DNA from: an uncultured Anaerolineales bacterium
GTDB lineage: Bacteria > Chloroflexota > Anaerolineae > Anaerolineales > E44-bin32
Direction of reading: 5' to 3'
Assembly: GCA_965195195.1 (NCBI GenBank)
Contig: CBDAFF010000039.1
Location: forward strand, 137,188-201,187
Length of the DNA stretch: 64,000 nt
A model generated the notes under the pieces. The model saw only the letters and a list, made by a program, of their open reading frames with translations, did not search any database and was not told the origin of the DNA. The position numbers and the translations under genes were made by a program. Numbering within the stretch: position 1 is the stretch's first letter; every line of letters starts with the position of its first letter. Below, one piece after another: positions 1-64,000 of the stretch.

Positions 1-2061
1 CGCCAGTGTGAAATAATCAGCGGACAGGAAGGGAACTCGCAGCGTTGTCATTGCCTCCGGATCGTAGGATGTATCCATCCAAATTCCGTCAATCAGGCTG
101 AAGGTTCTCGATCCGACTAAGCGCACGACATCCGCGCTGGATGAGTCCAGTTGGGGAGCAACCTCAGCGGAGCGGATATCAGATTCTGCAGCCGCACGAC
201 CAACGGCTTTCTCCCCGCTGACTTCCATCGGGGCAGCCAACATCTCATCAAAGGCATGGTCGGCGATGCCTTCCTGCGCATTGGCGCCGAGTGCCATCGG
301 TTCCGTCACCAGATAGGATGTGTACGGTGTGACGATCCCATAGCGGATGCTCAATTGGACAATCTGGGCGACAGTCTCCTCATCCGGACCTTGAAGACGG
401 ACCTGGTTCAACAGGGAGCCGATCTTGCGCGTCGCCCAGAGGCGAGGCAGGAAGTCTTCGCCCCCGGAGGAGCGGAAGCGCTGTCTTTCATATTCGAAGG
501 TCAAATCATCTTCGTTGGCCACGCCGCTTAAGCTAATCGTTTCAACGCCGGAACCGCGATAACGCCCGACGAGGATTAATTGGCTGCCTGCGAACAAGTC
601 GGGAAGCGGCTGCAGATAGAGGTCGAAGGTGACGATGTCGCCAAAGTCGATTTCTATATCTGTAAGGACCGGCATGCTCACTTTCGTGTAAAAAGCGGAG
701 ACCGTCTCATCGATCGCTTGGTCTGGGGTGACGTACGTTGTCGTTCCCCGATTTTCTTGGGCGAGTGAATCCAGCAGGTACGTGTCCACGTCGTAGCCGA
801 CGCCGAAGGCAAACAGTCGGATGGCTTTGAAGGTTTCACGGTCCACATTCTGAAGGATCATCTGTCTGTCCGTAACGCCTTCCGTGGGCAGGCCATCGGT
901 CATGAAGAGGAGGATGGTGGGTCGTACATGGCTGGCCATATCAATCGCTTCGAGCAGAGCTCGATTGATATCCGTTGATCCTGCGGCGGAGAGCGAATCT
1001 ATCCAGCGGATCGCTTCACCCGCCTCAGCCGCAGGTTGGAGTTCTTGGGCAAAAGAATCGGTTCCCGTGCTGAAGGTGATGATATTAAAGCGATCTTGGG
1101 GATTGAGATTCTCCAGGACATAGCGGAGCGCATCCTGTGCCTGGCGGAACTTTTCCCCATCCATGCTGCCAGATTTATCGAGCACGAGAAGAACATCCTT
1201 GGCCACACTCTCACTCTGCTCGCTTATGAAACTCGGCGCAGCGAGCAGAAGGAAGAAGCCATGCGGATCGTCGCTCTCAGGTTCCTTGAAAGTGAGTAGG
1301 TTTAGGCCAATGTCCTCGGTCGATATGGAGTAGTACAGATCGAAGTCTTTGTCAGGAGTGATGTCGAATTCCTCGTATCCGACGGTGAATCGGTGCGAAC
1401 CCTCCCGGTCGATCGCTACTTCATGCGACGGGGAATAAACTGCGCGCACGGACTGCGGCGATTGAACATCGACGCTGATGACGACCTCTTCCAATGGCAA
1501 GGTTGAGAATTTCTCCGTGTTTAGTGGATAGCGGTAATGGATCAGACCGTTATCGGCCTCCAGGATCTGGCTGTATTCCAGCTCGATCCTGCTTTCCCCA
1601 CCCGGGGGAATGGGGAAGATCGAGGCTTGCACAGCTTCCCGGTCGATATACTCCAGCAAAGCGGGATCGCGCATTTCGCGCACAATTTGCTCATAGGTTT
1701 GTCGGGCTTCTTCTTTAGTTAAAACCTTCCCCTCCACGGGTTCTCCATCGATCCACAGAGTAAACTCGTTTACCGTCGCACCCTTTGGAAGTGGGAAAAC
1801 GTAGATGCCTTCGATTGTCCAATCGTTATCATTTCGAAAGACCTGATCTACATGTGTTACTGCAACCTGGTCACGGATTTCAACATCAACATGGTGGTAC
1901 ACGATCGCCAGTTGTGAAATCGGAATAGGCCGCGGGCAAGGTCCGGGGTGGCATATCGGTGGTTGGGGGATGATGATTCCGTCGGCATAGGCAGGCACCG
2001 CGGATAGTAGAAGCCCAATCAGCAAAAGAAAATTTGGGAGCAGGAACATCTTTCGACGCAT
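1..2061 (-). CDS. Secreted VIT-domain + von Willebrand factor A (VWA) domain protein; the C-terminal end runs off the window
   Basis: My own minus-strand translation from the ATG at 2061 gives MRRKMFLLPNFLLLIGLLLSAVPAYADGIIIPQPP... (signal peptide). The frame stays open for all 687 codons down to position 1. VWA MIDAS-type motifs are present: LVLDKSGSMDG, AAGSTDI and LLFMTDGLPT. The ORF is missing from the track because it has no stop inside the window. Confidence 0.85.
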   Translation of the reverse strand, partial: MRRKMFLLPNFLLLIGLLLSAVPAYADGIIIPQPPICHPGPCPRPIPISQLAIVYHHVDVEIRDQVAVTHVDQVFRNDNDWTIEGIYVFPLPKGATVNEFTLWIDGEPVEGKVLTKEEARQTYEQIVREMRDPALLEYIDREAVQASIFPIPPGGESRIELEYSQILEADNGLIHYRYPLNTEKFSTLPLEEVVISVDVQSPQSVRAVYSPSHEVAIDREGSHRFTVGYEEFDITPDKDFDLYYSISTEDIGLNLLTFKEPESDDPHGFFLLLAAPSFISEQSESVAKDVLLVLDKSGSMDGEKFRQAQDALRYVLENLNPQDRFNIITFSTGTDSFAQELQPAAEAGEAIRWIDSLSAAGSTDINRALLEAIDMASHVRPTILLFMTDGLPTEGVTDRQMILQNVDRETFKAIRLFAFGVGYDVDTYLLDSLAQENRGTTTYVTPDQAIDETVSAFYTKVSMPVLTDIEIDFGDIVTFDLYLQPLPDLFAGSQLILVGRYRGSGVETISLSGVANEDDLTFEYERQRFRSSGGEDFLPRLWATRKIGSLLNQVRLQGPDEETVAQIVQLSIRYGIVTPYTSYLVTEPMALGANAQEGIADHAFDEMLAAPMEVSGEKAVGRAAAESDIRSAEVAPQLDSSSADVVRLVGSRTFSLIDGIWMDTSYDPEAMTTLRVPFLSADYFTLA

Positions 2062-2246
2062 GATAAACCTCCATTTGTTTACTTTCGGTTCTACATGCAA
2101 GACGAAATTCTATCCCCGTTGGTTCCCTGCGGTTAGTGAAGGCTTGCTAATAAAACTTTCGCTTAGGAGAAAGGCCGCTGTGTCTGCGTGGTACAATACA
2201 GAAAGCTCTCCCACAGAATGTCGTGGGAGTTTATTGTGTGTTGACC

Positions 2247-3308
2247 ATGAGAGATAAATTAGCGGGAATTGAAGCGAGGTTCGAGGAAATTCAACAAGAA
2301 CTCACCGAGGTTGGTGAGGACTATCAGCGCGCGGCCGAGCTTGGCCGAGAAAGAGCAGAACTGGAACCCTTCGTTAAGACCTACCAAGAGCTCAAATCCG
2401 TCATCGAACAAATTGACCAAGCCCGGAAACTTAACGACTCCGATGATCCTGACATGCGTGCACTTGCGGTTGAGGAATTGGCTATGTTGGAGCCGAAGTT
2501 AGAGGAACTCGAGGCGGAACTGAAGACCATGCTCCTGCCGAGCGATCCCCGCGATCGGCGCAATGTTATCGTTGAAATCCGCGCCGGAACGGGGGGTAAT
2601 GAGGCCACACTCTTCGCTGCTGATCTTTTTCGGATGTACAGCCACTACGCCGAAGCCATGAATTGGACTGTCGAAATCCTCTCCCAGAACGAGACGGGTG
2701 TGGGTGGTTTCAAAGAAATCGCTTTTCTCGTTAAAGGCAAAGGGGCTTATTCTCGTTTGAAATACGAATCGGGAGTTCATCGGGTGCAGCGTGTTCCGGT
2801 CACCGAGTCTCAGGGTCGCATTCACACTTCCACAGCGACTGTCGCCATGCTGGCGGAGGCGGATGAGGTTGAGATTCAGATCCCGGAAAAGGATGTTAAG
2901 ATGGATGTCTATCGCTCCGCCGGTGCCGGGGGTCAGAGCGTCCAGAAGAACTCAACGGCGGTCAGGTTGACGCATCTCCCGTCCGGAATGGTAGTCCAGT
3001 GCCAGGATGAGCGTTCTCAGCTTCAGAATAGGATGCGGGCGATGAGCATCATGCGCGCCCGGTTGTATGACATCGCTGTCCATGAAAAGCAGGCGGAGGA
3101 AGACGCAGACCGCAAAGCGCAGGTTGGTTCTGGAGGGCGCTCCGAGAAGATCCGCACCTATAATTTCCCCCAATCGCGCGTAACTGACCATCGCATTGGC
3201 ATCACCTCACATAATCTACCATCCGTACTTGATGGAGATCTCGATGCATTCATCGACGAACTGGCCACCCGTGAGGAGGCTGATCGTTTGCAGGCTGTGA
3301 GCAACTGA
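2247..3308 (+). CDS. prfA: Peptide chain release factor 1
   Basis: GGQ motif (AGAGGQSVQKNSTAVRLTHLPSG) and an RF1-type PxT tripeptide (RVPVTESQGRIHTS). The N-terminus MRDKLAGIEARFEEI matches RF1 N-termini, so ATG 2247 is preferred over the track start at 2223. Confidence 0.95.
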   Translation: MRDKLAGIEARFEEIQQELTEVGEDYQRAAELGRERAELEPFVKTYQELKSVIEQIDQARKLNDSDDPDMRALAVEELAMLEPKLEELEAELKTMLLPSDPRDRRNVIVEIRAGTGGNEATLFAADLFRMYSHYAEAMNWTVEILSQNETGVGGFKEIAFLVKGKGAYSRLKYESGVHRVQRVPVTESQGRIHTSTATVAMLAEADEVEIQIPEKDVKMDVYRSAGAGGQSVQKNSTAVRLTHLPSGMVVQCQDERSQLQNRMRAMSIMRARLYDIAVHEKQAEEDADRKAQVGSGGRSEKIRTYNFPQSRVTDHRIGITSHNLPSVLDGDLDAFIDELATREEADRLQAVSN

Positions 3309-3310
3309 GA

Positions 3311-4177
3311 TTGAGTCATCCTGTAACGGTAAGCGAGGCACTGAAGCACAGTCGTCAGGCTCTAATTTCAGTTTCTGAAACCCCAACCCTCGATGCACAG
3401 CTGCTCCTGGCGTATACACTCAAACGCAAAAAGGAGTGGGTGCTCGTTCACTCCGAACATCATCTTTCATCCAGCGAATTAACGACTTTCGAAGAGTATC
3501 TTGACCGGCTGGTCTCTGGTGAAGCGCTGCCCTATCTGCTCGGATCGTGGGCGTTTTATGGACGTTCGTTTCATGTGACTGCGGATGTTCTCATCCCGCG
3601 ACCAGAGACAGAGTTGTTGATTGAAAATGCGCTTGGTTTCCTTCGTTCTCACCCAAAAGTGAGGCTCTGTGCCGACATAGGGACCGGTTCGGGCTGTATT
3701 GCCATCTCTCTCGCGTTGGAGATCCCCGACCTGCAAGTTATTGCTGTTGATGTTTCTCCATCTGCGATAGAAGTAGCGCAAGAAAATGCTAAAAGGCATG
3801 GAGTTGATGATCGGGTTAAGTTGATTGTCTCCGACCTTTTGCATCCGTTCGATTTCCGCTTCGGCTTGATTTGCGCGAATTTACCCTATATCCCATCGGA
3901 GCGGCTGGAACGGTTGGCTGTCGCGGAACGTGAACCAGCTCTCGCCTTAGATGGCGGAATGGATGGGCTGGCGGTGATCCGGCGTCTGGCGCATGAGCTG
4001 CCTGATTGGCTGGTCCCTGGTGGAAGGGCGCTGCTGGAAGTGGATTCTTCTCACGCCCACATGTTGGCAGGAGAACTTACATCCATGTATTCTTCAGTAA
4101 GGGTTGACGTCTTGAAAGATTTATCTGGAAGAGATCGAGTGGTCATGCTTGAGAAAACGGACTCGCAAGGGTCATGA
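3311..4177 (+). CDS. prmC: Release-factor glutamine N5-methyltransferase (HemK/PrmC)
   Basis: SAM motif DIGTGSGCIA and a catalytic NPPY-like motif (NLPYIP). It sits immediately downstream of prfA, which is the conserved synteny. TTG start. Confidence 0.9.
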   Translation: MSHPVTVSEALKHSRQALISVSETPTLDAQLLLAYTLKRKKEWVLVHSEHHLSSSELTTFEEYLDRLVSGEALPYLLGSWAFYGRSFHVTADVLIPRPETELLIENALGFLRSHPKVRLCADIGTGSGCIAISLALEIPDLQVIAVDVSPSAIEVAQENAKRHGVDDRVKLIVSDLLHPFDFRFGLICANLPYIPSERLERLAVAEREPALALDGGMDGLAVIRRLAHELPDWLVPGGRALLEVDSSHAHMLAGELTSMYSSVRVDVLKDLSGRDRVVMLEKTDSQGS

Positions 4178-4791
4178 TGGAAATCGTGAAAACGATCGGT
4201 TCTGAGTGGAAACAGCAAGCGATCGAGGTGCTCGGGCGAGGGGAATTGGTCGCTTTTCCGACAGATACTGTTTATGGCCTCGGAGTGGATGCCTTCAACG
4301 ATCAGGCGGTTCGGAAACTTTTTCTGGCGAAGGGTCGCAACCAGGAGAAGGCTATCCCGGTTCTCGTCGCGAACCTTGAGCAATTCGTCGACATCGTTGA
4401 CCGGACAACTCTCCCGGCGATGCGATTAGTCGAGAGGTTCTGGCCGGGACCCTTGACGATTGTCCTTGGGCAAGCTTCCGATCTCGCAGAGGCGATCAGT
4501 GCTTATGGCACAGTTGGTGTTCGAATCCCTGACCATCCGATTGCACAGGAGCTAATTCGTGCATCAGGGCCATTAGCTGTCACCTCCGCGAACCGCTCGG
4601 GGGATCCGGAAGCATGCACTGCGGATGAGATCGAAACGAATATGGGTGCGCAAGTGGATTTGATCGTTGACGGGGGCAGAACGCCTGGCGGTCAACCCTC
4701 GACCGTAGTGGATTGCACGCAGGACCCGCCCACGATACTGCGTGTGGGACCGATTACTGAAGACGAGATCCGCTCGGTCCTTCTTGACTGA
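4174..4791 (+). CDS. tsaC: L-threonylcarbamoyladenylate synthase, YrdC-domain-only type (TsaC/YwlC)
   Basis: YrdC/Sua5 motifs FPTDTVYGLG and AVTSANRSG. It overlaps the prmC stop by 4 nt. The prfA-prmC-tsaC order matches Bacillus prfA-prmC-ywlC. Confidence 0.85.
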   Translation: MMEIVKTIGSEWKQQAIEVLGRGELVAFPTDTVYGLGVDAFNDQAVRKLFLAKGRNQEKAIPVLVANLEQFVDIVDRTTLPAMRLVERFWPGPLTIVLGQASDLAEAISAYGTVGVRIPDHPIAQELIRASGPLAVTSANRSGDPEACTADEIETNMGAQVDLIVDGGRTPGGQPSTVVDCTQDPPTILRVGPITEDEIRSVLLD

Positions 4792-4875
4792 GATTGCCAA
4801 CGCTTAAGAAACATTAAGCTTTCATTCATCTAGCGCTAATCTAAGAATGTATGATTAAGGTTGCATTCTCCTCAT

Positions 4876-4917
4876 CAAAGCCGTGCTATGGAGTCACAAG
4901 CCCAGAGCACGGCTTTG
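4876..4917. terminator. Bidirectional stem-loop between the convergent tsaC and esterase genes
   Basis: A perfect 12-bp stem, CAAAGCCGTGCT ... AGCACGGCTTTG, with an 18-nt loop, lying in the convergent intergenic region. No strong U-tract follows. Confidence 0.45.
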
Positions 4918-5113
4918 ATCTTTAACCTTCATAGTGAAGTTCTTATTTGGCAGGTCAGAGAATATTACCCTCGGTATAGTCCTCGTGGAGCGGTGTCGCA
5001 ATGAAGAACCTCGATCTGCTCTTGTGATAGCTTCTATCTGGAAACTACAAGTTTCTTCGCATCGCTGTTCTTGAGCTTAGAATGGCAATCCTCCAGAACA
5101 CCATGAATTTGCA

Positions 5114-6055
5114 TTAGTCAATGATGCGTTCGAGCTTCCACGTTTCGAGGGATGAAGCGTTCATCCAATGAGCCGCGTACCATTGTAGGTAGCCGGCAAT
5201 GTGTGCGCGCCAGTAATCGGATGTGTGATCGCCGGCGTAGATATGTACGATTGCTTCCAGGTCATTTTGTGAGAGAAGGTTAAGGAGATTTTGGGTGCTG
5301 GGCAGCAGCGAGTCATGGTCGCCAATATCCATCCAAACGTCCGGGCGCTGCTCAATTGGGATTGCCAGCAGCCATTGAAGAATGAGCCCTTCGGCATTGA
5401 GTGTTGCCGGGCTGTGGAGCCCGAGGATGGAAAACACATCGGCATGAGTGAGGGCTATCCTCAGGGCTTGCCCGGCGCCTCTTGAAATACCACCGATCGC
5501 CCGCCATTCTGGTTCAGATCTAGTGCGATAGGTCTGGTCGATGTGTGGGATGAGCACGTCAATGACCGCAGTCTCTATTTCAATACCGGTCCGCTGCCAA
5601 GGCATGATGATTAGAAAGGGTGGCAGAATGCCGCTTTCGATCATGGCGTTTGCAGTTTCATCGATTCCCAGTTCATCCCATTGTGCGTCCGTTCCCTGTA
5701 GACCGTGTAGTAAATAGAGCGCCGGATAAGTTCGCTCAGGCTGCTCATCGTAGCATGGAGGAAGATAGACTCTGAAGGGCAGGGCTCTGGGGAGTGAGGG
5801 ATGATCGATCTCCGCCAGAATTATTTGCCCCTCTGATCCAGAACAAGTTGTAACTGTTGCAGTTGTCAACAAAGGAACCTGGGAGGGGCTTTCTGTCTGG
5901 TGAACTTCCGTGGAGGGAAGCGTCCTTACTGGGGTTGCTGAAGGCGGAGGTGATGTTAAAGTTACAGAGGGACTGACCGGAGTGGAACAGCCACTGGTAG
6001 CCAGTGAGAGAAGTGTTCCCATCAGGAAGAAGCGAAGCACCCCGCCGATCTGCAT
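5114..6055 (-). CDS. Alpha/beta-hydrolase of the putative esterase family (esterase D / enterochelin-esterase-like), probable lipoprotein
   Basis: Nucleophile elbow GISRG and the YLLHG motif typical of the PF00756-type family. Signal peptide with a lipobox-like LATSGC after Met26 of the track ORF, so the start is moved to 6055. A Pro/Ser/Thr-rich linker follows. Confidence 0.7.
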   Translation of the reverse strand: MQIGGVLRFFLMGTLLSLATSGCSTPVSPSVTLTSPPPSATPVRTLPSTEVHQTESPSQVPLLTTATVTTCSGSEGQIILAEIDHPSLPRALPFRVYLPPCYDEQPERTYPALYLLHGLQGTDAQWDELGIDETANAMIESGILPPFLIIMPWQRTGIEIETAVIDVLIPHIDQTYRTRSEPEWRAIGGISRGAGQALRIALTHADVFSILGLHSPATLNAEGLILQWLLAIPIEQRPDVWMDIGDHDSLLPSTQNLLNLLSQNDLEAIVHIYAGDHTSDYWRAHIAGYLQWYAAHWMNASSLETWKLERIID

Positions 6056-6167
6056 CTTATTCGCAGACCAGCGGGGGCGCCTGTTATCACAAGAATATGT
6101 TGGATGCCTCCGTGGGTCAAGTTTATCCATCTTGAAAAGAACTAGGGTGAAGTCCCCTCACATACAT

Positions 6168-7043
6168 TCATCCAAAGCGACCTTCGACGTAATCCTCGGT
6201 CCGGGAGTCGAGCGGGTTCGTGAAGACCTGTTTGCCGATGGTGTATTCGATCAACTCACCTCCCAGGAAAAACGCGGCGTAATCAGCAACACGCGCGGCT
6301 TGCTGGACGGAGTGAGGCACAAGCACGATCGTGTAGTTCTCCTTCAGCGTTTGTAGTGATGCTTCTACTTTTCCGGTAGAAATTGGATCCAAACCCGATG
6401 TTGGTTCATCGAGGAGGATGACCTCAGGTTCAAGGACAAGGGAGCGCGCCAGGCAAATACGCTGCTGCTGCCCTCCTGAGAGGGCGACGGCAGGTTCATC
6501 CAGGCGGTCTTTTACCTCATCCCAGATCGCTGCAGCTTTCAGGCTTCTCTCAATTGCCGCGGCGTGTATGGAGCGATCTCTTTGTCCAGCGAGCTCGAGG
6601 CCATAGGTCAGGTTCTGGCGTATGGTGAGAGGGAGAACGACAGGTCGCGCAAAGACGATGCCGACTTTTCGTCGCAGCTTGATGACATCGATTTCTGGGC
6701 TAAGGATGTCAACCCCATCGAGCCATACATGTCCTTGAACTTTGACCACATCAGCCAGGTCGTTCAAGCGGTTTATCGTTCTGAGGAGCGTAGATTTCCC
6801 ACCACCGGCTGGACCGAAGAGCACGGTGATGGCGTTCTTGGGGATTGCGAGATAGATGTCTTTCAGTGATTCTGTGCCGTCGGAGTAGGAGATCGAAAGA
6901 TGTTCAACGATGATCTTCGGATCGGTGAGGACGATTTCCATTGATGCATTCAGGGCGCGCGGCTTCACTTCCATTGGTTTGGGGGACGACTCGTTTCGGT
7001 CAGAATGGAACGCGTTCACCATTGTCTCCTGGAGCGTGCCCAC
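6168..7043 (-). CDS. pstB: Divergent phosphate ABC transporter ATP-binding protein (PstB paralog 1); the last gene of pstSCAB
   Basis: Collinear with PstB through to the C-terminal EDYVEGRFG. Walker A is GPAGGGKST, the signature is a canonical LSGGQQQR and Walker B is ILLDEPTSGLD. The Q-loop Gln is replaced (VGIVFARP) and the H-loop reads VPHS. The true start is probably an internal Met (6974 or 6941), which would remove the overlap with pstA. Confidence 0.85.
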   Translation of the reverse strand: MGTLQETMVNAFHSDRNESSPKPMEVKPRALNASMEIVLTDPKIIVEHLSISYSDGTESLKDIYLAIPKNAITVLFGPAGGGKSTLLRTINRLNDLADVVKVQGHVWLDGVDILSPEIDVIKLRRKVGIVFARPVVLPLTIRQNLTYGLELAGQRDRSIHAAAIERSLKAAAIWDEVKDRLDEPAVALSGGQQQRICLARSLVLEPEVILLDEPTSGLDPISTGKVEASLQTLKENYTIVLVPHSVQQAARVADYAAFFLGGELIEYTIGKQVFTNPLDSRTEDYVEGRFG

Positions 7044-7921
7044 GAGCGGATCACCGTGGCGGTGATGTTCATCAAGAGAACGAAGGTGAGCAGAACGACT
7101 GCTGTTCCATATTGGATCTGGATAGGCATTCCCGGCACCTGCGTCGAGATCACGAAGAGATGGTAGGGGAGTGCCATGGTTGCATCAAAAATGGACGAAG
7201 GGAGGCGGGGGAGGTAAAAAGCGGCGACCGTGAAGAGAATCGGCGCTGTCTCCCCGGCAGCGCGCTCGAGACCTAGAACAACTCCAGTGAGAATCCCGGG
7301 AAGCGCCTGAGGGAGCACGACCCTACGAATCGTTTGCCAGCGCGTTCCACCAAGTGAGATGCTTACAACCCGAAAACTATTGGGCACGGCGCGGAGTGCC
7401 TCTTCAGTCGTGCTGATGATAACTGGCAGAGTCATGATGGCGAGCGTCAGGGAACCGGCGAGAATACTTGTTCCCATACGCAGGAAAAGGACGAACAGAC
7501 CTAGGCCGAAGAGTCCATACACGATGGAGGGGATGCCCGCGAGATTGATTATGGCAATGCGGATGGCTCTCGTCCAGCGGTTCTCGGTCGCGTACTCGGA
7601 TAAATAGATGGCAGCGCCGATCCCCAACGGCACGCTGAATGCAGCAGTGCCAAGAGTTAACCAGAAAGTCCCCACAATGGCAGGGAATATCCCGCCGGCG
7701 CGCATCCCCTCGCGCGGGAATGTAAAAAGAAACTCCCATGAGATAGCAGGTAATCCATTGGAGAATATGTGGATGACGATCAGAAGAATAGGCGTGACGG
7801 TTACGAGCGTCGCCAGCGTTAAACCGGTGAATCCGATCCTTTGCATCCACTTTCTGCGCTGAGAAAATGATGCAGCCACTCGGCTCTCCACAGTCGTGCT
7901 GAAGTTATTCCCTGCTGCCAT
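7016..7921 (-). CDS. pstA: Phosphate ABC transporter permease PstA
   Basis: A six-TM permease placed between pstC and pstB. It carries the C-terminal block typical of PstA (GETAPILFT ... ALPYHL). Confidence 0.85.
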   Translation of the reverse strand: MAAGNNFSTTVESRVAASFSQRRKWMQRIGFTGLTLATLVTVTPILLIVIHIFSNGLPAISWEFLFTFPREGMRAGGIFPAIVGTFWLTLGTAAFSVPLGIGAAIYLSEYATENRWTRAIRIAIINLAGIPSIVYGLFGLGLFVLFLRMGTSILAGSLTLAIMTLPVIISTTEEALRAVPNSFRVVSISLGGTRWQTIRRVVLPQALPGILTGVVLGLERAAGETAPILFTVAAFYLPRLPSSIFDATMALPYHLFVISTQVPGMPIQIQYGTAVVLLTFVLLMNITATVIRSWARSRRQW

Positions 7922-7974
7922 GCTCTCCCTATCGCTCGTTGTAAACCTGATTCTTCATGAAGCTTGATGGAACC

Positions 7975-8868
7975 TCAAGACAGGATTCTTTCCGTTCGCT
8001 TCCGCTGGCGGAATACGACACTTGCCGCGATGAGGTTGACGGTTAGTGAGATGAGGAAAAGGATTATGCCGATTAAGAAGAGAACGTGGTAATGGGTACT
8101 CCCACCGGCGACTTCCCCCATTTCTGCTGCGATCGTCGCCGTCATCGTCCTCACGGGCTTGAATAAGGCTCCGAGTCCTGTTGGGAAGACAGCCGCGTTA
8201 CCTGTAACCATCATGACGGTCATCGTCTCACCGATGGCCCGGCCGACCCCCAGCATGACAGCGGTGAGAACCCCTGATTTTGCTGCTGGGAGAGTCACTT
8301 TCCAAATTGTTTGCCAACGGGTTGCGCCCATGGCAAGAGCTGCTTCCCGGTAGATTTTAGGAACTGCATCAAGCGCGTCCTCGGCTACGCTTACAATCGT
8401 TGGAATTGCCATTCCGCCGAGGATCAATGCGCCGGTGAAGGCGGTGAGACCCGTCGGTAGGTTTAGAGCTTGTCGAAGGGCAGGTACGATGACCAGGATT
8501 CCGATGAACCCCAACATGACCGATGGGAGTCCGCCTAAAACTTCCACCAATGGTTTTAAGACCTCTCGTGCCCAGCGGGGAGCTACCTCGGCGATGTAGA
8601 TCGCGCTAACGAGGCCGAGTGGAACGGAGAAGATTGCAGCTCCGAGCGTGACGATCAGTGATCCCCCAATGAGAGGCAAGAGCCCAAAACGGTCTTCGAT
8701 TGGGTACCAACGAAGTTGAAGGAAGTTTTCAAGTGGAACCCTGATGAGTGCCGGCGATCCCTCTTTAATTAAGAAGACGAAGATCATACCTACAAAGATG
8801 ATGGCAGAGTAGCCACAGACTTTAATTAGGCTTGTGATGAGGATGTCTTTGAATTTGCCAGCCTTCAT
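7975..8868 (-). CDS. pstC: Phosphate ABC transporter permease PstC
   Basis: A polytopic permease with the block GRAIGETMTVMMVTGN, directly downstream of pstS. ATG at 8868 is preceded by GAGGGA, and that ribosome-binding site overlaps the pstS stop. Confidence 0.85.
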   Translation of the reverse strand: MKAGKFKDILITSLIKVCGYSAIIFVGMIFVFLIKEGSPALIRVPLENFLQLRWYPIEDRFGLLPLIGGSLIVTLGAAIFSVPLGLVSAIYIAEVAPRWAREVLKPLVEVLGGLPSVMLGFIGILVIVPALRQALNLPTGLTAFTGALILGGMAIPTIVSVAEDALDAVPKIYREAALAMGATRWQTIWKVTLPAAKSGVLTAVMLGVGRAIGETMTVMMVTGNAAVFPTGLGALFKPVRTMTATIAAEMGEVAGGSTHYHVLFLIGIILFLISLTVNLIAASVVFRQRKRTERILS

Positions 8869-8875
8869 TTTTCCC

Positions 8876-9772
8876 TCATTGGTTGACGGGCACAAACCCT
8901 AGTTCGCTGACGATTTCCTGAGCTTGCGGAGATAAAATCCAGTCAAGATACGCTTTAATTTCGCCAGTTGGTTCTCCGACGGTGTACATATAAAGATCCC
9001 GGGCAATGGGATACTGGTTTGAATTCACAGTCTCGGGAGAGGGGTAAACAAAGGAACCCTCGAAGCTGATGCCTACAGCAACTACTTTTACCTCATCTGT
9101 AACATAGCCGAGACCGTCGTATCCAATCGCATTCGGATTCTCGCGGACTTCCGAGGTGATCCCCTCCGAGGATGGAAGCAGAAGCGTTTCAGCAGAGAAA
9201 AGCGTCTCGCTCTGCTTATCACCGAGACGCAGAACGTTTTCAAGAAAATACACGTGTGTCCCGGAATTCGTCTCCCGTGAGAGGCGGACGATTGGTCGAT
9301 CTTCTCCCCCAACTTCGCTCCAGTTATTGATTTTCCCGCTGTAGATGTCGGAGATTAATGGCAGGGTAAGATTGTCAACGGGATTCTCATGATTGACGAT
9401 GATGGCAATCGCGTCGCGGGCGATGATAAATTCCGTCGGTGTGACGCCGTTCGCTTCCGCTTCCGCTTGCTCTTCGGGTTTTATCTGCCGCGAGGCGTTG
9501 GCGATGTCAACCGTCCCATTGATCAACGCAGCGATCCCCGTTCCAGAACCACCGCCCGTAATCGACAAACTGACTTCCGGGCGGATCTCTTGATAAGCCT
9601 CAGCCCATGCGAGCGCCAGGTTAACAATCGTATCAGAGCCTTTATTCTCGATGGGGCGGGTGGCTGAGGTGCGAGACTCTTGAGAAGTCATCGATCCGCA
9701 CGCCGGTAAGAGGAACAGGATGGTGAAGAGGAGGGACCCAATATGTGTGCGCCTCCACATCGTTGATCGCAT
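8876..9772 (-). CDS. pstS: Phosphate-binding protein PstS (lipoprotein)
   Basis: Signal peptide plus lipobox (LLPACGS). PBP_like_2 motif ITGGGSGTGIAALINGTVDIANASR. Confidence 0.9.
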   Translation of the reverse strand: MRSTMWRRTHIGSLLFTILFLLPACGSMTSQESRTSATRPIENKGSDTIVNLALAWAEAYQEIRPEVSLSITGGGSGTGIAALINGTVDIANASRQIKPEEQAEAEANGVTPTEFIIARDAIAIIVNHENPVDNLTLPLISDIYSGKINNWSEVGGEDRPIVRLSRETNSGTHVYFLENVLRLGDKQSETLFSAETLLLPSSEGITSEVRENPNAIGYDGLGYVTDEVKVVAVGISFEGSFVYPSPETVNSNQYPIARDLYMYTVGEPTGEIKAYLDWILSPQAQEIVSELGFVPVNQ

Positions 9773-9892
9773 AGAAGTAAATTATACGCCTAAACAAAAC
9801 CATTCCAAATTGAATGAGTACAAATCCTTGAGTTTTGCGTTTCTCCCGTGGGGTACCAGAAGAACGTGCTCAAGTGGTGTAAAATGCATCTT

Positions 9893-10666
9893 ATGAATAC
9901 GAAAGATTCTATGGCTAAGGTTGAGGTTAATAACCTTGACTTTTTCTACGGGTCGGTCAAGGCTTTGAGCGAGATAACGCTCAAGATCGAAGAGAAGGAA
10001 ATCACGGCTCTGATCGGTCCCTCCGGGTGTGGAAAATCGACATTCCTACGCTGCCTGAATCGAATGAATGACACGATCCCCGGAATTCGTATCGAGGGCG
10101 ATGTTCTCCTGGACGGTGTCGATATCTACAAGACCGATCTCGACCCGGTGGATATCCGCCAGCGGGTTGGCATGGTGTTTCAAAAACCAAACCCTTTCCC
10201 GCAATCGGTTTACGCTAACGTCGCCTTTGGACCCCGAGTGCTGGGCTTGACCCGAAACCGGGTTGAAGAAGAGGAGATTGTTGAAAGATCTCTAAGGCAG
10301 GCGGCGCTGTGGGATCTGATAAAAGATCGCCTTGATCTGGATGCACTAGGATTATCTTTGGGAGAACAGCAGCGGCTTTGTATTGCCAGAGTGCTTGCAG
10401 TTGGTCCCGAAGTTATTTTGATGGATGAACCCACCTCTGCATTAGACCCAATCGCCACGATGGAAATAGAGAACCTGATGGCTGAGTTGAGGGAGTTTTA
10501 CACCATCGTGGTCGTAACGCATAACATGCAGCAAGCTGCACGGGTGTCAGCGAAAACAGGGCTATTCTGGCTCGGCGAATTGGTGGAATTTGATGATACC
10601 GAAAAGATCTTCACACGTCCAAAAGAGGAACGGACGGAAGCCTATGTCACCGGCCGGGTAGGGTGA
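9893..10666 (+). CDS. pstB: Phosphate ABC transporter ATP-binding protein (PstB paralog 2), transcribed divergently with phoU
   Basis: Near-canonical PstB: FYYG-type FFYGSVKAL, Walker [11 protein letters not shown]-loop [12 protein letters not shown], Walker [13 protein letters not shown] and H-loop VTHNMQQA. The ABC signature, however, reads LSLGEQQR instead of LSGGQQQR. The start is chosen at Met16 of the track ORF. Confidence 0.9.
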
Positions 10667-10682
10667 GTTTCGAAGGGAGGTC

Positions 10683-11351
10683 GTGATGCCGAAGCGCACG
10701 AGAGCGAGATACGATCAAAACTACGCTGCGATCGAAGATGACATCTTGAAGATGGGATCGTTCGTTCAGGATGCTATCCGCAACTCACTTGAAAGCCTTA
10801 AACAGCGTGATACGAATCTGGCGCAAGAGGTGATCGACCGCGATCTAAGGATCAATGATCTTCGTTTCAAAATCGAAGAAGCTTGCCTAACACTCATCGC
10901 CACGCAGCAGCCAACTGCCGGCGACCTTCGCGCAGTCGTAGCGGCGATGAATATTGTGGTGGACATGGAGCGCATGGCAGACCACGCTTCCGGGATCGCA
11001 AAAACGGTGATACGCATGGGCGATGAGCCTCTGCTTAAACCACTCATCGACCTGCCCAGGATGGCAGATTTGGCGCGAGAGATGTTGAGTGATGCTTTAG
11101 ACGCCTTTATTAAACGCGATGCGCCCGCGGCTAAAGCGATCGCGCCGCACGATGAGGAAATGGACCTGCTCTATAAAGCTATCTTCGATGAATTAGTGGG
11201 AATCATGGCGCACAAACCGGACAGCGTTGAGAGAGCTACCTACCTGCTATGGTGCGCACATAATCTTGAGCGAATCGGCGACAGGGTGATCAACATCGTC
11301 GAGCGTGTGATTTTCATGACGACGGGCGATATGAGAGAGTTAACTTTTTAG
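10683..11351 (+). CDS. phoU: Phosphate signalling complex protein PhoU
   Basis: Two PhoU repeats with metal-site-type motifs (MERMADHASGIA and LERIGDRVINIVE), directly after pstB. Confidence 0.9.
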   Translation: MMPKRTRARYDQNYAAIEDDILKMGSFVQDAIRNSLESLKQRDTNLAQEVIDRDLRINDLRFKIEEACLTLIATQQPTAGDLRAVVAAMNIVVDMERMADHASGIAKTVIRMGDEPLLKPLIDLPRMADLAREMLSDALDAFIKRDAPAAKAIAPHDEEMDLLYKAIFDELVGIMAHKPDSVERATYLLWCAHNLERIGDRVINIVERVIFMTTGDMRELTF

Positions 11352-11484
11352 AATTACCAAGAGCATCAACGTCGCATCCTCTTTTTTTCACAGATCCCGC
11401 CTCCTGCAAGCTCAACACCTGCGGGAGGCAGCACCGCAGAGACGCAGCATACTGCGTCTCTACATAGAGGGCATAGGATGGGGC

Positions 11485-11515
11485 GGCTCCTATCGAGGAG
11501 CCTATTATTTGTTAT
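11485..11515 (+). terminator. Intrinsic terminator after phoU
   Basis: GGCTCCT-atcg-AGGAGCC followed by the T-rich tail tattatttgttat. It is the third of three consecutive hairpins between 11399 and 11515. Confidence 0.6.
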
Positions 11516-11649
11516 CTTGCTTATCAAAAATTCATCCGGCGGCAGGATAAAACTCCGTGAATCGAGTGATGATTGACCTGATAGATGTGCGTATTCAAGC
11601 ACTCGGGTTGAAAACTATCGTATAATCGTATTGTCAATTGAATAGATAG

Positions 11650-11771
11650 CCTTTGGGGCAGGGTGAGGGCTTGAAGCCCAATTCCCGATCGGCGGTACAG
11701 CCCGCAAGCGTTCCACACGCATGATTCGGTGAGACTCCGAAGCCGACGGTATAGTCCGGATGGGAGAAGGC
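11650..11771 (+). promoter_or_regulatory. FMN riboswitch (RFN element) aptamer
   Basis: The conserved RFN blocks can be read directly: GGGGCAGGGTGA, AATTCCCGATCGGCGGTACAGCCCGCAAGC and GATTCGGTGAGACTCCGAAGCCGACGGTATAGTCCGGATGGGAGAAGG. The closing helix is GCCTTT/GAAGGC. An extra small hairpin (GGGCTTgaAGCCC) sits in one peripheral loop. Confidence 0.9.
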
Positions 11772-11810
11772 AACCCGCGGCGTCACAGCACGCCAAGTTG
11801 AATGTATTTG

Positions 11811-11837
11811 CCCCGAAGATCCAGGTCTTCGGGGTTT
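11811..11837 (+). terminator. Riboswitch expression-platform terminator
   Basis: A perfect 9-bp GC-rich stem, CCCCGAAGA-tccagg-TCTTCGGGG, followed by TTT. It lies 40 nt after the aptamer and before the first plausible start codon of the permease. Confidence 0.6.
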
Positions 11838-11906
11838 GAATATATTCATAAACGTGCTGTGGAAGCTCATCCCATGCCCCAAATCCTGGGGCTTCTGTAT
11901 TTTTGG

Positions 11907-12734
11907 ATGATGGAATCGAAGAAATCTGTACAAGCTCATCAAACCTCGAAAAAGGCAAGAGGATACCGTCATAATTGGCATTTATTGATGATCCCTATTG
12001 CCATTAGCTTCGCCTTGCTGCTTTGGGAATCAGCGAGTCGTTGGAGCGGTTTGCCGGCTTTCATCCTCCCATCGCCCGCAGCTGTATTCAATCGCACCGT
12101 GCGGGCGATCCAGGACGGAACATTAATCCGCCATACGCTGGCGACGCTCATTGAAGTTCTTGGGGGATTAATTCTTGGCACGATCTCTGCCATTATCTTA
12201 GGCTACGGCCTGGCGAAATCGAGGACCGTTGAAAGGTTTCTCTCCCCGTATATCGTTGCCTCACAATCCATTCCAATCGTCGCTATCGCACCACTTCTTG
12301 TCATCTGGTTTGGCCCCGGCCAGCTCTCAAAGATCATGATCAGCGCATTAATCGTCTTCTTCCCAATCTTGATAAATACCATCGTGGGGATTCGATCAGT
12401 CCCTGAGGATCTCCGCGACCTGATGCGATCCCTGCGGGCAACACGCTGGCAGGTTTTCAGCCGGCTTGAGGTTCCGGCGGCGATGCCCGTTTTGCTGGGG
12501 GGGTTGAAAGTTGGGGCAACGCTGTCCGTCATTGGCGCTGTGGTTGGTGAACTTGTGGGTGCAAATGAAGGTCTTGGATTTTTAATTAATATCGGTCGTG
12601 GGGTCTACGACACGACACTGGTTTATACCGCCGTCATCGCGCTGGTCGCTTTAGCGATGACCTTGTTCAGCCTGGTGGTCCTGCTTGAGCGGCATCTTCT
12701 CGCCTGGCGGGACACAGGTGAACCAAAATTGTGA
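11907..12734 (+). CDS. ABC transporter permease, NitT/TauT (ThiX-like) family; candidate riboflavin importer permease (RibX-like)
   Basis: A six-TM BPD_transp_1-type permease (block SLRATRWQVFSRLEVPAAMP). The 5' part of the track ORF (from 11802) overlaps the riboswitch terminator, so the start is moved to the ATGATG at 11907. The exact start remains uncertain. Confidence 0.8.
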   Translation: MMESKKSVQAHQTSKKARGYRHNWHLLMIPIAISFALLLWESASRWSGLPAFILPSPAAVFNRTVRAIQDGTLIRHTLATLIEVLGGLILGTISAIILGYGLAKSRTVERFLSPYIVASQSIPIVAIAPLLVIWFGPGQLSKIMISALIVFFPILINTIVGIRSVPEDLRDLMRSLRATRWQVFSRLEVPAAMPVLLGGLKVGATLSVIGAVVGELVGANEGLGFLINIGRGVYDTTLVYTAVIALVALAMTLFSLVVLLERHLLAWRDTGEPKL

Positions 12735-13735
12735 GGTTGTCCATGAAAATTAATAAAACCATCCCAATAACGGTGATGAGTGTGCTGTTGGTTGTCAGCG
12801 CAGCTTGTGCTAACTCGCAGAGCCCACAAACACAAGCCTCCAGCCTTGATCACGTCAATGTCACAACGGGTTTCCGTCCAGATATCCAATTCTCGCCGTT
12901 GTATGTGATGATTGAGGAGGGGTTTGCGGAAGAGGAGGGGATCGAAATCGAAATAACACATCTTCCGGAAACGGAGGCCGTCCAGCTTGTCGGTGTCGAT
13001 GAACTTCAGTTTGCCATCGTCTCTGGCGAACAGGTCCTTCTAGCGCGCGCCCAGGGGCTTCCCGTTGTTTATGTCATGGCCTGGTGGCAGGATTACCCCG
13101 TCGCCGTTGCGGCCCAAACGGGCAGTGGCATTGTCACGCCTTCAGATTTGGAGGGGAAACGGATCGGCATCCCCGGCTTATATGGCGCTTCATATATCGG
13201 TTTCCGTGCGTTGCTCACTTCAGGAAATCTTACAGAAGATGACGTGCAATTAGATGTGATTGGCTATACCCAGGTCGAGGCACTAAGCCAGGGCATGGAA
13301 GATGCGGTTGTTGTTTACGCCAATAATGAGCCCATCCAATTGGCGAAGTTAGGGTTCCCCGTAGACGTGATCCGGGTTGCGGACTATGTTCATCTCGCTT
13401 CAAATGGGCTGATCACCAATGAAAAGACCTTGAGGGAGAACCCCGACTTGGTCAGGCGCATGGTTGCAGCATTCAGCAAAGGTGTGGCGGCGACAATAGA
13501 GGATCCGGAATACGCTCTTGAGGTGTCCAAGCTTTACGTCGATGGTCTCGATGCGGCTGATCAATCCGTACAACTCGGAATTCTTGAGACTAGCATCGAG
13601 TTCTGGAAGAGCGAGAACTTGGGGTACTCAGATAAAAGCGCGTGGGAAAACATGCAGCAGGTTCTCCTCGACATGGGGCTATTAGAGACGCCGTTGGATC
13701 TTGGACAGGCTTATACAAATGAGTATGTGGAATAG
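12731..13735 (+). CDS. ABC transporter substrate-binding lipoprotein, NMT1/THI5/ThiY-like; candidate riboflavin-binding component (RibY-like)
   Basis: Signal peptide plus lipobox (VVSAAC), and a length and sequence character typical of NMT1-like SBPs. It is translationally coupled to the permease. Assigning the ligand from the upstream FMN riboswitch is an inference. Confidence 0.75.
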   Translation: MRLSMKINKTIPITVMSVLLVVSAACANSQSPQTQASSLDHVNVTTGFRPDIQFSPLYVMIEEGFAEEEGIEIEITHLPETEAVQLVGVDELQFAIVSGEQVLLARAQGLPVVYVMAWWQDYPVAVAAQTGSGIVTPSDLEGKRIGIPGLYGASYIGFRALLTSGNLTEDDVQLDVIGYTQVEALSQGMEDAVVVYANNEPIQLAKLGFPVDVIRVADYVHLASNGLITNEKTLRENPDLVRRMVAAFSKGVAATIEDPEYALEVSKLYVDGLDAADQSVQLGILETSIEFWKSENLGYSDKSAWENMQQVLLDMGLLETPLDLGQAYTNEYVE

Positions 13736-14509
13736 ATGAATCCCACTCAAGATCTCCTGCGAGCAGACAACATATCCCTGACCTTTCCCAACGGGAACGG
13801 TGGTCTGCACGTACTGGATTCGATCTCTCTCGAGGTCTCACCTGACGAGTTCGTCTGCATCGTTGGACCTTCGGGATGTGGGAAAACTTCGCTGCTGCGT
13901 ATCCTCGCGGGCTTACTTGAGCCAAGCTCAGGTCAGGTGGTTTTTAGCGGCGAACGGCTGGCGAGACCTCAGAGGCGCATCGGTTTTGTATTCCAGCAGG
14001 CAAATCTAATGCCCTGGCGGACGGCGCATAACAATATTTGTCTCCCGCTGGAGCTGGCGGGGTTTGCCAGAGAAGAAAAGCAGGATCGAGCCCGCTCACT
14101 GATCGAACTTATGGGACTGCAGGGGTTCGAAGAAATGTATCCGTGTGATCTCTCCGGAGGGATGGCTCAACGCGTAGCTATCGGCCGTGCCTTAGTACAC
14201 GAACCAGATGTGCTTCTTCTTGATGAACCTTTCGGTTCTCTAGATGCACTGACACGCGAGAGAATGGGGGAGGAACTCCTGCGAATTTGGAAGGCCCATC
14301 GCGGCACGCTGCTCATGGTCACGCATTCGATTCCCGAAGCAGTGTTGCTTGCAGATCGCGTGATTGTCCTTAGTGAGCGGCCCGCGCGCGTAGTCTTAAA
14401 CCTTGAAATTCCGATCCCTCGACCTCGCTCGATTGACCTCACTTACACCGAGGAGTTTGGCTCCCTGGCGGCGCAAGTCCGGGGGGCGATCAGAGTAAAC
14501 GTGGAATGA
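13736..14509 (+). CDS. ABC transporter ATP-binding protein (NitT/TauT family)
   Basis: Walker A GPSGCGKTS, signature LSGGMAQR, Walker B LLLDEPFGSLD, H-loop VTHS. Confidence 0.9.
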   Translation: MNPTQDLLRADNISLTFPNGNGGLHVLDSISLEVSPDEFVCIVGPSGCGKTSLLRILAGLLEPSSGQVVFSGERLARPQRRIGFVFQQANLMPWRTAHNNICLPLELAGFAREEKQDRARSLIELMGLQGFEEMYPCDLSGGMAQRVAIGRALVHEPDVLLLDEPFGSLDALTRERMGEELLRIWKAHRGTLLMVTHSIPEAVLLADRVIVLSERPARVVLNLEIPIPRPRSIDLTYTEEFGSLAAQVRGAIRVNVE

Positions 14510-14717
14510 GGGAGGCGGGGCTTACCTACGTGTCAGCCCTGAGAGAGGTTGGAAGAAGCGTATTTGGGAATTCGATCTGTTTTATACCTAAGCGCACAGT
14601 TAAGGATTAGACGCTAAGGATCCAGCACACTGATCTTTCTAACTCAGATACAGTGCAGGGGCTATCAAAATATCTTTTAGACAGCCCCCGCTGTTGTCAA
14701 TCGAGTTTAAGACAGGA

Positions 14718-15629
14718 TCAGTTTTCCGATTCGGGGGTTACCTTTCGTACACGCCGCCGAATGATTACCCAACGGATCACCCAGAATGGGATAGAGAGAA
14801 GCAGAAGCACCGGAAGTATGAAGATCACGAACCAGATCGTAGCATTGGCGAGGAATTGTAATGCACTGATCAGGGATTGCAGGGCTTCTTTTGCTGTTCC
14901 CTGAGGCTGCCATCGCCCGATTTGCAGAGGTTGGGATACGACGTCCGGCAGGAGTTCGACGCTGATTGCCGAGAGGCGAGCGGATTGTTCGAAATACTGC
15001 ATACGACCTTTAATGATTTCGATCTCCTGTCTCACCTGGCGCAGATTCTCGTAAACGCGCAGCACGTCTTCTGCCTTGGTCAGAGACCCCATAATTTCGC
15101 GTAGATCTTCCTCGGCTGCTTCGAGATTGCGCAGCTGAGATTCCAAGTCTGTGTACTCCTGGGTGACATCCTGTCCGCTGATATTCTCTGAGCGGACTTC
15201 AACTGTGCCTTCCTTGATTTTATCGAGCGCTTCATTCAAGCGCTCCGCAGGGACGCGGATTGTTGTTGATGCGTGCGTTGCGCTTAAGCCATCCCCGTAT
15301 GTTGATTGATAGACGTTGAGCGAGACGACATAGCCGCCCATTTGCTCGGCAAGTTGGTTAATCGCTGATGCAGATGCGGATGGGTCTTCTACGACGATGA
15401 CGAGATTGGCGTTGCGAATTACAAGCCGCTCAATGGTTGCAGGTTGGTGCGCTGTATTGGCGTCGAATTCTCCCCCGTAGGAATCTTCCATCTCGACGAA
15501 GCTTTCGACCGCTGCACGTTCGAGGGTAATTCCATCATAGGCAGGAGCTTGTGCCAAGCTTCTGGCGCCGCAGGCAGCCAGGGAAATCCCTAGCAACCCA
15601 AGGACGATGAACAAGTATCTTTTCTTCAT
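14718..15629 (-). CDS. DUF4349-like lipoprotein with coiled-coil region and C-terminal TM helices
   Basis: Lipoprotein signal MKKRYLFIVLGLLGISLAAC, a central coiled-coil-like segment (LESQLRNLEAAEEDLREI) and two C-terminal hydrophobic helices. The architecture matches what I recall of DUF4349. Confidence 0.6.
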   Translation of the reverse strand: MKKRYLFIVLGLLGISLAACGARSLAQAPAYDGITLERAAVESFVEMEDSYGGEFDANTAHQPATIERLVIRNANLVIVVEDPSASASAINQLAEQMGGYVVSLNVYQSTYGDGLSATHASTTIRVPAERLNEALDKIKEGTVEVRSENISGQDVTQEYTDLESQLRNLEAAEEDLREIMGSLTKAEDVLRVYENLRQVRQEIEIIKGRMQYFEQSARLSAISVELLPDVVSQPLQIGRWQPQGTAKEALQSLISALQFLANATIWFVIFILPVLLLLSIPFWVIRWVIIRRRVRKVTPESEN

Positions 15630-15702
15630 TGTGAATTCCTCCCATTATTGGTGCAGAATTGTGTCAACTCTAAGACGTAGAGAGGAGCTTTGGGGTTCCC
15701 GG

Positions 15703-16431
15703 TTACCAGCCTGCGTCCAAGCGAATGGATTGACGCTCTGGTAAACCAGCTTTGAGGATGCGCGATTGCACGGCTTTTATGTTATAGACGCTTCGTCTCA
15801 TCTCCCAGGTCATATTTTCTGTGTCCAGAATAGCGTAGGATGCGCGAGGGTCTCCGTCTCGGGGTTGGCCAACCGAGCCGGGGTTAAGGATCATCTTTGG
15901 CGAAAGAGCCATGATCTCTCCCCATGGGATTGGACGCACCATGGCGAAAGAATCATCAAAAGGCCTGTGGAAGATCAATGGCAGGTGGGAATGACCAACG
16001 ATTGCGTAGTCCTTTTCAAGCTCGTCAAAGTTACGGTCGGCCGATGTTGGATCGAGGATATATTCCCAGACCGGTTGGTTGGGACTGCCGTGGGCAAGCG
16101 TAAACCCCTCTACCTGAATCTTGCTGGGGAGGGTCTGTAGGAATGCCTTACTCTCATCCTTTAACTCTCTTTGTGTCCAAGCGACAACTTCCCCCGCGTC
16201 TCGATTGAAACGTGAAAGCGGTATCTCGCCGATAGCAGCTTTGTCATGGTTGCCGATCAGACAGAGGAGTTCTGGAAGTTTTTGCACTCGTTCGATGCAC
16301 TCGTTGGGATCAGGGCCATAACCAACCAGGTCGCCCAGGCACCAAACAGCGTCATAGGGAGGAGCATCGTCGATGATTGCGTCTAACGCGGTGATGTTTG
16401 CGTGGATGTCAGAAATTACGAGAACGCGCAT
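15703..16431 (-). CDS. Metallophosphoesterase (YfcE/MJ0936-like calcineurin-fold phosphatase)
   Basis: Motifs ISDIHAN, GDLVGYGPDP, GNHD and GHSH. Confidence 0.85.
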   Translation of the reverse strand: MRVLVISDIHANITALDAIIDDAPPYDAVWCLGDLVGYGPDPNECIERVQKLPELLCLIGNHDKAAIGEIPLSRFNRDAGEVVAWTQRELKDESKAFLQTLPSKIQVEGFTLAHGSPNQPVWEYILDPTSADRNFDELEKDYAIVGHSHLPLIFHRPFDDSFAMVRPIPWGEIMALSPKMILNPGSVGQPRDGDPRASYAILDTENMTWEMRRSVYNIKAVQSRILKAGLPERQSIRLDAGW

Positions 16432-16533
16432 GCATGTGATGGTAGCATGGAGAGAGAATGAAGGGAAGAGTAGAATGTCCTTGAAACCGTGCTTGTTGGG
16501 TCTTATTCGCTAGCGTATAATCGCGAACTTAAG

Positions 16534-17031
16534 ATGCCAATTCTAGAAGGGCAAAGTCTCGACTTCCAAAGTCATAGCCCGGAACAAACGATTCGAATCG
16601 GGGTTCGTCTTGGCGAGTTGTTGGAACTTTCCGATTTGATTTGTTTAGCCGGCGATTTAGGTTCCGGTAAAACAACACTCGCACAAGGGATCGCGCGGGG
16701 CTGGGGATCTCTCGACGTTGTCACAAGCCCATCCTTCATTCTCGTAAACCAATACCGGCGCGCGGACCAGCAGATTCTCTACCATGTGGATGCCTTCCGC
16801 ATGGCTGGTGTCGACGATGCCTACATAATTGGATTGCATGAACTCATCGAGGATAAGGCTCCCATCCTGTTGGAATGGCCTGAGCGGATTGCAGAAATGC
16901 TGCCGCCAGAGCGATTGTGGATTACACTGCGCTGGGTGGATGAGCTTCACCGCGGTATGCAGGTCACTGCACACGGCGTACATTATGAGCGGAAGTTGAA
17001 CCAGTTCCGCCGATCGGCTTTTGGGGGCTGA
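16534..17031 (+). CDS. tsaE: tRNA t6A37 biosynthesis ATPase TsaE (YjeE)
   Basis: P-loop GDLGSGKTTLAQGIARG, with a size and context (upstream of tsaB-rimI) typical for TsaE. The start is taken at the internal ATG (MPILEGQ). Confidence 0.85.
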   Translation: MPILEGQSLDFQSHSPEQTIRIGVRLGELLELSDLICLAGDLGSGKTTLAQGIARGWGSLDVVTSPSFILVNQYRRADQQILYHVDAFRMAGVDDAYIIGLHELIEDKAPILLEWPERIAEMLPPERLWITLRWVDELHRGMQVTAHGVHYERKLNQFRRSAFGG

Positions 17032-17033
17032 TT

Positions 17034-17684
17034 ATGCTGTTAGCAATTGATACATCTACGAAAATGATGGGTATCGCCCTCCATGGAGGAGACCGGGTTA
17101 TCGCGGAGTGCGTTTGGGAGGGTGAGGGACATCATACCGTCGAACTCGCCCCGGAAATTGCACTCATCATGCGCAGAGTTGGAGAGCCGATATCATCTAT
17201 CGAAGCCATTGGCGTGGCGATTGGCCCAGGATCCTTTACGGGATTGCGGATCGGTTTGGCACTTGCGAATGGGCTTTCTCTTGCACGCGGTCTGCCCACG
17301 GTCGGTATCTCAACGATGGACATTCTAGCTCTCGCTCAACCGAAGCGAACAGAGCCGATGTTTGTAGCTGTGAGAGCGGGGCGCAAGCGAATCGCGGGTT
17401 TGTGGTACAAATGGACCCGTGGAGGATGGAAATCGCAGGGTGAGCCGGATGTGCTCACCTGGGATGAACTCAAAGAATCATTGGAGGATCAAGCATATAT
17501 CTGTGCAGATATGGACAACCAGACGCGGACGTTGTTCCGCGGTATGCCGGGTGTAGCACTAGCCCCTCCTTCGCAGTGCGTTCGTCGACCAGGATTTCTA
17601 GCCGAGCTAGCCTGGAAGCGGTTGAAATCCCGTAAGAAGGGGTCGGTGGGCGGGCTCTCCCCAATCTATCTGAAGCCGGTATGA
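17034..17684 (+). CDS. tsaB: tRNA t6A37 biosynthesis protein TsaB (YeaZ)
   Basis: N-terminal LLAIDTST motif and GPGSFTGLRIG, both characteristic of TsaB/YeaZ. Confidence 0.85.
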   Translation: MLLAIDTSTKMMGIALHGGDRVIAECVWEGEGHHTVELAPEIALIMRRVGEPISSIEAIGVAIGPGSFTGLRIGLALANGLSLARGLPTVGISTMDILALAQPKRTEPMFVAVRAGRKRIAGLWYKWTRGGWKSQGEPDVLTWDELKESLEDQAYICADMDNQTRTLFRGMPGVALAPPSQCVRRPGFLAELAWKRLKSRKKGSVGGLSPIYLKPV

Positions 17685-18199
17685 TGGATATCACTCAGGT
17701 ATTTGAACGTATCAGCCTTCACATTCGACCCATGTGTCCAGTGGACGTGGAACGAGTCGTTCAGATCGATAGACTTTCGTTTTCACTCCCATGGTCAGAG
17801 AGAACTTACCACCTTGAGTTAACCGAGAACTCGGCCGCGCATCTTTTCGTCGCCGAATTGGAAGATCAACTCAAACAGCCTATCGTAGGGTATGTTGGTT
17901 TCTGGTTCCTTGTAGATGAGGCACATATAAGCACGCTCGCTGTGCACCCGGAGTATAGGCAGCTGGGTATTGGAAGTAAGTTATTAGAAGAAGCTTTAAT
18001 AGAAGCTTTGCGCCTTGGGGCTGATCTCGTCACACTCGAGGTCCGGGAGTCGAATGAAGGACCGATTGATCTGTATGAGAAATTCGGTTTCCAGGTCAAA
18101 GCACGAAAGGCGCGGTATTATCGGGACAATCACGAGGATGCACTATTGATGATTCTCAAGGATTTGCCAGGATGGCGGGAAAAGAGTCTGGAGGGATAG
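17681..18199 (+). CDS. rimI: Ribosomal-protein-alanine N-acetyltransferase (GNAT)
   Basis: GNAT acetyl-CoA motif RQLGIGSKLLE. It overlaps tsaB by 4 nt, giving the conserved tsaE-tsaB-rimI order. Confidence 0.8.
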   Translation: MMDITQVFERISLHIRPMCPVDVERVVQIDRLSFSLPWSERTYHLELTENSAAHLFVAELEDQLKQPIVGYVGFWFLVDEAHISTLAVHPEYRQLGIGSKLLEEALIEALRLGADLVTLEVRESNEGPIDLYEKFGFQVKARKARYYRDNHEDALLMILKDLPGWREKSLEG

Positions 18200-18200
18200 A

Positions 18201-18818
18201 GTGGGAGCGGCTGAAAAACTAAAAGCAATTGCGCAGGAAATTGAGATCTGTACTGATTGCAAACTCCATACTTCACGAAAGAAATCAGTGCCGGGTGAAG
18301 GACCGGCCAATTCTGATTTGATGTTTATCGGTGAGGGACCGGGATTTCACGAGAACGAACAAGGAAAGCCTTTTGTGGGAGCTGCAGGTCGGTTCCTTGA
18401 GGATTTGCTGGCCAGCATTGATCTTAAACGGGAGGATGTGTTTATTGGCAATGTTGTAAAATGCCGGCCACCCAGCAACCGCGATCCCCAGCCGGAGGAG
18501 ATCGAAGCATGTGGGAAATACCTCGAACGTCAGATCGAGGCCATCGACCCAAAGGTGATTGTCACTCTTGGGCGATTCTCGATGGCTGGATACTTCCCAG
18601 ATACTCGTATCAGCAAGATCCATGGACAAGCGAAGGAGATCGATGGAAGATTGATCGTCCCGATGTATCATCCTGCAGCGGCTTTGCATCAGCCGTCACT
18701 CAGAAAAGTAATCGAGGCGGATTTTTCCATGCTTCCTGCACTCATCGAAAAAGGAGCTTCCACCTCCCAGCCGGATCAGCCAATTCCGGTGGATCCTGAG
18801 CAGCTCGAGCTTTTTTGA
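18201..18818 (+). CDS. Family 4 uracil-DNA glycosylase (Fe-S type)
   Basis: An N-terminal Cys cluster (CTDCKLH), then GEGPG, FVGAAG and the C-terminal HPAAAL motif. Confidence 0.85.
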   Translation: MGAAEKLKAIAQEIEICTDCKLHTSRKKSVPGEGPANSDLMFIGEGPGFHENEQGKPFVGAAGRFLEDLLASIDLKREDVFIGNVVKCRPPSNRDPQPEEIEACGKYLERQIEAIDPKVIVTLGRFSMAGYFPDTRISKIHGQAKEIDGRLIVPMYHPAAALHQPSLRKVIEADFSMLPALIEKGASTSQPDQPIPVDPEQLELF

Positions 18819-18924
18819 TTTTGCCGCTATTTTGGAGAAAGCAGGTTGAGCCTGTGCCCCGAGGCGGATCATCGGACCTCCAAAGACTTCAATGTAAGAA
18901 CTCAATCTGGAGTTTGATACCAAT

Positions 18925-20262
18925 ATGTCGAAAAAAGAGTCAATATTGCCGCCCGCTGCGCTAAAACTTATCGAGCGTTTCAAACAAGGCGAAGCCACGA
19001 TTGGTGTTGTTGGTTTGGGTTATGTTGGACTGCCACTTGCCGTCGTCTTGGGGGAGGCCGGTTATCAAGTCATTGGTCTTGATGTAGATCCCGCAAAAAT
19101 TGAATTGCTGCGTGATGGAAAAAGTTACATCGAAGATATTGGCGATGAAATTTTGTCTCGGCTTGTGGACGATGGGCGCTTGAAGTTTACGACCGAGTAC
19201 GCAGACTTGGCTGAAGTTGATGGGGTCAGCATCTGTGTACCTACGCCATTGAGGAAAACAGGAGACCCTGACCTGTCCTATATCATCTCAGTCTCGAAAG
19301 CCCTGCGAGATGTCCTCCACGCCGGGATGTTGATCATCCTTGAATCCACCACCTATCCGGGAACGACGCGCGAACTCGTCCAGCCGGAGATGGAATCCAC
19401 GGGTTTAAAAGTGGGGGAGGATCTCTTTCTGGCCTTCTCACCAGAGCGAGTCGACCCGGGCCGGTCGGATTGGACAACTGTAAACACACCGAAGGTGATC
19501 GGCGGGATTACACCGGCTTGCACTGAAGTCGCAGCGACGATGTATGGTCGGGCGATGAAAACTATTGTTCCTGTCGCATCGACAGAAACTGCTGAAATGA
19601 CGAAGCTGCTCGAAAACACATTCCGGGCGGTCAATATTGGCCTGGTCAACGAAATGGCGTTGATGTGTGATCGTCTGGGCATGGATGTATGGGAGGTTAT
19701 CGAAGCCGCAGGGACGAAACCCTTTGGGTTCATGAAGTTCACTCCTGGACCTGGCCTTGGAGGACATTGCATCCCAATTGATCCACTCTACCTCTCCTGG
19801 AAATTAAAGAGCGTTAAGTACAACGCTCGTTTCATCGAGTTGGCCAGCGAGATCAATACGAACATGCCCCGCTATGTCGTCCAGCGGGTTCAAGATGCCA
19901 TGAATTTGATCGGAAAATCAATCCAGGGCTCGAAAATGCTCGTGTTAGGTGTGGCCTACAAGAAGGATGTCTCTGACGTCCGCGAGTCGCCCGCATTGGA
20001 TGTCATTGGGTTGCTCCTGGATAAAGGTGCACAGGTGGAATACCATGATCCTTATGTGCCTTTAACCGAAGGCGAGGGCTGGAGTTTAGAATCCAGCAGC
20101 GATGCTTTAGGTGCGGTGAAGCAGGCAGATTGTGTCGTTCTTGTCACCGACCATTCTGATTTCGATTACCAGGGAATCGCCAATGCCGCCAAGTTCATCT
20201 TTGATACTCGCAACGCGTTCCGGTACCGGGGGATCGAATCACCGAAGATTATGAGGCTCTAA
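18925..20262 (+). CDS. Nucleotide-sugar 6-dehydrogenase (UDP-GlcNAc/UDP-ManNAc dehydrogenase family; WbpA/TviB/WecC-like)
   Basis: Rossmann motif GLGYVGLP and catalytic-Cys block GLGGHCIPIDP. The exact substrate cannot be resolved from sequence alone. Confidence 0.85.
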   Translation: MSKKESILPPAALKLIERFKQGEATIGVVGLGYVGLPLAVVLGEAGYQVIGLDVDPAKIELLRDGKSYIEDIGDEILSRLVDDGRLKFTTEYADLAEVDGVSICVPTPLRKTGDPDLSYIISVSKALRDVLHAGMLIILESTTYPGTTRELVQPEMESTGLKVGEDLFLAFSPERVDPGRSDWTTVNTPKVIGGITPACTEVAATMYGRAMKTIVPVASTETAEMTKLLENTFRAVNIGLVNEMALMCDRLGMDVWEVIEAAGTKPFGFMKFTPGPGLGGHCIPIDPLYLSWKLKSVKYNARFIELASEINTNMPRYVVQRVQDAMNLIGKSIQGSKMLVLGVAYKKDVSDVRESPALDVIGLLLDKGAQVEYHDPYVPLTEGEGWSLESSSDALGAVKQADCVVLVTDHSDFDYQGIANAAKFIFDTRNAFRYRGIESPKIMRL

Positions 20263-21239
20263 TGGCGCGTTATCTCCTTTCAGGTGCCGCCGGTTTTATC
20301 GGCGCTCGAGTAGCCAGACATCTGCTGGATTCGGGGTCTATCGTCATTGGCATCGATAATATCAACGACTCCTACGATCCACGCCTTAAAGAGTGGAGGC
20401 TTGAACAGTTCCGGGATGATGATCGTTTCACTTTAAAACGAATCAATATTACCAACCGAGATGAACTTGAGCGTGCACTTGGTGATGAGCCTTATGATGG
20501 CGTGATCAATCTCGCCGCCCGAGCTGGGGTTCGCCAGAGCGTAAGCGATCCATGGGTTTATTATGAGACGAATGTCATCGGGGCTTTGAATCTACTCGAT
20601 GCCTGCCGCGATCGGTCTATTCCTAAACTTGTTCAGGCTTCGACGTCAAGCTTGTATGGGCTGCACAACCCCAGGCCATATAACGAGGACGCTGACACAA
20701 GCCAGCCACTCTCTCCCTATGCGGCATCGAAGGGTGCAGCGGAGATGCTCTGTCATAGCTATCACCACCTGCACGAGATGGATATCACCATCCTGCGTTA
20801 CTTCACGGTCTATGGACCCGCGGGCCGTCCTGACATGAGTGTTTTCCGGTTCATCCAATGGATTGCCGAAGGGCGACCTCTGGTTTTGTATGGTGATGGT
20901 CTTCAGGAGCGCGATTTCACATTTGTCGAGGATATTGCCCGGGGAACAGTGGCCGCTCTACGCCCGTTGGGTTTTGAGGTGGTTAACCTGGGGGGAGATC
21001 GCCCGGTAAAAATGATGGACGTGATATCTATGATTGAAGAGCGTCTCGGCAAGAGCGCTGACATCGATCAAAGGGAAACTGCACCTGCGGATATGCCCTC
21101 TACGTGGGCTGATATTCACAAGGCGCAGAGACTTCTCGACTGGCGCCCCGAGGTTTCGCTGGAGACAGGCTTGGAAGATGCAATCTCGTGGTATCTCCAG
21201 GAGCGGGATTGGGCGGAATCCATCCCAACCACTGACTAG
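20262..21239 (+). CDS. Extended-SDR NAD-dependent epimerase (UDP-glucuronate / UDP-HexNAcA 4-epimerase-like, TviC/Cap1J-like)
   Basis: GAAGFIG, IDNINDSYDPRLK and the YxxxK motif in SPYAASKGAAE. It is translationally coupled to the dehydrogenase. Confidence 0.8.
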   Translation: MARYLLSGAAGFIGARVARHLLDSGSIVIGIDNINDSYDPRLKEWRLEQFRDDDRFTLKRINITNRDELERALGDEPYDGVINLAARAGVRQSVSDPWVYYETNVIGALNLLDACRDRSIPKLVQASTSSLYGLHNPRPYNEDADTSQPLSPYAASKGAAEMLCHSYHHLHEMDITILRYFTVYGPAGRPDMSVFRFIQWIAEGRPLVLYGDGLQERDFTFVEDIARGTVAALRPLGFEVVNLGGDRPVKMMDVISMIEERLGKSADIDQRETAPADMPSTWADIHKAQRLLDWRPEVSLETGLEDAISWYLQERDWAESIPTTD

Positions 21240-22610
21240 ATGAGCATGCTCCGTTCGTTGTATCGCCTCGGCTCCGCTTCTCTGAAGCGATTTATTTCCC
21301 ATCCACTCTTTCAGCGTGTGATTCGTAACACGGGATATCTTTTCAGCGCGCAGACGATCGCGGCGGGTCTGAGTATGGGTCAGGGCATCCTGACGGCGAG
21401 GCTGCTAGGCGTTGAGGGGGCTGGTCTGGTTGGGATCATCACGCAGTTCTCTAGCAATATTTACCGTCTAATCTCTTTCCGCATGAGTGAGCTTGTCGTC
21501 AGTTTTGTGGGGGAATTCAGTGCAAAAGAGCAGGATGCACAGGCGGCAGCGGTGTTTAAAGCAGCGGCTTTTATAGAGTTGATCGGGTCAATCATAGCCT
21601 ATGGGCTTGTGGTTCTGCTCTCACCGCTGGCGGCGCGTCTCTTCGCCCACAATCCTGACCTCGCCCCCCTATTCGCTCTTTATGGATTCTACGTTTTAGC
21701 GAGTTTATTCTCTGAGAGTGCTATCGGCTTGCTTCAGTACTTCAATCGCTTTGGCGTGATTGCCTACGCGACGATCGGGCAAAGCATATTAACAATATTG
21801 CTCATCACTGCAGCTTTTATCCGCGGGGGCGATCTAACGGATATTGTCATCGCCTACCTGGTCGGAAAAGTGGTGTGGGGCCTATTTATTTCACTGGCTG
21901 GACTCTGGCAGGCGCATAAAGTGTGGGGTCGGGGATGGTGGCGAGCGCCTTTGTCGCTATTAGCTCCGCGCCGCGTAGAACTGGTGCGCTTTGGAATTAG
22001 CACGAATCTCTCTGGGACGAGTAAATTAATCTCAAGAGATAGCGAGATGCTCTGGCTGGCTTACTTCAGCACCCCATTGCAGGTGGGTTACTACAAGATT
22101 GCCAAGGCGATCATGAATATCCTGATGACCCCCGTTACTCCGTTAATCAGTACGACTTACAGGGAGGTAGCGAGAGAGGTTGCAAGCCGTCACTGGGAGA
22201 ACGTCCGCTACTTATTGCGCAGCGGGACTATTCTCGCTGCCGCCTGGACTTTACCTGCCAGCCTTGGGCTTGTGCTCTTTGGTCCTTGGGTAGTCGGTTT
22301 GTATGGACCGGATTTCCTTCCCACCTCCTATATCAATATTCTCATCCTTCTCGTCGGTGTGATAGCCGTCAACATTTTTTACTGGAACCAGCTTGTCCTG
22401 TTGCCGCTTGGTCTTCCTGATTACCCAGCTAAAGTCCATTTCGTATTCGCAATTGGCAAAGTCATTGGAACGATACTGCTTGTCCCTGTAATGGGCGCCA
22501 ATGGTATGGCGGCTTTATTCAGTGCTTACCTCTTCTTCACAACTGCAGTTCTTGTTTGGAAAACTCTACGAGAACTCCAGCGAGTTTCGATCGAACCAGC
22601 ACAGGCTTAA
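21240..22610 (+). CDS. MOP-superfamily polysaccharide flippase (Wzx-like)
   Basis: 456 aa, about 12-14 hydrophobic segments and Wzx-like composition, in a polysaccharide-locus context. Confidence 0.65.
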   Translation: MSMLRSLYRLGSASLKRFISHPLFQRVIRNTGYLFSAQTIAAGLSMGQGILTARLLGVEGAGLVGIITQFSSNIYRLISFRMSELVVSFVGEFSAKEQDAQAAAVFKAAAFIELIGSIIAYGLVVLLSPLAARLFAHNPDLAPLFALYGFYVLASLFSESAIGLLQYFNRFGVIAYATIGQSILTILLITAAFIRGGDLTDIVIAYLVGKVVWGLFISLAGLWQAHKVWGRGWWRAPLSLLAPRRVELVRFGISTNLSGTSKLISRDSEMLWLAYFSTPLQVGYYKIAKAIMNILMTPVTPLISTTYREVAREVASRHWENVRYLLRSGTILAAAWTLPASLGLVLFGPWVVGLYGPDFLPTSYINILILLVGVIAVNIFYWNQLVLLPLGLPDYPAKVHFVFAIGKVIGTILLVPVMGANGMAALFSAYLFFTTAVLVWKTLRELQRVSIEPAQA

Positions 22611-22625
22611 GGCGGTTGATTTATC

Positions 22626-23768
22626 ATGCGAATCGCACTTATCTCCGCTTCAAGGGTGCCGTCTCGTACGGCCAATTCCATTGAGGTAATGAAGGTCTGT
22701 CAGGCTTTCATTGATCTTGGTCATGAAATTCATCTCTGGCTTCCAAGTCCTGAGCTAAAGATGGTCTGGGCCGAACTAAAAGAGTTTTATGGTATTCGAG
22801 ATTCATTCCCGATTTCCTGGCTGACCAGTTCCCGAGTTTTTCAGCGGTATGATTTTTCCCTTCGAGCAGTCTTGAAGGCGCGGGCATGGGATCCGTCGCT
22901 GTTTTATATTTGGCCGCTTCAGGCGGCGGCGATTGCATCATCGTTGGGGTTGCCGACTGCATTGGAGGTTCATGATCGCCCGCAAGGTCGTCTGGGACCG
23001 ATCCTGTTTCGCAGGTTCCTTGAGGGTAGGGGAGCGACTAGGGTCCTCCCGATCACAGAGGCGATGCGTGAGTGGTTAAGTGATGCCTATCAAGTTGATC
23101 TTGAGCCGCCCTTCGCTCTTGTCGCACCAATGGGAATGGACCTGGCGCAGTATCACAATCTCCCTGATCCGGAAAATGCGAGAGAAACAATAGGTCTTAA
23201 TGAGGGTTTCACAGCCGGTTATGCCGGCCATCTCTATGCAGGGCGGGGGATTGATATGTTAATGGATCTGGCCTGGCGCAACCCAGATGTCCACTTCTTA
23301 TGGGCTGGTGGTGAACCCGAAGCGGTTGAGTTCTGGCGCAGCCGGCTGCAGAAAGCTGGCTTGCAGAACGTCAAGCTCTTTGGTTTTGTTCCCAACGAGC
23401 GGTTGCCGTTGGTTCAAGCGGCTTGTGATGTACTGCTGATGCCCTATGAGCCTAAGATTTCCGTCAGCAGCGGGGGAGATACGGCGCAATTTGCCAGCCC
23501 GATGAAGCAGTTTGAGTATCTTGCATCGGGAAGGGCAATACTCGCCAGTGATTTACCAGTTTTTCGTGAGGTCCTGAATGAGGAAAACGCGGTTTTGCTT
23601 CCGCCCAATGATGTAGCAGCATGGGACCAAGCGCTGAATCAATTGATAGCGGATGATAGCCGCCGGAATTCGTTTGGGGAGAGAGCGCGCAAAGACGCTG
23701 CTCAATACGACTGGCGTGACCGCGCTAGAAGGTTGCTTGAGGGTTTGGAAAAAATCGATGCTACATGA
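22626..23768 (+). CDS. GT-B glycosyltransferase, family 4-like
   Basis: A C-terminal EX7E-type region (FEYLASGRAILASDLPVFREVL) and GT4-like length and architecture. Confidence 0.8.
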   Translation: MRIALISASRVPSRTANSIEVMKVCQAFIDLGHEIHLWLPSPELKMVWAELKEFYGIRDSFPISWLTSSRVFQRYDFSLRAVLKARAWDPSLFYIWPLQAAAIASSLGLPTALEVHDRPQGRLGPILFRRFLEGRGATRVLPITEAMREWLSDAYQVDLEPPFALVAPMGMDLAQYHNLPDPENARETIGLNEGFTAGYAGHLYAGRGIDMLMDLAWRNPDVHFLWAGGEPEAVEFWRSRLQKAGLQNVKLFGFVPNERLPLVQAACDVLLMPYEPKISVSSGGDTAQFASPMKQFEYLASGRAILASDLPVFREVLNEENAVLLPPNDVAAWDQALNQLIADDSRRNSFGERARKDAAQYDWRDRARRLLEGLEKIDAT

Positions 23769-25119
23769 TCTTGGCGCACGTTTAGGAACGTATGTACGGA
23801 AACGGGAATTCCTATGGCCAGGATCTCTTCTGCTGCTAGGGGTACTGTTGCGCGCCTGGCTGTGGTTCAGTTATGAACCGATATCCTATGGCGATACAGG
23901 ATCCTACATGCGTCTGGGGGAAGCCCTCAAAGATCTATCCTTCAGCGGTTATGACGGCACACGCGTTCCTGGTTACCCGGCCTTTCTGGCGCTGCTCGAC
24001 TTGCAGCCCGATCGAGTGTGGTTCGTGCAGATGCTCATGGGGCTGACGATATCGATGCTTCTGTACTGGATTACCTGGCGGACGACGAACAGTATGGTGC
24101 TCGGTTTTGTCGTTGGCGCTCTCTACAATCTAATCCCCGGGCAGTTCCTCTTTGAAGCCAACCTCCTGACGGAAACGCTTACGACGTTCTTTGTCGTTTT
24201 AAGTCTTTGCCTGTTCGTTTGTTTCACGCGCGTTCGAAGCCCTGCTTGGGGCTATGGTCTCGTGCTATTACTGGGAGTGGCAGTCAGCGTGGTGGGTTTG
24301 ATCCGTCCTTTATTTTTCCCATTAACGATATGGTTCCTTCCCTTTATCTGGCTTGCAGCAAACGGGGATTGGAAAAAAAAGCTGCTGTTCGTCGCGTTGT
24401 ATTCCCTGGGTCCGTTAATCCTGCAGGGCAGCTGGTTGGTCTACATGAAACAGCATTATCACGTACTATCGCCCACAGCGATGGCGGGATACAGTCTCGT
24501 GCAGCATACGGGGGAGTACTTCGAATTTCTTCCCGATGAGTACGCATCTATTCGCGACACCTATATCCGCTTCCGGGATGCGCAGATTGCTGCGCGCGGG
24601 GTGCAGACCAATGCCATCTGGGAGGCGATCCCGGAGATCTCGAAGGCATCAGGTTTAGGTTTCTATGAGCTCGCGCGCGAGATGCAGCGGCTCTCTTGGT
24701 GGTTGATTCGGCATCATCCTGATCTCTATTTAAAAAACGTCATCGTCGGCTGGATCTCGTTCTGGAAAGCGCCCGTTTATTGGCGTCCAGAAGCGGTACA
24801 ATCGGTATTTGCAGGGGGAATCTTGAGTGGGATAGCGATTGTTGGAAGAGGAATCTCCCTGCTGGCGAATTTCCTGTTCCTCGTTTTTAGTGTGTTGGTT
24901 GCCGCAAGTGCCAAGTGGCGCCGAAGATTGCAGTTCGATTTAATTTCTATGGCGGTGGGTGGGATGATCTGGATGATTTCCATCCTGCAAACGCTCCTCG
25001 ATCATGGCGACAACCCGCGTTTTCTTGTACCTTTGCAGGTATTGGTACTTTACCTGGTTGTCCGTAGTCTCTGGTTTTGGAGCAAGGGAAGAGTCGGCCT
25101 GGAGGTCATTGACCGTTGA
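23758..25119 (+). CDS. Polytopic membrane protein, GT-C-like (ArnT/PMT_2-like) putative glycosyltransferase
   Basis: About 12 predicted TM segments. There is an acidic motif in the first extracytoplasmic loop (EPISYGDTGSY) and a C-terminal DNPRFLVPL motif shared with the next gene. ATG 23758 overlaps the GT4 stop, and the track's longer N-terminus (23653) is read through the GT4 gene. Confidence 0.55.
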   Translation: MLHDLGARLGTYVRKREFLWPGSLLLLGVLLRAWLWFSYEPISYGDTGSYMRLGEALKDLSFSGYDGTRVPGYPAFLALLDLQPDRVWFVQMLMGLTISMLLYWITWRTTNSMVLGFVVGALYNLIPGQFLFEANLLTETLTTFFVVLSLCLFVCFTRVRSPAWGYGLVLLLGVAVSVVGLIRPLFFPLTIWFLPFIWLAANGDWKKKLLFVALYSLGPLILQGSWLVYMKQHYHVLSPTAMAGYSLVQHTGEYFEFLPDEYASIRDTYIRFRDAQIAARGVQTNAIWEAIPEISKASGLGFYELAREMQRLSWWLIRHHPDLYLKNVIVGWISFWKAPVYWRPEAVQSVFAGGILSGIAIVGRGISLLANFLFLVFSVLVAASAKWRRRLQFDLISMAVGGMIWMISILQTLLDHGDNPRFLVPLQVLVLYLVVRSLWFWSKGRVGLEVIDR

Positions 25120-26696
25120 AACGAATTGGGATTGCCCTGGCGTGGATCCTCCCGATGCTGGCTGCTTGCGCCATCTTGTCCAGTTCTGATCTCTTTGGCT
25201 TCACCATCCAAGGCTGGTTGGCTTATTCACTATTAATGAGCATCTCCTTGCTCATTATTTATTTCGTTTGGGTTTATTTTCGCAGGGAAGGCGCGGGAAA
25301 AGCCTTACTTGTGGCTGCCCTGGTCGCCTTGGGTTTGCGAGTTCTCGTGGGGGTCGTGCTCTATCGGGGTTTGCCAATCTGGGGTTATGATGAGAAACCA
25401 CAAAGGGCTGGTTATGTGTTCTGGGATTCTTACAAACGCGATACCGATGCCTGGTCACGATCCGGCATGGACCAAGCTCTTACAACCGCGTTTACAAACC
25501 CGACGGGAAGCGACCAGTACGGGGGGTTGCTATTTCTTAGCTCCAGCATCTATCGCTATCTCAGCCCGGATACCCAGCGCCCATTATTAATCGTCGTAAT
25601 GTCGGCCGCGGTTTCGGCACTGGCGGTGCTTTTCACTTGGGGATTTGCGGCTTCTGTTATGGGGGACAAGGTGGCGATGATTACTGCCTGGATCGTTGCG
25701 CTATATCCTGAGGCGGTGCTGCTGGGGGCATCGCAGATGCGCGAACCATTTCTCATTGCTGCCCTGGCTGCTGCCCTTTATGGTTATTCACGGATGCGGA
25801 AAGGGGAGTTGAAGGGTGGGATCGCGATCGTCGTGGCATCTGCATTGATATTGGCTTTGCCGATATCACCACCATTTGTGATCGTGATTTTTGCGATTAT
25901 CGCCTCGGCTTGGTTTTGGGAAGGGCTTGGAATTGGGCCGCGCAGAAGGTTATTCGTTCTAGTTCTTCTCGGCGTGATTGTCCTGGCAGCTCTAGCACTC
26001 GCCGTCCGAGCGTGGGCGGGTTTGGATGCCATCGCCGGCTCCCCTTGGGAAGTTGTTCGCGAATGGTGGGTGAATGCAGGAGATCAATGGCGGGTTACAC
26101 TCGTCAGCGAACAATCAGATATGCTCGATACCCTGCTTGATCGTTTGCCGGCCAGTTTTCAGACCCCTTTCCTCGTCCTATATGGTCTCATCCAACCTTT
26201 CTTGCCGGCTGCCCTGATTGCACCGGGTGCGCCTATCTGGCGCAGCATCGGTATTTGGCGCAGTCTGGGATGGTTCCTGATGCTGCCGTTTCTGCTGTAT
26301 GGGACTTGGCTGGCTTTCAGGAGAAAGGGATGGAGGAGCTTGGAGAGCTATCTCGCCGTTCTAATCTGGGTGACGGCGTTGATTTCCTCCTACCGTGCCC
26401 CGGGGTACCAGTGGGATAACCCCCGCTATCGGGTTATATTCCTTGCAGCCCAGGCTGCTCTAATCGCATGGACTTGGGTTGAGGTGCGTCGTATTGAAAG
26501 CCCCTGGCTGAAACGCTGGTTTGTAATCCTTAGCGTTGACTATCTGCTCGTTACGTATTGGTATATCGGTCGATACTACGACACGCCTTCACTCGGCCTG
26601 GAAGCAACATTAGGGAGTATTCTCTTCTTCACGGTCGTCTATCTGGTAGGAATGCTCCTCTCTGACGTTATTCGTACGAAAAAACTACGGAGCTAG
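25116..26696 (+). CDS. Polytopic membrane protein, GT-C-like glycosyltransferase or polymerase candidate
   Basis: 526 aa and highly hydrophobic. Loop motifs WDSYKRDTDAW and YPEAVLLGASQMREPF, plus a C-terminal WDNPRYRVIF. It overlaps the upstream gene by 4 nt. Confidence 0.5.
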   Translation: MKRIGIALAWILPMLAACAILSSSDLFGFTIQGWLAYSLLMSISLLIIYFVWVYFRREGAGKALLVAALVALGLRVLVGVVLYRGLPIWGYDEKPQRAGYVFWDSYKRDTDAWSRSGMDQALTTAFTNPTGSDQYGGLLFLSSSIYRYLSPDTQRPLLIVVMSAAVSALAVLFTWGFAASVMGDKVAMITAWIVALYPEAVLLGASQMREPFLIAALAAALYGYSRMRKGELKGGIAIVVASALILALPISPPFVIVIFAIIASAWFWEGLGIGPRRRLFVLVLLGVIVLAALALAVRAWAGLDAIAGSPWEVVREWWVNAGDQWRVTLVSEQSDMLDTLLDRLPASFQTPFLVLYGLIQPFLPAALIAPGAPIWRSIGIWRSLGWFLMLPFLLYGTWLAFRRKGWRSLESYLAVLIWVTALISSYRAPGYQWDNPRYRVIFLAAQAALIAWTWVEVRRIESPWLKRWFVILSVDYLLVTYWYIGRYYDTPSLGLEATLGSILFFTVVYLVGMLLSDVIRTKKLRS

Positions 26697-26773
26697 AGAG
26701 AAACCCTCTTGAGAGGTATAATTCAGCGATTGAATATTGGCTCGCGATCTTGCATACCTAAGGGAATTGAAAA

Positions 26774-27859
26774 ATGACGAAAGCTTTAATCACCGGTATC
26801 ACAGGACAGGACGGCTCATATCTGGCAGAGTTATTGCTGCACAAGGGATATGAAGTTCATGGCCTGATTCGGATAACGAGTTCGTTTAACACTGAACGCA
26901 TCGACCATATCTACCAGGACCCACATGACCCCTCCGCGAAGCTGTTCCTGCATTATGGCAACCTGTCGAATGGTGAGCAGTTGACGAACATGGTCTACAA
27001 CGTCCAGCCGGACGAGATCTATCACATGGGCGCACAATCGCACGTAAAAGTGAGCTTTGACATGCCGGCGTATACGGGTAATGTCACCGGACTGGGGACG
27101 ACGCGCATTCTGGAAGCTATTCGGCGAAGCGAGATTAAAACTCGCTTCTACCAGGCGTCCTCCAGTGAGATGTTCGGCAATGCGCCGCCCCCGCAAAGCG
27201 AGGAGACGGTTTTCGAACCGCGCAGCCCATACGCGATCGCAAAAGTGTATGCTTATTGGATGACGGTTAACTACCGTGAAGCCTACGATATGTTTGCGGC
27301 GAATGGGATATTGTTCAACCACGAAAGCCCCAGGAGGGGACCGACGTTCCTATCGCGTAAAGTGACGCGGGCTGTGGCGAGGATAAAGGCTGGACTGCAG
27401 CAAAAAGTTTACCTCGGGAATCTTGACTCGCGCCGCGATTACGGATATACGCCGGAGTATGTTGAAGTCATGTGGCAAATCTTGCAGCAGGATCAGCCCG
27501 ACGACTTCGTCATTGGAACCGGGGTCGCCCCGACCATCCGCGAGTTTGTGGAAGAAGCATTTGCCTACGCTGACATGGATTGGCAGGAATACGTAGAAAT
27601 CGACCCGCGCTATTTTCGACCGACGGAGGTCGACTATCTCCATGCCGACCCGTCTAAAGCTCGCCGTCAATTAGGATGGGAACCCAAGATTACATATAAG
27701 AAATTGGTGCCCATCATGGTCGATGCAGACCTCGAGGCTGTTGGGCAGGAACCAATCGGGGAGGGCTTGAAGATCCTGGATGAGCACTTCGATGATTGGC
27801 ATCGGTGGGATACGGGGGTTACAGCAGTGATTCAGAACGCCGGTAACGGCGTGGATTGA
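26774..27859 (+). CDS. gmd: GDP-mannose 4,6-dehydratase
   Basis: The N-terminus [30 protein letters not shown] is diagnostic. Also SSEMFG and [10 protein letters not shown] (YxxxK). Confidence 0.95.
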
Positions 27860-27865
27860 GGTGAA

Positions 27866-28900
27866 ATGATGGGGGAGGGAATAAGCAAAGAAACCGCTTC
27901 GCTGCCAGTGAGATCGGACAATAAGGACAAAAGAAAGGATGGGGTTCCCTATCTTTCCATTGTCGTTCCGGTCTTTAACGAGGTTGAAAACTTACGGCTT
28001 CTTTTCGATGCGATTTCGGAAGCATTGTCTGACATCTCCTACGAAATCATCTTCGTGGATGATGGCTCAAATGATGGAAGTGTGGAGATTCTCTTCGAAA
28101 TCGCTCAAGAAGCGAGCGATATTGTCAGCGTAATTCAATTCCGCAGGAATTTTGGTCAGACAGCCGCGATCGCAGCAGGCCTCGATTATTCGGCCGGAGA
28201 GATCATCGTCCTCTTGGATGCCGATCTGCAGAATGACCCCGCGGACATCCCCATGCTCGTTGAGAAGATCGAAGAGGGCTTCGATGTCGTTTCCGGGTGG
28301 CGGGTGGATCGGAAAGATACGCTGATAACCCGCACGATCCCCTCAAGGATGGCGAATTGGTTGATCTCGACAGTAACGGGCGTAAAACTGCATGACTACG
28401 GCTGCACATTAAAAGCATATCGAAGGGATGTCTTCGAAGGATTCCGCCTTTATGGTGAGATGCACCGCTTTATTCCAGCGTATGCAGTGTCTGTGGGGGC
28501 TCGCATCACAGAGGTTCCGGTTCAACACCACCCAAGGCGTTTTGGTGAGACAAAATACGGCTTGAGTCGTACGATCAAAGTCCTGCTTGACTTATTTACG
28601 GTGAAGTTCCTCATCAGCTATGGCCATAAGCCGATCTACCTCTTTGGTGGCGCAGGCATCCTGCTTATCGTGCCAAGCGTTCTCGTTTTGCTCTTCCTCG
28701 TCGTCCGCAGGCTGTGGCTTGGAATCTCAATCCTTGGTTCACCGCTGCTACAACTCAGTACGATGACGATGATCATGGGCTTCCAATCGATCTTAATGGG
28801 GCTGATAGCGGAGTTGTTGGTCCGCATTTATCATGAGTCACAAGCCAAGCCAACGTATTCCATCCGCAAGGTCGTCGCTCCGTCGCGCTCTGAAGCATGA
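27866..28900 (+). CDS. GT2 polyprenyl-phosphate sugar synthase-like glycosyltransferase (GtrB/ArnC/DPM1-like) with C-terminal TM helices
   Basis: VVPVFNE, DDGSNDGS, the DxD motif in LDADLQND, and two C-terminal TM helices as in GtrB/ArnC. Confidence 0.8.
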   Translation: MMGEGISKETASLPVRSDNKDKRKDGVPYLSIVVPVFNEVENLRLLFDAISEALSDISYEIIFVDDGSNDGSVEILFEIAQEASDIVSVIQFRRNFGQTAAIAAGLDYSAGEIIVLLDADLQNDPADIPMLVEKIEEGFDVVSGWRVDRKDTLITRTIPSRMANWLISTVTGVKLHDYGCTLKAYRRDVFEGFRLYGEMHRFIPAYAVSVGARITEVPVQHHPRRFGETKYGLSRTIKVLLDLFTVKFLISYGHKPIYLFGGAGILLIVPSVLVLLFLVVRRLWLGISILGSPLLQLSTMTMIMGFQSILMGLIAELLVRIYHESQAKPTYSIRKVVAPSRSEA

Positions 28901-29877
28901 AGCTGCGCCCCGACTTTTTTTCGCGTAAGAACATTATCAGGGTGATTGGCACCCTTCTATCCATCGTGTTACTCGTTTATCTTCTAAGCCAACAGGGTTG
29001 GAGCGAGATCGTCGATGCTTTACGCCAGATCCCTCCAATCAATTTGGTGCTGGTTGTCATCCTCATGGCGATCTCCCGGATTTCGGTGGGAGCGCGTTGG
29101 TATTCCCTTCTTCGGTCTACAACTTCGAATATATCGTTTGCGGAAAGTCTGCGGATAACATTCGCAGGTCTGTTCGCCGCGAATTTCCTGCCGACGACCA
29201 TCGGTGGAGATGTCGTTCGTTTAGCGGGAACATTGCCGCGCACAGAAGATCGTGTCGGGAGTGCTGCATCCATTGCCGCAGATCGTCTCGTAGGGCTTTC
29301 TGGGATGGCGATGGCGATCCCCTTAGGACTCGGTGTATTAATCGAATGGATTCAAACGAACGCAGTCGCAGGCTATTTATTCTTAAATCTCGTACGACGA
29401 TCTGGTTTTGCCCTCGCGCTCGCATTCAACTGGTCTGAAGGCTGGGATAAATTCATCAAGATGTTCCGCCGATTGATCGACGTGTTTGCCATGTGGATTC
29501 GTCGCCCGCGAGCCTTGATTACAGCTTTTGGGTTCACATGGCTGCATATGGCTTGTTTGTTTTCTTTATTATGGTTGCTGCTCACAGGCATGGGGCAGAC
29601 AATATCATTTCCAATGATCGCGGGCCTTTGGAGCTTCACATATTTAATTACCCTCATGCCCTTATCGATCAACGGCTTGGGCCTCCGCGAAGTTTCGATC
29701 TCGTATATTTTCACGAACTTGGGTGGGGTTTCAATACAAAGTGCGCTGGCACTTGCCCTGATCCTGAGGGCGTTAGAAATGATCGCAAGTATCCCCGGGG
29801 CGTTTTTCCTCCCGGCCGTTCTCTCAAGTGCAAACGGGAGGGTTGAAGCCGGGGTTGAAGCGGAACCTTCACCATAG
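28897..29877 (+). CDS. UPF0104 / lysyl-PG-synthase-TM-region-like flippase-like membrane protein
   Basis: About eight TM helices and the RWYSLLR-type motif of the flippase-like domain family. It is coupled by a 4-nt overlap to the GT2. Confidence 0.6.
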   Translation: MKLRPDFFSRKNIIRVIGTLLSIVLLVYLLSQQGWSEIVDALRQIPPINLVLVVILMAISRISVGARWYSLLRSTTSNISFAESLRITFAGLFAANFLPTTIGGDVVRLAGTLPRTEDRVGSAASIAADRLVGLSGMAMAIPLGLGVLIEWIQTNAVAGYLFLNLVRRSGFALALAFNWSEGWDKFIKMFRRLIDVFAMWIRRPRALITAFGFTWLHMACLFSLLWLLLTGMGQTISFPMIAGLWSFTYLITLMPLSINGLGLREVSISYIFTNLGGVSIQSALALALILRALEMIASIPGAFFLPAVLSSANGRVEAGVEAEPSP

Positions 29878-29883
29878 AGGACT

Positions 29884-31863
29884 ATGAGTGTGGAAAACTC
29901 TCTGAGCGATCGCCTCACCGGTTTGCGGTTTATCCTCATTGTGACCATTTTCCTGACATTAGGGGCTGTCGCTGACCAATTCCGCTATGCTCTCGAGATC
30001 CAGATCCTGGCGGTATCGTGGAAGTGGAAGCTGGCGCTTCTCCTGGGTGAAGTAGTACTGGCCGTTGAGATCGCAACCCTCCTCGCTACCTGGACTCCCT
30101 TGAGCGATCCGATCACCCGATGGGCTAATAAAATACCTTCTTTTGTTGAGCGCCTAGGGGGCCTTCGCTATCCGATCCTCGCCATCCTAATGCTGCTTTT
30201 ACCATTCTTGGTAATGGGGCCGTTTGGGTATTATTTTCAGTCCATCTATATACGAGCCCTGGTCTTCTGGTTCATACTCATTTGTAACTCTCTAATCCTG
30301 CAAAGCATGTGTCCACAGTGGACCTACACGAACATCCTTTTAGGCTTAGCGCTTATGCAAGCAGTGTTTTATCGTATAGCGGTGTTCTTGCCGGATCTCT
30401 CCATTTATCCGTTCTCATTGGGATGGTCTGAAGCCAGCAGATATTATTACGCATCCCTATTCTTTTCCGAGCGAATCTATGGCCTACAGATAAGCCCAAG
30501 TGTGCTTCACCCAACACGCTATCTTCTCCAGTCGATGCCATTCTTGTTCCCTGGCTCAGCGCTCTGGATGCATCGCCTTTGGCAAGTTGTTCTATGGCTT
30601 GCGACCACTTTTGGGGCGTCGTATCTGCTGATGAAAAGACTCAAGCTTACATGGGGATGGTCAGCATTACTTGTGATGGCATGGGCGTTCCTTTTCTTCT
30701 TCCAGGGACCGGTCTACTACCACCTGCAAATTACGATCATCCTCGTCTTGTGGGGCTTCGATCGAGAAAAACCTGCGCGCACTTTGATCGTTGTTCTGTT
30801 TGCTTCAGCCTGGGCAGGGATCAGTAGACTTAATTGGTTCCCTGTGCCGGGATTGATCGCTGCACTGCTATATTTCTTTGAGATTCCACGGGGCAATAAA
30901 TCAGCAGTACGGTATCTTGCATGGCCTGCTATTTTTGTTTTATCTGGCACAATCTGTGCGTTTCTCAGCCAATCAGCCTATGTAACGATATCAGGGCAGG
31001 ACGTAAATCGCTTCACGTCCAGCCTCGGCTCCCAGCTCCTGTGGTACCGATTGTTGCCGAGCGCGACTTACCCATTGGGAGTTCTGCCGGCGATCTTGCT
31101 GGCATCCCTGCCGGTTTTTCTTCTGATGTTTTTTTATTGGTGGTCAGGCAAAGGTTCAATGGCTCCGCTCCGCCAGCTTGGGGTTGCCGCGATCGCCTTG
31201 GTTCTTTTCGGGGGCGGTCTGGTGGTGAGTACGAAAATTGGCGGGGGGAGCAACCTGCATAACCTTGACGCCTATCTTGTGGTTCTTGCAGTGTTTGGTG
31301 TCTATCTCGTTGCAGGGGGTATTGAGCACGAGGAAGGCAGCGAGAGTGAAAAGTTCTATCCATCCCTGCCGATAAAAGGCCTCCTTGTCAGCGTCCCGAT
31401 CCTATTTGTCCTTGGTGCTGGATCACCCATTGTTCGTTACGATGCGGGACAAGCACAGAGCGCGCTTGATCTTGTGCAGGAATATGCACAAGACGCCGTG
31501 ATTGAAAACGAAGAGGTGCTCTTCATCTCTCAAAGGCACTTGCTGACTTTCGATAGGGTCCAGGATGTGCCGCTTGTCCCTGAGTACGAGACTGTCTTCC
31601 TGATGGAAATGGCCATGTCGGGGAACCAGGCGTATCTGGATGATTTTCATAACGACTTGAGAGAAGGTAGGTTTGGGTTGATCATAGTAGCGACTCTTGA
31701 GAGAGGATATCAGGGGAGATCTCATGCCTTTGGGGAGGAAAATGACGCCTGGGTGCGGGAGGTGTCCGAGCCAATCCTTTGCTACTACGCGCCAATACAA
31801 ACACTGGATTCACCCCGATTGCAGTTGTTAGCACCGCGAGCAGAGTCTGATTGGTGCGAGTGA
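29884..31863 (+). CDS. Large polytopic membrane protein (GT-C-like) with a C-terminal soluble domain of about 200 aa
   Basis: 659 aa, with more than 12 hydrophobic segments and then a hydrophilic C-terminal domain. Loop motif GWSEASRYYYASLFFSE. No confident family assignment. Confidence 0.45.
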   Translation: MSVENSLSDRLTGLRFILIVTIFLTLGAVADQFRYALEIQILAVSWKWKLALLLGEVVLAVEIATLLATWTPLSDPITRWANKIPSFVERLGGLRYPILAILMLLLPFLVMGPFGYYFQSIYIRALVFWFILICNSLILQSMCPQWTYTNILLGLALMQAVFYRIAVFLPDLSIYPFSLGWSEASRYYYASLFFSERIYGLQISPSVLHPTRYLLQSMPFLFPGSALWMHRLWQVVLWLATTFGASYLLMKRLKLTWGWSALLVMAWAFLFFFQGPVYYHLQITIILVLWGFDREKPARTLIVVLFASAWAGISRLNWFPVPGLIAALLYFFEIPRGNKSAVRYLAWPAIFVLSGTICAFLSQSAYVTISGQDVNRFTSSLGSQLLWYRLLPSATYPLGVLPAILLASLPVFLLMFFYWWSGKGSMAPLRQLGVAAIALVLFGGGLVVSTKIGGGSNLHNLDAYLVVLAVFGVYLVAGGIEHEEGSESEKFYPSLPIKGLLVSVPILFVLGAGSPIVRYDAGQAQSALDLVQEYAQDAVIENEEVLFISQRHLLTFDRVQDVPLVPEYETVFLMEMAMSGNQAYLDDFHNDLREGRFGLIIVATLERGYQGRSHAFGEENDAWVREVSEPILCYYAPIQTLDSPRLQLLAPRAESDWCE

Positions 31864-31952
31864 GCTCAGTAAAGAGGGGGATGGCAATTAGCGAATGTAT
31901 CTACGGGGAGAAAGCTGCGCAGCATCTCTAAGATGGCTTAACGAGGTGTAAT

Positions 31953-33977
31953 ATGTATTGGTTCAGAACCGGCAACGCGCTTGATGGACTAGCCCTCATC
32001 CCTTTTTTCTTCCTTTTCACAACGGGCGGGTGGTTATTATCAACACACGCTTTCAAACTCAAGTCCCGAGAGCGCGTCGTCATCGGTTTTGGGCTTGGTT
32101 TAGCGCTCACTCTGTGGTTCTCAAATTTGCTCGGGCGATGGCTTCCACCTCAGATCGCCTTCTGGGGCGCCGCAGGATTGGTCCTCATCCTGGGTTTATT
32201 ATCCACAACCTGGTCAGATCGCCCATTCCTGGATAAACAAGATCTTGAGGCGTGGCCTCTACTGCTGTTCTTCATGGGGATCACACTTCTCTTTACTTTG
32301 ATGGGACGCGGCTTGGGGATCTTCGACGATCGCAAGAACCTCTCGATCATTTCAACCATGGCCGCGGGTGACATCCCCCCGCATTTCTACATGAATTCAG
32401 GGTTCTTTTTTAAATACCATTACGGCTTCCAGTTGTTCGGTGCGAGCTTGATGCGCGTGGGCGGACTTTTCCCCTGGAGTGCGTTCGACTTAAGTAAAGG
32501 GATAACCGCGGGGTTAGCGATTGTGCTTGCTTACCTGTGGAGTTGGCGAGTTACCTATCGAAAGCTAGGTGGGGTGATCACGGCATTTGTGTTGACTTTC
32601 GCATCGGGGGGGCGGTGGTTGTTGACTTTACTGCCACCTTCGATTCTTTCTCGAGCTGGTGCTCAGCTCACCTTGTGGGGTTCCGGTGCACAATCTGCCT
32701 CCGACCTTCTTCAAGGGCTCAGTTCCCCATGGATCATCGATGGAGGGCCACCCGTTCCGATACCCTTCGCCTTTGTGAACGGCATCCTGCAACCTTTCGT
32801 CCTTTATCTACAAGCTGGACCGAAATCTCTCGCCCTGATTTTGCTTCTCCTGCTGCTCCTGATCTTCCGCCGCCGGGTGAACAAATTTGGTCTTCTTGTT
32901 ATAACGCTACTTATTGCACTGTGGGGGCTCACGGCAGAGGCGGAATTTGTACTCTTTGCAATCGGGCTCTTTAGTGCATTTATTGTTCTGCGTGCTTGGA
33001 GGGCCGAACCCGTCTGGAGGGTGGAACTTCGTACAGCAATAATTGTGTTGGTGATAGCGTCCGCAATCATCATCTTCCAGGGGGGGACGATTACCGAGAC
33101 TGTTAGGGGGATCATTCTGCCAGCTGAGAAAGTTCTTGCAGGGACAGCAGGCCCATCCGTCGGCTTCTCGCTGCGGTTCCCTCCTGCGATTGTATCTGCC
33201 CACCTGGGTGAGCTGCGAATCACCCAACCGGGAGAGCTGCTCATTGGACTTATGGAAATTGGTCCTGCCTTACTCTTAGGGCCGTTGATCGCATGGGCAT
33301 CCATCCGATGGGCAAAACGAGGTCGCTTTCTTTATCTCGCCATTGCGATCAGCACCTTCTTCGGTTTCGTCATTCCGCTGTTTCTTCGCTATGAAGTCGA
33401 TCGAGACATCACACGCTTAACAAATTATGCTTTGATGGGTTGGATACTCTTATCTGTGCCCCTTTTGAACACGTTTTGGTATTTAAAGCGTCCGCATTGG
33501 ATCCGGGCTGTTATCGTGACGGTGGTAGTGCTTGTAGTTTTCGGAGGGTTGGTCGTCGCAGGATCCCTATTTACTGCCATGCCAAAAGCCGTATTTGCCG
33601 ACGAAATTCAACCAGTTGATGCTGCCATGACTCGACTCGTGTGGGATGAACTCGAGCCAGGTGCGGAAGTGCTTGATTCGCGAAGTTGGAGGGCGGTTCC
33701 GATTACCGGTCGGCTGACGCGATCTGCGGTTGATAGCTACGCCGAGTTAAGTTCATGGGCTGATCTTGTGGCTTTCCCCGATGTTCACCAGGTCTCGGGT
33801 GCAGGTTATCGTTACATCTACGTTGATGAGTTCTGGTGGGATTCTATGCCGGAGAATGCACGCGAATCTTATATGGACTCCTGTGTAAGGGTCATTCAAG
33901 AATTGCATGACAATGCAGCGAATGGTTCTCGTTGGTTATTTGATATTAGCGAGTGTGGACTAGACACAGAATCCTGA
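31953..33977 (+). CDS. Large polytopic membrane protein (GT-C-like / DUF2298-like) with a C-terminal soluble domain
   Basis: 674 aa. Loop motif AAGDIPPHFYMNSGFFFKYHYGFQ. The C-terminal domain of about 130 aa is hydrophilic. No confident family assignment. Confidence 0.45.
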   Translation: MYWFRTGNALDGLALIPFFFLFTTGGWLLSTHAFKLKSRERVVIGFGLGLALTLWFSNLLGRWLPPQIAFWGAAGLVLILGLLSTTWSDRPFLDKQDLEAWPLLLFFMGITLLFTLMGRGLGIFDDRKNLSIISTMAAGDIPPHFYMNSGFFFKYHYGFQLFGASLMRVGGLFPWSAFDLSKGITAGLAIVLAYLWSWRVTYRKLGGVITAFVLTFASGGRWLLTLLPPSILSRAGAQLTLWGSGAQSASDLLQGLSSPWIIDGGPPVPIPFAFVNGILQPFVLYLQAGPKSLALILLLLLLLIFRRRVNKFGLLVITLLIALWGLTAEAEFVLFAIGLFSAFIVLRAWRAEPVWRVELRTAIIVLVIASAIIIFQGGTITETVRGIILPAEKVLAGTAGPSVGFSLRFPPAIVSAHLGELRITQPGELLIGLMEIGPALLLGPLIAWASIRWAKRGRFLYLAIAISTFFGFVIPLFLRYEVDRDITRLTNYALMGWILLSVPLLNTFWYLKRPHWIRAVIVTVVVLVVFGGLVVAGSLFTAMPKAVFADEIQPVDAAMTRLVWDELEPGAEVLDSRSWRAVPITGRLTRSAVDSYAELSSWADLVAFPDVHQVSGAGYRYIYVDEFWWDSMPENARESYMDSCVRVIQELHDNAANGSRWLFDISECGLDTES

Positions 33978-34062
33978 ACTGAATATTTTTTCTACCGGGT
34001 AAACATGAATTAACTGGCGTTTGAATTTCTTTGCTGCCTCCTTTCTGGCCTTTTAGTCATGC

Positions 34063-34090
34063 TTGACTGTGAATAACATAGGGTTATAAT
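34063..34090 (+). promoter_or_regulatory. Near-consensus sigma-70-type promoter for the regulator gene, and probably for the downstream operon
   Basis: TTGACT (34063-34068), a 16-nt spacer, then TATAAT (34085-34090). AGGAG lies 8 nt before the GTG start at 34122. Confidence 0.6.
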
Positions 34091-34104
34091 TCAGCCACTG
34101 AATT
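34088..34104. promoter_or_regulatory. Palindromic operator candidate overlapping the -10/+1 region
   Basis: A perfect inverted repeat, AATTCAG-cca-CTGAATT. A 17/19-identical copy of TATAATTCAGCNANTGAAT lies upstream of gmd at 26717-26735. Confidence 0.5.
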
Positions 34105-34121
34105 TTAGAAGGAGAAACATA

Positions 34122-34649
34122 GTGCAAGCGGAGCAATCGGACCGTGAGCTTGGACTGCTTACCGAGATCGAACGCGATCCGGATATCACCCAGGCGGGGT
34201 TGGCGACTAAACTTGGCGTTGCCGTAGGAACTGTAAATTGGCATCTCAAACGATTGACCGCCAAAGGGTATGTGAAGGTCAAGCGTGCGGAGCGGAAGAA
34301 ACTGCGCTATATCATCACACCGGACGGACTTGCCCTGCGTGCTCGACTGACGGTGGCGTATATCGAGAATTCAATGACACTTTATCGCCAAGTACGGGAA
34401 GACGCACGGAGACTATTATCCTCTGTCCAGAGGAATAATGTGTCCGCTGTGCGAATTGTGGGTGACGGAGATATCGCTGACATATGCCGTTTAACCTGTC
34501 TGGAACTTGGCATCCGGGTCGTTGATGGTGAATCAAAGGAAAATGTGCCCATAATTATGGTCGAAGGTCGAGAGATCAATGTTATCGACAACAAGACTGG
34601 CGAGATTGGTATACCCCACCCAGGCAGTCAAATAACGCAGGAAGTGTAA
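34122..34649 (+). CDS. Winged-helix (MarR-type) transcriptional regulator resembling EPS-locus-associated MarR regulators
   Basis: An N-terminal wHTH (ITQAGLATKLGVAVGTVNWHLKRLTAKGYVKVKR) followed by a domain of about 90 aa of unknown function. It is embedded in the polysaccharide locus. Confidence 0.7.
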   Translation: MQAEQSDRELGLLTEIERDPDITQAGLATKLGVAVGTVNWHLKRLTAKGYVKVKRAERKKLRYIITPDGLALRARLTVAYIENSMTLYRQVREDARRLLSSVQRNNVSAVRIVGDGDIADICRLTCLELGIRVVDGESKENVPIIMVEGREINVIDNKTGEIGIPHPGSQITQEV

Positions 34650-34727
34650 CGGTGTGTCTGATCAAGGATCGGTTGCATTGAATGACCGCCTGTAAGGGCG
34701 AGCGTAGAAATCTAAGAAGAGGTCAAG

Positions 34728-35693
34728 ATGGCATCAAAATCAATGAACTCAGAATTCTGGAAGGATCGAAAGGTGTGCGTTACGGGAGGCGATGGTTTCC
34801 TCGGGTCCTACGTACTTGAAAAACTAGCCGAGCGGGGTGCAAATCAGGTTTTCGTGCCCAAGATTGAGGAATACAACATCGTCGAGCCCGAAGCGGTGAA
34901 ACGATTGCTCGTCGACGCGAATCCAGATTTGGTTCTGCATTTAGCTGCTAACGTAGGGGGTATTGGAGCAAACCAGGCACGCCCAGCGGAATTCTTCTAC
35001 GATAATCTCATGATGGGTGTCCAGTTGATGCATGAGGCTTGGAAAGCTGGTGTCTCAAAATTCGTCGCCATCGGGACCGTATGCGCCTACCCGAAATTTA
35101 CGCCGGTGCCTTTCCGGGAGGAAACTCTCTGGGACGGATACCCTGAGGAGACCAACGCGCCGTACGGTCTGGCAAAGAAGATGCTCCTGGTCCAATCGCA
35201 ATCCTACCGCCAGCAATACAACTTCAACTCGCTTTTTTTAATCCCGGTGAATCTTTACGGTCCTAGGGATAATTTCAATTTAGAGACTTCGCATGTCATT
35301 CCGGCATTGATCCGCAAGTGCTTCGAGGCGCAAGAACGAGGCGATGATGAAATTGTTGTGTGGGGAGATGGGTCGCCCACGCGTGAATTCCTTTACGCCG
35401 AAGACGCGGCAGAAGGAATACTGCTCGCGGCCGAGGGCTACAACTCTAGCGATCCCGTCAACCTTGGGTCGGGTGAAGAGATCAGCATAAAGGACCTGGT
35501 GACTAAGATCGTGGAGTTTACAGGGTTTGAAGGACGGCTGGTTTGGGATACCAGCCGCCCCAATGGGCAGCCTCGCCGGGGGTTAGACACTTCCAGGGCA
35601 AAGGAGCGATTTGGTTTTCAAGCGCAAGTCAAGCTTGAGGGTGGTTTGAAACGTACAGTTGAATGGTACCGTAAGGCGCGAGAGCAAGCCTGA
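34728..35693 (+). CDS. fcl: GDP-L-fucose synthase (GDP-4-keto-6-deoxymannose 3,5-epimerase/4-reductase)
   Basis: [18 protein letters not shown] (YxxxK), NLYGPRDNF and [10 protein letters not shown], all typical Fcl/WcaG blocks. Confidence 0.9.
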
Positions 35694-35708
35694 CGTTAAG
35701 GGAAAGTT

Positions 35709-36569
35709 GTGAACGAAACGACATCTTCACTTGAAAAACAAGAGGTAGAGAAGTTAACAGTCATCCAACCCTCGCGTGGGTGGGCGTGGATCGACATCCG
35801 TGAGCTATGGCGTTACCGTGAGCTCATCTACTTTCTCGTCTGGCGCGATATCAAGGTTCGCTACAAACAAACCTTGCTCGGTGCAGCCTGGGCTATCTTA
35901 AAGCCCTTCCTGAGCATGGTCATTTTCACGGTGATTTTCTCAGGCCTGGCGAATTTGGATACGGACGGTGCTCCGCCCCCTGTCTTCTATTTTTCCGGTC
36001 TGCTCCCATGGGTGCTTTTCCAGGATGGCGTTGCCAAAGCGGGGAACAGCCTTGTCACCGGCAGTAGCCTGATCACGAAAGTCTACTTCCCACGTATCGC
36101 GATTCCCCTGGCATCTGTCCTGTCCGGTGTTGTTGATTTTGCACTGTCTTTTCTCGTACTTATCGGAATGATGATTTATTACGGCGTCCGCCCTACGGAT
36201 GCGATTTGGACATTACCCTTGTTCCTTCTTCTAGCATTAGTGACCGCTCTAGGTGTGGGGCTATGGCTTTCAGCGTTGAACGTGCAATACCGCGATGTGG
36301 GGTATGTAACGCCTTTTCTTCTCCAGGCGTGGATGTATGCATCGCCAGTGGTTTATTCGGCGACGTTGATCCCGGACGGCTGGGCGAGAATCGCCTACGG
36401 GCTTAACCCGATGGCGGGTGTGGTTCAAGGTTTTCGATGGGCGATCCTGGGAGTGGGGGAACCGCCATCGGGATTGATAATCCTTTCGATCGTGATGGCG
36501 ATATCTCTTCTTATTAGCGGGATGCTCTACTTCAAACGGATGGAGCGAACCTTCGCCGATGTGGTGTAG
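35709..36569 (+). CDS. wzm: ABC-2 type polysaccharide export permease (Wzm-like)
   Basis: The N-terminal block LWRYRELIYFLVWRDIKVRYKQTLLGAAWAILKP is diagnostic of the Wzm/TagG/KpsM family. Six TM helices. Confidence 0.9.
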   Translation: MNETTSSLEKQEVEKLTVIQPSRGWAWIDIRELWRYRELIYFLVWRDIKVRYKQTLLGAAWAILKPFLSMVIFTVIFSGLANLDTDGAPPPVFYFSGLLPWVLFQDGVAKAGNSLVTGSSLITKVYFPRIAIPLASVLSGVVDFALSFLVLIGMMIYYGVRPTDAIWTLPLFLLLALVTALGVGLWLSALNVQYRDVGYVTPFLLQAWMYASPVVYSATLIPDGWARIAYGLNPMAGVVQGFRWAILGVGEPPSGLIILSIVMAISLLISGMLYFKRMERTFADVV

Positions 36570-36575
36570 CGACTG

Positions 36576-37835
36576 ATGAATGATGCAATTAGGGTTGAGG
36601 ATTTAGGGAAACGGTATCGAATCGGCGGTATGCCGAGTGGGTATCGGACATTGCGAGATGCTCTGGCGAGCAGCCTGCGCCGGTTGAGCCGCCGTGAACC
36701 CCCACCATCAAAAGACACAATCTGGGCTTTGAGACACATTAATTTCAATGTGGAGCGAGGGCAAGTGCTGGGTATTGTAGGCCGGAATGGCGCCGGGAAG
36801 AGCACACTCTTGAAGCTGCTCTCGCGCGTTACAGATCCGACAGAGGGAAAGGCGGAGATCTATGGGCGTGTGGGCTCGCTGCTTGAGGTCGGCACTGGTT
36901 TTCACCCCGAACTCACCGGACGGGAAAATATTTATCTCAATGGTGCCATCCTGGGCATGAAGCGCGCCGAGATCGAGCGCAAGTTCGAAGAAATCGTGGA
37001 CTTCGCGGAGGTGCGAAAATTCATCGATACCCCCGTGAAACGCTATTCCAGCGGCATGTACCTTCGCCTTGCTTTCGCCGTAGCGGCTCATTTAGAGCCG
37101 GAGATTCTCGTCGTTGACGAGGTTCTGGCGGTCGGAGATGCAGAGTTTCAGCGCAAATGTCTGGGCAAGATGAGCGATGTTGCCCATGAGGGACGGACAG
37201 TACTTTTTGTCAGTCACAATATGTCGGCAATCCTGCGCCTAACCGAAGAGACGATTGTGCTGGATAAGGGGCAGATTGTAATGCGGGGTCCCACGCCTGA
37301 GGCCGTGGATTTCTACATGACCTCGGAAATGGCGCGTTCGGGGGAGCGCCGGTGGGAACCAGGCGACGATTACCAGACCAACAACCCGTTTCATCCGCTG
37401 GCCATTCGCGTTCTTGATTCTCAAGGAAGAGTAGCAGATCGAGTGCTCTCTTCCGAGGATTTCAGTGTGGAGTTCGAGTATGAGCTTCAGGAGGAGTTAA
37501 CCGGTTTGCGAGTGGGGATGTACTTGGCTACAAGTCGAGGCGAGCAGGTTTTCACATCCTTTGATACGGATAATCCAGAGACATACGAACGTCTCACGGA
37601 ACGACGCAAGGGTCACTATCTCAGCAGGTGCCGCATCCCACGCGATCTTCTCAACGGAGGAGTTTTCGTCCTCGGCGTTAATGCCAGCTCATTTCGGATT
37701 CGGTCCTACTTCACAGATGAACATGCGCTCACCTTCACCGTCGATCCGACGGGCGCACCAGGGAGTCAATGGGCTGAGTTTCGACGTGGACCTGTTCGCC
37801 CGGCACTGAACTGGGAAATCACCAAGGTTGTGTGA
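36576..37835 (+). CDS. wzt: Polysaccharide export ABC ATPase (Wzt-like) with a C-terminal extension of about 170 aa (probable glycan-binding Wzt_C-type domain)
   Basis: Walker A GRNGAGKST, signature YSSGMYLRLAFA, Walker B ILVVDEVLAVGD. After about residue 250 there is an extra beta-rich domain, as in O-antigen Wzt proteins that recognise chain-terminal caps. Confidence 0.85.
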   Translation: MNDAIRVEDLGKRYRIGGMPSGYRTLRDALASSLRRLSRREPPPSKDTIWALRHINFNVERGQVLGIVGRNGAGKSTLLKLLSRVTDPTEGKAEIYGRVGSLLEVGTGFHPELTGRENIYLNGAILGMKRAEIERKFEEIVDFAEVRKFIDTPVKRYSSGMYLRLAFAVAAHLEPEILVVDEVLAVGDAEFQRKCLGKMSDVAHEGRTVLFVSHNMSAILRLTEETIVLDKGQIVMRGPTPEAVDFYMTSEMARSGERRWEPGDDYQTNNPFHPLAIRVLDSQGRVADRVLSSEDFSVEFEYELQEELTGLRVGMYLATSRGEQVFTSFDTDNPETYERLTERRKGHYLSRCRIPRDLLNGGVFVLGVNASSFRIRSYFTDEHALTFTVDPTGAPGSQWAEFRRGPVRPALNWEITKVV

Positions 37836-39466
37836 TAACCATGCCATCAACCCGGTCTTGGATAAAAACGCTAGCCGGTCAGATTCCTATGACGGCAGAG
37901 TTGTACCAGAACCTTTTTGGGCGCGAGCGTCTGCCTGCGGACGGTTTTGAATTAAACCGCCTCAAGGGACATTTGCCCTCCTGGACTGCGGCTGTTGCCG
38001 AGGTTCGAAGGGGCGCAGAGAAGGCTGACCTTAAGCGCGTAGTGGTTTTCGGGTACCTCCATTGGTGGCTGGAGTACGCCACAGCGCTGGCCCTAATGCT
38101 TGTGGCGCAGGGTCATGAAGTAACGCTGGCATTCCTACCGTACCGCCGCTGGACGGATGAAGTCGCCGCGTTTGATATCCGCCGCCAACGCACGTATATC
38201 CAGCGCGTTTTAGCACAAGCGGCTCCAGTGTTGAAGTATCAGGATTTATCGGCAGTGCGCCCCGGAGAGCTTCCAGAAGCTTTGGAGCAATCGCTCCGAC
38301 AGTTGTCCCACACGGATGTTCAATACACCTTGCAGCGAGAAGATGTCAACTTGAAGGAGGGCAGTTCCGAGGAAGCCCTTTTTGAATTACGACTTCGTCG
38401 GAACCGGACTGCGGCTGCAGGGATTTTCGAACTGCTCAACAAGGGTTCTTTCGATGCAATCGTGATACCCAATGGGAGCATTTTGGAGTTTGGCGCGGTT
38501 TATCGAACCGCGCGTCATCTGGGTGTGCCATCCATAACGTATGAATTTGGAGAACAGAGTGGGCGCATGTGGCTGAGTCAGAACGATGAAGTGATGAGGC
38601 AGGATACAAAAGCGCTCTGGGATGTTAGAGGGTCGATTCCCCTGGCTGATGCAGAGAGAGATGAGCTTCATTCGCTCCTTCAAGCCCGCCGGGGCGGAAA
38701 AACATGGGGGAATTTTGGTCGTCAATGGCAAACAGGGGAGAGCCACGGCGCAATGGGTGTCCGCCAAGTTTTGGGGCTAGATCCCGATCAGCCTGTCGTT
38801 CTGCTGGCGACAAACGTCGTTGGCGACAGTCTGGCGCTCAACAGGCAGATCTTTACCGACGGGATGTCAGATTGGCTTGAGCATACCGTTAAATATTTTG
38901 CAGAGCGATCTGATGCGCAGCTCGTCGTCCGCGTCCATCCGGGGGAGCTATTGGGCGCGGGGCATCCGTCTATTGAAATCGTGCGAAGCAGCCTCCCGGA
39001 GATGCCGGAGCATGTCGTTGTTGTACCGCCCGAGTCTGAGATAAACACCTACGACCTGATTGAACTTGCCCACTTGGGTCTTGTCTACACAACAACTACA
39101 GGATTGGAGATGGCATTGAGTGGAGTGCCGGTCATCACCGCAGGACAAACCCATTACCGCAGCAAGGGTTTCACAGACGATCCTTTGAGCCTGGAGGAGT
39201 ATCTTAACTTGATTGAAAGTCGGCTCGGAGAACCACTTGGGCGCCGATTGGATGAGAACCAGGTAAACCTCGCCTGGCGGTACGCTCACCGTTTCTTCTT
39301 TGAGTATCCTTTTCGATTCCCCTGGCACTTGCTGCAGTTCTGGGATGATATGGCCTCGCATCCTCTGGAAGAGGTTATCCAATCGACCAGAGTTAAACCA
39401 TATCTAGAGACCCTGAAAGTATTCACAGGTGAACCGATAAACTGGTTGAAACATGGTAATGAATGA
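37832..39466 (+). CDS. Capsule_synth-like (KpsC/KpsS-like) putative ulosonic/nonulosonic-acid transferase
   Basis: Blocks resembling those of the KpsC/KpsS family: PVVLLATNVVGDSLAL (compare LPLQVxxDSQ) and LVVRVHPGE (compare KxHP). This is recognised from memory of the family, so confidence is only moderate. Confidence 0.45.
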   Translation: MITMPSTRSWIKTLAGQIPMTAELYQNLFGRERLPADGFELNRLKGHLPSWTAAVAEVRRGAEKADLKRVVVFGYLHWWLEYATALALMLVAQGHEVTLAFLPYRRWTDEVAAFDIRRQRTYIQRVLAQAAPVLKYQDLSAVRPGELPEALEQSLRQLSHTDVQYTLQREDVNLKEGSSEEALFELRLRRNRTAAAGIFELLNKGSFDAIVIPNGSILEFGAVYRTARHLGVPSITYEFGEQSGRMWLSQNDEVMRQDTKALWDVRGSIPLADAERDELHSLLQARRGGKTWGNFGRQWQTGESHGAMGVRQVLGLDPDQPVVLLATNVVGDSLALNRQIFTDGMSDWLEHTVKYFAERSDAQLVVRVHPGELLGAGHPSIEIVRSSLPEMPEHVVVVPPESEINTYDLIELAHLGLVYTTTTGLEMALSGVPVITAGQTHYRSKGFTDDPLSLEEYLNLIESRLGEPLGRRLDENQVNLAWRYAHRFFFEYPFRFPWHLLQFWDDMASHPLEEVIQSTRVKPYLETLKVFTGEPINWLKHGNE

Positions 39467-40382
39467 AGATGAGGTGAAGTTAGTTAATTCTGAATCTGGC
39501 ATCAAGCAGGGTGTGCGGGAGTTCTACGATTCGGTCGGTTGGAAGCAAATCGGCGATGACATCTATCAGAACGCTCGCTATGAAGATCTACGCCCGGTCT
39601 CACGGGAGTATATCCACCGCTGCCATCTGCGCGTTTCACGGCACTTAAATCGAGAAGGTGAGTACCTCCTCGATGCTGGTTCGGGTCCGATCCAATACCC
39701 AGAGTACTTAGAGTATTCCTCCGGTTTCCGGTACCGTGTCTGCCTGGATATTTCCATTTTGGCTTTAAAGGAAGCAAGAGAACGGATCGGGAGCCATGGG
39801 CTGTTTGTCGTGGGCGATGTGGCTAATTTACCCTTTAAGCGCAATGCCTTTGATGGGGTGGCCTCCCTGCATACGGTTCATCACTTGCCGGCAGAGGAGC
39901 AACGCCAGGCTTTCGAGGAACTGTACCGTGTCCTCAGCGTTGGCAATCGAGCAGTAGTTATTTACAGTTGGGGCGATCATGCACTCCTGGTTCGATTGAC
40001 CCGGCTCCCTATCCAATTTGCTTTTGGCCTGTTGAGACTATACCAACGTCTGAGGCAAAAAGAGGATGAATATTCGCAACCGGCGAGTGCAGATGAGTCT
40101 GCCGAGACAGCCCGGATGGTACAACCTACGGGAACTTTTACGTATAAACATGATTACGATTGGGTATGTCGAGAATTGGAAGACATCCAGGGTCTACAAG
40201 TGGTCGTCTGGAGGAGCGTAAGCACTGCCTTTCTTCGGGCATTCATCCACAGGCTATTTCTTGGTAAGTGGTGGCTCCGCGTACTTTTTTGGACGGAGGA
40301 GAGAGCTCCGCGTCTACTCGGGCGGATAGGTCAATATCCCATGATCTTGTTTAAGAAACAAGTGGAAGTCGAGGACAGGTAA
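39453..40382 (+). CDS. Class I SAM-dependent methyltransferase
   Basis: Motif I LLDAGSGPIQYP, and post-I/II GDVANLPFKRNAFDGVASLHTVHHL. Confidence 0.8.
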   Translation: MVMNEDEVKLVNSESGIKQGVREFYDSVGWKQIGDDIYQNARYEDLRPVSREYIHRCHLRVSRHLNREGEYLLDAGSGPIQYPEYLEYSSGFRYRVCLDISILALKEARERIGSHGLFVVGDVANLPFKRNAFDGVASLHTVHHLPAEEQRQAFEELYRVLSVGNRAVVIYSWGDHALLVRLTRLPIQFAFGLLRLYQRLRQKEDEYSQPASADESAETARMVQPTGTFTYKHDYDWVCRELEDIQGLQVVVWRSVSTAFLRAFIHRLFLGKWWLRVLFWTEERAPRLLGRIGQYPMILFKKQVEVEDR

Positions 40383-40387
40383 TCGAG

Positions 40388-41392
40388 GTGAAACGCATGA
40401 ACTGGAATGAGAAAGTTGTATTAATCACCGGCGGTACGGGCTCCTTTGGCCGGAAATTCACCAGGGTTCTGCTCGATGATTACAACCCGGTGAAGCTGAT
40501 CGTGTTTAGCCGGGATGAACTCAAGCAGTATGAGATGAAGACTGCAGGTTTTGATAATCCGAACATAAGGTACTTCATCGGCGATGTGCGGGATTTGATG
40601 CGTTTGCGACGGGCGATGCAGGGTGTAGATATCGTCGTCCATGCCGCTGCGTTGAAGCAGGTGCCAGCTTGCGAATACAACCCCATTGAAGCCATCATGA
40701 CCAACATCATTGGAGGGCGAAACGTCGTCGAAGCTGCGCTTGATACCGGGGTTGAGAAAGTGATGGCGCTGAGCACCGACAAGGCGGTAAACCCCATCAA
40801 TCTGTATGGGGCGACGAAGCTGGCGGCGGAGAAACTGTTTATTCAGTCGAATGCGTATGCGGGTGGAACAGGGACGAGATTTTCATGCGTGCGTTATGGC
40901 AACGTCGTTGGCAGCCGGGGCAGCGTCGTCCCGGTCTTTGTAAACCAGCGATCGAAGGGGAAGATCACGATCACAGATGAACGAATGACGCGCTTCTGGC
41001 TCTCCTTGGAGGAGGGGGTACGTTTCACCATCCGCTGCATCGAGCAAATGGAGGGTGGGGAAGTATTTGTACCAAAAATCCCTTCGATGCGGGTTGTCGA
41101 TCTCGCTAATGCCATCGCACCAGACACTGAGATTGAAGTGATAGGGATCCGTCCTGGGGAGAAACTGCACGAAGTATTAGTTTCAGAAGACGAAGCACGA
41201 CACACTCTTGAATTGGAAGATATGTACGTTGTCGAACCACCGGCAGCGTTATGGTTTGGTCGCGGCTGGCGGGATCGAGGGAAACGACTGCCGGAGGGGT
41301 ACCGATATACAAGCGATGGCAACGATCAATGGCTCGACGAGAGTAAAATTCGCGAGCTCGTTGAACCGTTTGAGAATCCAACAACGGAGTAA
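40388..41392 (+). CDS. pseB: UDP-N-acetylglucosamine 4,6-dehydratase (inverting), PseB/FlaA1-type
   Basis: It matches my recollection of Helicobacter FlaA1 along almost its whole length: ITGGTGSFG, SRDELKQ, FIGDVRD, HAAALKQVP, LSTDKAVNPINLYGATKL, VRYGNVVGSRGSVVP, MTRFW, GGEVFVPKIPSM and GIRPGEKLHE. Confidence 0.85.
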   Translation: MKRMNWNEKVVLITGGTGSFGRKFTRVLLDDYNPVKLIVFSRDELKQYEMKTAGFDNPNIRYFIGDVRDLMRLRRAMQGVDIVVHAAALKQVPACEYNPIEAIMTNIIGGRNVVEAALDTGVEKVMALSTDKAVNPINLYGATKLAAEKLFIQSNAYAGGTGTRFSCVRYGNVVGSRGSVVPVFVNQRSKGKITITDERMTRFWLSLEEGVRFTIRCIEQMEGGEVFVPKIPSMRVVDLANAIAPDTEIEVIGIRPGEKLHEVLVSEDEARHTLELEDMYVVEPPAALWFGRGWRDRGKRLPEGYRYTSDGNDQWLDESKIRELVEPFENPTTE

Positions 41393-41403
41393 CTCACAAG
41401 AAT

Positions 41404-42324
41404 ATGCCCCGTCTATTGATCACCGGCGCGAGCGGTTTACTGGGAGCTAACCTCGTCTTGACTGCTCACGAGGCGTACGAGGTAATGGCTGTCTACCATC
41501 GGCATCCCATCGAACTGAAGGGAGTCCAATCAAAGTCGGCAGATCTGAGTCAGCAAGGCAGATCGAAAGAGTTGTTCGATCGTTTTCAACCAGATTGGGT
41601 AATCCACTGTGCAGCGGATACGTCTATCGATGAACTTGAAAGTAACCCTAAGCGTGCATTTCGTATGAACAGGGATATGGCAGCTAACGTAGCTGAAGCC
41701 GCAAAGGAAACCGGAGCCAAGCTGGTCCACATATCGACTGACGCCGTCTTCGATGGTATTTCGGGGTCCTACCGGGAGGATGACCCAACCGAACCGGTGA
41801 ACGTCTATGGGAAGAGTAAACTCACGGGAGAGCAAGCTGTGCAAGCGCTCTGCCCTGAAGCTTTGATCATCCGTACAAATATATTTGGCTGGAATGCTCA
41901 ACCGAAGAGTTCTTTAGCGGAGTGGTTTATCGATAACCTTATGCAAGGGGTCTCATGCAAGGGGTTTGTTGATGTGTATTTCAATCCATTACTCGTAAAT
42001 CAACTGTGGGTAATCATCAATAGTTTAATGAGATTAGATTTGGGTGGAGTATTTCATGTGGGATCGGATCAATGTATATCAAAGTACGAGTTTGGCGTCC
42101 GACTTGCTGAATCCTTTGATCTAAACAAGGAGCTCATTAGCGCCGTTGAGATTGAGACGGGAAATTTGCGAGCGCCCCGTCCAAAAAACACTTGCCTTGA
42201 TTGCTCTAAGATTAGGAAAGTTATTAACGTAGAATTACTGGATTTAGAATCAAATATTAGTTTCTTCCATAGACTTGAGCAATCGGGTTATGTTGAAGAT
42301 ATCAGGAAAATGGCTATCCAATAA
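41404..42324 (+). CDS. RmlD-like SDR reductase (dTDP-4-dehydrorhamnose reductase family)
   Basis: ITGASGLLG, HCAADTS, ISTDAVFDG and YGKSKLTGE (YxxxK). The length and order of these blocks match the RmlD_sub_bind family. Confidence 0.75.
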   Translation: MPRLLITGASGLLGANLVLTAHEAYEVMAVYHRHPIELKGVQSKSADLSQQGRSKELFDRFQPDWVIHCAADTSIDELESNPKRAFRMNRDMAANVAEAAKETGAKLVHISTDAVFDGISGSYREDDPTEPVNVYGKSKLTGEQAVQALCPEALIIRTNIFGWNAQPKSSLAEWFIDNLMQGVSCKGFVDVYFNPLLVNQLWVIINSLMRLDLGGVFHVGSDQCISKYEFGVRLAESFDLNKELISAVEIETGNLRAPRPKNTCLDCSKIRKVINVELLDLESNISFFHRLEQSGYVEDIRKMAIQ

Positions 42325-42358
42325 TTCGTCCACACCGCAGAGCTTGAGGATATACAAG

Positions 42359-43162
42359 ATGTATGAACTGCTTGAGATCTCATTGGCTGACACCCAGCGC
42401 TTGTTGTCGTACAAAAGGGATCTGGATCTAGAAATCCATCTAAACATTAAGGGTTTTGACTACGGCTGGATTTTGAATTCAGTAGAGTGGAAACCGGAGA
42501 TGAAGGTTTTAGATGTCGGAGCCGGTTACTCTCGATTACCTTTGCATATTGCGCGAACATTTGGCTGTGAGGTTTGGTCAGTCGATGATTTCGGTTTTGG
42601 TGATGATGGGTATTGGGCGCGGAACCAGGATCCAAATGCATATATTCGAGAGAATTCGGATGTGAGATTCATCCTTGAGAAGGTTGGCAAATCCCAAAAA
42701 TCAAGTCTTCCAGAAAATTACTTTGATGTCATTTATAGTGCGTCTGCATTGGAGCATATTGAGCCATCCCAAGTGCCTGGTGTGTGGTTGCACATGAGCA
42801 AGATTCTCAAATCTGGTGGTCTGATGCTGCATGCGCTCGATATCGCCTTCCCTACTAGTAGAGGATGGCCGCATGTCCTTATGGCAGAAGCCTTTGATGT
42901 TCTCTATCCCCTGCTCCCTAAAAGTATTCGCACGAGGTATCTTTATGAAACACCGAAATCTTATATTCGACATATCGCTAAAACCATTGAAATTAACACA
43001 TTCGGTAGACTTGGAGATGTTGGCATTGTAAACATGGTTATAAATCCGGAGATTGTTACAGAGCCCCTAGATTACACACTCAACCGTATGATCAAGGATG
43101 GCGACGAAACGGCGAGATATTTTAGAGTAGGCTCGCTGCAAATTGCTTTAAAGAAAAGATGA
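42359..43162 (+). CDS. Class I SAM-dependent methyltransferase (AT-rich gene)
   Basis: Motif I VLDVGAGYSRLP, and later FDVIYSASALEHI. The start is moved to ATG 42359 to remove the overlap with the reductase. Confidence 0.65.
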   Translation: MYELLEISLADTQRLLSYKRDLDLEIHLNIKGFDYGWILNSVEWKPEMKVLDVGAGYSRLPLHIARTFGCEVWSVDDFGFGDDGYWARNQDPNAYIRENSDVRFILEKVGKSQKSSLPENYFDVIYSASALEHIEPSQVPGVWLHMSKILKSGGLMLHALDIAFPTSRGWPHVLMAEAFDVLYPLLPKSIRTRYLYETPKSYIRHIAKTIEINTFGRLGDVGIVNMVINPEIVTEPLDYTLNRMIKDGDETARYFRVGSLQIALKKR

Positions 43163-43180
43163 TCGAGGAAGGTTAATATT

Positions 43181-44254
43181 ATGATGCAAATCGCGATTGA
43201 GGACCGTCTTGTAGGCGAGTCATACCCTGTTTATTTTATCGCTGACATCGCCGCGAACCATGACGGCGACTTAGAACGGGCGAAGATGCTTATCCGAATG
43301 GCGAAGGATGCAGGCGCAGAAGCGGCGAAATTCCAAAACTTTAGCGCGCCGAAAATCGTTTCGGATTACGGTTTCAAGACCTTGGGAAGTCAGTTGTCCC
43401 ATCAGACTAAGTGGAAGAAATCCGTGTTCGAAGTCTATCAAGACGCATCCGTCCCCTGGGATTGGACACCCATCTTGAAGGAAGAGTGCGATAAAGTAGG
43501 CATTCACTATTTCTCTTCCCCCTATGATTTTGAAACCATCGACATGCTTGACCCCTTTGTCCCAGCCTTTAAGGCGGGTTCTGGATTGATGAGTTGGCCC
43601 GAAGCGCTGGTTTATATGGCCAGCAAAGGAAAGCCCATAATCATGGCAACGGGCGCGAGCGAGTTGGGCGAAGTGGTAGAGAACGTAAGCGCTGTTCTGG
43701 AAGTAAATCCAGATCTCGTGTTGATGCAATGTAACACTAATTACACCGCCAACCTGGAGAACTTCGATCATATCCACTTGAATGTGCTGAAGACGTACGC
43801 ATCACTCTTCCCGGATGTTGTCTTGGGCTTATCGGACCACACTCCGGGTCATGCGACGGTTCTTGGAGCCGTCACCTTAGGTGCACGAGCGGTTGAGAAG
43901 CATTTTACGGATGACAACGACCGCGAGGGTCCAGACCATAAATTTGCTTTGGATCCAGATGCCTGGGTGGAGATGGTCGATAGAACACGCGAACTCGAGC
44001 GTGCATTTGGTTCTTCTGTTAAACGTGTAGCAGACAATGAGAAGGAGACAGTGGTCCTTCAGCGGCGGTGTCTTAGGGCGGCGCGCGACATCAAAGTAAA
44101 TGAGGTGCTCACGGGAGAGATGATCGATGTTCTGCGGCCGGCCACGCCAGGTGCGATCCCACCTAAAGAGATCGGGGCCGTTGTTGGCACAAAGGCAGCG
44201 GAAGATATCACGACGGGAGAGGCGCTGTTCTGGACGAAGCTGGTGGGCGATTGA
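43181..44254 (+). CDS. N-acetylneuraminate-synthase-family enzyme (NeuB/PseI/LegI/SpsE-like) with C-terminal SAF domain
   Basis: IADIAANHDGDLERAKMLIRMAKDAGAEAAKFQ, LSDHTPG and a C-terminal SAF-like region (RAARDIKVNEVLTGEMI). Confidence 0.85.
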   Translation: MMQIAIEDRLVGESYPVYFIADIAANHDGDLERAKMLIRMAKDAGAEAAKFQNFSAPKIVSDYGFKTLGSQLSHQTKWKKSVFEVYQDASVPWDWTPILKEECDKVGIHYFSSPYDFETIDMLDPFVPAFKAGSGLMSWPEALVYMASKGKPIIMATGASELGEVVENVSAVLEVNPDLVLMQCNTNYTANLENFDHIHLNVLKTYASLFPDVVLGLSDHTPGHATVLGAVTLGARAVEKHFTDDNDREGPDHKFALDPDAWVEMVDRTRELERAFGSSVKRVADNEKETVVLQRRCLRAARDIKVNEVLTGEMIDVLRPATPGAIPPKEIGAVVGTKAAEDITTGEALFWTKLVGD

Positions 44255-45372
44255 GGGTTTTGTATTTCACACGCGGCTTCGGGCCGCACGATCAGCGTTT
44301 TGTCTCCGCTCTGCTTGAGCTGGGGCATGAAGTCATCTATCTTAGCTTGATGGCCAACAGGGATGGCTTGACTGGAAGCACGTTTTCAAACCGAGTCCAC
44401 ATAGAGGAAGCTCTCGTAGGAGACGGGGATCTTGGATGGTTTGACTTAATGAGACTGATTTCGAAGACGAAGGAAACCCTCCGGCGGGTTCGTCCAGATG
44501 TGGTTCATGCAGGACCGATCCAGAAATCGGCGTTGCTGACCGCATTAGCGGGCTACCACCCACTGGTCAGTATGTCGTGGGGGTCAGATCTGCTGATGGA
44601 TGCTCGTCGCGGGATTGGACGTTGGGGGGCAAAACTCACACTTAACCGCAGTGATGCACTGTTGTGCGATTGTCAGGCGGTGAAGGAAAGGGCGCGAGCT
44701 TTAGGTATGCCGTCGGAGCGGATCGTCGTTTTCCCATGGGGTGTGAATCTCAGTCATTTCAATCCGCAAGGATCCGCTGAAGCGCGTCAGAGATTAGGCT
44801 GGGATCCGAATTTCGTCCTGTTATCCGCGCGGATGTGGGAACCGATTTATGGCGTTGATCTACTGGTCAAGGCATTCGTCCAAGCGGCGAAGCGGCTCCC
44901 CAAGCTTAGGTTAATTATGCTCGGCGATGGCTCTCAACGTACTTTGATCCATGATTTATTGGCAGATGCCGGACTAGAGGAACGAGTTCACTTCGCGGGT
45001 ATGATTGCGAACGCTTCCCTACCGGATTACTATCGCTCGGCGGATTTATACATCAGTGCTTCACACAGCGATGGCAGCTCGGTGTCCCTTCTGGAAGCGA
45101 TGGCTTGTGGCTTGCCATCCGTGGTTTCCAATATCCCCGGGAACATGGAATGGGTGAAGCATGGTGAGACGGGCTGGTTTTTTGCTGACAGAGCGGTTGA
45201 TGAGTTGACTCAGGGGATTTTCACAGCGGGCCAACATAAGGATAATTTGAAATCAATGGGGCAGATAGCTCGAGATGTGGTTGAGGCGCGAGCGGATTGG
45301 AACAAGAATTATCCAAAGATGACCGAGGCGTATCAGATGGCAATCGATTACGCGAACAGACGGGTGATGTGA
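44251..45372 (+). CDS. GT-B glycosyltransferase, family 4-like
   Basis: EX7E region EAMACGLPSVVSNIPGNMEWV with GT4 architecture. Confidence 0.8.
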   Translation: MRVLYFTRGFGPHDQRFVSALLELGHEVIYLSLMANRDGLTGSTFSNRVHIEEALVGDGDLGWFDLMRLISKTKETLRRVRPDVVHAGPIQKSALLTALAGYHPLVSMSWGSDLLMDARRGIGRWGAKLTLNRSDALLCDCQAVKERARALGMPSERIVVFPWGVNLSHFNPQGSAEARQRLGWDPNFVLLSARMWEPIYGVDLLVKAFVQAAKRLPKLRLIMLGDGSQRTLIHDLLADAGLEERVHFAGMIANASLPDYYRSADLYISASHSDGSSVSLLEAMACGLPSVVSNIPGNMEWVKHGETGWFFADRAVDELTQGIFTAGQHKDNLKSMGQIARDVVEARADWNKNYPKMTEAYQMAIDYANRRVM

Positions 45373-46124
45373 ACAAGCAGCGAGTAGTAGGGATCATCCA
45401 GGCTCGTATGAGTTCTAACCGACTTCCTGGTAAGGTTTTGCTGGATATCGGTGGTGAGCCCATGCTCATGAGGGTGTTTACCCGAGCAAGACGGGCGAAA
45501 CGACTAGACGAAGTGGTTATTGCCACGAGTGTGGACGTTGAGGATGAACCGATTTTGCGCTTATGCGAGGAGAGAGGCGTCCCATATTCACGCGGAAGTG
45601 TATTGGATGTACTCGATCGCTTCAAGAATGCAGCCCGAGAGCACGGTGCGGAGATTGTCGTCAGGCTCACGGCGGATTGCCCGGTGATCGATCCGGTCTT
45701 GATTGATCAAACTGTAGATGCATTTCTCGCGTCTGATCCACCAGTTGATTTAGCAGTCAATCGCTTGCCGTGGGATCGGACATTCCCAATTGGGCTTGAT
45801 ACAGAGGTGTGTGCCAGCTCAACATTGGAAATCGCCTGGCGTGAAGCAGATGAGCCGCACCAGCGTGAACATGTCATGCCTTTCTTATACGAGAACCCTG
45901 AACGCTTTAGAATTTTGCATGTTCGGAACGAAAAGGATTACGGTCGATTGCGCTGGACGGTGGATACCGCAGATGATCTGACTTTCATCCGTGAAATCTA
46001 CGCTCGCTTTGGTGGGCGTGATGATTTCACGTGGGGTGATGTATTAGCTTTACTTGAGAAGGAACCAGAACTTGCGGAGATCAACGCACATGTCCAGCAC
46101 AAATCACACCTGGATGTTGGCTGA
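45369..46124 (+). CDS. Cytidylyltransferase (CTP_transf_3; SpsF/PseF/NeuA-like CMP-sugar synthetase)
   Basis: N-terminal IIQARMSSNRLPGKVL. The GTG at 45369 overlaps the upstream TGA stop (ATGTGA). The track's longer ORF (45297) runs inside the GT4 gene. Confidence 0.75.
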   Translation: MNKQRVVGIIQARMSSNRLPGKVLLDIGGEPMLMRVFTRARRAKRLDEVVIATSVDVEDEPILRLCEERGVPYSRGSVLDVLDRFKNAAREHGAEIVVRLTADCPVIDPVLIDQTVDAFLASDPPVDLAVNRLPWDRTFPIGLDTEVCASSTLEIAWREADEPHQREHVMPFLYENPERFRILHVRNEKDYGRLRWTVDTADDLTFIREIYARFGGRDDFTWGDVLALLEKEPELAEINAHVQHKSHLDVG

Positions 46125-46169
46125 GATGATTGAGTTCATTGGCGATAAAAATCCGAGGAAGAAATCTGG

Positions 46170-47138
46170 ATGCTGACGATATTCAGCGCGCCTAAACCTT
46201 TTTCTGACCCGCATATTGCGCGAATACAGCGAAACGCGATCGCTTCTTGGCTGCACCTTGGTGAGGAAGTTGAGGTCCTACTTATTGGAGACGAGCTAGG
46301 GCTGGCGGAAGTAGGAGCTGAACTCGGGGTTAAGGTGCTTCGAGATGTAGAGAGGAACGAGGAAGGCACCCCGCTCATCTCCTCAATATTCCAATTGGCG
46401 AGCCGTGAGTCGCAACACCCCTTTCTCTGTTATGCAAACGCCGATATCCTGCTTTTTGAAGATCTCATAGATGCAGTTCAACATATCTCATCTCGGTTCA
46501 ATGACTTTCTTATCCTTGGGCAACGATGGGATCTTGATCTAGAGCAGGAGCTAACCTTTGACGAGGGTTGGCCGCGGAGATTAATGGAGAATGTGCAGTC
46601 GCGAGGGCGAAGACACCCACCAATGGGCAGCGATTACTTCATCTTTCGGAAGGAGTTGTTTCAAGATATCCCAGCCTTCGCATTGGGCAGAGCGGGGTGG
46701 GATAATTGGATGATCTACGCGGGACGGAGAGCCGGCGTCCCGGTCGTCGATGCCAGTGAAGCGATTACCGTGGTCCATCAGAATCATGATTATCAACATC
46801 TTCCGAACAACCAACCCCACTACCGCTTACCGGAAAGTCTACGTAATATCGAGTTAGGCGGTGGCCGCGAGACTATATTCAATCTGTCGGATGCGACCTG
46901 GCGCATGGACCAAGAATCGCTTCTTCGGAATTATCCAATGCGGATAGGTATTAGACGCTGGGTGGAAACGGAATGTATCAGCCGATTTGGACCAGGGCGA
47001 TCGGCGCGGGTGATACAGCGACTTCTACACCCGATCCAGACTCTTCGTCAGTCAAAGGATGTCTTATGGCGCAGACTGAATAGCAAAGAAGCAAGTTCGA
47101 ATAATTCACCTACTATAGACGGGAGTCGAGGATCTTAA
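46170..47138 (+). CDS. Hypothetical protein, possibly a GT-A-fold transferase
   Basis: 322 aa and soluble. The N-terminal MLTIFSAPKPF and the YANADILLF segment resemble nucleotide-diphospho-sugar transferase strands. I recognise no family with confidence. Confidence 0.35.
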   Translation: MLTIFSAPKPFSDPHIARIQRNAIASWLHLGEEVEVLLIGDELGLAEVGAELGVKVLRDVERNEEGTPLISSIFQLASRESQHPFLCYANADILLFEDLIDAVQHISSRFNDFLILGQRWDLDLEQELTFDEGWPRRLMENVQSRGRRHPPMGSDYFIFRKELFQDIPAFALGRAGWDNWMIYAGRRAGVPVVDASEAITVVHQNHDYQHLPNNQPHYRLPESLRNIELGGGRETIFNLSDATWRMDQESLLRNYPMRIGIRRWVETECISRFGPGRSARVIQRLLHPIQTLRQSKDVLWRRLNSKEASSNNSPTIDGSRGS

Positions 47139-47139
47139 G

Positions 47140-48189
47140 ATGGGGCGAGTAGGAATGAACCCGGCGCGAAACCGGGTGAGCGATTATCGACCGGCCAAGG
47201 TTACCCTGGCTGTGCTGACCTCAATTCCGCATCATGTTGGGTACTTCAGCGGACGGTTCGATGTCTTGAAGCTCTGCCTGGCTAGTCTGGTGAAACATAC
47301 GGAAGACCCTCACGACTTATTGGTTTTCGATAATGACAGTTGTGGAGAAGTGAAAGACTTCCTCCGCGACATGCAAGAGCAGGGAGTGATACGCTTCCTG
47401 GTAAGCAGCAGTGAAAATGTCGGAAAACTCGGTGCCTTGCAGCTAATTTCCCAAGTCGCACCAGGAGAGATCATTGCCTATTGCGACGATGATACCTTTT
47501 TCTATCCTGGATGGCTTTCGGCTCACATTGAGCTGATGGAGTGGTTCCCTAAAGTGGGTGTCGTTAGTGGGATGATATGGCGAACATTGTATGATCACGG
47601 GATACGCGGGAACATGCAGATGGCAGAACATGACCCAGATATTGATCTAATATTTGGACAGAATATACCCGAGCAGTGGGAAATCGACTATGCGATCTCT
47701 TTGGGTCGTGATCTTCAACCCCATTTGGATCTCATACGGCAATTGGAGGACATCATTATTGAGCGGGATGGCGTTCGTGCCTTTGCTGCCGCGGGACACA
47801 GTCAGTTTGTCATCCGTAAGGAGATCTTACAAAATTTCCTCCCAGATCAATGGACGGGTCGGATGATGGGGGGAATGATGGACTTTGATAACGCGGTAGC
47901 GGATGCCGGTTACTTGCGGCTTTCAACCTCCGAGCGAACAACCCGGAATATCGGTGGGTTGATTACGGAGGACATTGCGGACGAGGCTAGGCGACTATCA
48001 TTACCCATTGATGAGAAATCTTGGGAGAACACAGATCTTCGGAAGGCATCAATGGCTACCAGGTTCCTCCGCTGGAGTCCCATCCGCTGGTTCCTGCAAG
48101 GTCTTTACAATCGACTCTTCTGGCTGCTTTCCAATCAATCGGGGGAGTGGTTCGACGAGGCTGATGTATTGGACAATCAAGCCGAATAA
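47140..48189 (+). CDS. GT-A (GT2-like) glycosyltransferase, paralog 1
   Basis: VLTSIP...VFDNDSCGEV and AYCDDDTFFYPGWL (DxD). It is collinear with the next gene. Confidence 0.7.
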   Translation: MGRVGMNPARNRVSDYRPAKVTLAVLTSIPHHVGYFSGRFDVLKLCLASLVKHTEDPHDLLVFDNDSCGEVKDFLRDMQEQGVIRFLVSSSENVGKLGALQLISQVAPGEIIAYCDDDTFFYPGWLSAHIELMEWFPKVGVVSGMIWRTLYDHGIRGNMQMAEHDPDIDLIFGQNIPEQWEIDYAISLGRDLQPHLDLIRQLEDIIIERDGVRAFAAAGHSQFVIRKEILQNFLPDQWTGRMMGGMMDFDNAVADAGYLRLSTSERTTRNIGGLITEDIADEARRLSLPIDEKSWENTDLRKASMATRFLRWSPIRWFLQGLYNRLFWLLSNQSGEWFDEADVLDNQAE

Positions 48190-48308
48190 ATAAGAGAACA
48201 GACGATCCTACAGCGATATCCTAAATCGATGGGAGTCTCTGCGAAAGCAGTTTATTTAGGGGCAACTTTTCAGGGAGCGAGCATGGTAGAAATGGGGTTG
48301 AAATTAGC

Positions 48309-49268
48309 ATGAGAAAGGGACAAAACCCAGCCAAATTTGTAAAACATGTTGCCAAACCGAAGCGCATAACGGTTGCGGTACTTACATACATCCCATTTCT
48401 AAGTGGTTACTATGCCGAATCCCTGGACGTTCTGACAGCTTGCCTTAACAGCCTTTGGCAAAACACAACTCTCCCCTTTGATCTTATGATATTCGATAAC
48501 GGAAGCTGTCCTGAGGTCGTAGGGTTTTTACAACACGCATTCCAAGAGGGAAGAATTCAATATCTTGTTCTCTCGGAGAAGAATCTGGGAAAGGGGGGAG
48601 CTTGGAACGTTATTTTCGAAGCGGCTCCTGGCGAGATCCTTGCCTATACCGATAGCGACGCCTATTTCCATTCCGGCTGGTTAGAAGCTTCGCTTGAAGT
48701 CCTCGAGATGTTCCCTAATGTGGGAATGGTCACAAGCCGACCTTTTCGAACGCCACCAGAATTATTCTCAAAGACCATCGAGTGGGCAGAGGCCGCGCCT
48801 GATGTAGATATTGAACGAGGTCAATATATCCCATGGGAAGCTTTCCGGGAGTTCGATATGAGCTTGGGGCAGGATGAAGATGAAGTACGGGCACGATATA
48901 CTTCTACAGAGGATGTCCGTCTTACCTATCGAGGCACTACAGCCTATGTGGGAGCATCCCATTGGCAATTTGTAGCGTGGAAGCCGGTTATTCGTCAATT
49001 TACACCGTTCGAGATGAATCGACCGATGGGCCAGGTTCGAGAGTTAGATCGAATGGTGGACCAAGCCGGATTGCTTCGCCTTATGACGTCCGAGCCTTTG
49101 GCGATGAACATGAGCAACACACTGCAATCGATCCCTGAAGAGGGTACTTCTCGCGGCTCTAAAGTTCAATCTCGTTCTCTAGGTATGATGATCCTGGAAA
49201 TTCCACTTATTAAACGGTTGTTACTCTTCATCTATAACCGGATCTTCCGTTGGTATTACTCAAAATAA
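48309..49268 (+). CDS. GT-A (GT2-like) glycosyltransferase, paralog 2
   Basis: VLTYIP...IFDNGSCPEV, AYTDSDAYFHSGWL and a C-terminal IYNRIFRWYY, which matches LYNRLFWLL in paralog 1. Confidence 0.7.
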   Translation: MRKGQNPAKFVKHVAKPKRITVAVLTYIPFLSGYYAESLDVLTACLNSLWQNTTLPFDLMIFDNGSCPEVVGFLQHAFQEGRIQYLVLSEKNLGKGGAWNVIFEAAPGEILAYTDSDAYFHSGWLEASLEVLEMFPNVGMVTSRPFRTPPELFSKTIEWAEAAPDVDIERGQYIPWEAFREFDMSLGQDEDEVRARYTSTEDVRLTYRGTTAYVGASHWQFVAWKPVIRQFTPFEMNRPMGQVRELDRMVDQAGLLRLMTSEPLAMNMSNTLQSIPEEGTSRGSKVQSRSLGMMILEIPLIKRLLLFIYNRIFRWYYSK

Positions 49269-49281
49269 TGCAATATTAAGT

Positions 49282-50760
49282 TTGCTGAATATTAGGATTG
49301 GAATGGGTAGCAAAACAATATTTATTACGGCAGATCATGGCCTGGCCATTGTTTACTTCCTGCAGACGGAAGTTTATAAAACGCTGCAGGAAGGCGGCGC
49401 CGAAATCGTGGTTCTAACGGATGATGGCCTCGTTGAACAAATTTCCCAACGCTTTCAGGATACAGGTGTGATCATTGAGGGGATGCGTCTGGCGCAGGTG
49501 CGGGAGTATGAGCGAGTCTCTTCAGACTTACAGTGGTGGCTGGGTTTTCTGCGCAGGGTAGGGGGCTCGAATCGAATCAACACCACGGCAATGGATAGCT
49601 ATGTTGACCAGGTTTTAGTTGAAGCTTCCCCACGGCAAGTTCCAGTTCTGCCTTTTGCATGGTTGCTCTTGTTGCTATTACGCCGTTCTGCGCGGGTTCG
49701 CCAAGCTCTTGTGGACTATCAACGGAAGTTCACCGCGAATATCTACGATGATCTTTTTGAGCGATATCAACCCTACCTTGTTGTCGGGAGCACACCGGGA
49801 TGGCGGCAGGACCGCTATCTACTTCGGGAGGCGGCTGCGCGTGGAGTACGCACCGCCTCAATCATCCTGGGTTGGGATAACCCGAGCAGCTACAGCCTGT
49901 CGGGAGCGCCCGTTGACAGCATTACTTGCTGGTCCGAAATTCAGAAAGAAGAACTAATACTTGGATCCGATTGGCTTCCAGAGGACGTGAGTATTGGAGG
50001 AATCCCGATCTATGATGGGTACTTCAAGAAACAGTGGTTGATGCCGCGCGAGGATTATTTCAGATTGCACGATTTGGATCCTGATCGAAAGTTGCTCTCC
50101 TACGCATGCAGCTTTATAAGTTTCTCGCCGAATTATCAGAACATTGAAGCCTTGGCGGAATTGGTTTCTTCAGATGCTCTTGTCGAACCGTCTCAGTTGC
50201 TGGTCAGATTACATCCGAATCACTTCTGGGACAATTGGCTGTTTCAAGATGAGCGAGAGCGAATTTACAAGCTGGCGAGTGAACTGCCTCACGTACACGT
50301 TGTAGAGCCGGTGCCGATCGGCGGCGAGCTAGGCTACTATTCTGGTGAGGACATGCCTGAGAAGGCTTCGATGATGGCACACGCGGACGTCTTTCTCACT
50401 GTGTATTCAACCATGGTCGTTGAAGCGGCGATTCACGATCGACCGGTCGTGAGTGTATGCATCGACGCACCAAAAGGGTGGGGATACGTCAGAAAGTTTT
50501 ACCTGCGGAAATATTCCCTTCCGCTCTCGAAAATCGGCGACTGGCCTACGCATGACCGATTCCGAAAATCGGGAGCTGGAAAAGTTGTTTACGATATTGC
50601 CCAACTGCAGGAAGCTATCAATAGCTATTTGAAACATCCGGGTGCCGACTCGGAGAATCGCAGGTCCTTTATCGAGCGAGAAGTGACGTTCACAGATGGC
50701 AGTGCAGGTCGGCGAACGGGCGAGATACTGCTTTCGATGCTTGAGGATGGAGCAAAATGA
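49282..50760 (+). CDS. Putative GT-B-like transferase (TagF/Capsule_synth-like surface carbohydrate biosynthesis protein)
   Basis: 492 aa and soluble. Blocks LLSYACSFISFSPN and LLVRLHPNH, then DVFLTVYSTMVVEAAIHDRPVV, a GT-B C-terminal-domain-like region. The family assignment is tentative. Confidence 0.4.
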   Translation: MLNIRIGMGSKTIFITADHGLAIVYFLQTEVYKTLQEGGAEIVVLTDDGLVEQISQRFQDTGVIIEGMRLAQVREYERVSSDLQWWLGFLRRVGGSNRINTTAMDSYVDQVLVEASPRQVPVLPFAWLLLLLLRRSARVRQALVDYQRKFTANIYDDLFERYQPYLVVGSTPGWRQDRYLLREAAARGVRTASIILGWDNPSSYSLSGAPVDSITCWSEIQKEELILGSDWLPEDVSIGGIPIYDGYFKKQWLMPREDYFRLHDLDPDRKLLSYACSFISFSPNYQNIEALAELVSSDALVEPSQLLVRLHPNHFWDNWLFQDERERIYKLASELPHVHVVEPVPIGGELGYYSGEDMPEKASMMAHADVFLTVYSTMVVEAAIHDRPVVSVCIDAPKGWGYVRKFYLRKYSLPLSKIGDWPTHDRFRKSGAGKVVYDIAQLQEAINSYLKHPGADSENRRSFIEREVTFTDGSAGRRTGEILLSMLEDGAK

Positions 50761-51734
50761 AGTTTATGATCGCTGGTCTTGGTTCAATTGGTCGCCGACA
50801 CTTGAGAAATCTCAAGGCGTTAGGCGAGGAAGATATTGTGCTCTACCGTTCGGGTCAGAGTACGCTTCAAGATGATGAGTTAGGCGGATACATCACAGAA
50901 ACGGAACTCAATGCTGCTTTAGCCCATAAACCTGATGCTGTGATCGTGTCCAATCCAACGGCTTTGCATCTCGATGTGGCCATCCCAGCGGCTGAAGCGG
51001 GTTGTCATCTCTTGCTCGAGAAACCCATCTCGCACGACCTGGATCGTGTGGATGAACTGCTGGCAGCAGTTAAGCGCGGCGGCGGCAAGGTGTTGGTTGG
51101 CTATCAGTTTCGCTTTCATCCCGGGCTGCAGGATGTGAAGCGATGGTTGATAGAGGGGCGGATTGGCAAACCGATCAGCGCGCATGCACATTGGGGGGAG
51201 TACTTACCCGACTGGCACCCATGGGAGGATTATCGCCAATCTTACGCCGCCCGGCGAGATCTCGGTGGAGGGGTCGTTCTGACACTCTGCCATCCCTTCG
51301 ATTATCTGCGCTGGCTGATGGGTGAGGTAATTTCTGTGGCAAGTTGGACAGGTCAAATAGGGAAGTTAGATCTTGAAGTCGAAGATATTACGGAAGCGAT
51401 CCTAGAATTCGATTCGGGGGCTGTCGGGCACGTCCATTTAGACTACTTCCAGAGACCGCCCGCACATAGGCTCGAGATTGTCGGAACAGAGGGTACGATT
51501 CGCTGGGATAATGCAGATGGGTATGCGAGCATCTATCGGATTGCGGAAGGTAAATGGGAAAGCAGCTCACTTGCAGACGGTTTTGACAGGAACGCTTTGT
51601 TCATGGCTGAGATGAAGCACTTTATTGATGCCGCCAGGGGTGATGTAGAACCAGTGTGTCCCTTAGATGATGGAGTCCGGACTCTTAAGTTAGCACTTGC
51701 GGTTCTTTCATCTGAAAATGGAGATCTTATCTAG
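50757..51734 (+). CDS. Gfo/Idh/MocA family NAD(P)-dependent oxidoreductase
   Basis: N-terminal Rossmann motif GLGSIGRRH, plus the EKP motif (LLLEKPIS). The ATGA at its start overlaps the stop of the upstream gene. Confidence 0.85.
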   Translation: MKFMIAGLGSIGRRHLRNLKALGEEDIVLYRSGQSTLQDDELGGYITETELNAALAHKPDAVIVSNPTALHLDVAIPAAEAGCHLLLEKPISHDLDRVDELLAAVKRGGGKVLVGYQFRFHPGLQDVKRWLIEGRIGKPISAHAHWGEYLPDWHPWEDYRQSYAARRDLGGGVVLTLCHPFDYLRWLMGEVISVASWTGQIGKLDLEVEDITEAILEFDSGAVGHVHLDYFQRPPAHRLEIVGTEGTIRWDNADGYASIYRIAEGKWESSSLADGFDRNALFMAEMKHFIDAARGDVEPVCPLDDGVRTLKLALAVLSSENGDLI

Positions 51735-51868
51735 ATTGTTGAGGATCGAATAAGATTTACACATATTTCCAGAGAATAGGATAACATCTTCTCTTGCTGA
51801 AAGGCGTGATGTGTTAAAACCTCAATGGAAGGAAATTATTCAAAGCACTTGGAGCGCTAGACTTTAAA

Positions 51869-53449
51869 GTGGGAAAAATGGACCGGAGGACATCAGCGAT
51901 TAGTAGTTATAACAAATATTGGGGGGCAATCGCCATTGCTGCACTTTGTATTGTGGGCGTGATTTTGATTCTTTACTTCACGCGTTCAAGCCCTGGAGTG
52001 AGCGGCGATTCTGTCTGGTACATGATGGGTGCAGAAAATATGCTGGCGGGCAATGGGTACAGCCGGACGTCTGGAGGGGGCGAGATCAAGCCGATTGTAG
52101 GGTTTCCGCCGTTCTTCTCGATGGTGCTTGCCGGTTTAGGAACCATGGGTTTAGATTTGTTTGTGGGCTTGAGATGGTTAAATGCGCTCATGTTTGGAAT
52201 GAGTGCTTTCCTCATCTGGAGACTCATCCTTCAATATACCGGGTCGAAGTGGGTTTCATTAGCCGGCGCGGTCTTGTTCTTAGGAAGTTCATCGCTCATT
52301 AAATACCACAGCTGGGTAATGTCGGAGGGGCTTTACATCCTCTTGCAGCTCACTGTTTTCTCTTTACTTATCGCATATATTAATTCTGAAAAAAAGATCT
52401 TATGGGTATTAGCGGCCGTAATAACTGGAGCTGGGATACTAACGAAGTATATCGGTCTCAGCCTTCTGTTTTCAGGTGCACTTACGATATTTTTCTTCAG
52501 CAAGAAAAGCTGGAAAGCGAAGTTACTCAATTCGCTTCTTTACATCTTCGTTGCATCCTTGCCGGTTGTGGTTTGGTTTATGAGGAACTCCACTTTGGGT
52601 GGTAATCTCACCAATAGGACTTTTACTTATCATCCGATGAGGTTAGATTTACTCGAAATATATAAATACGAAATCGGAAACTGGTTTCTTCTTCATAGAT
52701 TCATAGCTTGGGACCAAAGATTCCTACTAGTGGCATTAATAGCAGTAATTGGGCCATTGTACTTTCTATACGTGCAGTTTAATAGATGGGGATCAAAACA
52801 GCCCACGCTTCAAAATAATACTCGCGTACTTCCATGGCTGCTAATTTTCAATACCATAGCTTTCTTGATGATACTGGTTATAAATTCAACATTTCTGGAT
52901 GCTGCCACGACACCGTCAGCTCCAGAGAGATATCTCGTACCTTTGTATGTCACATCAATAATCCTTATTCTTATTACGACTTATGACCTTATTACCCATT
53001 CGCGTTTAAAAACTGTGTTAGCCCCCGCGCTTGCGGCAGTTCTGATATCCATCACCTTTTTACATATCCAGAACTCCTTTGATCTATACGGAAAAAATGG
53101 AGTTGATTTAGGGTATCAATCATTGAAAGCGCAGAATCCAAGTCTGGTTGCAGGGTTACAGGGTATTAGCCAGGATCGAATTTTATATTCGGATAATCCC
53201 GAGCGGACATACGCGCTTACTGGTAGAACGGCATATTTCTTTCCCGTCGAATATAGCAGATATACTCAACAGTCAAACCCAAACTATTTTGAGCAAATCG
53301 ATCAGATACGTGTTGGGCTGCAGGCAGGCGGTAGACTTATCATTTTCGGCGATATCGAAGAAGATCGAGAAGGAGTGCTCGATCTTCTCGATTTGGTAAC
53401 CCTGGAATCATTTCAGGGTGCGACGGTCTATGGTTATCGGGACAATTGA
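51869..53449 (+). CDS. GT-C membrane glycosyltransferase, ArnT/PMT_2 (GT39/GT83)-like; AT-rich
   Basis: About 12 TM segments. The first-loop motif is GVSGDSVWYMMGAENMLAGNGY, there is a KYIGLSLL segment, and the C-terminal domain is soluble. Confidence 0.6.
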   Translation: MGKMDRRTSAISSYNKYWGAIAIAALCIVGVILILYFTRSSPGVSGDSVWYMMGAENMLAGNGYSRTSGGGEIKPIVGFPPFFSMVLAGLGTMGLDLFVGLRWLNALMFGMSAFLIWRLILQYTGSKWVSLAGAVLFLGSSSLIKYHSWVMSEGLYILLQLTVFSLLIAYINSEKKILWVLAAVITGAGILTKYIGLSLLFSGALTIFFFSKKSWKAKLLNSLLYIFVASLPVVVWFMRNSTLGGNLTNRTFTYHPMRLDLLEIYKYEIGNWFLLHRFIAWDQRFLLVALIAVIGPLYFLYVQFNRWGSKQPTLQNNTRVLPWLLIFNTIAFLMILVINSTFLDAATTPSAPERYLVPLYVTSIILILITTYDLITHSRLKTVLAPALAAVLISITFLHIQNSFDLYGKNGVDLGYQSLKAQNPSLVAGLQGISQDRILYSDNPERTYALTGRTAYFFPVEYSRYTQQSNPNYFEQIDQIRVGLQAGGRLIIFGDIEEDREGVLDLLDLVTLESFQGATVYGYRDN

Positions 53450-53601
53450 TTAGAGGCATTGCAGATCATCCGGGCTGGTCAGTATCAGGATGGGGTTTGA
53501 ACAGAGAAATGGAGTTGTAACGGAACTCAATTCCTTTGTATGTACAAATCCTATAGAGCAGAAAGGCAAACGAGCCAGTGAAGACACTTAATCGAGGTTG
53601 A

Positions 53602-54579
53602 GTGACTATGCCTAAAGAGACGATCCAAGAATCTTCCATACAGGAAATTTCCGTGGTCCTGCCGATCTTCAATGAGGCAACCACAATTAATCGGGTGCTA
53701 GCGAGTGTGATTGAGAAGCTTAAGTCAGAAGGCGCTGACTTCGAGGTGATTGCTGTCGATGATGGGTCAACGGACGGGACACCCGAACAATTGACAGCGC
53801 TTCGAAAGTTATACCCGAAGCATGTTAGGGTTGTGCGGCACTTAATCAATCGTGGAAATGGCGCAGCCCTAAGGTCTGGAACACGAATTGCGAAGGGCTC
53901 AATCATTGTATATATGGATGCCGATGGGCAGCATACGCCCGATGATATTCACAAGTTGCTCGATTTGATTCCTCCTTATGACTTGGTTATTGGTTCACGC
54001 ACCAAAGAGTATCAAAGCAGTTGGTACCGAAGAATTGCTAACAATTTCTATAACCGATTTGCTAGCTGGTTGTCGCAAACCGAGGTAAAAGATTTAACCT
54101 CTGGGTTTCGCGCAATGCGGCGGGAGGCAGTCGTACATTTTCTTCCATTATTCCCGAATGGTTTCTCTGCGCCAACGACAACGACGCTGGCATTCCTCAA
54201 AGCAGGTTACAATGTCGCCTTTTTGCCCATCCATGTGGGAAAGAGAGCTGCAGGAAAAAGTAAAATTAATATTTGGAGTGATGGTGCTCAGTTCCTTTTG
54301 ATTATCTTGAGGATGATCATGCTTTATGATCCGCTGAGGATCTTCTTCCCGGCGGGTGTGATGCTCAGCTTGCTAGGCTTCTTAGCGGGGCTTGCGGGGA
54401 TACTGAACGCTCATCGATTGGTCCTGTCCAACTCCGCGATTTTACTTTTCCTAGCAGCGATCCTGACCTGGCTCTTAGGATTAATCGCAAGTCAGGTGGC
54501 GAGCACGTTGATTCATTATCACGGTGATGAAACGATCATTGTTGACGATTCCCCGTATGACCTTAGTTCATCCGATTGA
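53602..54579 (+). CDS. GT2 polyprenyl-phosphate sugar synthase-like glycosyltransferase (GtrB/DPM1-like) with C-terminal TM helices
   Basis: VVLPIFNE, VDDGSTDGT, MDADGQH (DxD) and C-terminal TM helices. The real start may be ATG 53608, which has GAGG 9 nt upstream. Confidence 0.8.
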   Translation: MTMPKETIQESSIQEISVVLPIFNEATTINRVLASVIEKLKSEGADFEVIAVDDGSTDGTPEQLTALRKLYPKHVRVVRHLINRGNGAALRSGTRIAKGSIIVYMDADGQHTPDDIHKLLDLIPPYDLVIGSRTKEYQSSWYRRIANNFYNRFASWLSQTEVKDLTSGFRAMRREAVVHFLPLFPNGFSAPTTTTLAFLKAGYNVAFLPIHVGKRAAGKSKINIWSDGAQFLLIILRMIMLYDPLRIFFPAGVMLSLLGFLAGLAGILNAHRLVLSNSAILLFLAAILTWLLGLIASQVASTLIHYHGDETIIVDDSPYDLSSSD

Positions 54580-54910
54580 GACTCGATCAAGTTTATAAAG
54601 GAACTGGTATCTAAACTGTCGACTGCTGTGCCGATCTTCCTCTGCCGAGAGGAGAGATTTGAAATATCCTCAAATTAACAGAACGATGTGACATTGTCAG
54701 TTGGAAAAGGCGGCATATTTCCAGCTTCGTACATCAAATATATCTTTGACAATTCCTTTAAATCAGTAGAAATTCTCCTGGACGCTGAAGGATGCCCATG
54801 CCCCGCCTGGGAGACGCCCACGTCCCGTACAACCCCCCTCTAATTTCATACAATCAATCTAAGAACTGCGATCCGAAATGCGGATTATTCCACTTATCTC
54901 AGGAGTTTCC

Positions 54911-55195
54911 ATGCTTCCAGAACCCACGGTTACATGCCCCAACGACCATATCAGCTGCACCCTGAAGCAGGGCGCAGCTCCAGGGATGCGATGCCGCATG
55001 TGTGGAGAAACGCTCGAGAGAGCTGATCTCAGATGTATCGAGTACGGGTTCTTTTTCATGATGCCACACACAAAAAGTGATTTAGCTGCTGTTCATAATA
55101 TGATTTGTTATTGGCCCATATTCTGGGGTCGAATCCAGACTAAACACAAAATTCCCATCATCTTAGTTCTTGATCAAAACGGCTCATTTTCTTGA
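54911..55195 (+). CDS. Small hypothetical protein with a zinc-ribbon-like Cys/His pattern
   Basis: AGGAG lies 7 nt before ATG 54911. The pattern is CPNDH...C...CRMCG. I recognise no homology, so this could be spurious. Confidence 0.3.
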   Translation: MLPEPTVTCPNDHISCTLKQGAAPGMRCRMCGETLERADLRCIEYGFFFMMPHTKSDLAAVHNMICYWPIFWGRIQTKHKIPIILVLDQNGSFS

Positions 55196-55321
55196 ATAAA
55201 GAAGGTTCTGGGATTGATAGACAGCACGAAAAATAAACAAACGGCTAACTAACGCTTCTCCGGAAGATTCTATGAAAGAATTGTGGCATACATGCTTGGC
55301 TTTCAAACACAGGAGGTTCAC

Positions 55322-56263
55322 ATGGAAAAGAGCAATAGAAACGAGAAAGCAGCCCAGGAGGGAAACAACAGCTGTTATCAGGGCGTTCGTCTGACATATT
55401 CCTCATCGTTCTTTCGCAACCTTCCAAAGTCTGAATCTCCTATTGTTAGAGTGGGAGCCTCACATGGCCGCACCGACAGCGCTCTCCGGATCTTGTTTTG
55501 GCTGGCAAATTTGGAGTATCTCACTGCTGATAATTTCTGTGCACTAGAGAATGAGCTCCGGCAGTCGATCATTGATAGTCTAGAACATCTGGAAAGTGAA
55601 AAACATATACAAAAACTGGTACTTCTCAGTGGGGAAGAGAAGGATCAGGTCTGTGTTTACTGTCTTGATACGAAAGGCGCTAAGGAGGCTTCCAAGCTCA
55701 TCAGTCAAAAAGTGCAGAAACCTCCGAAAAACGAGCGTAATTCTATCAACCTTATCCACGATATTGCCGTAAGTGAGGCAATGGTTGGTTTGATTGTAGG
55801 CTTGGGAATTGGTCGATTAGACACCCTCTTAGTTGGCAGAAGACTCAAGAAGAGAATAGGGTTCGTTTCTCGTCGGGATGGTTACTACCCAGACGCGTAT
55901 ATTGGATTTTACGTCGATGAGGAAACTCGGATTATTCGTCATCTTTTTCTTGAAGTTGATCGCGGTAGCGAGTTTCCTAATCAACTGAGATCGAAATTTC
56001 ATAGGCTTGATAAGTACTATCGCGAGCGTCATCGGTTAGTGTTCAACTCAAACCGCTTGTTGGTCTGTGTAACTGTCCCAGATAGGAAGCGGCTTGAGAA
56101 AATGTGTGAGGTGGTCCACGAAGTCAATTGCTGCGTGAGGGTTTTTGTAGGTCTTCACCAAGAGATTAGCGATAGCCGATCATCGAGTGGGGGGTGGATA
56201 GATGCTTTAACTAAAGGAAGTAAAAATTTATTGGAGAAGGTAGCAGATCAGGAAAGGAGTTAA
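55322..56263 (+). CDS. Replication-relaxation family protein (Replic_Relax-like)
   Basis: AGGAGG lies 6 nt before ATG 55322. Blocks typical of the family: RILFWLANLEYLTADNF (wHTH), HDIAVSEA, YPDAYIGF and FLEVDRGSE. Confidence 0.6.
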   Translation: MEKSNRNEKAAQEGNNSCYQGVRLTYSSSFFRNLPKSESPIVRVGASHGRTDSALRILFWLANLEYLTADNFCALENELRQSIIDSLEHLESEKHIQKLVLLSGEEKDQVCVYCLDTKGAKEASKLISQKVQKPPKNERNSINLIHDIAVSEAMVGLIVGLGIGRLDTLLVGRRLKKRIGFVSRRDGYYPDAYIGFYVDEETRIIRHLFLEVDRGSEFPNQLRSKFHRLDKYYRERHRLVFNSNRLLVCVTVPDRKRLEKMCEVVHEVNCCVRVFVGLHQEISDSRSSSGGWIDALTKGSKNLLEKVADQERS

Positions 56264-57915
56264 TGATGAATAATTCGAACGGTAACCACAGAAACCCATT
56301 TGACAATGGAATAAGGATGATTGTGATCTTAGTCATTGGACTTGAGGTGATCTTTATAATCGCGAAAATGTGCGGGTTTGAGATGGCAATTTTCCCGATT
56401 TTGGGCTTGCTGATTATCGCAGTACCTGGTGGAGTATATTTGCTTGGTCAGTTGGCGACTAAGTTTGTTATAGCTGGCATCGTAAACTTTCGAAAACGTG
56501 ACTCAACTGGAATTGTGCTCGGTGAAACCAGTGGTTGGCCATCGGTTTCAATCTTCCTTGAGGAGGACGAAAGGGAAGGTCATATGGCTATTCTTGGTCG
56601 AACCGGAAGCGGGAAATCTACTCAGATGAAGGCTATGATAGATCAGGATATCTTGAACTCCCAACCCCTTATCCTTATCGACCCCCACACATCGGTCGCA
56701 CATCATACCGTAGATAGATGCGTTACTCATAACCGCATCCCTATATTGCTTGAGCCTGATACAGAGTTCATGAATACCTTGAATCTCTTAGAAACGGGTC
56801 CAGGCTACGGCCCCAGTGATGCCGCGAAAACGGTTATGGAGGGTATTGTTCAGGCATATCTGGCGTACGAGCATGAGATACCCACAAAGATTAAGCATCT
56901 ACTTGAGACAGCAGTTTACCTGCTATCCGCAGTTGATGATGGATATACGCTTCTTGAGCTTCGGCGGTGGATGATTCAGCCTCAATTCAGAAATGATGTG
57001 GCGGTAAGGGTAGCAGAGAAATCGGAGTCAAGTCGCTGGCTCGAAGCGAGCCATGCTCTTGGAAATTTAGAGTGGTACAACAGTCTTACCGCCTTCCAAA
57101 AGCATGATCAAATGCAATCTTCATGGACAAGGGTTGCTGCCTTCCTGGATCATCCAGATATTCGCAAGATGCTAGGTTGTTCCAAGAGTTCTTTCGATTT
57201 TGAACAGGTAAGAAATGGAAGACCGCTTGTTGTGAGCATCAGTGATCGAACAGTTCATCGCGATTCAAAAGTAGTTAATGCCGTAATCTTAACTTGGATA
57301 ACACAGAAATTGCTAGAAGGTTCGATGGATATCTGGAGTGCTCGTCCAATTAGTCTCTTTGTGGATGAACTTGTTGAGATCTCACCTGAATCTTTTGAGC
57401 GCGTGCTGCTACATGGAAGAAAATGTGGGGTGCACCTTACGTGTATTGTGCAGGCACAGACGATGCTCGATCACAGGTTATTTCGAACAGTGATGGCAAA
57501 TATGTCCAACTTAGTCATCTTTGCCTCGAGTGGTCCAGGTGTTGAAGCCCTTAGTCGAGAGATTATCCGACCACTTGATGCCGAGAGTAAGGATGGTGCT
57601 GTGAATAGTTACATGGAGTTGAATAGACAAATCCATGCAATGGCGTCAAGAATCCGGGATTTAAGGAAGCATGAATTCCTCAATTGGAACGCACATCGTC
57701 CAGGCCCTCCATTACACTGCAAGACACCTGAAGTCCGCTGGAATCCTTTCGAGGTTGTTAAACTGAGTCGTACGCATGCACTGCGTCAAGTTGGGAGACC
57801 CGTTCGAGATATTGAAGAAGAGATACGAGAAAGAACAGAGGACCTGGACGCGCGATATGGCAGGTTACATTCTTTTGGTGGGCCTGAACGATCAGACTTT
57901 GTTGCGCCTTGGTAG
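56263..57915 (+). CDS. Type IV coupling protein-like ATPase (TraD/VirD4/TrwB-like, membrane anchored)
   Basis: Two N-terminal TM helices, Walker A GRTGSGKST followed by LILIDPH, and a Walker B-like SLFVDEL. The start ATG overlaps the upstream TAA (TAATG) and has an AAGGAG ribosome-binding site. Confidence 0.65.
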   Translation: MMNNSNGNHRNPFDNGIRMIVILVIGLEVIFIIAKMCGFEMAIFPILGLLIIAVPGGVYLLGQLATKFVIAGIVNFRKRDSTGIVLGETSGWPSVSIFLEEDEREGHMAILGRTGSGKSTQMKAMIDQDILNSQPLILIDPHTSVAHHTVDRCVTHNRIPILLEPDTEFMNTLNLLETGPGYGPSDAAKTVMEGIVQAYLAYEHEIPTKIKHLLETAVYLLSAVDDGYTLLELRRWMIQPQFRNDVAVRVAEKSESSRWLEASHALGNLEWYNSLTAFQKHDQMQSSWTRVAAFLDHPDIRKMLGCSKSSFDFEQVRNGRPLVVSISDRTVHRDSKVVNAVILTWITQKLLEGSMDIWSARPISLFVDELVEISPESFERVLLHGRKCGVHLTCIVQAQTMLDHRLFRTVMANMSNLVIFASSGPGVEALSREIIRPLDAESKDGAVNSYMELNRQIHAMASRIRDLRKHEFLNWNAHRPGPPLHCKTPEVRWNPFEVVKLSRTHALRQVGRPVRDIEEEIRERTEDLDARYGRLHSFGGPERSDFVAPW

Positions 57916-58126
57916 GGAAAAGGGCAGTCAGGATCTCTTTAAATGGTATAGGGAGTCTCAAGCAGCTAATTCCCGTTGGTAATGTGACTTGAAGATCAAT
58001 TGTTAAGGTGATAATTACCAGTCCGTATTCTTATGATTTTTCAGAATTGTCAAAACTCAAGTCCTCAAAAGGATTCGATAAAATTGGTTAAAGTGTCAAT
58101 GAGGAATGATGTGATTCCAGGGAATG

Positions 58127-58741
58127 CTAAGCGGATATTTTCTCGGCGAGGATGAACGTCCAAAGTACGGGGGTTTCAACTTTTACGATCCGAAAGTATT
58201 CGCTGATAAGTGTCTTGAAACTCCGCACTGACCAGTGGTTGATATGTTCAGGAGTATTCCCAAGATCGCGGATGTATTTTAATCTAGCTAGGTTGCCAAT
58301 CCGCCACCATGGTTCGTTAGGGACACTCGCAAGTATGTATTTGCTTGTAACCCGAAAAGCCTCTCGGAGTACGATGTCTGGCTCGCCCACATGTTCCAGA
58401 ACTTCAAGGAACATGACAAAATCAAAGGAATTATCCTCATATGGAAGTTCTTGTGCGTTTCCAATGGCGAAGGGGATATCCCCGGACTGGCTCTTGGCAA
58501 GGCAAATCCGGGCGGGGTCTAAGTCGATGCCAGTTGATGGCACCGGATGATAGGCGCGGAGCTGTTCGAGAACCACTCCCTCGCCGCAGCCAATGTCCAA
58601 GATCTTATTTGGTGAGATTGAGCTTACGAACATTTCTATGGTTTGGAAGAAGCGGGAATTTGCATATTGAACGATAAAACTGGAGTCGTGGTATTTAGCC
58701 TGGTATGCCGCCAGGTTTTCACTTGACTCGCGCTCTTGCAT
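58127..58741 (-). CDS. Class I SAM-dependent methyltransferase
   Basis: Motif I ILDIGCGEGVV, and FDFVMFLEVLEHV. Confidence 0.8.
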   Translation of the reverse strand: MQERESSENLAAYQAKYHDSSFIVQYANSRFFQTIEMFVSSISPNKILDIGCGEGVVLEQLRAYHPVPSTGIDLDPARICLAKSQSGDIPFAIGNAQELPYEDNSFDFVMFLEVLEHVGEPDIVLREAFRVTSKYILASVPNEPWWRIGNLARLKYIRDLGNTPEHINHWSVRSFKTLISEYFRIVKVETPVLWTFILAEKISA

Positions 58742-58956
58742 GGTATTGTTATCCGTTTTTTTAATTGGATTATTGCTATCGGCAAATCATATCCTACTTT
58801 GAGCATTTATAAAACCTGAGCCAACCGTTATACCCCTAGATGGCTCGCAGGATCACGGCGAGAATGTACTCATATTTAGTACTCGTCGGTTTCCGCAGAA
58901 TTGTCGATAAGTGTGAAAACTCCCCAATAATGACATCTTCTAAAAAGTATCTGAAA

Positions 58957-60534
58957 TTATGGTTTTTGAGCCTCAACGGTGATGTATTTATAAGGGTTAT
59001 CGTAGGAGGTTGAGAATAAAGCGACATCCTCTATCAACTCGATATCCTCATCAAAGTAGTTTCTGAGGATCAGGCGGAAGGTATTTACCGGGGAGATGGA
59101 ATCATAAAGCAGTCGTTCCCCACCGTCTGGTAAGTGATAGGCATTAAGGATCGACATCCTGTGACCATGTGTTGATCCTGAAATCCCGTGATCTGCCTGG
59201 ATAATAATGATAGGATTGCCGGGAAACTCTTGGATTTCTTCAATGACTTCAATGATCCGATTGTTCACAAATTGAATTGAACGGATAAAGCCAATCGCAT
59301 ATTCATCGTTCGGTTGATCGCTAGGAATGCTTGATCCAGTTCCTAATGTGTCCGTACTGATGAATTCACCTGTAGGGCTAAACACATACGGGGGGTGTGG
59401 ACAAATGATGTGTGCAAAAACAAAAACAGGATTTTCGTGTTCGGCCACTTGAGTGAGGGATTCAAAGGCGTACGTTACGCGATCATACGAGCCTCGGTCA
59501 GGACCATAAATATTGGGTATTAAATTGCCTCGAGTAAAAGGGGTTAGATCCTCCAGGATTACGAGTGCGGATTTGCGTATCAGAAGTGATTCGAAACCAG
59601 TTAAGCTTCCCTTTACGTTTAAGGATTCAGTAAACCCGCTGCGGGGTCCTAAATAGAAATCAGCATTATCCCATTGACTCCAGGCGTATCCTGTCTCATA
59701 TGCGATGATCACATAACCCACCTGTTCGAAATAGTCCCGAGCAGCATTATCTTTGATCAATTTCCAGAGAGGTGCGCGATTGTTCTCAAATGTCTCTTCA
59801 GATACCCCCAATTCAGACAAATACTGAAAATTCAGGGAAGATGCTAGAGATAATTCTGTTTGTGAGTAATTGCTGAAGCTTCGATCAGCAATATAGAAGC
59901 CTAACTGGGTGAGGTGATTATTGAATTCGGAGTTATCGAATCCATACTTCTCTTCCAGGACATCATGCCTTGGATATTGATCAAGAATGATGTAGTAAAT
60001 ATCGGGAAGGATGTCGTTCTTGTTAGGCATATTTCCTGTTGATGTATCGCTGGAGGTGGGTAGTTGTGAAATCTCAATTCGGTTTACAAACCCACGGACT
60101 ATTAAACTTAATAAAGGTATTAGAAGGAGAGCGGCAGCCCCCACATTCATGCTCGAGGTCGCTCGAGAGAGATTGGGGGGTTTTTTAAAACTTATATACA
60201 CCCCCAGCCCTAGAAGCCCCAGCCACAGTATGATAAGGTATCTGTGCCGTCCAACGAGGATCCCGAATAAGCGAGAACCTTCCGTGAGCGAATAGATATG
60301 ACCGTATGAAAAAAAGAGGATCAGGAAAATACTGGCTAATATTCCAGCACGCTCCCATGAAGACGTCAGGAATGATAGGACAATAAGAAGGATGGATGTG
60401 AAAATGAGTACTGATATGATCGGTCTGATAGCTACGGTCCAAGTCACTTGTCCGATATTCGTATCCAGAAGATTAAGAATAGGATATATAGCTATCAGGA
60501 ATGGGTGATAGTTTTTTTGTAATTGTTTAAACAT
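58957..60534 (-). CDS. Membrane-anchored sulfatase/LtaS-like alkaline-phosphatase-superfamily transferase
   Basis: About five N-terminal TM helices followed by an extracytoplasmic domain. That domain has IYYIILDQYPRHD and the metal-site block IIIIQADHG. Confidence 0.7.
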   Translation of the reverse strand: MFKQLQKNYHPFLIAIYPILNLLDTNIGQVTWTVAIRPIISVLIFTSILLIVLSFLTSSWERAGILASIFLILFFSYGHIYSLTEGSRLFGILVGRHRYLIILWLGLLGLGVYISFKKPPNLSRATSSMNVGAAALLLIPLLSLIVRGFVNRIEISQLPTSSDTSTGNMPNKNDILPDIYYIILDQYPRHDVLEEKYGFDNSEFNNHLTQLGFYIADRSFSNYSQTELSLASSLNFQYLSELGVSEETFENNRAPLWKLIKDNAARDYFEQVGYVIIAYETGYAWSQWDNADFYLGPRSGFTESLNVKGSLTGFESLLIRKSALVILEDLTPFTRGNLIPNIYGPDRGSYDRVTYAFESLTQVAEHENPVFVFAHIICPHPPYVFSPTGEFISTDTLGTGSSIPSDQPNDEYAIGFIRSIQFVNNRIIEVIEEIQEFPGNPIIIIQADHGISGSTHGHRMSILNAYHLPDGGERLLYDSISPVNTFRLILRNYFDEDIELIEDVALFSTSYDNPYKYITVEAQKP

Positions 60535-61921
60535 GTGATCGTCGCTTCATGAAGTAAATGATGCGATCAGAATCGGCGATCACTTCTTTATGAACTATCT
60601 TGTAATACACAGAAAATGTGCTTTCAAAATTACTCTGAGTGTATTCACTGAAGATATCTTGCCGGGTTGCAAGCATACGTTGGACTTGAGTATCTTCTTT
60701 CGGGACGAATTCAATCAAGAGCCATTCGCCTAAATTCGAAAAATATTTGGATATTAATTTAAATGGCAGATTGTTTCCAATCGCAAGGTGATGAATTAGT
60801 GCGAGGGCGAAGATCGCATCAACTGGACCACGCTCTGAGAGCGACATCCGTTCTTCCGATGCCCATCCTATGCTGCTGCTTGGATTCGTTAGATCCAGTA
60901 GAAGGGGAAGAAGGTGGACCTCCTCATCCTTCTTGGTTTGAAGATAATTAAGTTCAACTGCGCCGGGATCAATATCAAACGCATTTGTGGGGATCCCGCG
61001 ATGGCTTCCCAGCCGGCTGAAAAAACCAGTATTCGCACCGAGATCCCAGATCGTGTTTGGTTGTACACGCTCCAGGAAAGATTCCACGACCTCGGCTTTA
61101 TGCCCGAGCGCCTCGGGTAGGTATTTATGTGAAGTATCGTAATAATCAACCCATTCGGTACCAACTGGAGTCCAATGTAGTTTTTCTACACCGCGGCTCA
61201 AGTTTTCGATGAGAGCAAGAACTCTGGTGCTGGTCATGGATAGACTTGTTGAAGCCTTGCGCACATCCCGTCCGGCAAAATGACGTTGGCTCTTAGCATG
61301 TAGATGAATATGTGCGAGAAGAGAGAAATTTAGCCATGTCCTCGTTGGAAGGAGCCGGCTCACGAGATCAAGCGGGATGCCGTCAATAAAAACTCTTAAG
61401 AGTTGACTCAAGCGAATATCCACATTAGCCATGAGTGCCAGGGGTGATAAGAAATGCTGGCAGAACTGCCTGTAGGCCACCCAGGGTTGGCCCTCTTGTT
61501 TCCTTTCGAAGGAGAGGGTGTCGATAAGGATGGGACGTCCTTCATGGAATTGAATGTTATACGCGCTCGCATCCTTCAGTGACATACCATGTTCTAAAGC
61601 GCAACCCTGAAGCTCAAGAGTGAGTAGAGCGGCGTCTTTGAGCTGACTGAAGGACCACTCATACGGGTAGGAAATGAATTCAAGATAAGTTGGTTGAATG
61701 ATCTTATAAGAAGATTCTGGATGATTTGGTTCTTGCGCCACTTCTTGATGTGGCACGATCATTTTTCGCTCAAGCAGCTTGTTATAAAGGCCGGATTGAA
61801 TAAATGTATCATAGTCATCTTGGTAACTCAGATTGACCTGACGGAGAAGAACACCGTTACGTGTGAAGAGGAAACCACTTGGATCTCTGAAGGAGGATCT
61901 TTGGGTTTTGCTATTCGTCAT
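60527..61921 (-). CDS. Two-domain SAM-dependent methyltransferase (NoeA-like)
   Basis: An N-terminal FRDPSGF motif, then a C-terminal class I methyltransferase core (IWDLGANTGFFS ... ALALIHHL). The start is moved to Met17 (MTNSKTQ). Confidence 0.65.
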   Translation of the reverse strand: MTNSKTQRSSFRDPSGFLFTRNGVLLRQVNLSYQDDYDTFIQSGLYNKLLERKMIVPHQEVAQEPNHPESSYKIIQPTYLEFISYPYEWSFSQLKDAALLTLELQGCALEHGMSLKDASAYNIQFHEGRPILIDTLSFERKQEGQPWVAYRQFCQHFLSPLALMANVDIRLSQLLRVFIDGIPLDLVSRLLPTRTWLNFSLLAHIHLHAKSQRHFAGRDVRKASTSLSMTSTRVLALIENLSRGVEKLHWTPVGTEWVDYYDTSHKYLPEALGHKAEVVESFLERVQPNTIWDLGANTGFFSRLGSHRGIPTNAFDIDPGAVELNYLQTKKDEEVHLLPLLLDLTNPSSSIGWASEERMSLSERGPVDAIFALALIHHLAIGNNLPFKLISKYFSNLGEWLLIEFVPKEDTQVQRMLATRQDIFSEYTQSNFESTFSVYYKIVHKEVIADSDRIIYFMKRRSHV

Positions 61922-62168
61922 CCTGCGTAATCCTTGTATCTTTCTTAAACAACCGACGGAAGAAATCAAGAATTTTTCCCCAATATGAGCGGATGACGAA
62001 GGCCCCGCCTAGTAGGGCGGCGATGAGTAATTGGATAAGAAAGCTGCCTGACCCGGGATCTAAATAATATTCTCCCCCTCTTAGATGGGAGGATGATCTT
62101 ACGATATTCGCTAAAGAAGATAATATATCAAGGTGCATTGCGCTGTCTCCTATTCTTTGAATGGCCAT
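61911..62168 (-). CDS. Small single-TM protein (YLDPGSGS motif)
   Basis: YLDPGSGSFLIQLLIAALLGGAFVIRSYWGKILDFFRRLF, that is, one TM helix plus a basic tail. It is the first gene of the minus-strand operon. Its start codon is uncertain. Confidence 0.4.
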   Translation of the reverse strand: MAIQRIGDSAMHLDILSSLANIVRSSSHLRGGEYYLDPGSGSFLIQLLIAALLGGAFVIRSYWGKILDFFRRLFKKDTRITQDDE

Positions 62169-62569
62169 ATTTTACCTGATAACCAAGCGTTCCATCGAAA
62201 ACATGAATGATGTAAGTGGAATAATAAGCAGTAAGAGGAGAATATGTTATCGACTTTGTTAAATGTTGCCGTCGGAGATTCTTTTCACCATGATCCATAT
62301 CCGAAGATTAATGTCCGAATAATTCTGTATAAATAAGCGGCGTGAGATATCCTAAAGGTTGAGAAAACCTATGCCTTGAAAGGGTATGAAAGAACACTCA
62401 TGCCATGAACAGAATACTGCCAGGTGAATGGATTCAGAAGTAAACTAGCCCGCATCTTGCTGCTGGCTAGTTACAGCGGAACAATCGTCACGGGGGGTAC
62501 CGCCCCCAAAACCCAGTTTGCCTATTCATCCCGCCAGCAAGCTGACGGGTATTCTGGGAATATTATTAA

Positions 62570-63070
62570 ATTGATGCACTTCTTGAAGGAGAAAGGGCGA
62601 ATGGAGAGGAATTGGTCTCGAAATTTATCATCATGAGAGTGCAGCATCTTGGGCAAGAAATGCTGGAACAGGAAGTAACCAATTATCTTGGGCGGAGCCA
62701 TTACATGAGTCGCGATGAAAGTCATATACACAACGGCTATCGCAATGGCTATAGACCGGTAAGAATGGATACATCAGAGGTATGCAACTTCAGGTTCCCC
62801 ACGTGAGATAAAGTGCTAAGTCTATTCGATCGAGACTGGTGGACTTTCTTCGGGTCAACAGCATCTTCCGCCTCTTCGCTCTACCTAAGCTTTATTCATA
62901 GACCAAGGATATCTTCTTCATGCGTGAGCAACGCATGGTCAACGGAAACCAGCGCATCTCCCTATTCAACCATCAGATACAAGTCCCCAATGTGCCACTC
63001 TATGAAGAAGTGGATGGCACGTGACCCCGATACAAAGAAACATGCCATGCAAATCCGACTTTGGTGAAAC
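62570..63070 (+). pseudogene. Decayed IS256 (mutator)-family transposase fragment
   Basis: One frame reads LEQEVTNYLGRSHYMSRDESHIHNGYRNGYRPVRMDT, the IS256 N-terminal block (LGRxxYER...RNGY), and then hits a stop. The continuation (LYLSFIHRPRISS, compare LYLKGxSTRDI) is in other frames with several stops. Confidence 0.6.
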
Positions 63071-63213
63071 CAGCAGATAGTCCACCAACTCTCACTGCAT
63101 CCGAATGGTTTCGAAGTTCACTTTTGAAACAAAGAAGTGTTCACTTTTCGGCCGTTCATAACAGGGCGAACAATTCGATGTTAGGGGCAGTTGAAAACAG
63201 GACTCTTTTCGCT

Positions 63214-64000
63214 TCATAAGTGGACTCGAAACCCTTCCAGTGGAAGGGCAAGTGAATGAACGATGGAGCCATTCCACCAGACACGGATATCCATGAAGCT
63301 CTTCTCCAAATTCGGGGCCATATGGATGTCCACGTACTCGCGTAATGGAGTGTGTGGCACTTGAATATCGTTTCCGAAGAGAGAAATTCTTCGATAGGCA
63401 TTGACCATTTTTTCCCGAAGTCAAAAGACATCGTCGGGTGAAGTATAGGGTTCAGGGATGGATAAGGGTCGGAAAAGATTGTTTCCATCAGCGACCGCCC
63501 TCTCAAATCGAATGCGGGGGATTTCTCTGGTTGTGGAATGCACCTGATAATTATTGCTCCGTCCTGAGATACCAGGATGGTATGCCGGGATAGGTATAGC
63601 GGTCGAGCTCTTCATGCAAGACTTCTCTTGCCTCTACAACCTCTCCGATATTTTCCAGAGCACAGGTTCGTACGATGCAATCCTGGAGCCAGCGGTAAGG
63701 TCTCTCAACCTTGCCTTTAGCCTAAGGAGAAAGAGCGAAGCTGACGTCTACGCCGAGAAGACGCATCATCCTGCGCCACTGGGTATCCACGTCATCGGTT
63801 TCAAGGATGTGCTTTCTCCAGAAGCTGTCCCTTCCCTGGACAAATCGGAACACGCGCAGGGAGTCCACGCAGTACCGCAAAGGTAAGCCATAGCTCTGAA
63901 TCAGAGTCTGGGCAGCCTGAATATGAGCCCAGGTCGTCTCTCTGGTGAAAAAGTCAGCAAAGAGGATCTTCCGACTGAAATCATCGATAGAAGTGACCCC
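63214..64000 (-). pseudogene. Decayed rve-type DDE transposase/integrase (IS481/ISNCY-like); continues beyond the window
   Basis: My own minus-strand translation from 64000 gives GVTSIDDFSRKILFADFFTRE...DTQWRRMMRLLGVDVSFALSP*AKGKVERPYRWLQD. An in-frame TAG sits where the conserved Q of SPQAKGKxER is expected. A frameshift follows before ...VHSTTREIPRIRFERAV... and the C-terminal piece ends at 63214. Confidence 0.65.

Follow-up and report, generated by a model that had tools for sequence, protein, structure and literature searches.

We analyzed a window of 64,000 nucleotides from an Anaerolineales MAG (Chloroflexota). In the ORF listing, 30 back-to-back plus-strand ORFs span positions 18925-54579 (36 kb), in agreement with an earlier note that had counted about 30 consecutive genes; the minus-strand ORFs in this interval are all nested inside plus-strand genes, and the domain scans of this interval cover the 30 plus-strand ORFs. 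The "many" ATGA/GTGA overlaps described previously exist as 4-nt overlaps at just 5 of 29 junctions, and two of these are TTGA (TM1/TM2 and NeuB/GT4b), the others being ATGA (GT2_PP1/LPGTM and P492/GFO) and GTGA (Wzt/P544). Ugd and Epi1 overlap by 1 nt, and the remaining junctions mostly have gaps of at most 20 nt. Pfam and NCBIfam content matches the earlier gene list. As judged from sequence, the locus is a genuine one-strand cluster for a cell-envelope sugar polymer, and it includes the following precursor-supply, tailoring and associated genes:

18925-20262 (+): Ugd, UDP-glucose 6-dehydrogenase (three UDPG_MGDP_dh domains, E 1e-43 to 9e-26)
20262-21239 (+): Epi1, SDR epimerase/decarboxylase-type enzyme (Epimerase, E 7e-59)
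26774-27859 (+): Gmd, GDP-mannose 4,6-dehydratase (GDP_Man_Dehyd, E 8e-133)
34122-34649 (+): MarR/winged-helix regulator (HTH_24, E 7e-14)
34728-35693 (+): Epi2, GDP-L-fucose-synthase-like SDR (NCBIfam Fcl model, 297 bits, cut-off 500)
40388-41392 (+): PseB, inverting UDP-GlcNAc 4,6-dehydratase (TIGR03589, 494.7 bits, cut-off 407.75)
41404-42324 (+): RmlD-like 4-keto-sugar reductase (RmlD_sub_bind, E 1e-56)
42275-43162 (+): MT2, SAM methyltransferase (Methyltransf_25/11/23; GC 0.434)
43181-44254 (+): NeuB/PseI-family nonulosonic acid synthase (NeuB, E 1e-64, and SAF domain)
45297-46124 (+): CMP-sugar cytidylyltransferase, KdsB/NeuA-type (CTP_transf_3, E 2e-30)
46170-47138 (+): 322-aa protein, family unassigned
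50757-51734 (+): GFO/IDH/MocA oxidoreductase, sugar dehydrogenase type (PF22725, PF02894, PF01408)

Ugd homologs take the first locus position in 19 of 40 related loci, often lying beyond the fetched flank, and the position is the same in CP070708.1. Epi1 scores under all NCBIfam equivalog cut-offs; its substrate is probably UDP-GlcA. Gmd and Epi2 together would yield a GDP-6-deoxyhexose, and the MarR regulator is kept at the same position in 24 of 40 loci. The RmlD-like gene (GC 0.46) reaches 195 bits with the rmlD model (cut-off 224), the nonulosonic acid synthase 251 bits with the NeuB and 239 bits with the PseI model of NCBIfam, and the cytidylyltransferase 48-78 bits with KdsB-type models, each under its cut-off; the aminotransferase and acetyltransferase of the pseudaminic-acid pathway were not found, and this pathway is thus incomplete. 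The 50-nt overlap at the start of MT2 suggests that its real start lies later. The GFO oxidoreductase matches a UDP-GlcNAc 3-dehydrogenase model under cut-off (88.9 bits), and the 322-aa protein has neither a Pfam or NCBIfam match nor a predicted TM helix.

Export and cytoplasmic assembly are represented by eight genes:

35709-36569 (+): Wzm, ABC-2 permease (ABC2_membrane, E 1e-19)
36576-37835 (+): Wzt, ABC ATPase with C-terminal Wzt_C carbohydrate-binding domain (ABC_tran, E 2.6e-21)
37832-39466 (+): P544, KpsS/KpsC-like (Capsule_synth, PF05159, 24.9 bits, cut-off 20)
39453-40382 (+): MT1, SAM methyltransferase (Methyltransf_11, E 6e-16)
44251-45372 (+): GT4b, GT4 glycosyltransferase (Glycos_transf_1, E 6e-31)
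47140-48189 (+): GT2b, GT2 glycosyltransferase (Glycos_transf_2, E 6e-13)
48309-49268 (+): GT2c, GT2 glycosyltransferase (Glycos_transf_2, E 1e-14)
49282-50760 (+): P492, putative GT-B glycosyl-/glycerophosphotransferase-like protein (Glyphos_transf, E 1.3e-4, under cut-off)

Wzm and a Wzt that carries Wzt_C (30.7 bits, cut-off 30.4) bear out the ABC-2 exporter proposed before, and Wzt_C is also recorded in the Wzt homologs of two related loci (L002 and L003). P544 is followed by MT1 in 20 of 40 loci, matches KpsC weakly in the PDB (E 0.12) and has H369-P370 and N328xxxD332 invariant among 35 relatives; it is a putative CMP-ulosonic-acid glycosyltransferase with a role as chain cap or primer. 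In contrast to GtrB-type GT2s, which have two C-terminal TM helices, GT2b has no predicted C-terminal TM segment and GT2c a single marginal one. P492 contains an RLHP motif and is weakly BFO_1060-like (BFO_1060_trans, E 1.6e-7, 30.8 bits against a cut-off of 200). Among the 30 locus ORFs and most ORFs of at least 100-120 aa elsewhere in the window, there is no match to the Bac_transf/MraY-type initiating transferase, Wzy_C, Wzz or OPX Pfam families, as had been noted from the letters alone, and the window holds no LCP- or WaaL-type ligase and no initiating phosphoglycosyltransferase.

The membrane-associated part of the locus comprises ten genes:

21240-22610 (+): Wzx/MOP-family flippase (Polysacc_synt 60.5 bits, Polysacc_synt_3 49.8 bits)
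22626-23768 (+): GT4a, GT4 glycosyltransferase (Glycos_transf_1 / Glyco_trans_1_4), no predicted TM helix
23758-25119 (+): TM1, PMT_2-like GT-C, 453 aa (PMT_2, E 2.6e-3, under cut-off)
25116-26696 (+): TM2, probable ArnT/PMT_2-like GT-C, 526 aa (PMT_2 in relatives)
27866-28900 (+): GT2_PP1, predicted polyprenyl-phosphate sugar synthase, ArnC/GtrB/PgfS-like GT2
28897-29877 (+): LPGTM, MprF-type flippase-like protein, LPG_synthase_TM/UPF0104 (PF03706, E 5e-34)
29884-31863 (+): TM3, GT-C-fold protein of unnamed family, 659 aa (AF2 and Foldseek)
31953-33977 (+): TM4, GT-C-fold, DUF2298-related, 674 aa, with C-terminal alpha/beta domain
51869-53449 (+): TM5, PMT/PMT_2-type GT-C, 526 aa (PMT_2, 25.1 bits, cut-off 26.1)
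53602-54579 (+): GT2_PP2, predicted second polyprenyl-phosphate sugar synthase, AglJ/ArnC/PpgS-like GT2

The coordinates of the five large polytopic proteins are as given earlier, with an ambiguous start for TM1, either 23653 (488 aa) or 23758 (453 aa), the latter being used here. As judged by family profiles and structure models, all five are GT-C-like, in line with the earlier proposal: TM1, TM2 and TM5 through PMT_2-type family links, and TM3 and TM4 through AF2 models and Foldseek. The TM5 family (5,960 cluster representatives at E<=1e-3) matches PMT_2 in 46 and PMT in 38 of 62 members, and its profile matches a solved Pmt (9i5k, E 6e-5). TM2 itself has no Pfam match; among its 801 homologs, some bear an ArnT-like name from a source and 12 of 55 aligned relatives match PMT_2, which makes TM2 a probable GT-C. 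DUF2298 is matched by 3 of 63 members of the TM4 family (502 homologs), and the TM3 family (more than 3,040 homologs) matches Pfam in 0 of 60 members; TM3 itself has neither an NCBIfam match nor a significant sequence match in the PDB (best E 0.46). Two of the five predicted membrane glycosyltransferases come from families named in no database. The AF2 models of TM3 (pLDDT 89.5, pTM 0.88) and TM4 (pLDDT 92.4, pTM 0.93) have best PDB matches that are exclusively GT-C (STT3, AglB, PglB, AftA, ArnT, DPY19 and ALG12), with STT3, AftA, ArnT, EmbB and PimE at the top for TM3 and, for TM4, GT-Cs in all of the best 13, AglB first (E 9.6e-6); at TM-scores of 0.33-0.48, the fold class follows from ranking and probabilities rather than close superposition.

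The conserved residues point in the same direction. Lack of a GT-C core and of acidic loop residues had been set beforehand as a test of the GT-C interpretation; both were found, the conserved acidic residues in predicted outside loops being TM5 D47, TM1 D46, TM4 D125/D126 (D125 invariant, D126 in 60 of 63) and TM3 E183. TM3 has about 15 TM helices and a C-terminal alpha/beta domain, with 13 K/R in short predicted-inside loops against 1 in short outside loops, and its invariant residues E183, R186, H209, R212, R315, K451, H459 and D462 lie in predicted outside loops. The C-terminal domains contain Cys pairs, C633/C658 in TM3 (at >=90%) and C644/C668 in TM4 (invariant), which fit an extracytoplasmic domain. 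TM1 conserves D46, T47, S49, Y50 and DHGDNPRFLxP, TM2 has invariant D104, R108, D109, E210 and WDxPRYR, and TM5 invariant D47, P81 and R354, with P358 at >=90%. The three C-terminal motifs seen earlier are each conserved inside their own family (D418-N-P-R421-F-L-x-P at >=90% in TM1; W433, D434, P436, R437, Y438 and R439 invariant in TM2; that of TM5). The suggestion that at least three of the proteins are distant paralogs stands in part: hhalign demonstrates it for TM1 and TM5 (96.2%, E 2.8e-9, 206 columns), links are marginal for TM4 (56%, E 1e-4 with the TM5 family) and for TM2, whose profile links to TM1 and TM5 are weak, and absent for TM3.

Two GtrB/DPM1-like GT2s had been proposed, and GT2_PP1 and GT2_PP2 each combine ArnC/AglJ-like matches with two C-terminal TM helices (residues 262-280 and 301-321 in GT2_PP1). 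GT2_PP1 scores 232.6 bits with ArnC (E 5.6e-69) and 160.9 bits with PgfS, and GT2_PP2 scores 104 bits with AglJ, 87 with ArnC and 69 with PpgS, all under the NCBIfam cut-offs. The UPF0104 flippase-like assignment of LPGTM likewise holds, with TIGR00374 above cut-off (65.8 bits) beside PF03706. The MprF-type domain is a phospholipid flippase by experiment; to our knowledge, flipping of polyprenyl-phosphate sugars has never been shown for this family. Of 74 loci, 63 have LPGTM directly upstream of the TM3 homolog, and in 40 loci GT2_PP1 stands two genes ahead of TM3. About one locus in three lacks GT2_PP1 next to LPGTM-TM3, and in CP070708.1 this GT2 stands alongside Wzx and TM2 without LPGTM/TM3; because the two also occur apart, the donor/flippase/GT-C pairing is ambiguous.

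The gene order is found again in dozens of Anaerolineae species-representative genomes at 40-50% protein identity, and the clustering is therefore not due to chance. Among 40 full-flank species loci, LPGTM is present in 40, Wzm/Wzt in 37 (at most 10 kb away), TM2 in 31, GT4a and Gmd in 28 each, Wzx and GT2_PP1 in 27 each and P544 in 24, counts that cover genes up to about 41.8 kb, where the fetched flanks end; 2 of 845 homolog matches lie on the opposite strand. An assembly chimera, for which synteny would be absent in relatives, is excluded by this strong conservation of gene order in Chloroflexota. The TM3 family, its tight pairing in bacteria with an MprF-type flippase-like protein and the class-wide conservation are new.

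Wzx adjoins GT4a-TM1-TM2 in 27 of 40 loci. The Wzx-type export proposed earlier stands as to the Wzx/MOP family, but a second polymer-export route is less likely, because there is no Wzy or Wzz; Wzx is more likely a flippase of lipid-linked donors, the role of GacK and WpsG. Wzx-GT4a-TM1-TM2 would form an apparent lipid-linked oligosaccharide module, for which lactococcal WpsG/WpsI/WpsJ provides a model.

We consider it fairly probable that the locus makes an Anaerolineae envelope glycopolymer by a hybrid route of cytoplasmic assembly, ABC export and extension or decoration outside by GT-Cs, a scheme that builds on the observed gene content, families or folds, predicted membrane topology, conserved residues and synteny, and in which we infer every substrate, pairing and enzymatic function, the step order and the product. 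Ugd and the SDR would supply UDP-GlcA-derived sugars, Gmd and the Fcl-like reductase a GDP-6-deoxyhexose, and PseB, the RmlD-like reductase, the NeuB-family synthase and the cytidylyltransferase a CMP-activated nonulosonic acid. GT4b, GT2b, GT2c, P492 and P544, which are without GtrB-type anchors, may build the chain with the methyltransferases on a lipid carrier in the cytoplasm, after initiation by an enzyme presumably encoded outside the locus. By adding an ulosonic-acid residue, P544 (translationally coupled to wzt) probably caps or primes this chain, and Wzm/Wzt would export the completed chain across the membrane, the Wzt_C carbohydrate-binding domain implying recognition of a terminal cap. 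Outside the membrane, the five GT-Cs would extend, branch or attach the polymer from lipid-phosphate-linked sugars, donors that the membrane-anchored GT2_PP1 and GT2_PP2 would make at the inner face and LPGTM and/or Wzx would flip. LPGTM and TM3, usually with the ArnC-like GT2 ahead, appear to be the tightest functional unit, and TM5 with GT2_PP2 a separate two-gene module; the final acceptor (peptidoglycan, lipid or protein) would not be encoded in the window.

The combination, called unusual in the earlier note, is not exceptional in principle. The same logic of export followed by outside GT-C action is found in streptococcal and lactococcal rhamnose wall polysaccharides, in the mycobacterial arabinogalactan cluster and in archaeal AglD/AglS. 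Und-P-sugar/Wzx/GT-C systems, whose loci each hold several GT-Cs, decorate ABC-exported rhamnan (PMC9574508), three-component systems with a non-GtrA flippase act on ABC-dependent O antigens (PMC11127046), and an archaeal neighbourhood of UPF0104, PMT/STT3-like and AglD-like GT2 genes was predicted in 2015 (PMC5898192).

At the right end, TM5 (gene GC 0.436) and GT2_PP2 are followed by two further features:

54878-57915 (+): probable small mobile insertion (105-aa ORF, Replic_Relax protein, FtsK/TraG-like ATPase)
58127-58741 (-): MetW-like methyltransferase (Methyltransf_11/23, MetW)

Three other loci (L084, L085 and L086) have a GT2 after their TM5-type homolog, and in one of them an LPG_synthase_TM gene follows as well. 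The MetW-like methyltransferase is 49% identical (E 3e-66) to one adjoining the L085 pair, L086 also has a similar methyltransferase, and the gene probably belongs to the TM5/GT2_PP2 module. Between it and GT2_PP2 stands the insertion (PF13814; DUF87, FtsK_SpoIIIE and TraG-D_C; GC about 0.45), which probably sets the right boundary at 54579 and is surrounded by an imperfect 27-nt inverted repeat (54745-54771 and 58028-58054).

The glycan locus consists of 30 back-to-back plus-strand ORFs (18925-54579, ORF listing) and is flanked on the left by housekeeping genes (pst/phoU genes, tsaE, tsaB, rimI and udg). At five junctions the genes overlap by 4 nt (start/stop) and at one by 1 nt; of the other gaps most are 20 nt or shorter, and larger gaps of 77-152 nt precede Gmd, TM4, MarR, Epi2, GT2c, TM5 and GT2_PP2. 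Assignments with Pfam and NCBIfam reproduced the gene list that an earlier note had read from the sequence.

Gene content of the locus (all plus strand; model library in brackets where a family was assigned)
Locus start, +: Ugd and an SDR enzyme, Epi1 (Pfam/NCBIfam)
Locus, +: Wzx (Polysacc_synt), then a GT4 glycosyltransferase, GT4a (Pfam)
23758-25119, +: TM1, large polytopic membrane protein
25116-26696, +: TM2, large polytopic membrane protein
Locus, +: Gmd; from 27866 an ArnC-like GT2 (GT2_PP1); 28897-29877 an LPG_synthase_TM protein (LPGTM) (Pfam/NCBIfam)
29884-31863, +: TM3, large polytopic membrane protein
31953-33977, +: TM4, large polytopic membrane protein
Locus, +: MarR; Fcl-like SDR (Epi2); Wzm; Wzt with a Wzt_C domain (Pfam/NCBIfam)
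37832-39466, +: Capsule_synth-like 544-aa protein (P544); in the locus also two methyltransferases, MT1 and MT2 (Pfam)
Locus, +: PseB; RmlD-like reductase; NeuB-family synthase; second GT4 (GT4b); cytidylyltransferase (Pfam/NCBIfam)
Locus, +: two more GT2s (GT2b, GT2c), each with none or one marginal TM segment predicted
49282-50760, +: 492-aa GT-B-like protein (P492); in the locus also a GFO/IDH/MocA oxidoreductase and, from 53602, a second AglJ/ArnC-like GT2 (GT2_PP2)
51869-53449, +: TM5, large polytopic membrane protein

Amid the glycosyltransferase block lies a soluble 322-aa protein (46170-47138) with no Pfam or NCBIfam family. MT2 and the cytidylyltransferase overlap their upstream genes by 50 nt and 76 nt, respectively, so that their true starts are probably further downstream. 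Patches of low GC occur at the RmlD-like gene (0.46), MT2 (0.43; together 41404-43162) and TM5 (0.44; 51869-53449), against ~0.52 elsewhere, which suggests mosaic acquisition of some locus genes.

The scan for missing functions covered the 30 locus ORFs and, elsewhere in the window, most of the larger ORFs. Within these ORFs, no family match was obtained for an initiating phosphoglycosyltransferase, Wzy_C/ligase, Wzz or OPX, in agreement with the absences listed in the earlier note; a Wzx is present, and its usual Wzy_C/O-antigen-ligase and Wzz partners of a Wzx/Wzy-dependent pathway are without a match. Nor was a phosphoglycosyltransferase or an acceptor ligase detected among the annotated gene neighbours in three comparison loci from other genomes (L002, L003 and L087). 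The genes for these two enzymes may lie in another part of the genome.

The central claim of the earlier note, that five membrane proteins of the locus are GT-C-like, is borne out: all five are GT-C-like, TM1, TM5 and probably TM2 by sequence-family evidence and TM3 and TM4 at the fold level only, through matches of their structural models. TM5 scores 25.1 bits against the Pfam family PMT_2, just under the cut-off of 26.1, and belongs to a family of 5,960 cluster representatives (E<=1e-3), of whose aligned members 46/62 match PMT_2 and 38/62 match PMT. A PDB search with the single TM5 sequence gave nothing meaningful; only the family profile matched a solved protein O-mannosyltransferase (9i5k, E 6e-5). 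In the loop after the first TM helix, Asp47 of TM5 (motif SGDSVxY) is invariant over 62 sequences of 23-82% identity, as are Pro81 and Arg354 in the same family alignment. TM1 matches PMT_2 weakly (E 2.6e-3), and its profile aligns with the TM5 family at 96.2% probability (hhalign, E 2.8e-9), the GD[ST]xxY motif included. TM2 has no PMT_2 match of its own; 12/55 of its relatives match PMT_2, some of them named "ArnT-like" by their source, and its profile links are weak (hhalign, 15.9% to TM5 and 0.5% to TM1).

It had also been proposed, from three related C-terminal segments, that at least three of the membrane proteins are distant paralogs. Compared pairwise by BLASTP and phmmer, the five proteins show no significant match. 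At the profile level the proposal stands for TM1 and TM5, is marginal for TM4/TM5 (56%, E 1e-4) and TM2/TM5 (16%), and fails for TM3, whose profile reaches a probability of less than 2% with each of TM1, TM2, TM4 and TM5. The three C-terminal motifs are each conserved inside their own family, and R-[FY]-L-x-P is common to TM1 and TM5. The C-terminal soluble domains of TM3, TM4 and TM5 have no detectable relationship to each other. Sequence and profile searches of the PDB with TM1, TM2, TM3, TM4, P492 and two proteins of the right flank (S525 and U480) gave nothing meaningful.

TM3 represents a large GT-C-fold family without a model in Pfam (2025 copy) or NCBIfam (2026), and this is new. The family has >3,040 homologs; of 8,000 scored candidates, >3,000 clusters (90% identity) matched with E<=1e-3. 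The window protein is 99% identical to a homolog from "Anaerolineales bacterium CSMAG_804". None of 60 diverse members matches any Pfam model at E<=0.01 (0/60); TM3 itself has no NCBIfam match and no significant PDB sequence match (best E 0.46). Its AlphaFold2 model (pLDDT 89.5, pTM 0.88) contains ~15 TM helices, and in a Foldseek search of the PDB ranks 1-5 and 7 are STT3, AftA, ArnT, EmbB and PimE (prob 0.87-1.00, best E 5.5e-4), with modest TM-scores of 0.26-0.43. TM4, a family of 502 homologs, was modeled with pLDDT 92.4 and pTM 0.93, and its top 13 PDB matches are all GT-C proteins (AglB, DPY19, AftA, ALG12, PglB, STT3 and ArnT; E 9.6e-6 to 1.1e-3, prob 1.00, TM 0.33-0.48). DUF2298 (PF10060) has no match in the window TM4 and matches only 3/63 of its relatives (best E 4.1e-6), so that the relationship is distant at most; a literature search on DUF2298 found essentially nothing.

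By positive-inside count and modeled helices, the long conserved loops and C-terminal alpha/beta domains of both TM3 and TM4 are predicted to lie outside; for TM3 the count is 13 K/R in short inside loops against 1 in short outside loops. A Cys pair is conserved in the C-terminal domain of both proteins. The invariant polar residues of TM3 (Glu183, Arg186, His209, Arg212, Arg315, Lys451, His459 and Asp462) map to predicted outside loops. Glu183, invariant in 60 sequences, sits in a 60-residue loop (167-226) that bears short helices and is outside by the same count; this loop comes after the fifth helix, and may correspond to the canonical EL1. In TM4, two acidic residues are found in predicted outside loops, Asp125 in 63/63 and Asp126 in 60/63 sequences. 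If the hhalign register (starting at TM5 residue 94 and TM4 residue 171) is run back N-terminally, TM4 Asp125 would fall opposite TM5 Asp47.

These models bear on the possibility that the locus serves glycosylation of S-layer or other surface proteins, with an ABC-exported or Wzx-flipped lipid-linked glycan moved en bloc to protein by TM3 and/or TM4 acting as OSTs, and the other GT-Cs adding terminal sugars in the manner of AglS. TM3 and TM4 have STT3, AglB and PglB among their top structural matches, and Trp628-Trp629 in the C-terminal part of TM4 (window 33834-33842 together with residue 630) is present in 60/63 relatives, followed by D/E/Q/N, a WW[D/E/Q/N] pattern that resembles the WWDYG motif without matching it. 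Geobacillus stearothermophilus likewise uses an ABC-transporter pathway for its S-layer glycan, which carries a methyl cap. The closest described GT2/UPF0104/GT-C neighborhood belongs to archaeal N-glycosylation (PMC5898192). Nevertheless, none of the 123 TM3 and TM4 family members matches the Pfam STT3 model, WWDYG is not conserved in TM4, and the conserved columns of TM3 contain no motif of this type; ArnT, AftA, ALG12 and DPY19 match about as well, and the fold is therefore no specific sign of an OST. The locus is also without an S-layer or acceptor protein gene, and we consider this reading unlikely. An assignment of TM4 as an STT3-type OST, prompted by "WWD", was likewise rejected: the D is present in only 25/63 sequences, no Y-G follows, and there is no STT3 match.

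The enzymes expected to supply lipid-linked donors are encoded alongside. GT2_PP1 and GT2_PP2 have ArnC, PgfS, AglJ and PpgS as their best NCBIfam matches, and each carries two C-terminal TM helices. LPGTM matches PF03706 at 118.5 bits (cut-off 33.4) and TIGR00374 at 65.8 bits (cut-off 43.2) and lacks an aminoacyl-PG synthase domain; by family match it would be an MprF-type flippase domain, with flipping a predicted activity. No GtrA Pfam match, for the small 4-TM flippases, was found in the scanned ORFs, and the small ORFs near TM5/GT2_PP2 are not membrane proteins and include no GtrA-like one. The candidate flippases in the locus are the LPG_synthase_TM protein and Wzx. With an ArnC-like GT2 and a flippase-like gene directly upstream, the donor of TM3 would be a lipid-phosphate-linked sugar.

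To examine conservation, one genome per species was scanned by pattern for TM3 relatives, and the 30 window proteins were mapped onto the loci obtained. TM3 relatives occur in at least 450 species genomes, and the best 80 are all from Chloroflexota, mostly Anaerolineae or Anaerolineales. The comparison spans 10-kb flanks around TM3, to ~41.8 kb; of the genes from NeuB onward, TM5/GT2_PP2 were compared in other loci. The order Ugd-Epi1-Wzx-GT4a-TM1-TM2-Gmd-GT2_PP1-LPGTM-TM3-TM4-MarR-Epi2-Wzm-Wzt-P544-MT1-PseB-RmlD-like-NeuB recurs at 40-50% protein identity. LPGTM is directly upstream of TM3 in 63/74 loci, with GT2_PP1 next upstream in 40 loci, and only 2/845 homologs are on the opposite strand.

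Homologs in the 40 loci with full 10-kb flanks around TM3
LPGTM: 40/40
Wzm/Wzt: 37/40
TM2: 31/40
GT4a and Gmd: 28/40 each
Wzx and GT2_PP1: 27/40 each
MarR and P544: 24/40 each
TM1: 21/40
TM4: 16/40

The left flank of the window (ABC ATPase, DUF4349, Metallophos, tsaE, tsaB, rimI and udg) is matched in a 3.4-Mb Anaerolineaceae chromosome (CP070708.1:1573168-1594745, locus L087), where it is followed by Ugd-Epi1-Wzx-GT4-TM2-Gmd-GT2-MarR-epimerase, with a TM2 46% identical to that of the window; LPGTM, TM3, TM4 and Wzm/Wzt are lacking at that site. This relative, the one checked for position, thus keeps the chromosomal site, and the locus proves to be modular. An assembly chimera, or a random pile-up of unrelated membrane proteins, could be suspected from the fall in GC from ~0.52 to ~0.45 after 51.8 kb, the low-GC patch at 41.4-43.2 kb and a mobile-element-like insert at 54.9-57.9 kb; the earlier note had named a chimera as one of the outcomes that would undo its reading. 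The same order is, however, repeated in many species on independent contigs of up to 3.4 Mb, and the tsaE-tsaB-rimI-udg flank and TM2 are kept in the relative, which leaves this explanation with next to no probability. We conclude that the gene order persists throughout the sampled Anaerolineae species, that the locus is modular, and that it is no assembly artefact.

GT-C and GT2 genes are kept together: GT2_PP1-LPGTM-TM3 is conserved, and a TM5-type GT-C with a GT2 is conserved in L084-L086. The TM5/GT2_PP2 stretch is lower in GC (0.44-0.47), and the pair is nonetheless kept in these three other loci. On the unrelated metagenomic contig of L086 (2951-6715), a TM5-like GT-C, a GT2 and an LPG_synthase_TM protein of its own stand in a row, adjoined by a MetW-like methyltransferase, so that the GT-C/GT2/MprF-like triad recurs here a second time and independently. 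No paper on GT-C in combination with LPG_synthase_TM came up in a literature search. Which donor synthase, flippase and GT-C belong together is ambiguous, since GT2_PP1 is missing beside LPGTM-TM3 in about one-third of the loci and, in CP070708.1, occurs with Wzx and TM2 and without LPGTM or TM3.

The modularity could also mean that the locus makes two or more independent glycans, namely a Wzx-dependent heteropolysaccharide from the Ugd-to-TM2 genes, with a GT-C-like polymerase, and a separate ABC-exported homopolymer. CP070708.1 has the Ugd-to-epimerase module at the same site without LPGTM, TM3, TM4, Wzm or Wzt; other genomes carry GT2-LPGTM-TM3-Wzm-Wzt with no Wzx module within 10 kb; and the 77-152-nt gaps and the internal MarR gene suggest several transcription units. 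We nevertheless regard this as quite unlikely: a Wzy, a Wzz and an initiating transferase for a Wzx/Wzy route are all without a match in the scanned ORFs, module order and strand are constant in most species, and Gmd (module A) is split from its partner reductase (module C), which links the modules metabolically.

The export genes give family matches for ABC2_membrane (71.4 bits) and ABC_tran (77.1 bits), and a Wzt_C match of 30.7 bits against a cut-off of 30.4. P544, beside wzt, reaches 24.9 bits against Capsule_synth (PF05159, cut-off 20), and a PDB search matched KpsC at E 0.12 only. Of the HP motif and the QxxxD nucleophile motif defined for KpsS/KpsC/WbbB-type enzymes (PMC10148158), the first is represented by His369-Pro370, invariant in 35 relatives. 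In place of QxxxD, P544 has an invariant Asn328-x-x-x-Asp332 that lies 37 residues upstream of HP; Gln339-Asp343 was considered for QxxxD and set aside in favor of it, Asp343 not being conserved. Further on (40388-46124), a true PseB (494.7 bits, above its equivalog cut-off) is followed by the RmlD-like reductase and by a NeuB/PseI-family synthase and a cytidylyltransferase that are both below cut-off. Of the complete pseudaminic acid set (PseB, C, H, G, I, F), the locus has no aminotransferase or N-acetyltransferase, and its nonulosonic acid is probably other than pseudaminic acid itself. With an RmlD-like reductase in the set, a different nonulosonic acid is suggested, possibly a 7-hydroxy one, which could carry a hydroxyl instead of the second (7-) amino group.

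P544 also opens the possibility of a lipoglycan on a phospholipid primer, similar to group-2 capsules: P544 would add a CMP-activated ulosonic acid to phosphatidylglycerol, Wzm/Wzt would export the chain, LPGTM would move a glycosylated phospholipid, and TM3 would join or extend chains on that anchor. Such a primer would account for the missing initiating transferase, no phosphoglycosyltransferase being present in the scanned window ORFs or the gene lists of L002, L003 and L087. P544 is above the Capsule_synth cut-off and coupled to wzt, the locus encodes a NeuB-family synthase and a KdsB-like cytidylyltransferase, and phosphatidylglycerol derivatives are what the MprF flippase domain and the GlcN-PG flippase are known to act on (PMC5898192, PMC12713373), which fits an MprF-type domain in this role. 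The weak matches of LPGTM and GT4a to the GlcN-PG flippase and synthase models, on the other hand, are far under cut-off (21 and 24.7 bits), and GT2_PP1 beside LPGTM is clearly ArnC/GtrB-like, which indicates a polyprenyl-phosphate donor. Wzt_C suggests recognition of a non-reducing-end cap, P544 as a terminator like WbbB fits at least as well, and the initiating transferase may sit elsewhere, like wecA in Enterobacteria. We judge a phospholipid-primed lipoglycan to be improbable.

Based on these observations, the best-supported reading is an ABC-transporter-dependent glycan that is completed outside the membrane by GT-C enzymes. It builds on the observed families and folds, the membrane anchors of the two ArnC/AglJ-like GT2s, the carbohydrate-binding domain of Wzt and the tight LPGTM-TM3 linkage. 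In such a pathway (i) the GT2s would load polyprenyl phosphate with sugar; (ii) LPGTM and/or Wzx would flip the donors; (iii) TM1-TM5 would pass the donor sugars to the exported chain; (iv) P544 could attach, as cap or primer, an ulosonic acid derived from PseB, the RmlD-like reductase, NeuB and the cytidylyltransferase; and (v) the methyltransferases could produce O-methyl sugars or a cap. The earlier note had listed both Wzx- and Wzm/Wzt-type export; genes for both are present, and Wzx is the less likely polymer route. With no Wzy or Wzz present, we read Wzx as a donor flippase rather than a second polymer-export route; GacK and WpsG are Wzx-type donor flippases (PMC9574508).

The pathway logic itself is not new, with precedents in Gram-positive rhamnose, three-component, mycobacterial and archaeal systems. 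In mycobacterial arabinogalactan/LAM synthesis (Wzm/Wzt Rv3781/Rv3783, AftA-D, EmbA-C, the DPA donor and Rv3789), an ABC-2-exported lipid-linked primer is similarly elaborated outside by several GT-Cs with a polyprenyl-phosphate sugar, and AftA ranks near the top of the structures that resemble TM3 and TM4; the locus differs in lacking DPPR synthase (UbiA-type) and DprE genes, in taking its donors from GT2 enzymes and in having no sequence similarity to the Emb or Aft families. Capped ABC O-antigen and S-layer pathways (E. coli O9a WbdD; the Raoultella/Klebsiella O12 WbbB beta-Kdo cap; P. aeruginosa CPA gmd-rmd-wzm-wzt) have in common with the locus a Wzm, a Wzt with a carbohydrate-binding domain at its C terminus, methyltransferases and a putative ulosonic-acid transferase (KpsC/WbbB-like) beside wzt, and genes for a GDP-mannose-derived 6-deoxyhexose. 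In contrast to these, host and locus are without WaaL, LPS and an outer membrane, and P544 is no more than a distant relative of KpsC (Pfam 24.9 bits, PDB E 0.12).

Streptococcal and lactococcal rhamnose wall-polysaccharide loci (GacI/J/K/L; WpsA/B, WpsG, WpsI, WpsJ; CsdAB-CflA; PMC9574508) are alike in combining, in a monoderm host, an ABC-2 exporter for a cytoplasmic backbone and a Wzx-family flippase with anchored GT2 Und-P-sugar synthases and several GT-Cs that decorate, polymerize or attach side chains outside. Unlike them, the present locus has no dTDP-rhamnose genes and supplies a GDP-6-deoxyhexose and a nonulosonic acid; it has an MprF-type flippase-like protein instead of GtrA-/GacJ-type small proteins, five GT-Cs of which two are from unnamed families, a Wzt with a carbohydrate-binding domain, and no LCP ligase or initiating GT. 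TM3 and TM4 have no detectable sequence relationship to named families, GacL and WpsJ being outside this comparison. Three-component systems (GtrA/GtrB/Gtr*; Citrobacter youngae ORF15/ORF14/ORF12, GT136) likewise use a lipid-phosphate sugar synthase, a flippase and a GT-C that acts post-polymerization on an ABC-exported glycan, and their flippase family is interchangeable, being SMR/GtrA or, in C. youngae, a MATE-family transporter (PMC11127046). Here the flippase candidate is of the MprF/UPF0104 type, the donor synthase is a GT2 rather than a phosphoribosyltransferase, several GT-Cs are present, and the locus is class-conserved, not a serotype-variable add-on. The same triad of GT2, MprF-like and distant PMT/STT3-like proteins is found in the archaeal neighborhood of arCOG00899 (UPF0104), arCOG00563 (PMT/STT3-like) and arCOG00897 (AglD-like GT2), for which a joint glycosylation role was predicted in 2015 (PMC5898192). 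Compared with the archaeal AglD/AglS-type step, the locus is bacterial, with three separate genes and no AglD-type fusion, and its triad is tied to Wzm/Wzt polysaccharide genes, not to AglB-dependent N-glycosylation; the likeness of TM3 to arCOG00563 is by description.

In addition to the TM3 family, two features are new: (i) the near-obligate pairing of TM3 with an MprF-type flippase-like protein in bacteria, together with the second, independent association in L086; and (ii) conservation throughout the class of a locus that carries four to five GT-Cs and that, in one complete relative, occupies the same chromosomal site. Conservation of this kind speaks for a core polymer of the envelope and against an antigen that varies between strains. 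The walls of Chloroflexus and Herpetosiphon contain a peptidoglycan-bound polysaccharide with O-methyl sugars, which would fit a wall-linked product. The locus is a concrete genetic candidate for a major envelope polymer, and offers as targets two candidate polyprenyl-phosphate sugar synthases, two candidate flippases and five GT-C-like enzymes. Chloroflexota are without LPS and BAM genes, yet some members are multilayered or diderm-like, and the conservation of the locus bears on what forms their outer envelope layers (PMC13319060). The LPGTM-TM3 linkage is the strongest bacterial gene-neighborhood evidence found here for MprF-type domains in glycan assembly, hitherto only a comparative-genomics prediction in archaea (PMC5898192).

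A bolder and, as it stands, rather unlikely proposal is that LPGTM and TM3 form a dedicated two-protein machine, ancestral to Anaerolineae, that presents a lipid-linked sugar or glycolipid at the outer face and with it builds or anchors an envelope polymer shared by the whole class. The non-lipid outer layer behind the diderm look of some Chloroflexota in tomograms could consist of this polymer, which might be primed on phosphatidylglycerol by P544, not on undecaprenyl diphosphate. If so, the MprF-type domain would flip glycolipids or polyprenyl sugars in general, and TM3 would establish a new GT-C (CAZy) family.

Finally, the right flank carries a ~3.5-kb segment of GC ~0.45 (54579-58127) with a 105-aa ORF, a Replic_Relax protein (55283-56263) and an FtsK/TraG-like ATPase (56263-57915), which separates GT2_PP2 from a MetW-like methyltransferase (58127-58741, minus strand). 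In L085, a methyltransferase 49% identical to this one directly adjoins the TM5-like/GT2 pair. The segment is bordered by an imperfect 27-nt inverted repeat (54745-54771 / 58028-58054), and the window has no tRNA gene that would mark it; the segment has the look of a small mobile insertion by which the glycan locus is split. Beyond it lie two minus-strand genes with an 8-nt mutual overlap (58957-60534 and 60527-61969). The 480-aa protein has no Pfam or PDB match. The 525-aa protein has four N-terminal TM helices and a weak, below-cut-off match to the Sulfatase domain (E 3.9e-4), an architecture that would be LtaS/GacH-like, and the products of these two genes may add phospho-substituents to the same glycan.

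Follow-up and report, generated by a model that had tools for sequence, protein, structure and literature searches.

In streptococcal rhamnose polysaccharide systems, a cytoplasmic 6-deoxyhexose polymer is exported by an ABC transporter and then decorated outside the cell from a GtrB-type polyprenyl-phosphate-linked sugar. The side-chain systems GacI/GacL and SccN/SccM (10.1101/180810 and PMC11754754, accessible text) are of this kind. Three-component systems, some of which act on ABC-exported O antigens, include GtrA/GtrB/Gtr* of Shigella and Salmonella and that of Klebsiella O2 (PMC11127046, accessible text). UPF0104 proteins of archaea were predicted to be glycosylation flippases beside AglD-like GT2 and PMT/STT3-like genes (Makarova et al. 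2015, PMC5898192, accessible text). In the MprF, HexSDF and GpgSDF systems, which modify phosphatidylglycerol or diacylglycerol lipids via a GT4 or an aminoacyl-transferase, a UPF0104 gene stands beside the enzyme making its presumed lipid (PMC12713373; 10.1101/2022.03.11.483950, both in part), and flipping by GpgF is described as "yet to be verified" (PMC12713373, accessible text).

The locus in this study lies in a window of 64,000 nucleotides from an uncultured Anaerolineales bacterium. It resembles the GtrA/GtrB/Gtr* and Klebsiella O2 systems in having an anchored GtrB/ArnC-type glycosyltransferase (GT2), a candidate flippase and polytopic proteins, and, as for Klebsiella O2, lies beside a Wzm/Wzt ABC glycan pathway. 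Compared with the accessible text of PMC11127046, it differs in three respects: the flippase is of the MprF-TM/UPF0104 type rather than GtrA/SMR, Wzx or MATE; the constant polytopic partner (M659) has no sequence match to a GT-C family; and the cluster contains extra GT-C-like proteins. The trio of GT2, UPF0104 and a large membrane glycosyltransferase-like protein is shared with archaeal AglD-type loci, whereas the GT2 and UPF0104 genes, fused in AglD, only overlap here by ATGA (PMC5898192, in part); furthermore, the present locus is bacterial and order-specific, ArnC is a closer match of GT2, at 232 bits, than AglJ, at 77.6 bits, and M659 is not PMT/STT3-like by sequence. The plan that we propose, a polymer exported by an ABC transporter and then decorated, is the same as that of GacI/GacL and SccN/SccM, although the route is GDP-linked (gmd and fcl) and not via dTDP-rhamnose, the flippase belongs to another family, and the extracytoplasmic components differ and are more numerous. 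As in HexSDF and GpgSDF, the UPF0104 gene stands alone, but its neighbor is a polyprenyl-phosphate GT2. Overall, we give a little better than an even chance to an envelope-glycan supercluster in which the gmd-GT2 junction is the meeting point of two functions.

Gene content of the supercluster

The five-gene block gmd-GT2-flippase-like-M659-M674 is located within a ~35-kb supercluster that is conserved across Anaerolineales (Chloroflexota). The features, in coordinates of the window, are as follows.

18925..20262, + strand: ugd-like nucleotide-sugar 6-dehydrogenase, first gene of the supercluster (TIGR03026, 456 bits; cut-off 189.8)
20262..21239, + strand: SDR epimerase/dehydratase (Pfam Epimerase, 199.5 bits)
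21240..22610, + strand: Polysacc_synt (Wzx-like MOP) membrane protein (PF01943, 60.5 bits)
22626..23768, + strand: GT4 glycosyltransferase (PF13692, PF00534)
23653..25119, + strand: mem488, polytopic GT-C-like (PMT_2-like) protein (PMT_2, 21.9 bits, E 3.4e-4 in the own-genome search)
25116..26696, + strand: mem526, polytopic GT-C-like (PMT_2-like) protein, conserved 5' neighbor of gmd (hhalign against PMT_2)
26694..26722, + strand: weak sigma-70-like promoter match in the gap 5' of gmd (TAGAGA-17-TATAAT, 10/12 positions)
26774..27859, + strand: gmd, GDP-mannose 4,6-dehydratase, 361 aa (TIGR01472)
27866..28900, + strand: GT2, ArnC/GtrB-type polyprenyl-phosphate glycosyltransferase, 344 aa (PF00535, NF007986, PDB matches)
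28897..29877, + strand: UPF0104/MprF-TM (PplT) flippase-like protein, 326 aa (PF03706, TIGR00374)
29884..31863, + strand: M659, polytopic, acidic C-terminal soluble domain, 659 aa (without a family match)
31953..33977, + strand: M674, polytopic, possibly distantly DUF2298-like, acidic C-terminal soluble domain, 674 aa (weak PF10060)
34063..34090, + strand: best sigma-70-like promoter match, weak, 5' of the MarR-type gene (TTGACT-16-TATAAT, 11/12 positions)
34122..34649, + strand: MarR-family EPS-associated regulator-like gene (TIGR04176, 65.1 bits, below the cut-off of 88; PF13412)
34728..35693, + strand: Fcl-family GDP-4-keto-6-deoxymannose 3,5-epimerase/4-reductase (NF047922, PDB matches)
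35709..36569, + strand: wzm, ABC-2 permease (PF01061, 71.4 bits)
36576..37835, + strand: wzt, ABC ATPase with a Wzt_C glycan-binding-type domain (PF00005, 77.1 bits; PF14524, 30.7 bits)

The order ugd-epimerase-Wzx-like-GT4-mem488-mem526-(gmd)-(GT2)-flippase-like-M659-(M674)-MarR-fcl-wzm-wzt-... recurs at 40-55% identity in 80 loci, the best 80 of 448 species genomes encoding an M659 relative. Since the entire block has relatives in so many loci, the five-gene arrangement is not due to chance; the 80 loci come from related species, and counts among them are not independent events.

The five ORFs run head to tail on the + strand, in agreement with the original prediction. Between the gmd stop codon (TGA, 27857-27859) and the ATG of GT2 there are 6 nt, with GAGGTG shortly before this ATG; the ATGA at 28897-28900 is shared by GT2 and the flippase-like gene; and the stop codon of the latter (TAG, 29875-29877) is again 6 nt from the ATG of M659. 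The spacing between M659 and M674 is 89 nt. The gap 5' of gmd is 77 nt, and the block had previously been opened at 26717, 57 nt before the gmd ATG. The promoter-like site just 5' of gmd suggests that gmd may be co-transcribed with GT2, although this match is only a lead because the region contained fewer sigma-70-like matches (8) than shuffled controls (mean of 16.3).

The ugd-like gene was conserved at the head of related loci. In the PDB, the SDR protein best matched 5u4q, at 249 bits, and 6zl6 (an "epimerase domain-containing protein"), at 218 bits, suggesting that it is probably of the UDP-glucuronate 4-epimerase type, the activity that we take 6zl6 to have. Using an alignment of 29 Anaerolineales PMT_2 proteins, hhalign matched mem488 (probability 95.1%, E 3.3e-8) and mem526 (95.4%, E 1.9e-8, 394 columns) to PMT_2, while their direct PMT_2 HMM scores (21.9 and 16.1 bits) were both under the cut-off.

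GT2, the flippase-like protein and their linkage to M659

GT2 scored 116.6 bits on PF00535. Among PDB entries, its best match was ArnC (9bhc, 8vxh, 9hwj; 211 bits), followed by GtrB (141 bits), both over the full length, whereas PfDPMS (75 bits) aligned in the GT-A domain only; scores with AglJ and the haloarchaeal Dol-P-hexose transferase model were 77.6 and 48.7 bits, respectively. Two or three hydrophobic segments were found at residues 255-321, and the ArnC alignment covered the C-terminal hydrophobic hairpin through residue 340, confirming the predicted membrane anchors. GT2 carries DADLQN, identical to ArnC's DXD motif as quoted in 10.1101/2025.01.29.634835. According to the accessible text of the same source for the roles of the acceptor-phosphate Arg and Ser residues of ArnC, R146 and S160 of GT2 align with ArnC R128 and S141, respectively, and R156 lies beside the position of ArnC R137, off by one at a gap. 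GT2 thus possesses the DXD motif, Arg/Ser positions and C-terminal TM hairpin of GtrB/ArnC/DPMS-type enzymes.

In spite of this likeness, GT2 is not an ArnC equivalog: its score on NF007986 (232.6 bits) was far below the cut-off (529), and Pfam and NCBIfam profiles detected no ArnA, ArnB, ArnD or ArnT homologue in the cluster. An ArnE/F-type small flippase was also absent among the annotated ORFs. In sequence comparisons, GT2 stands far nearer to ArnC and GtrB, which use UDP-sugars, than to the GDP-mannose enzyme DPMS, and a UDP-sugar is most likely its donor. Since the AglD-type GT2-UPF0104 fusions of archaea have been connected with the transfer of mannose/hexose, GT2 may yet use a GDP-sugar.

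The relationship with ArnC raises a more specific version of the module, in which the sugar loaded by GT2 would be a uronic acid (GalA or GlcA) made through ugd and the epimerase, in analogy to the Rhizobium Rgt system of RgtE and the GT-C transferases RgtA-D, with GT2 acting like RgtE and M674 and M659 like RgtA-D. ArnC, the nearest characterized relative, uses a UDP-GlcA-derived sugar, the conserved head of the supercluster comprises both ugd and the SDR epimerase, and an Atlas cluster near M674 carries the name "RgtA/B/C/D-like domain-containing protein". This name is automatic and unverified, however, the low score on the ArnC equivalog model argues against the analogy, and the cytoplasmic GT4 could equally consume the uronic acid. 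We regard this version as unlikely.

The flippase-like protein scored 118.5 bits on PF03706 (LPG_synthase_TM) and 65.8 bits on TIGR00374 ("flippase-like domain"), exceeding the respective cut-offs of 33.4 and 43.2. Its gene was directly 5' of M659 in 66 of the 79 instances with an upstream gene, and GT2 was immediately upstream of this pair in most loci. In three of the 79 instances, GT2 itself was directly 5' of M659, including the cultured Thermanaerothrix solaris, in which the GT2-M659 gap is 1 nt, and the two genes lie outside any supercluster, with no gmd. The pair occurred without a cognate GT2 in 15 of 61 loci; of five such genomes, four had a best GT2 elsewhere with only 45-49% identity, and the fifth had none at E<=1e-30. 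The pair is, therefore, not strictly dependent on GT2, and the constant unit is the flippase-like gene plus M659, usually with GT2 upstream.

To our knowledge, no assay for the flipping of polyprenyl-phosphate sugars by UPF0104 proteins is on record. The retention of the pair where GT2 is missing is consistent with a function other than sugar transfer: M659 may belong to the machinery that handles the Wzm/Wzt product, as a polymerase, a ligase or a part of export or of a scaffold, or the pair may modify and flip a lipid head group, as in MprF, HexSDF and GpgSDF. The characterized or proposed roles of UPF0104 proteins indeed concern phospholipids and glycolipids (PMC12713373; 10.1101/2022.03.11.483950, both in part). 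The location of GT2 directly 5' of the pair in most loci, and of M659 itself in Thermanaerothrix, argues against this alternative, to which we assign a small probability.

gmd, fcl and the 6-deoxyhexose

gmd scored 486.7 bits on TIGR01472 (cut-off 415; positions 2-341 of 342 of the profile), and was the sole match above the cut-off in its own genome (92.5% complete). The Fcl-like gene is located 6.9 kb 3' of gmd, adjoining wzm/wzt. In spite of a score on NF047922 (297 bits) below the equivalog cut-off (500), its top 18 PDB matches were all GDP-L-fucose synthases (up to 241 bits, full length), and the runner-up in the genome scored only 88.9 bits, leaving one good Fcl match. These similarities place the protein in the Fcl family, probably as a GDP-L-fucose synthase. 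In five genomes without fcl within 10 kb of M659, one Fcl-like gene each was found elsewhere (293-302 bits), and in three of them it was 1.8-4.6 kb past the fetched locus, on the strand of the cluster.

The original prediction was that the gmd product is loaded by GT2 to give a lipid-linked 6-deoxyhexose. This would require GDP-4-keto-6-deoxymannose, GDP-fucose or GDP-rhamnose to be converted into a polyprenyl-phosphate-6-deoxyhexose, flipped and used outside. The 6-nt spacing between gmd and GT2 with the Shine-Dalgarno-like GAGGTG, the promoter-like site 5' of gmd, and the presence of gmd, in 42 of 61 loci, no farther than 10 kb 5' of M659 are consistent with this scheme. The accessible parts of the literature searched made no mention of Und-P-Rha, Und-P-Fuc or Dol-P-Fuc, and such a donor would accordingly be new.

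On the other hand, the two genes vary independently. mem526 was directly 5' of gmd in 33 of 38 cases, whereas of the 47 genes next after gmd only 13 were GT2, 14 were the flippase-like gene, 19 were other ORFs of 250 aa or more and one was a second gmd hit; even in a close relative (87-96% identity), a 625-aa PMT_2-like gene separates gmd from GT2. Of the 61 loci in which the sequence extended 6 kb or more upstream, 27 had both genes, 15 had gmd only, 15 had GT2 only and four had neither. GT2 and M659 also occurred without a nearby gmd in Thermanaerothrix and in five checked genomes with gmd copies elsewhere. Co-occurrence thus upheld the linkage of the flippase-like gene with M659 and not that of gmd with GT2. 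Together with the presence of fcl, the partner of gmd, within the cluster beside wzm/wzt, and the closeness of GT2 to UDP-sugar enzymes, these results leave the proposed donor unsupported, and we consider it very improbable. The use of gmd purely with fcl, named beforehand as contrary to this donor, is close to what was found: the only good Fcl match of the genome is in the cluster, and the use may be exclusive. gmd most likely serves the synthesis of fucose for the neighboring exported glycan, and we lean slightly toward its adjacency to GT2 being a local gene-order feature, with no dedicated pathway. Since the lipid-linked 6-deoxyhexose idea is probably wrong, the interest of the finding is moderate, not high.

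M659, M674 and a possible route to the envelope glycan

M659 and M674 were strongly hydrophobic over about 520-545 residues, whereas their C-terminal tails (140 and 127 aa) were acidic and non-hydrophobic, each with two conserved Cys residues (C633/C658 and C644/C668, respectively), consistent with the earlier description of two membrane proteins with C-terminal soluble domains. M659 had no match in Pfam, NCBIfam or PDB; the Pfam search was also negative for 32 family members and seven distant paralogues. hhalign gave probabilities of 4.4% with PMT_2 and 0.1% with DUF2298, in a test so insensitive that PMT_2 and DUF2298 themselves gave 0.7%. Relatives at E<=0.001 formed 1145 representative clusters (50% identity). 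The gene is single-copy in its own genome, and matches were found in 11 of 13 sampled Anaerolineales genomes (own included) versus none of 138 outside the order.

The invariant residues of M659 (R186, H209, R212, H230, R231, H280, R315, R389, R430, K451 and H459) are rich in Arg and His. Enzymes with lipid-pyrophosphate substrates also show such a pattern, in favor of the above alternative to a sugar-transfer pair, while the hhalign probability with Wzy_C-type proteins was 0.5%, against this alternative as far as the same insensitive test goes. Gene context suggests instead that M659 is a candidate extracytoplasmic transferase. Our bolder proposal, that it founds an Anaerolineales-restricted family of extracytoplasmic glycosyltransferases with a polyprenyl-phosphate-sugar donor and a UPF0104 partner, is tentative, somewhat short of an even chance.

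From the observed gene content, family assignments and conserved linkage, we infer a lipid carrier, a flipping step, a transferase role of M659 and M674 and an acceptor, arranged in the supercluster with two functions as follows. Gmd and the Fcl-family enzyme would produce a GDP-6-deoxyhexose, most probably GDP-L-fucose, which would feed cytoplasmic glycosyltransferases, and the glycan product would be exported by Wzm/Wzt. GT2 would put a sugar, most likely from a UDP-sugar, on polyprenyl phosphate at the inner membrane face; the MprF-type flippase-like protein would carry the lipid-linked sugar across the membrane; and M659 (with M674 where present) would pass it on, with the exported glycan or some other envelope component as the acceptor. 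The upstream PMT_2-like proteins mem488 and mem526 may also use the lipid-linked sugar. GT2, the flippase-like protein and M659 may, therefore, be read as a three-component extracytoplasmic glycosylation module. The predicted logic of loading, flipping and use outside fits these families and their linkage; gmd as the source of the sugar is unsupported.

The Chloroflexota cell envelope is poorly understood, and our literature search on it, in the accessible text, gave only ultrastructural and genomic papers. If the above reading is correct, the cluster is a candidate locus for the main envelope glycan of Anaerolineales, and, with M659 as proposed, these filamentous bacteria would build their main envelope glycopolymer by means of the supercluster. 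The flippase-like protein would be the first bacterial UPF0104/MprF-type flippase to serve polyprenyl-phosphate sugars, offering a testable case for the old prediction that such proteins flip lipid-linked sugars, and the large M659 family, named in no database, would gain a role.

M674 showed weak similarity to PF10060 (DUF2298), which we take to be a member of the GT-C clan: 13 bits and E 0.035 at residues ~132-231 in the own-genome search, and an hhalign probability of 39% over 79 columns; three of 34 family members matched (best E 4.1e-6). M674 may be distantly DUF2298-like, and is a candidate GT-C protein. Single proteins fusing mem526 with M659, and M659 with M674 (the latter of 1313 aa), also exist.

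Five-gene block and relatives of GT2

The five open reading frames that the original prediction had placed in one block, from gmd to two large polytopic membrane proteins (referred to as M659 and M674), were confirmed as real, and lie in a long run of plus-strand genes in the window. Their junctions are tight: gaps of 6 nt separate gmd from GT2 and the flippase-like gene from M659, and GT2 and the flippase-like gene share an ATGA overlap.

Genes of the five-gene block in the window
26774-27859, + strand: gmd, 486.7 bits against the curated equivalog cut-off of 415
27866-28900, + strand: GT2, ArnC/GtrB-like by alignment to PDB structures
28897-29877, + strand: flippase-like gene (UPF0104/LPG_synthase_TM), matching PF03706 and TIGR00374 ("flippase-like domain"), both above cut-off
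29884-31863, + strand: M659, polytopic protein of 659 aa
31953-33977, + strand: M674, polytopic protein of 674 aa

The block is part of a glycan gene run of about 35 kb (referred to as the supercluster). Upstream of it are genes for Ugd, an SDR epimerase, a Polysacc_synt (Wzx-like) protein, a GT4, and two further polytopic proteins (mem488 and mem526). Downstream are a MarR-type EPS regulator-like gene, an Fcl-family gene (34728-35693), wzm, and a wzt that encodes a Wzt_C domain, followed by genes for a Capsule_synth-like protein, methyltransferases, PseB-, RmlD-, NeuB- and cytidylyltransferase-type proteins, and more GTs. Promoter-like sites were found 5' of gmd and, more strongly, 5' of the MarR-like gene; they hint at two transcription units, and this evidence is weak because the scan gave fewer sites than shuffled sequence. 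Direct PMT_2 HMM scores of mem488 and mem526 were weak (21.9 and 16.1 bits, respectively); in profile-profile comparison with 29 PMT_2 proteins of Anaerolineales, by which both are PMT_2-like, probabilities were 95.1 and 95.4%. The GT4 and mem488 reading frames (22626-25119) overlap by 116 nt as listed, and the real start of mem488 is probably a later start codon.

The best matches of GT2 were ArnC structures (211 bits, full length), followed in the PDB by GtrB (141 bits), and alignment with the GDP-mannose enzyme PfDPMS (75 bits) was limited to the GT-A domain. The DADLQN motif of GT2 is identical to that quoted for ArnC in 10.1101/2025.01.29.634835. ArnC proper was ruled out as the identity of GT2 (its score of 232.6 bits lies under the cut-off, 529, and the arn context is absent). 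Likeness to ArnC and GtrB favours UDP-sugars for the donor role, and since ugd and an epimerase gene are found in the supercluster, a uronic acid is a candidate sugar. A GDP-sugar may be a further possible donor.

Gene order in related loci

The best 80 loci from 448 species genomes encoding an M659 relative were taken with both flanks (10 kb at most), and annotated by blastp with the window proteins and by stop-to-stop ORFs, at least 40% query coverage being required. The whole supercluster recurs in these loci, with membrane proteins 40-55% identical. Of 79 M659 instances with a gene in front, 66 had the flippase-like gene there, 3 had GT2, 8 an unrecognised ORF, and 2 M659 or M674; these and the following counts come from related species, and are not independent events. 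Mem526 preceded gmd in 33 of the 38 instances where a gene lies upstream, and gmd was followed by GT2 in 13/47, the flippase-like gene in 14/47, a different ORF (≥250 aa) in 19/47, and a second gmd match in 1/47. Conversely, gmd was the gene before GT2 in 13 of 51. In 61 loci the sequence extends 6 kb or more upstream of M659; 27 of these have both gmd and GT2, 15 only gmd, 15 only GT2, and 4 neither.

Individual loci illustrate this variation. A 625-aa PMT_2-like gene separates gmd from GT2 in a close relative (L003; 87-96% identity), and in L056 the two are separated by genes for a PMT_2 protein, a GT4, a phosphodiesterase, and a second UPF0104 protein. The L008 locus has no GT2, and its flippase-like gene and M659 come straight after gmd. 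In five genomes with GT2-less loci, the best GT2 match elsewhere was 45-49% identical in four, and none was found at E≤1e-30 in the fifth; syntenic orthologues are 60-70% identical. In five genomes the run of GT2, flippase-like gene, and M659 is kept and gmd is not close by; all five have gmd elsewhere, and in the only complete chromosome of the set the copies are over 1 Mb distant. A check for complete loss of gmd in genomes carrying GT2-M659 did not discriminate, gmd being present in 5/5.

The conserved unit is the flippase-like gene with M659, usually with GT2 in front and sometimes with GT2 alone in front. Gmd, which may be missing or moved elsewhere, closes the upstream part behind mem526. 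A dedicated route from the gmd product to GT2 was not borne out, with the two genes adjacent in only 13/47 and varying independently among the 61 loci. The module logic of the original prediction, linking GT2, the flippase-like protein, and M659, was retained, whereas the 6-deoxyhexose donor derived from gmd received little comparative support. No mention of Und-P-Rha, Und-P-Fuc, Dol-P-Fuc, or their spelled-out forms was found in the literature searched, and the 6-deoxyhexose idea would therefore be new if true.

A probable partner of Gmd is encoded in the same supercluster. The Fcl-like protein had only GDP-L-fucose synthases among its top 18 PDB matches (up to 241 bits), and its NCBIfam score was 297 bits, below the equivalog cut-off of 500. 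The source genome (92.5% complete, 95 contigs) has one gmd above cut-off, located in the supercluster, and one good Fcl-like gene (296.8 bits, against 88.9 for the next), 6.9 kb from gmd. Where fcl was missing from the 10-kb flanks, in five genomes, one Fcl-like gene per genome was found (293-302 bits), and because it lies on the cluster's strand 1.8-4.6 kb past the end of the fetched locus in three of them, the fcl tallies at 10 kb are undercounts. Gmd and Fcl would make a GDP-6-deoxyhexose, probably GDP-L-fucose, for a cytoplasmic glycan exported by Wzm/Wzt.

M659, M674 and the proposed module

M659 matches were found in 11 of 13 sampled genomes of the same order (the source genome, with a single copy, included) and in 0/138 outside it, in a sample of 151 Chloroflexota genomes. 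The nearest homologues of M659 and M674 are unnamed proteins from Anaerolineales and Chloroflexota metagenome bins. Neither protein had a match in Pfam or NCBIfam, and sequence and profile searches of the PDB found nothing. For the M659 family, no credible Pfam match was obtained with the 32 rows of an alignment (A1) or with seven distant paralogues. A profile search of 1.84 billion representatives gave 1145 clusters at E≤0.001; the 150 matches listed were only close relatives, with no bridge to a known family, and a search with the C-terminal domain among shorter proteins gave only unannotated fragments. Hhalign probabilities of M659 with PMT_2, DUF2298, Wzy_C, M674, mem488, and mem526 were all below 5%, which says little because the method is insensitive (the control pair, PMT_2 and DUF2298, also scored 0.7%). 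M674 may be weakly linked to DUF2298 (3/34 family members matching, hhalign probability 39%), and a neighbouring Atlas cluster bears the automatic name "RgtA/B/C/D-like".

Both proteins have acidic, non-hydrophobic C-terminal tails of ~130-140 aa with two conserved Cys each, a pattern that suggests an outside location; crude hydropathy topology was too unreliable to assign conserved residues to a membrane side. The predicted complex of M659 with the flippase-like protein scored 0.00, below the mark, and speaks neither for nor against binding. Single fused proteins in the representative library, M659 with M674 (P0245, 1313 aa) and mem526 with M659 (P0353, 1141 aa), give some support to a functional link of the partners, each being one record and possibly a read-through in gene calling. 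A further such record, with the same reservation, fuses M659 to an alpha/beta-hydrolase (P0249, 985 aa).

M659, alone or together with M674, may form a three-component module with GT2 and the flippase-like protein, which would charge polyprenyl phosphate with a sugar, flip it, and transfer it outside. Three-component glycosylation systems of this kind, also for ABC-exported O antigens, are described in PMC11127046; the flippase candidate here is of the MprF type. UPF0104 proteins were predicted as glycosylation flippases beside AglD-like GT2 and PMT/STT3-like genes in archaea (PMC5898192), GT fusions of the UPF0104 domain (there named "PplT") were listed (preprint 10.1101/2022.03.11.483950), and another predicted but unverified case is Pseudomonas aeruginosa GpgF (PMC12713373). 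The block would hold a module of three-component type that combines an MprF-type candidate flippase with a membrane-protein family that is unnamed and confined to the order, within an order-wide envelope-glycan supercluster.

Thermanaerothrix solaris, a cultured species, has a minimal pair (L076, 3517-11944) in which 1 nt separates GT2 from M659, and the flippase-like gene, gmd, and the supercluster are all absent from the locus. The pair is located behind genes for a Wzz/BY-kinase, a LysM protein, and an 830-aa cadherin/Ig-repeat (Big_9) surface protein, and in this context the target of glycosylation by M659 may be a surface protein, not a polysaccharide.

Neighbouring and related genes

A second, divergent UPF0104 gene (28-31% identical) is located directly upstream of GT2 in L056 (6829-9795), L024, L031, L052, L068, L069, and L080; in these relatives an alkaline-phosphatase-type phosphodiesterase is followed by UPF0104-GT2-UPF0104-M659. 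After wzm/wzt in the window, a nonulosonic-acid-type gene set (37832-46124), kept in many related loci, encodes a PseB equivalog (494.7 bits, above cut-off), RmlD-like, NeuB, CMP-sugar cytidylyltransferase-like, and Capsule_synth (KpsC/KpsS-like) proteins. A second candidate lipid-sugar pair (51869-54579), where G+C falls from about 0.51 to 0.44-0.46, consists of a PMT_2-like GT-C protein (526 aa; 29.1 bits in the search of the source genome) and, after it, a second GtrB/AglJ-like GT2 (325 aa). Replic_Relax-like and FtsK/HerA/TraG-like ATPase genes (55283-57915) follow the glycan cluster where G+C is low, and suggest an integrated mobile element at its end. PMT_2-type GT-C genes are very numerous in Anaerolineales: 13 genomes of the order each had between 3 and 27 matches at E≤1e-8, with 13 above cut-off in the source genome. 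Of 41 genomes sampled from the class, 40 encode DUF2298 proteins, mostly with two matches that were often adjacent, as seen in several genomes; in the source genome (contig C29, 7139-15545), one match lies within a 1666-aa open frame also holding a PMT_2 match.

Follow-up and report, generated by a model that had tools for sequence, protein, structure and literature searches.

The genes at positions 40388–46124 are best explained as the nucleotide-sugar core of a Wzm/Wzt-dependent cell-envelope glycan locus, which occupies approximately 34.1–51.7 kb of the 64-kb stretch of DNA analysed here (the window). Judged from gene content only, this core probably directs the synthesis of an undescribed sialic-acid-like sugar, in which the first pathway intermediate is reduced rather than aminated.

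Organization and conservation of the locus

The locus comprises the following genes:

34122..34649, + strand, MarR/HTH_24-type transcription regulator, head of the conserved locus (Pfam HTH_24, MarR)
34728..35693, + strand, Fcl-like SDR, resembling GDP-4-keto-6-deoxymannose epimerase/reductase (Pfam Epimerase)
35709..36569, + strand, Wzm-type ABC-2 permease (Pfam ABC2_membrane)
36576..37835, + strand, Wzt-type ATPase with C-terminal carbohydrate-binding domain (Pfam ABC_tran, Wzt_C)
37832..39466, + strand, U544, KpsC/KpsS/WbbB-like GT-B protein with HP motif (Pfam Capsule_synth, AF2 model)
39453..40382, + strand, conserved methyltransferase MT1 (Pfam Methyltransf_11, Methyltransf_25)
40388..41392, + strand, PseB, inverting UDP-GlcNAc 4,6-dehydratase (TIGR03589, above curated cut-off)
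41404..42324, + strand, RmlD-like NAD(P)H 4-ketoreductase (Pfam RmlD_sub_bind)
42275..43162, + strand, methyltransferase MT2, variable slot (Pfam Methyltransf_25/11/23)
43181..44254, + strand, NeuB-family nonulosonate synthase with SAF domain, uncharacterised clade (Pfam NeuB, SAF)
44251..45372, + strand, GT4 (GT-B, retaining) glycosyltransferase (Pfam Glycos_transf_1, Glyco_transf_4)
45369..46124, + strand, SpsF-like cytidylyltransferase, CMP-ulosonate synthetase (Pfam CTP_transf_3)
46170..47138, + strand, U322, GT-A fold glycosyltransferase-like protein of an undescribed family (AF2 model and Foldseek)
47140..48189, + strand, GT2 glycosyltransferase (Pfam Glycos_transf_2)
48309..49268, + strand, GT2 glycosyltransferase (Pfam Glycos_transf_2)
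49282..50760, + strand, U492, soluble BFO_1060-like protein with HP motif (NCBIfam NF046086)
50757..51734, + strand, GFO/IDH/MocA oxidoreductase (Pfam; found in 28 loci)

Every gene named in a first-pass annotation of the core was recovered at its position as an ORF with Pfam or NCBIfam matches. That annotation omitted the GT4 gene between the NeuB-like and cytidylyltransferase genes, and did not place the core within a Wzm/Wzt export locus that is conserved throughout the order.

The locus is kept collinear in about 65 Anaerolineales species, in the order MarR, Fcl-like reductase, Wzm, Wzt, KpsC/S-like transferase, methyltransferase and PseB, followed by reductase, NeuB, GT4, CMP-synthetase, GT-A transferase, two GT2 enzymes and BFO_1060-like transferase. 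Among non-redundant Anaerolineales loci with enough flanking sequence, the RmlD-like gene lies immediately 5′ of NeuB in 67 of 67 and GT4 follows NeuB in 53 of 53; PseB is present in 64 of 65 (median identity 72%), the cytidylyltransferase in 49 of 52, U544 in 59 of 60, U322 in 48 of 51 and MT1 in 53 of 62. The Fcl-like SDR, which scores 297 bits with the NCBIfam GDP-L-fucose synthase model (cut-off 500), occurs in 55 loci with a median identity of 69%, and the MarR-type regulator holds the same position in L002–L086. MT2, a class-I methyltransferase for which the L001 gene call corresponds to 42290–43162, is found in only two other loci; the same slot is occupied by a sulfotransferase in L002 and is empty in most loci. 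In eight loci, genes for an AAC(3)-like N-acetyltransferase and a DUF4910/M28-like protein separate GT4 from the cytidylyltransferase. Cassette carriers include MAGs classified as Anaerolinea, Longilinea, Leptolinea, Pelolinea and Brevefilum, and closed Anaerolineales genomes such as OY776212.2 (source of L034) and OY969938.1 (source of L080). The Wzt C-terminal domain scores just above its cut-off (Wzt_C, 30.7 versus 30.4 bits), the best NCBIfam matches of the protein being TagH and galactan Wzt. We assign the region to a conserved Wzm/Wzt glycan locus with high confidence.

Enzymes of the nucleotide-sugar core

The 40388–41392 product, annotated earlier as very PseB-like, is a bona fide PseB by family, from which its chemistry would follow: it scores 494.7 bits with NCBIfam TIGR03589 (curated cut-off 407.75) and 246.5 bits with the FnlA model (cut-off 730). 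Directly after it, as had been described, come an RmlD-family reductase and the methyltransferase MT2. The reductase matches Pfam RmlD_sub_bind at 192 bits, scores 195.1 bits with the RmlD equivalog TIGR01214 (cut-off 224.05) and shows the STD and YxxxK motifs when aligned to PDB 2GGS. An inverting UDP-GlcNAc 4,6-dehydratase followed by a 4-ketoreductase is also the scheme of the pathways to UDP-2-acetamido-2,6-dideoxy-L-hexoses, in which WbvB/WbvR/WbvD, with an RmlD-like WbvR, lead to L-RhaNAc and L-QuiNAc, and FnlABC/Cap5EFG to L-FucNAc. Unlike in those pathways, the dehydratase here is PseB-type and not FnlA-type, so C3 epimerisation is not expected; a 2-epimerase (Epimerase_2) is lacking, and the enzyme pair adjoins a nonulosonate synthase.

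That synthase carries NeuB and SAF domains (218.5 and 40.4 bits), yet falls below the cut-offs of both the NeuB (251.4 versus 399.65) and PseI (238.9 versus 340.25) models. It is about equidistant from PseI (36% identity), SpsE (34%) and NmNeuB (31%), its closest PDB relative being the pseudaminic acid synthase 8H2C (155 bits), with the SAF-bearing SpsE-like structure 1VLI at 144 bits; across Anaerolineales the family shares 65–95% identity. Residue R319 is invariant in the family and aligns with NmNeuB R314, through which that enzyme contacts the N-acetyl group of its substrate, and the equivalent of NmNeuB E134 is Leu or Asp. The alignment places Gly at the C2-selectivity position, in place of the Phe of Pse-pathway synthases, a residue proposed to be selective for the L-altro configuration at C2 (PMC7371886).

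The invariant Arg bears on whether the synthase might act on a non-aminated 6-deoxyhexose, made by GMD and the Fcl-like enzyme in a GDP-sugar branch, or on a sugar phosphate, giving a Kdn-like deoxy-nonulosonate. The Fcl-like gene belongs to the conserved locus, GMD is encoded in the window at 26774, and the cytidylyltransferase resembles KdsB, in its N-terminal half only. An N-acetyl-contacting residue that never varies speaks against such a substrate, as do the lack of a phosphatase in the cassette and the gene order, in which transporter genes separate the Fcl-like gene from NeuB whereas PseB and the reductase abut it; we regard this substrate as very improbable.

The cytidylyltransferase, annotated earlier as CMP-sugar-synthetase-like, belongs to Pfam CTP_transf_3. 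Its in-frame GTG start at 45369 overlaps the GT4 stop codon and gives a length of 251 aa, the same as in the L002 gene call for its ortholog. It matches PDB 6OEW over its full length (144.7 bits) and scores 24 bits with the PseF model (cut-off 205.7). The GT4 gene overlaps the NeuB stop and the cytidylyltransferase start by 4 nt each and is translationally coupled to both neighbours. With a Glycos_transf_1 match at 5.7e-31, a Glyco_transf_4 match and GtfA/Gtf1 and BshA as PDB relatives, it looks like an ordinary GT4 using UDP-HexNAc. The pairing of an SpsE-like SAF synthase with an SpsF-type cytidylyltransferase recalls the B. subtilis sps operon, which adds the aminotransferase SpsC, the acetyltransferase SpsD and the hydrolase SpsG and makes legionaminic acid (PMC7439481).

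Missing amination, acetylation and hydrolysis genes

The absence of PseC, PseH, PseG and NeuC from the 64 kb, noted in the first-pass annotation, was borne out. Apart from a few nested or overlapping opposite-strand ORFs, all non-nested ORFs of 150 aa or more were searched with Pfam or NCBIfam; none of them was recognised as an aminotransferase, a sugar N-acetyltransferase, a PseG or a NeuC, and none matched DegT_DnrJ_EryC1, Epimerase_2 or Glyco_tran_28_C. Six-frame tblastn of the window with E. coli WecE (aminotransferase), WecB (NeuC homolog) and RffC returned noise only (E ≥ 0.27). The sole GNAT of the window (17681–18199) stands in a tsaE-tsaB-rimI arrangement. Of 85 loci, one has a DegT-type aminotransferase within 10 kb, at the outer margin of the atypical L041; one locus has a weak WecB-like match, and 84 have no Epimerase_2 gene within 10 kb of NeuB. 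Because the conserved core of about 65 related species likewise lacks the canonical genes for amination, acetylation and hydrolysis, their absence reflects neither an assembly accident nor a decaying locus.

A UDP-sugar hydrolase, which would be required between reductase and NeuB, is likewise not recognisable in the locus. Three proteins were considered for the hydrolase role, and each looks more like a transferase: U322 (AF2 model pLDDT 90.5, no Pfam match), for which Foldseek returned GT-A glycosyltransferases instead of PseG/NeuC-type enzymes; U544, to which KpsC/WbbB fits better than NeuC; and GT4, which resembles genuine UDP-GlcNAc transferases.

The canonical pseudaminic acid (Pse) pathway of H. 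pylori and C. jejuni (PseB-PseC-PseH-PseG-PseI-PseF) shares with the core its PseB entry, a PEP condensation by a NeuB-family synthase and the use of a CTP_transf_3 enzyme for CMP activation. It differs in that PseC, PseH and PseG are lacking here, where an RmlD-like 4-reductase follows PseB, the synthase and cytidylyltransferase miss the PseI and PseF cut-offs, and the predicted product bears OH and not NHAc at C7. That the organism nevertheless runs this pathway, with the reductase diverting part of the PseB product to a second sugar, is unlikely. The absences pertain to the window and the loci, so pseC, pseH, pseG or neuC may lie elsewhere; PseB passes its equivalog cut-off, the synthase has a PseI as its nearest relative of known structure, and the AAC(3)-like and DUF4910/M28-like insertions point to amino-group chemistry in some variants. 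This would be unparsimonious, however, with three middle genes of a six-gene pathway always encoded elsewhere and no DegT aminotransferase in the window or the conserved core, and it sits poorly with a synthase below the PseI cut-off that lacks the Pse-type Phe and a cytidylyltransferase that is not PseF.

Candidate nonulosonate transferases

U544 and U492 are two candidate CMP-ulosonate (nonulosonate) transferases. U544 matches Pfam Capsule_synth at 24.9 bits (cut-off 20), as do 29 of 30 orthologs; its AF2 model (pLDDT 89.9) has top TM-scores to WbbB and KpsC, its HP motif aligns with that of KpsC, and it has no TM segments. U492 scores 30.8 bits with NF046086, a family named after a T. forsythia Pse/Leg-derivative transferase (Tanf_01245/BFO_1060; PMC5420450). 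All 24 of its orthologs examined also match and share the HP motif, but every score is far under the cut-off of 200 bits (best 1.1e-15), so the relationship is distant and the function of U492 putative. In an hhalign comparison of U492 with U544 the alignment spans the HP motif. With two such candidates in the locus, a CMP-nonulosonate is very likely both made and used.

The combination of an ABC-2 exporter, a Wzt with a C-terminal binding domain, a KpsC/WbbB-like HP-motif GT-B protein and a KdsB-like cytidylyltransferase in one locus resembles the β-Kdo transferase systems of group 2 capsules (KpsMT/KpsC/KpsS/KpsU) and of K. pneumoniae O12 and R. terrigena (WbbB-Wzm/Wzt). In contrast to these, the ulosonic acid would come from a NeuB-family synthase and not KdsA, the Capsule_synth similarity of U544 (544 aa) is limited to its C-terminal domain, and the host belongs to Chloroflexota.

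Proposed pathway

In the pathway that we propose, PseB would convert UDP-GlcNAc to UDP-2-acetamido-2,6-dideoxy-β-L-arabino-hex-4-ulose, and the RmlD-like reductase would reduce C4 in place of transamination by PseC, yielding a UDP-6-deoxy-L-HexNAc, most likely UDP-6-deoxy-L-AltNAc if RmlD stereochemistry is kept. UDP would then be removed, GT4 being, speculatively, the best candidate by position. The synthase would condense the free 6-deoxy-HexNAc with PEP to 5-acetamido-3,5,9-trideoxy-non-2-ulosonic acid, a 7-hydroxy analogue of pseudaminic acid in the fusaminic-acid class, which the cytidylyltransferase, by its family, would activate to the CMP-sugar. U544 and/or U492 may transfer the sugar onto a lipid-linked glycan. 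GT4, the GT-A protein and the GT2s would assemble this glycan, methyl- or sulfo-transferases would modify it and Wzm/Wzt would export it; as in the β-Kdo-terminated O12 system, to which we draw an analogy, the Wzt C-terminal domain may recognise its terminal residue.

A chemical precedent invoked earlier was confirmed. The O-antigen of F. nucleatum ATCC 25586 contains 6-deoxy-L-AltNAc and fusaminic acid (Vinogradov 2017, ref. 4 of PMC7371886), both corresponding to products of the proposed pathway; the likeness is a chemical one. Fusaminic acid differs from the predicted product in its 5-acetimidoyl group and gluco configuration (the C4 epimer of the Pse-type product), and Anaerolineales belong to a different phylum from F. 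nucleatum. No paper on the route to fusaminic acid was found in the literature searched. Some of the UDP-6-deoxy-L-HexNAc may also enter the glycan directly, as it does in F. nucleatum 25586.

The proposed pathway is favoured by the family matches of all four core enzymes, the lack in the 64 kb of an aminotransferase, a sugar N-acetyltransferase and an Epimerase_2 protein, the near-absence of DegT-type and WecB-like genes from the 85 loci, the synteny of PseB, reductase, NeuB, GT4, cytidylyltransferase and U544, the 4-nt coupling overlaps at NeuB/GT4 and GT4/cytidylyltransferase, the lack of any other hexosamine source for NeuB in the cassette, R319 together with the 8H2C relationship, the two candidate transferases, and the co-occurrence of 6-deoxy-L-AltNAc and a 5-amino-3,5,9-trideoxy nonulosonate in one O-antigen. 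Against it stand the missing hydrolase, the Gly for Phe, the equidistance from PseI, SpsE and NeuB, and the Leu or Asp at the E134 position. The earlier interpretation therefore stands in its gene set, absences and chemical precedent and falls short where a hydrolase should join the reductase product to NeuB, so we put forward the reductase product as the NeuB substrate, giving the 5-acetamido-3,5,9-trideoxy nonulosonate, as a tentative assignment with slightly less than even probability.

Possible, though distinctly less probable than even, is a division into two independent branches, the alternative also raised in the first-pass annotation, in which GT4 or another transferase uses the UDP-6-deoxy-HexNAc directly (L-AltNAc, or D-QuiNAc/D-FucNAc after slow C5 re-epimerisation by PseB) and NeuB receives another aldose that the locus itself does not supply, such as ManNAc produced by a NeuC encoded elsewhere. 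Direct use of a UDP-6-deoxy-L-HexNAc made by a dehydratase and an RmlD-like reductase is well established, as with WbvB/WbvR of V. cholerae O37. The hydrolase-free cassette, the Neu/Leg-type Gly of NeuB and the UDP-HexNAc donors of GT4 relatives agree with two branches, and a UDP-ManNAc-dehydrogenase-like gene at 18925–20262 hints at ManNAc-type metabolism in the genome. Two branches would, however, require a substrate-supplying gene outside an otherwise self-contained locus that is collinear in about 65 species, with PseB and the reductase always directly 5′ of NeuB and an Epimerase_2 gene almost never within 10 kb. The two-branch and trideoxy-nonulosonate readings are not mutually exclusive. 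Whichever sugar is made, the genes form a cell-surface polysaccharide cluster common to essentially all sampled Anaerolineales (Chloroflexota).

Organization of the glycan locus

The six genes between positions 40388 and 46124 belong to a co-directional, tightly packed glycan locus rather than forming a free-standing nonulosonate cluster. ORF calls and Pfam/NCBIfam searches bear out the genes named in the first-pass annotation, namely PseB (40388), an RmlD-like reductase (41404), a methyltransferase (42275), a NeuB-like synthase with a SAF domain (43181) and a cytidylyltransferase (45369); that inventory had overlooked a GT4 glycosyltransferase at 44251–45372, which overlaps both of its neighbours by 4 nt. 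Three proteins without a settled family are denoted U544, U322 and U492 after their lengths.

Genes of the glycan locus, all in one direction, with start positions or ranges in the window
34122, MarR-type regulator
34728, Fcl-like reductase (297 bits to the GDP-fucose synthase model, below its cut-off of 500)
35709, Wzm
36576, Wzt with Wzt_C domain
37832, U544 (544 aa)
39453, methyltransferase
40388–46124, in this order: PseB, reductase, second methyltransferase, NeuB-like synthase, GT4, cytidylyltransferase
46170, U322 (322 aa)
between U322 and U492, two GT2 genes
49282, U492 (492 aa)
50757, GFO/IDH/MocA oxidoreductase

The exporter comprises an ABC2_membrane permease (Wzm) and an ATPase with a Wzt_C domain (Wzt), both recognized by their models, the Wzt_C match of the window being borderline (30.7 against 30.4 bits), weak in the related locus L002 and not marked as weak in L004–L006.

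A second glycan locus lies directly upstream (18925–33977). It holds an NDP-sugar dehydrogenase resembling UDP-ManNAc dehydrogenase, an SDR protein, a Wzx-type flippase, GT4 and GT2 glycosyltransferases, a GMD scoring above its cut-off, an LPG_synthase_TM protein, two 10-TM proteins that match no family and a pair of 11-TM proteins (659 and 674 aa). The gene for the 674-aa protein is kept upstream of MarR in L002 and L004. On the other side, positions 51869–54579 encode a 9-TM protein, whose orthologues are GT-C-like with a weak PMT_2 match, followed by a GT2 enzyme similar to polyprenyl-phosphate sugar synthases (AglJ/ArnC/PpgS-like); the pair suggests that the exported polymer undergoes a further glycosylation outside the cytoplasm. 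The G+C content drops from about 0.51 to 0.44–0.47 after approximately 52 kb, and the genes beyond this point (52000–64000, especially 55283–57915) include those for a Replic_Relax protein and for a coupling protein of TraD/VirD4 type, suggesting that an integrated conjugative element borders the locus.

Conservation across Anaerolineales

Homologues of the NeuB-like synthase at 69–95% identity make up the top 120 of more than 8,000 matches, the named ones coming from Anaerolineae/Chloroflexi MAGs. When one genome per species was scanned, 568 candidate stretches with relatives emerged; the 80 best are all from Anaerolineales-type MAGs, including some assigned to Anaerolinea, Longilinea, Leptolinea, Pelolinea and Brevefilum. 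The gene order, as traced by tblastn of the window proteins, is the same throughout the related loci, and PseB and the reductase adjoin the synthase in the loci compared. Occupancy, counted over non-redundant loci with enough flanking sequence and including split HSPs from frameshifted assemblies, is 67/67 for the reductase, 64/65 for PseB, 53/53 for GT4, 49/52 for the cytidylyltransferase, 59/60 for U544 and 48/51 for U322. Split HSPs account for all but one apparent gene loss; the seeming absence of PseB, reductase or GT4 from L060, L011, L056, L036 and L068 was a frameshift artefact of this kind.

The first-pass annotation had recognized no PseC, PseH, PseG or NeuC in the 64 kb, and ORF domain scans and six-frame tblastn agree. 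The scans against Pfam or NCBIfam covered the non-nested ORFs of at least 150 aa, excepting a few nested or overlapping ones on the opposite strand. Among these ORFs there is no DegT-type (PseC-type) aminotransferase, no match at threshold to Epimerase_2 (NeuC/LegG) or to PseG-type/Glyco_tran_28_C domains, and no PseH-type N-acetyltransferase, the sole GNAT protein of the window being RimI-like (17681, in a tsaE-tsaB-rimI arrangement). Six-frame tblastn of Escherichia coli WecE, WecB and RffC against the window returned noise only.

A DegT aminotransferase is likewise missing from the core in 84 of the 85 related loci, and one lies within 10 kb in a single case, the atypical locus L041, where it is found at the far edge. 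Since loci across the order are without amination and acetylation genes, their absence is a stable property of the order-wide locus. A canonical Pse pathway, completed by genes elsewhere in the genome, would be in keeping with a PseB at the head of the core; weighed with this recurrent absence it appears improbable.

L041 (DAOUBR010000019.1) is the only locus to carry the reductase, NeuB and GT4 but no PseB, U544 or Wzt upstream; its aminotransferase gene is about 10 kb downstream. It may represent a different, older or rearranged context.

PseB, the reductase and the tailoring region

The product of 40388–41392 matches the PseB equivalog TIGR03589 from end to end (494.7 bits, cut-off 407.75), whereas the FnlA model gives 246.5 bits against a cut-off of 730; the high score with the former and the low score with the latter identify a PseB-type inverting UDP-GlcNAc 4,6-dehydratase. 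The next gene (41404–42324) matches Pfam RmlD_sub_bind with 192 bits but stays below the cut-off of the RmlD equivalog TIGR01214 (195.1 against 224.05 bits), and is thus an RmlD-like reductase rather than RmlD itself. Alignment to PDB 2GGS shows that its STD and YxxxK motifs are kept. The gene at 42275–43162 encodes a class-I methyltransferase.

The DNA of the window and of L002 is about 88% identical across 33425–41934 and 43224–54255. Between these flanks, window positions 41934–43224 and L002 positions 8506–10044 are non-homologous. In both, the stretch encodes the substrate-binding C-terminal half of that enzyme; the methyltransferase accompanies it in the window, and a sulfotransferase takes this place in L002. 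The arrangement resembles a cassette swap, which would tie the half that sets reductase specificity to a tailoring enzyme.

The NeuB-like synthase, GT4 and cytidylyltransferase

The synthase (43181–44254) has both the NeuB and the SAF domains of Pfam and falls below the cut-offs of the NeuB model TIGR03569 (251.4 against 399.65 bits) and the PseI model TIGR03586 (238.9 against 340.25 bits). It is almost equidistant from characterized relatives, with 36% identity to PseI, 34% to SpsE and 31% to NmNeuB, and its closest solved relative is a PseI. R319 is invariant in relatives and is equivalent to NmNeuB R314, the arginine that contacts the N-acetyl group of the substrate. At residue 136, equivalent to NmNeuB E134, the window and several relatives have Leu and others Asp (GSGL/GSGD), whereas NmNeuB, PseI and SpsE keep Glu in a KIGSGE/KIASFE/KIASYE motif. 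Gly occupies the C2-selectivity position at which Pse-pathway enzymes have Phe, and Thr replaces their Ser; the Phe has been proposed to select the L-altro C2 configuration (PMC7371886). A non-aminated substrate of the synthase is, with R319 invariant, regarded as very improbable.

After the N74 position the synthase has an insertion of six residues, in which S-H-Q..W-K-K is invariant. A clearly PseI-like C4–C6 binding region was considered and rejected: its identity to PseI (11/47) does not discriminate from that to NmNeuB (8/45) or SpsE (9/46).

The GT4 protein is similar to GT4 enzymes that use UDP-GlcNAc, among them GtfA and BshA. The cytidylyltransferase (45369–46124) is a CTP_transf_3 protein (106.6 bits with Pfam) far below the cut-off of the PseF model TIGR03584 (24.1 against 205.7 bits). 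It starts at an in-frame GTG at 45369 that overlaps the preceding stop codon, and the gene call of its L002 orthologue has the corresponding length, 251 aa. Of the solved structures, 6OEW alone matches the cytidylyltransferase over its full length (144.7 bits); KdsB structures match the N-terminal half only.

Some related loci carry insertions in this region. In eight (L007, 12196–14298, and seven others) a gene pair between GT4 and the cytidylyltransferase encodes an AAC(3)-like N-acetyltransferase (Antibiotic_NAT) and a DUF4910/DUF2172/Peptidase_M28-like protein, which may exchange the N-acyl group on an amino sugar. L019 (11128–11499) and about seven other loci contain ORFs of 121–145 aa of the '23S rRNA-intervening sequence protein' family (PF05635) inside the sugar operon, mostly between NeuB and GT4.

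Substrate of the synthase

The reading to which we lean, while holding it tentatively, is that the reduced PseB product feeds the NeuB-like synthase. It is favoured by the constant adjacency of PseB and the reductase to the synthase, by the lack of any other hexosamine-supplying enzyme within the locus, and by the invariant R319 and the PseI as closest solved relative. There is also a natural precedent in Fusobacterium nucleatum 25586, in which both sugars occur together: according to PMC7371886 (citing its ref. 4), the O-chain contains 6-deoxy-L-AltNAc and a 5-acetimidoylamino-3,5,9-trideoxy nonulosonate. Several features count against such a link, namely the near-equal distance of the synthase from PseI, SpsE and NmNeuB, its Gly and Thr in place of the Pse-type Phe and Ser, the Leu or Asp at the E134 equivalent and the lack of a recognizable UDP-sugar hydrolase, of which a divergent form may be present. 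The lack of a hydrolase and the Gly would suit PseB/reductase and the NeuB-like synthase acting as separate sugar routes within the locus; we consider this possible, and less probable than a reduced PseB product serving as the substrate.

Candidate transferases

The C-terminal domain of U544, and only this domain, matches Capsule_synth (PF05159, KpsC/KpsS) above the gathering score (24.9 against 20 bits), as in 29 of 30 orthologues. Its AF2 model (pLDDT 89.9) has a GT-B fold with the best TM-scores to the β-Kdo transferases WbbB and KpsC, and the HP motif of KpsC (KVHPE) is matched in the alignment by an invariant RVHPGE. Domain and motif mark U544 as a candidate transferase of the KpsC/KpsS type. 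A role as a NeuC-like hydrolysing epimerase was considered, as UDP-GlcNAc 2-epimerases have the best Foldseek E-values, by a slight margin, but superpose poorly (TM-scores 0.22–0.28); 7 of 30 orthologues have weak Epimerase_2 matches. The Capsule_synth domain, the HP-motif alignment and the best TM-scores favour KpsC/WbbB and make the epimerase reading unlikely.

U492 is soluble and a distant relative only of the BFO_1060 family (NF046086; 30.8 bits, cut-off 200); all 24 orthologues tested match this family, with a best E-value of 1.1e-15, and all score under the cut-off. The family takes its name from a Tannerella forsythia transferase of Pse/Leg derivatives, in which the HP motif known from sialyltransferases as typical is present (PMC5420450). 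Over this motif U544 and U492 can be aligned, though weakly.

U322 (46170–47138) has no Pfam match, and its profile found noise only among PDB sequences. It was considered as a divergent PseG, a reading rejected on the basis of its confident AF2 model (pLDDT 90.5), which matches GT-A glycosyltransferases and neither PseG nor NeuC.

The synthase, the CMP-synthetase, two candidate CMP-ulosonate transferases and Wzm/Wzt in one locus make it very likely, judging from the gene content, that a CMP-nonulosonate is made and used there.

A proposed route and its implications

Starting from the observed family memberships, synteny and absence of amination genes, a route can be proposed in which PseB, following its family chemistry, would yield the L-arabino-4-hexulose and RmlD-type reduction would give the L-altro configuration. 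GT4, by its position, might release the free sugar; the corresponding place is taken by neuC in some neuB-neuC-neuA clusters. By analogy with the KpsC/KpsS and WbbB systems, U544 and/or U492 would transfer the CMP-sugar, and the transferred residue could be an anchor or a chain terminator for Wzt recognition. Taken as one proposal, Anaerolineales as an order would make an unknown 5-acetamido-3,5,9-trideoxy nonulosonate, a 7-hydroxy pseudaminic analogue of the fusaminic-acid class, through PseB, the RmlD-like reductase, the NeuB-like synthase and the SpsF-like synthetase; a recruited GT4 or other non-PseG enzyme would release the UDP-sugar, and a KpsC/WbbB-like transferase would install the sugar as an anchor or as a residue that ends the chain and is recognized by the binding domain of Wzt. 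In this complete form the proposal is speculative and on balance unlikely.

The literature searched gave no account of fusaminic acid biosynthesis, in line with the first-pass annotation, which had taken the route as not established; it held nothing relevant on 6-deoxy-L-AltNAc and no paper on nonulosonic acids in Chloroflexi or on a PseB–reductase–NeuB route. Each enzyme of the locus belongs to a known superfamily; what would be new is their combination as a route.

Nonulosonic acids are known mainly from pathogens. To our knowledge, three routes (Neu, Leg and Pse) are considered to account for them, with a 4-amination step assumed for every 9-deoxy form made by bacteria. An amination-free route, if true, would be a fourth nonulosonate logic and the first genetic model for fusaminic-acid-type biosynthesis, giving the orphan sugar fusaminic acid a testable gene model. 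In anaerobic digesters, sediments and activated sludge, few filamentous groups are as abundant as the Anaerolineales, and their envelope chemistry is, as far as we know, essentially unknown; the same route would equip them with an acidic surface sugar. The prediction is specific and the locus order-wide, and because the cassette occurs in MAGs assigned to five genera with cultured members, those named above, the prediction is directly testable. The locus also unites a NeuB-type synthase, a KpsC/WbbB-like transferase and a Wzt with a binding domain, a pairing that could extend the rule of a terminal ulosonic acid as export signal or anchor beyond Kdo.
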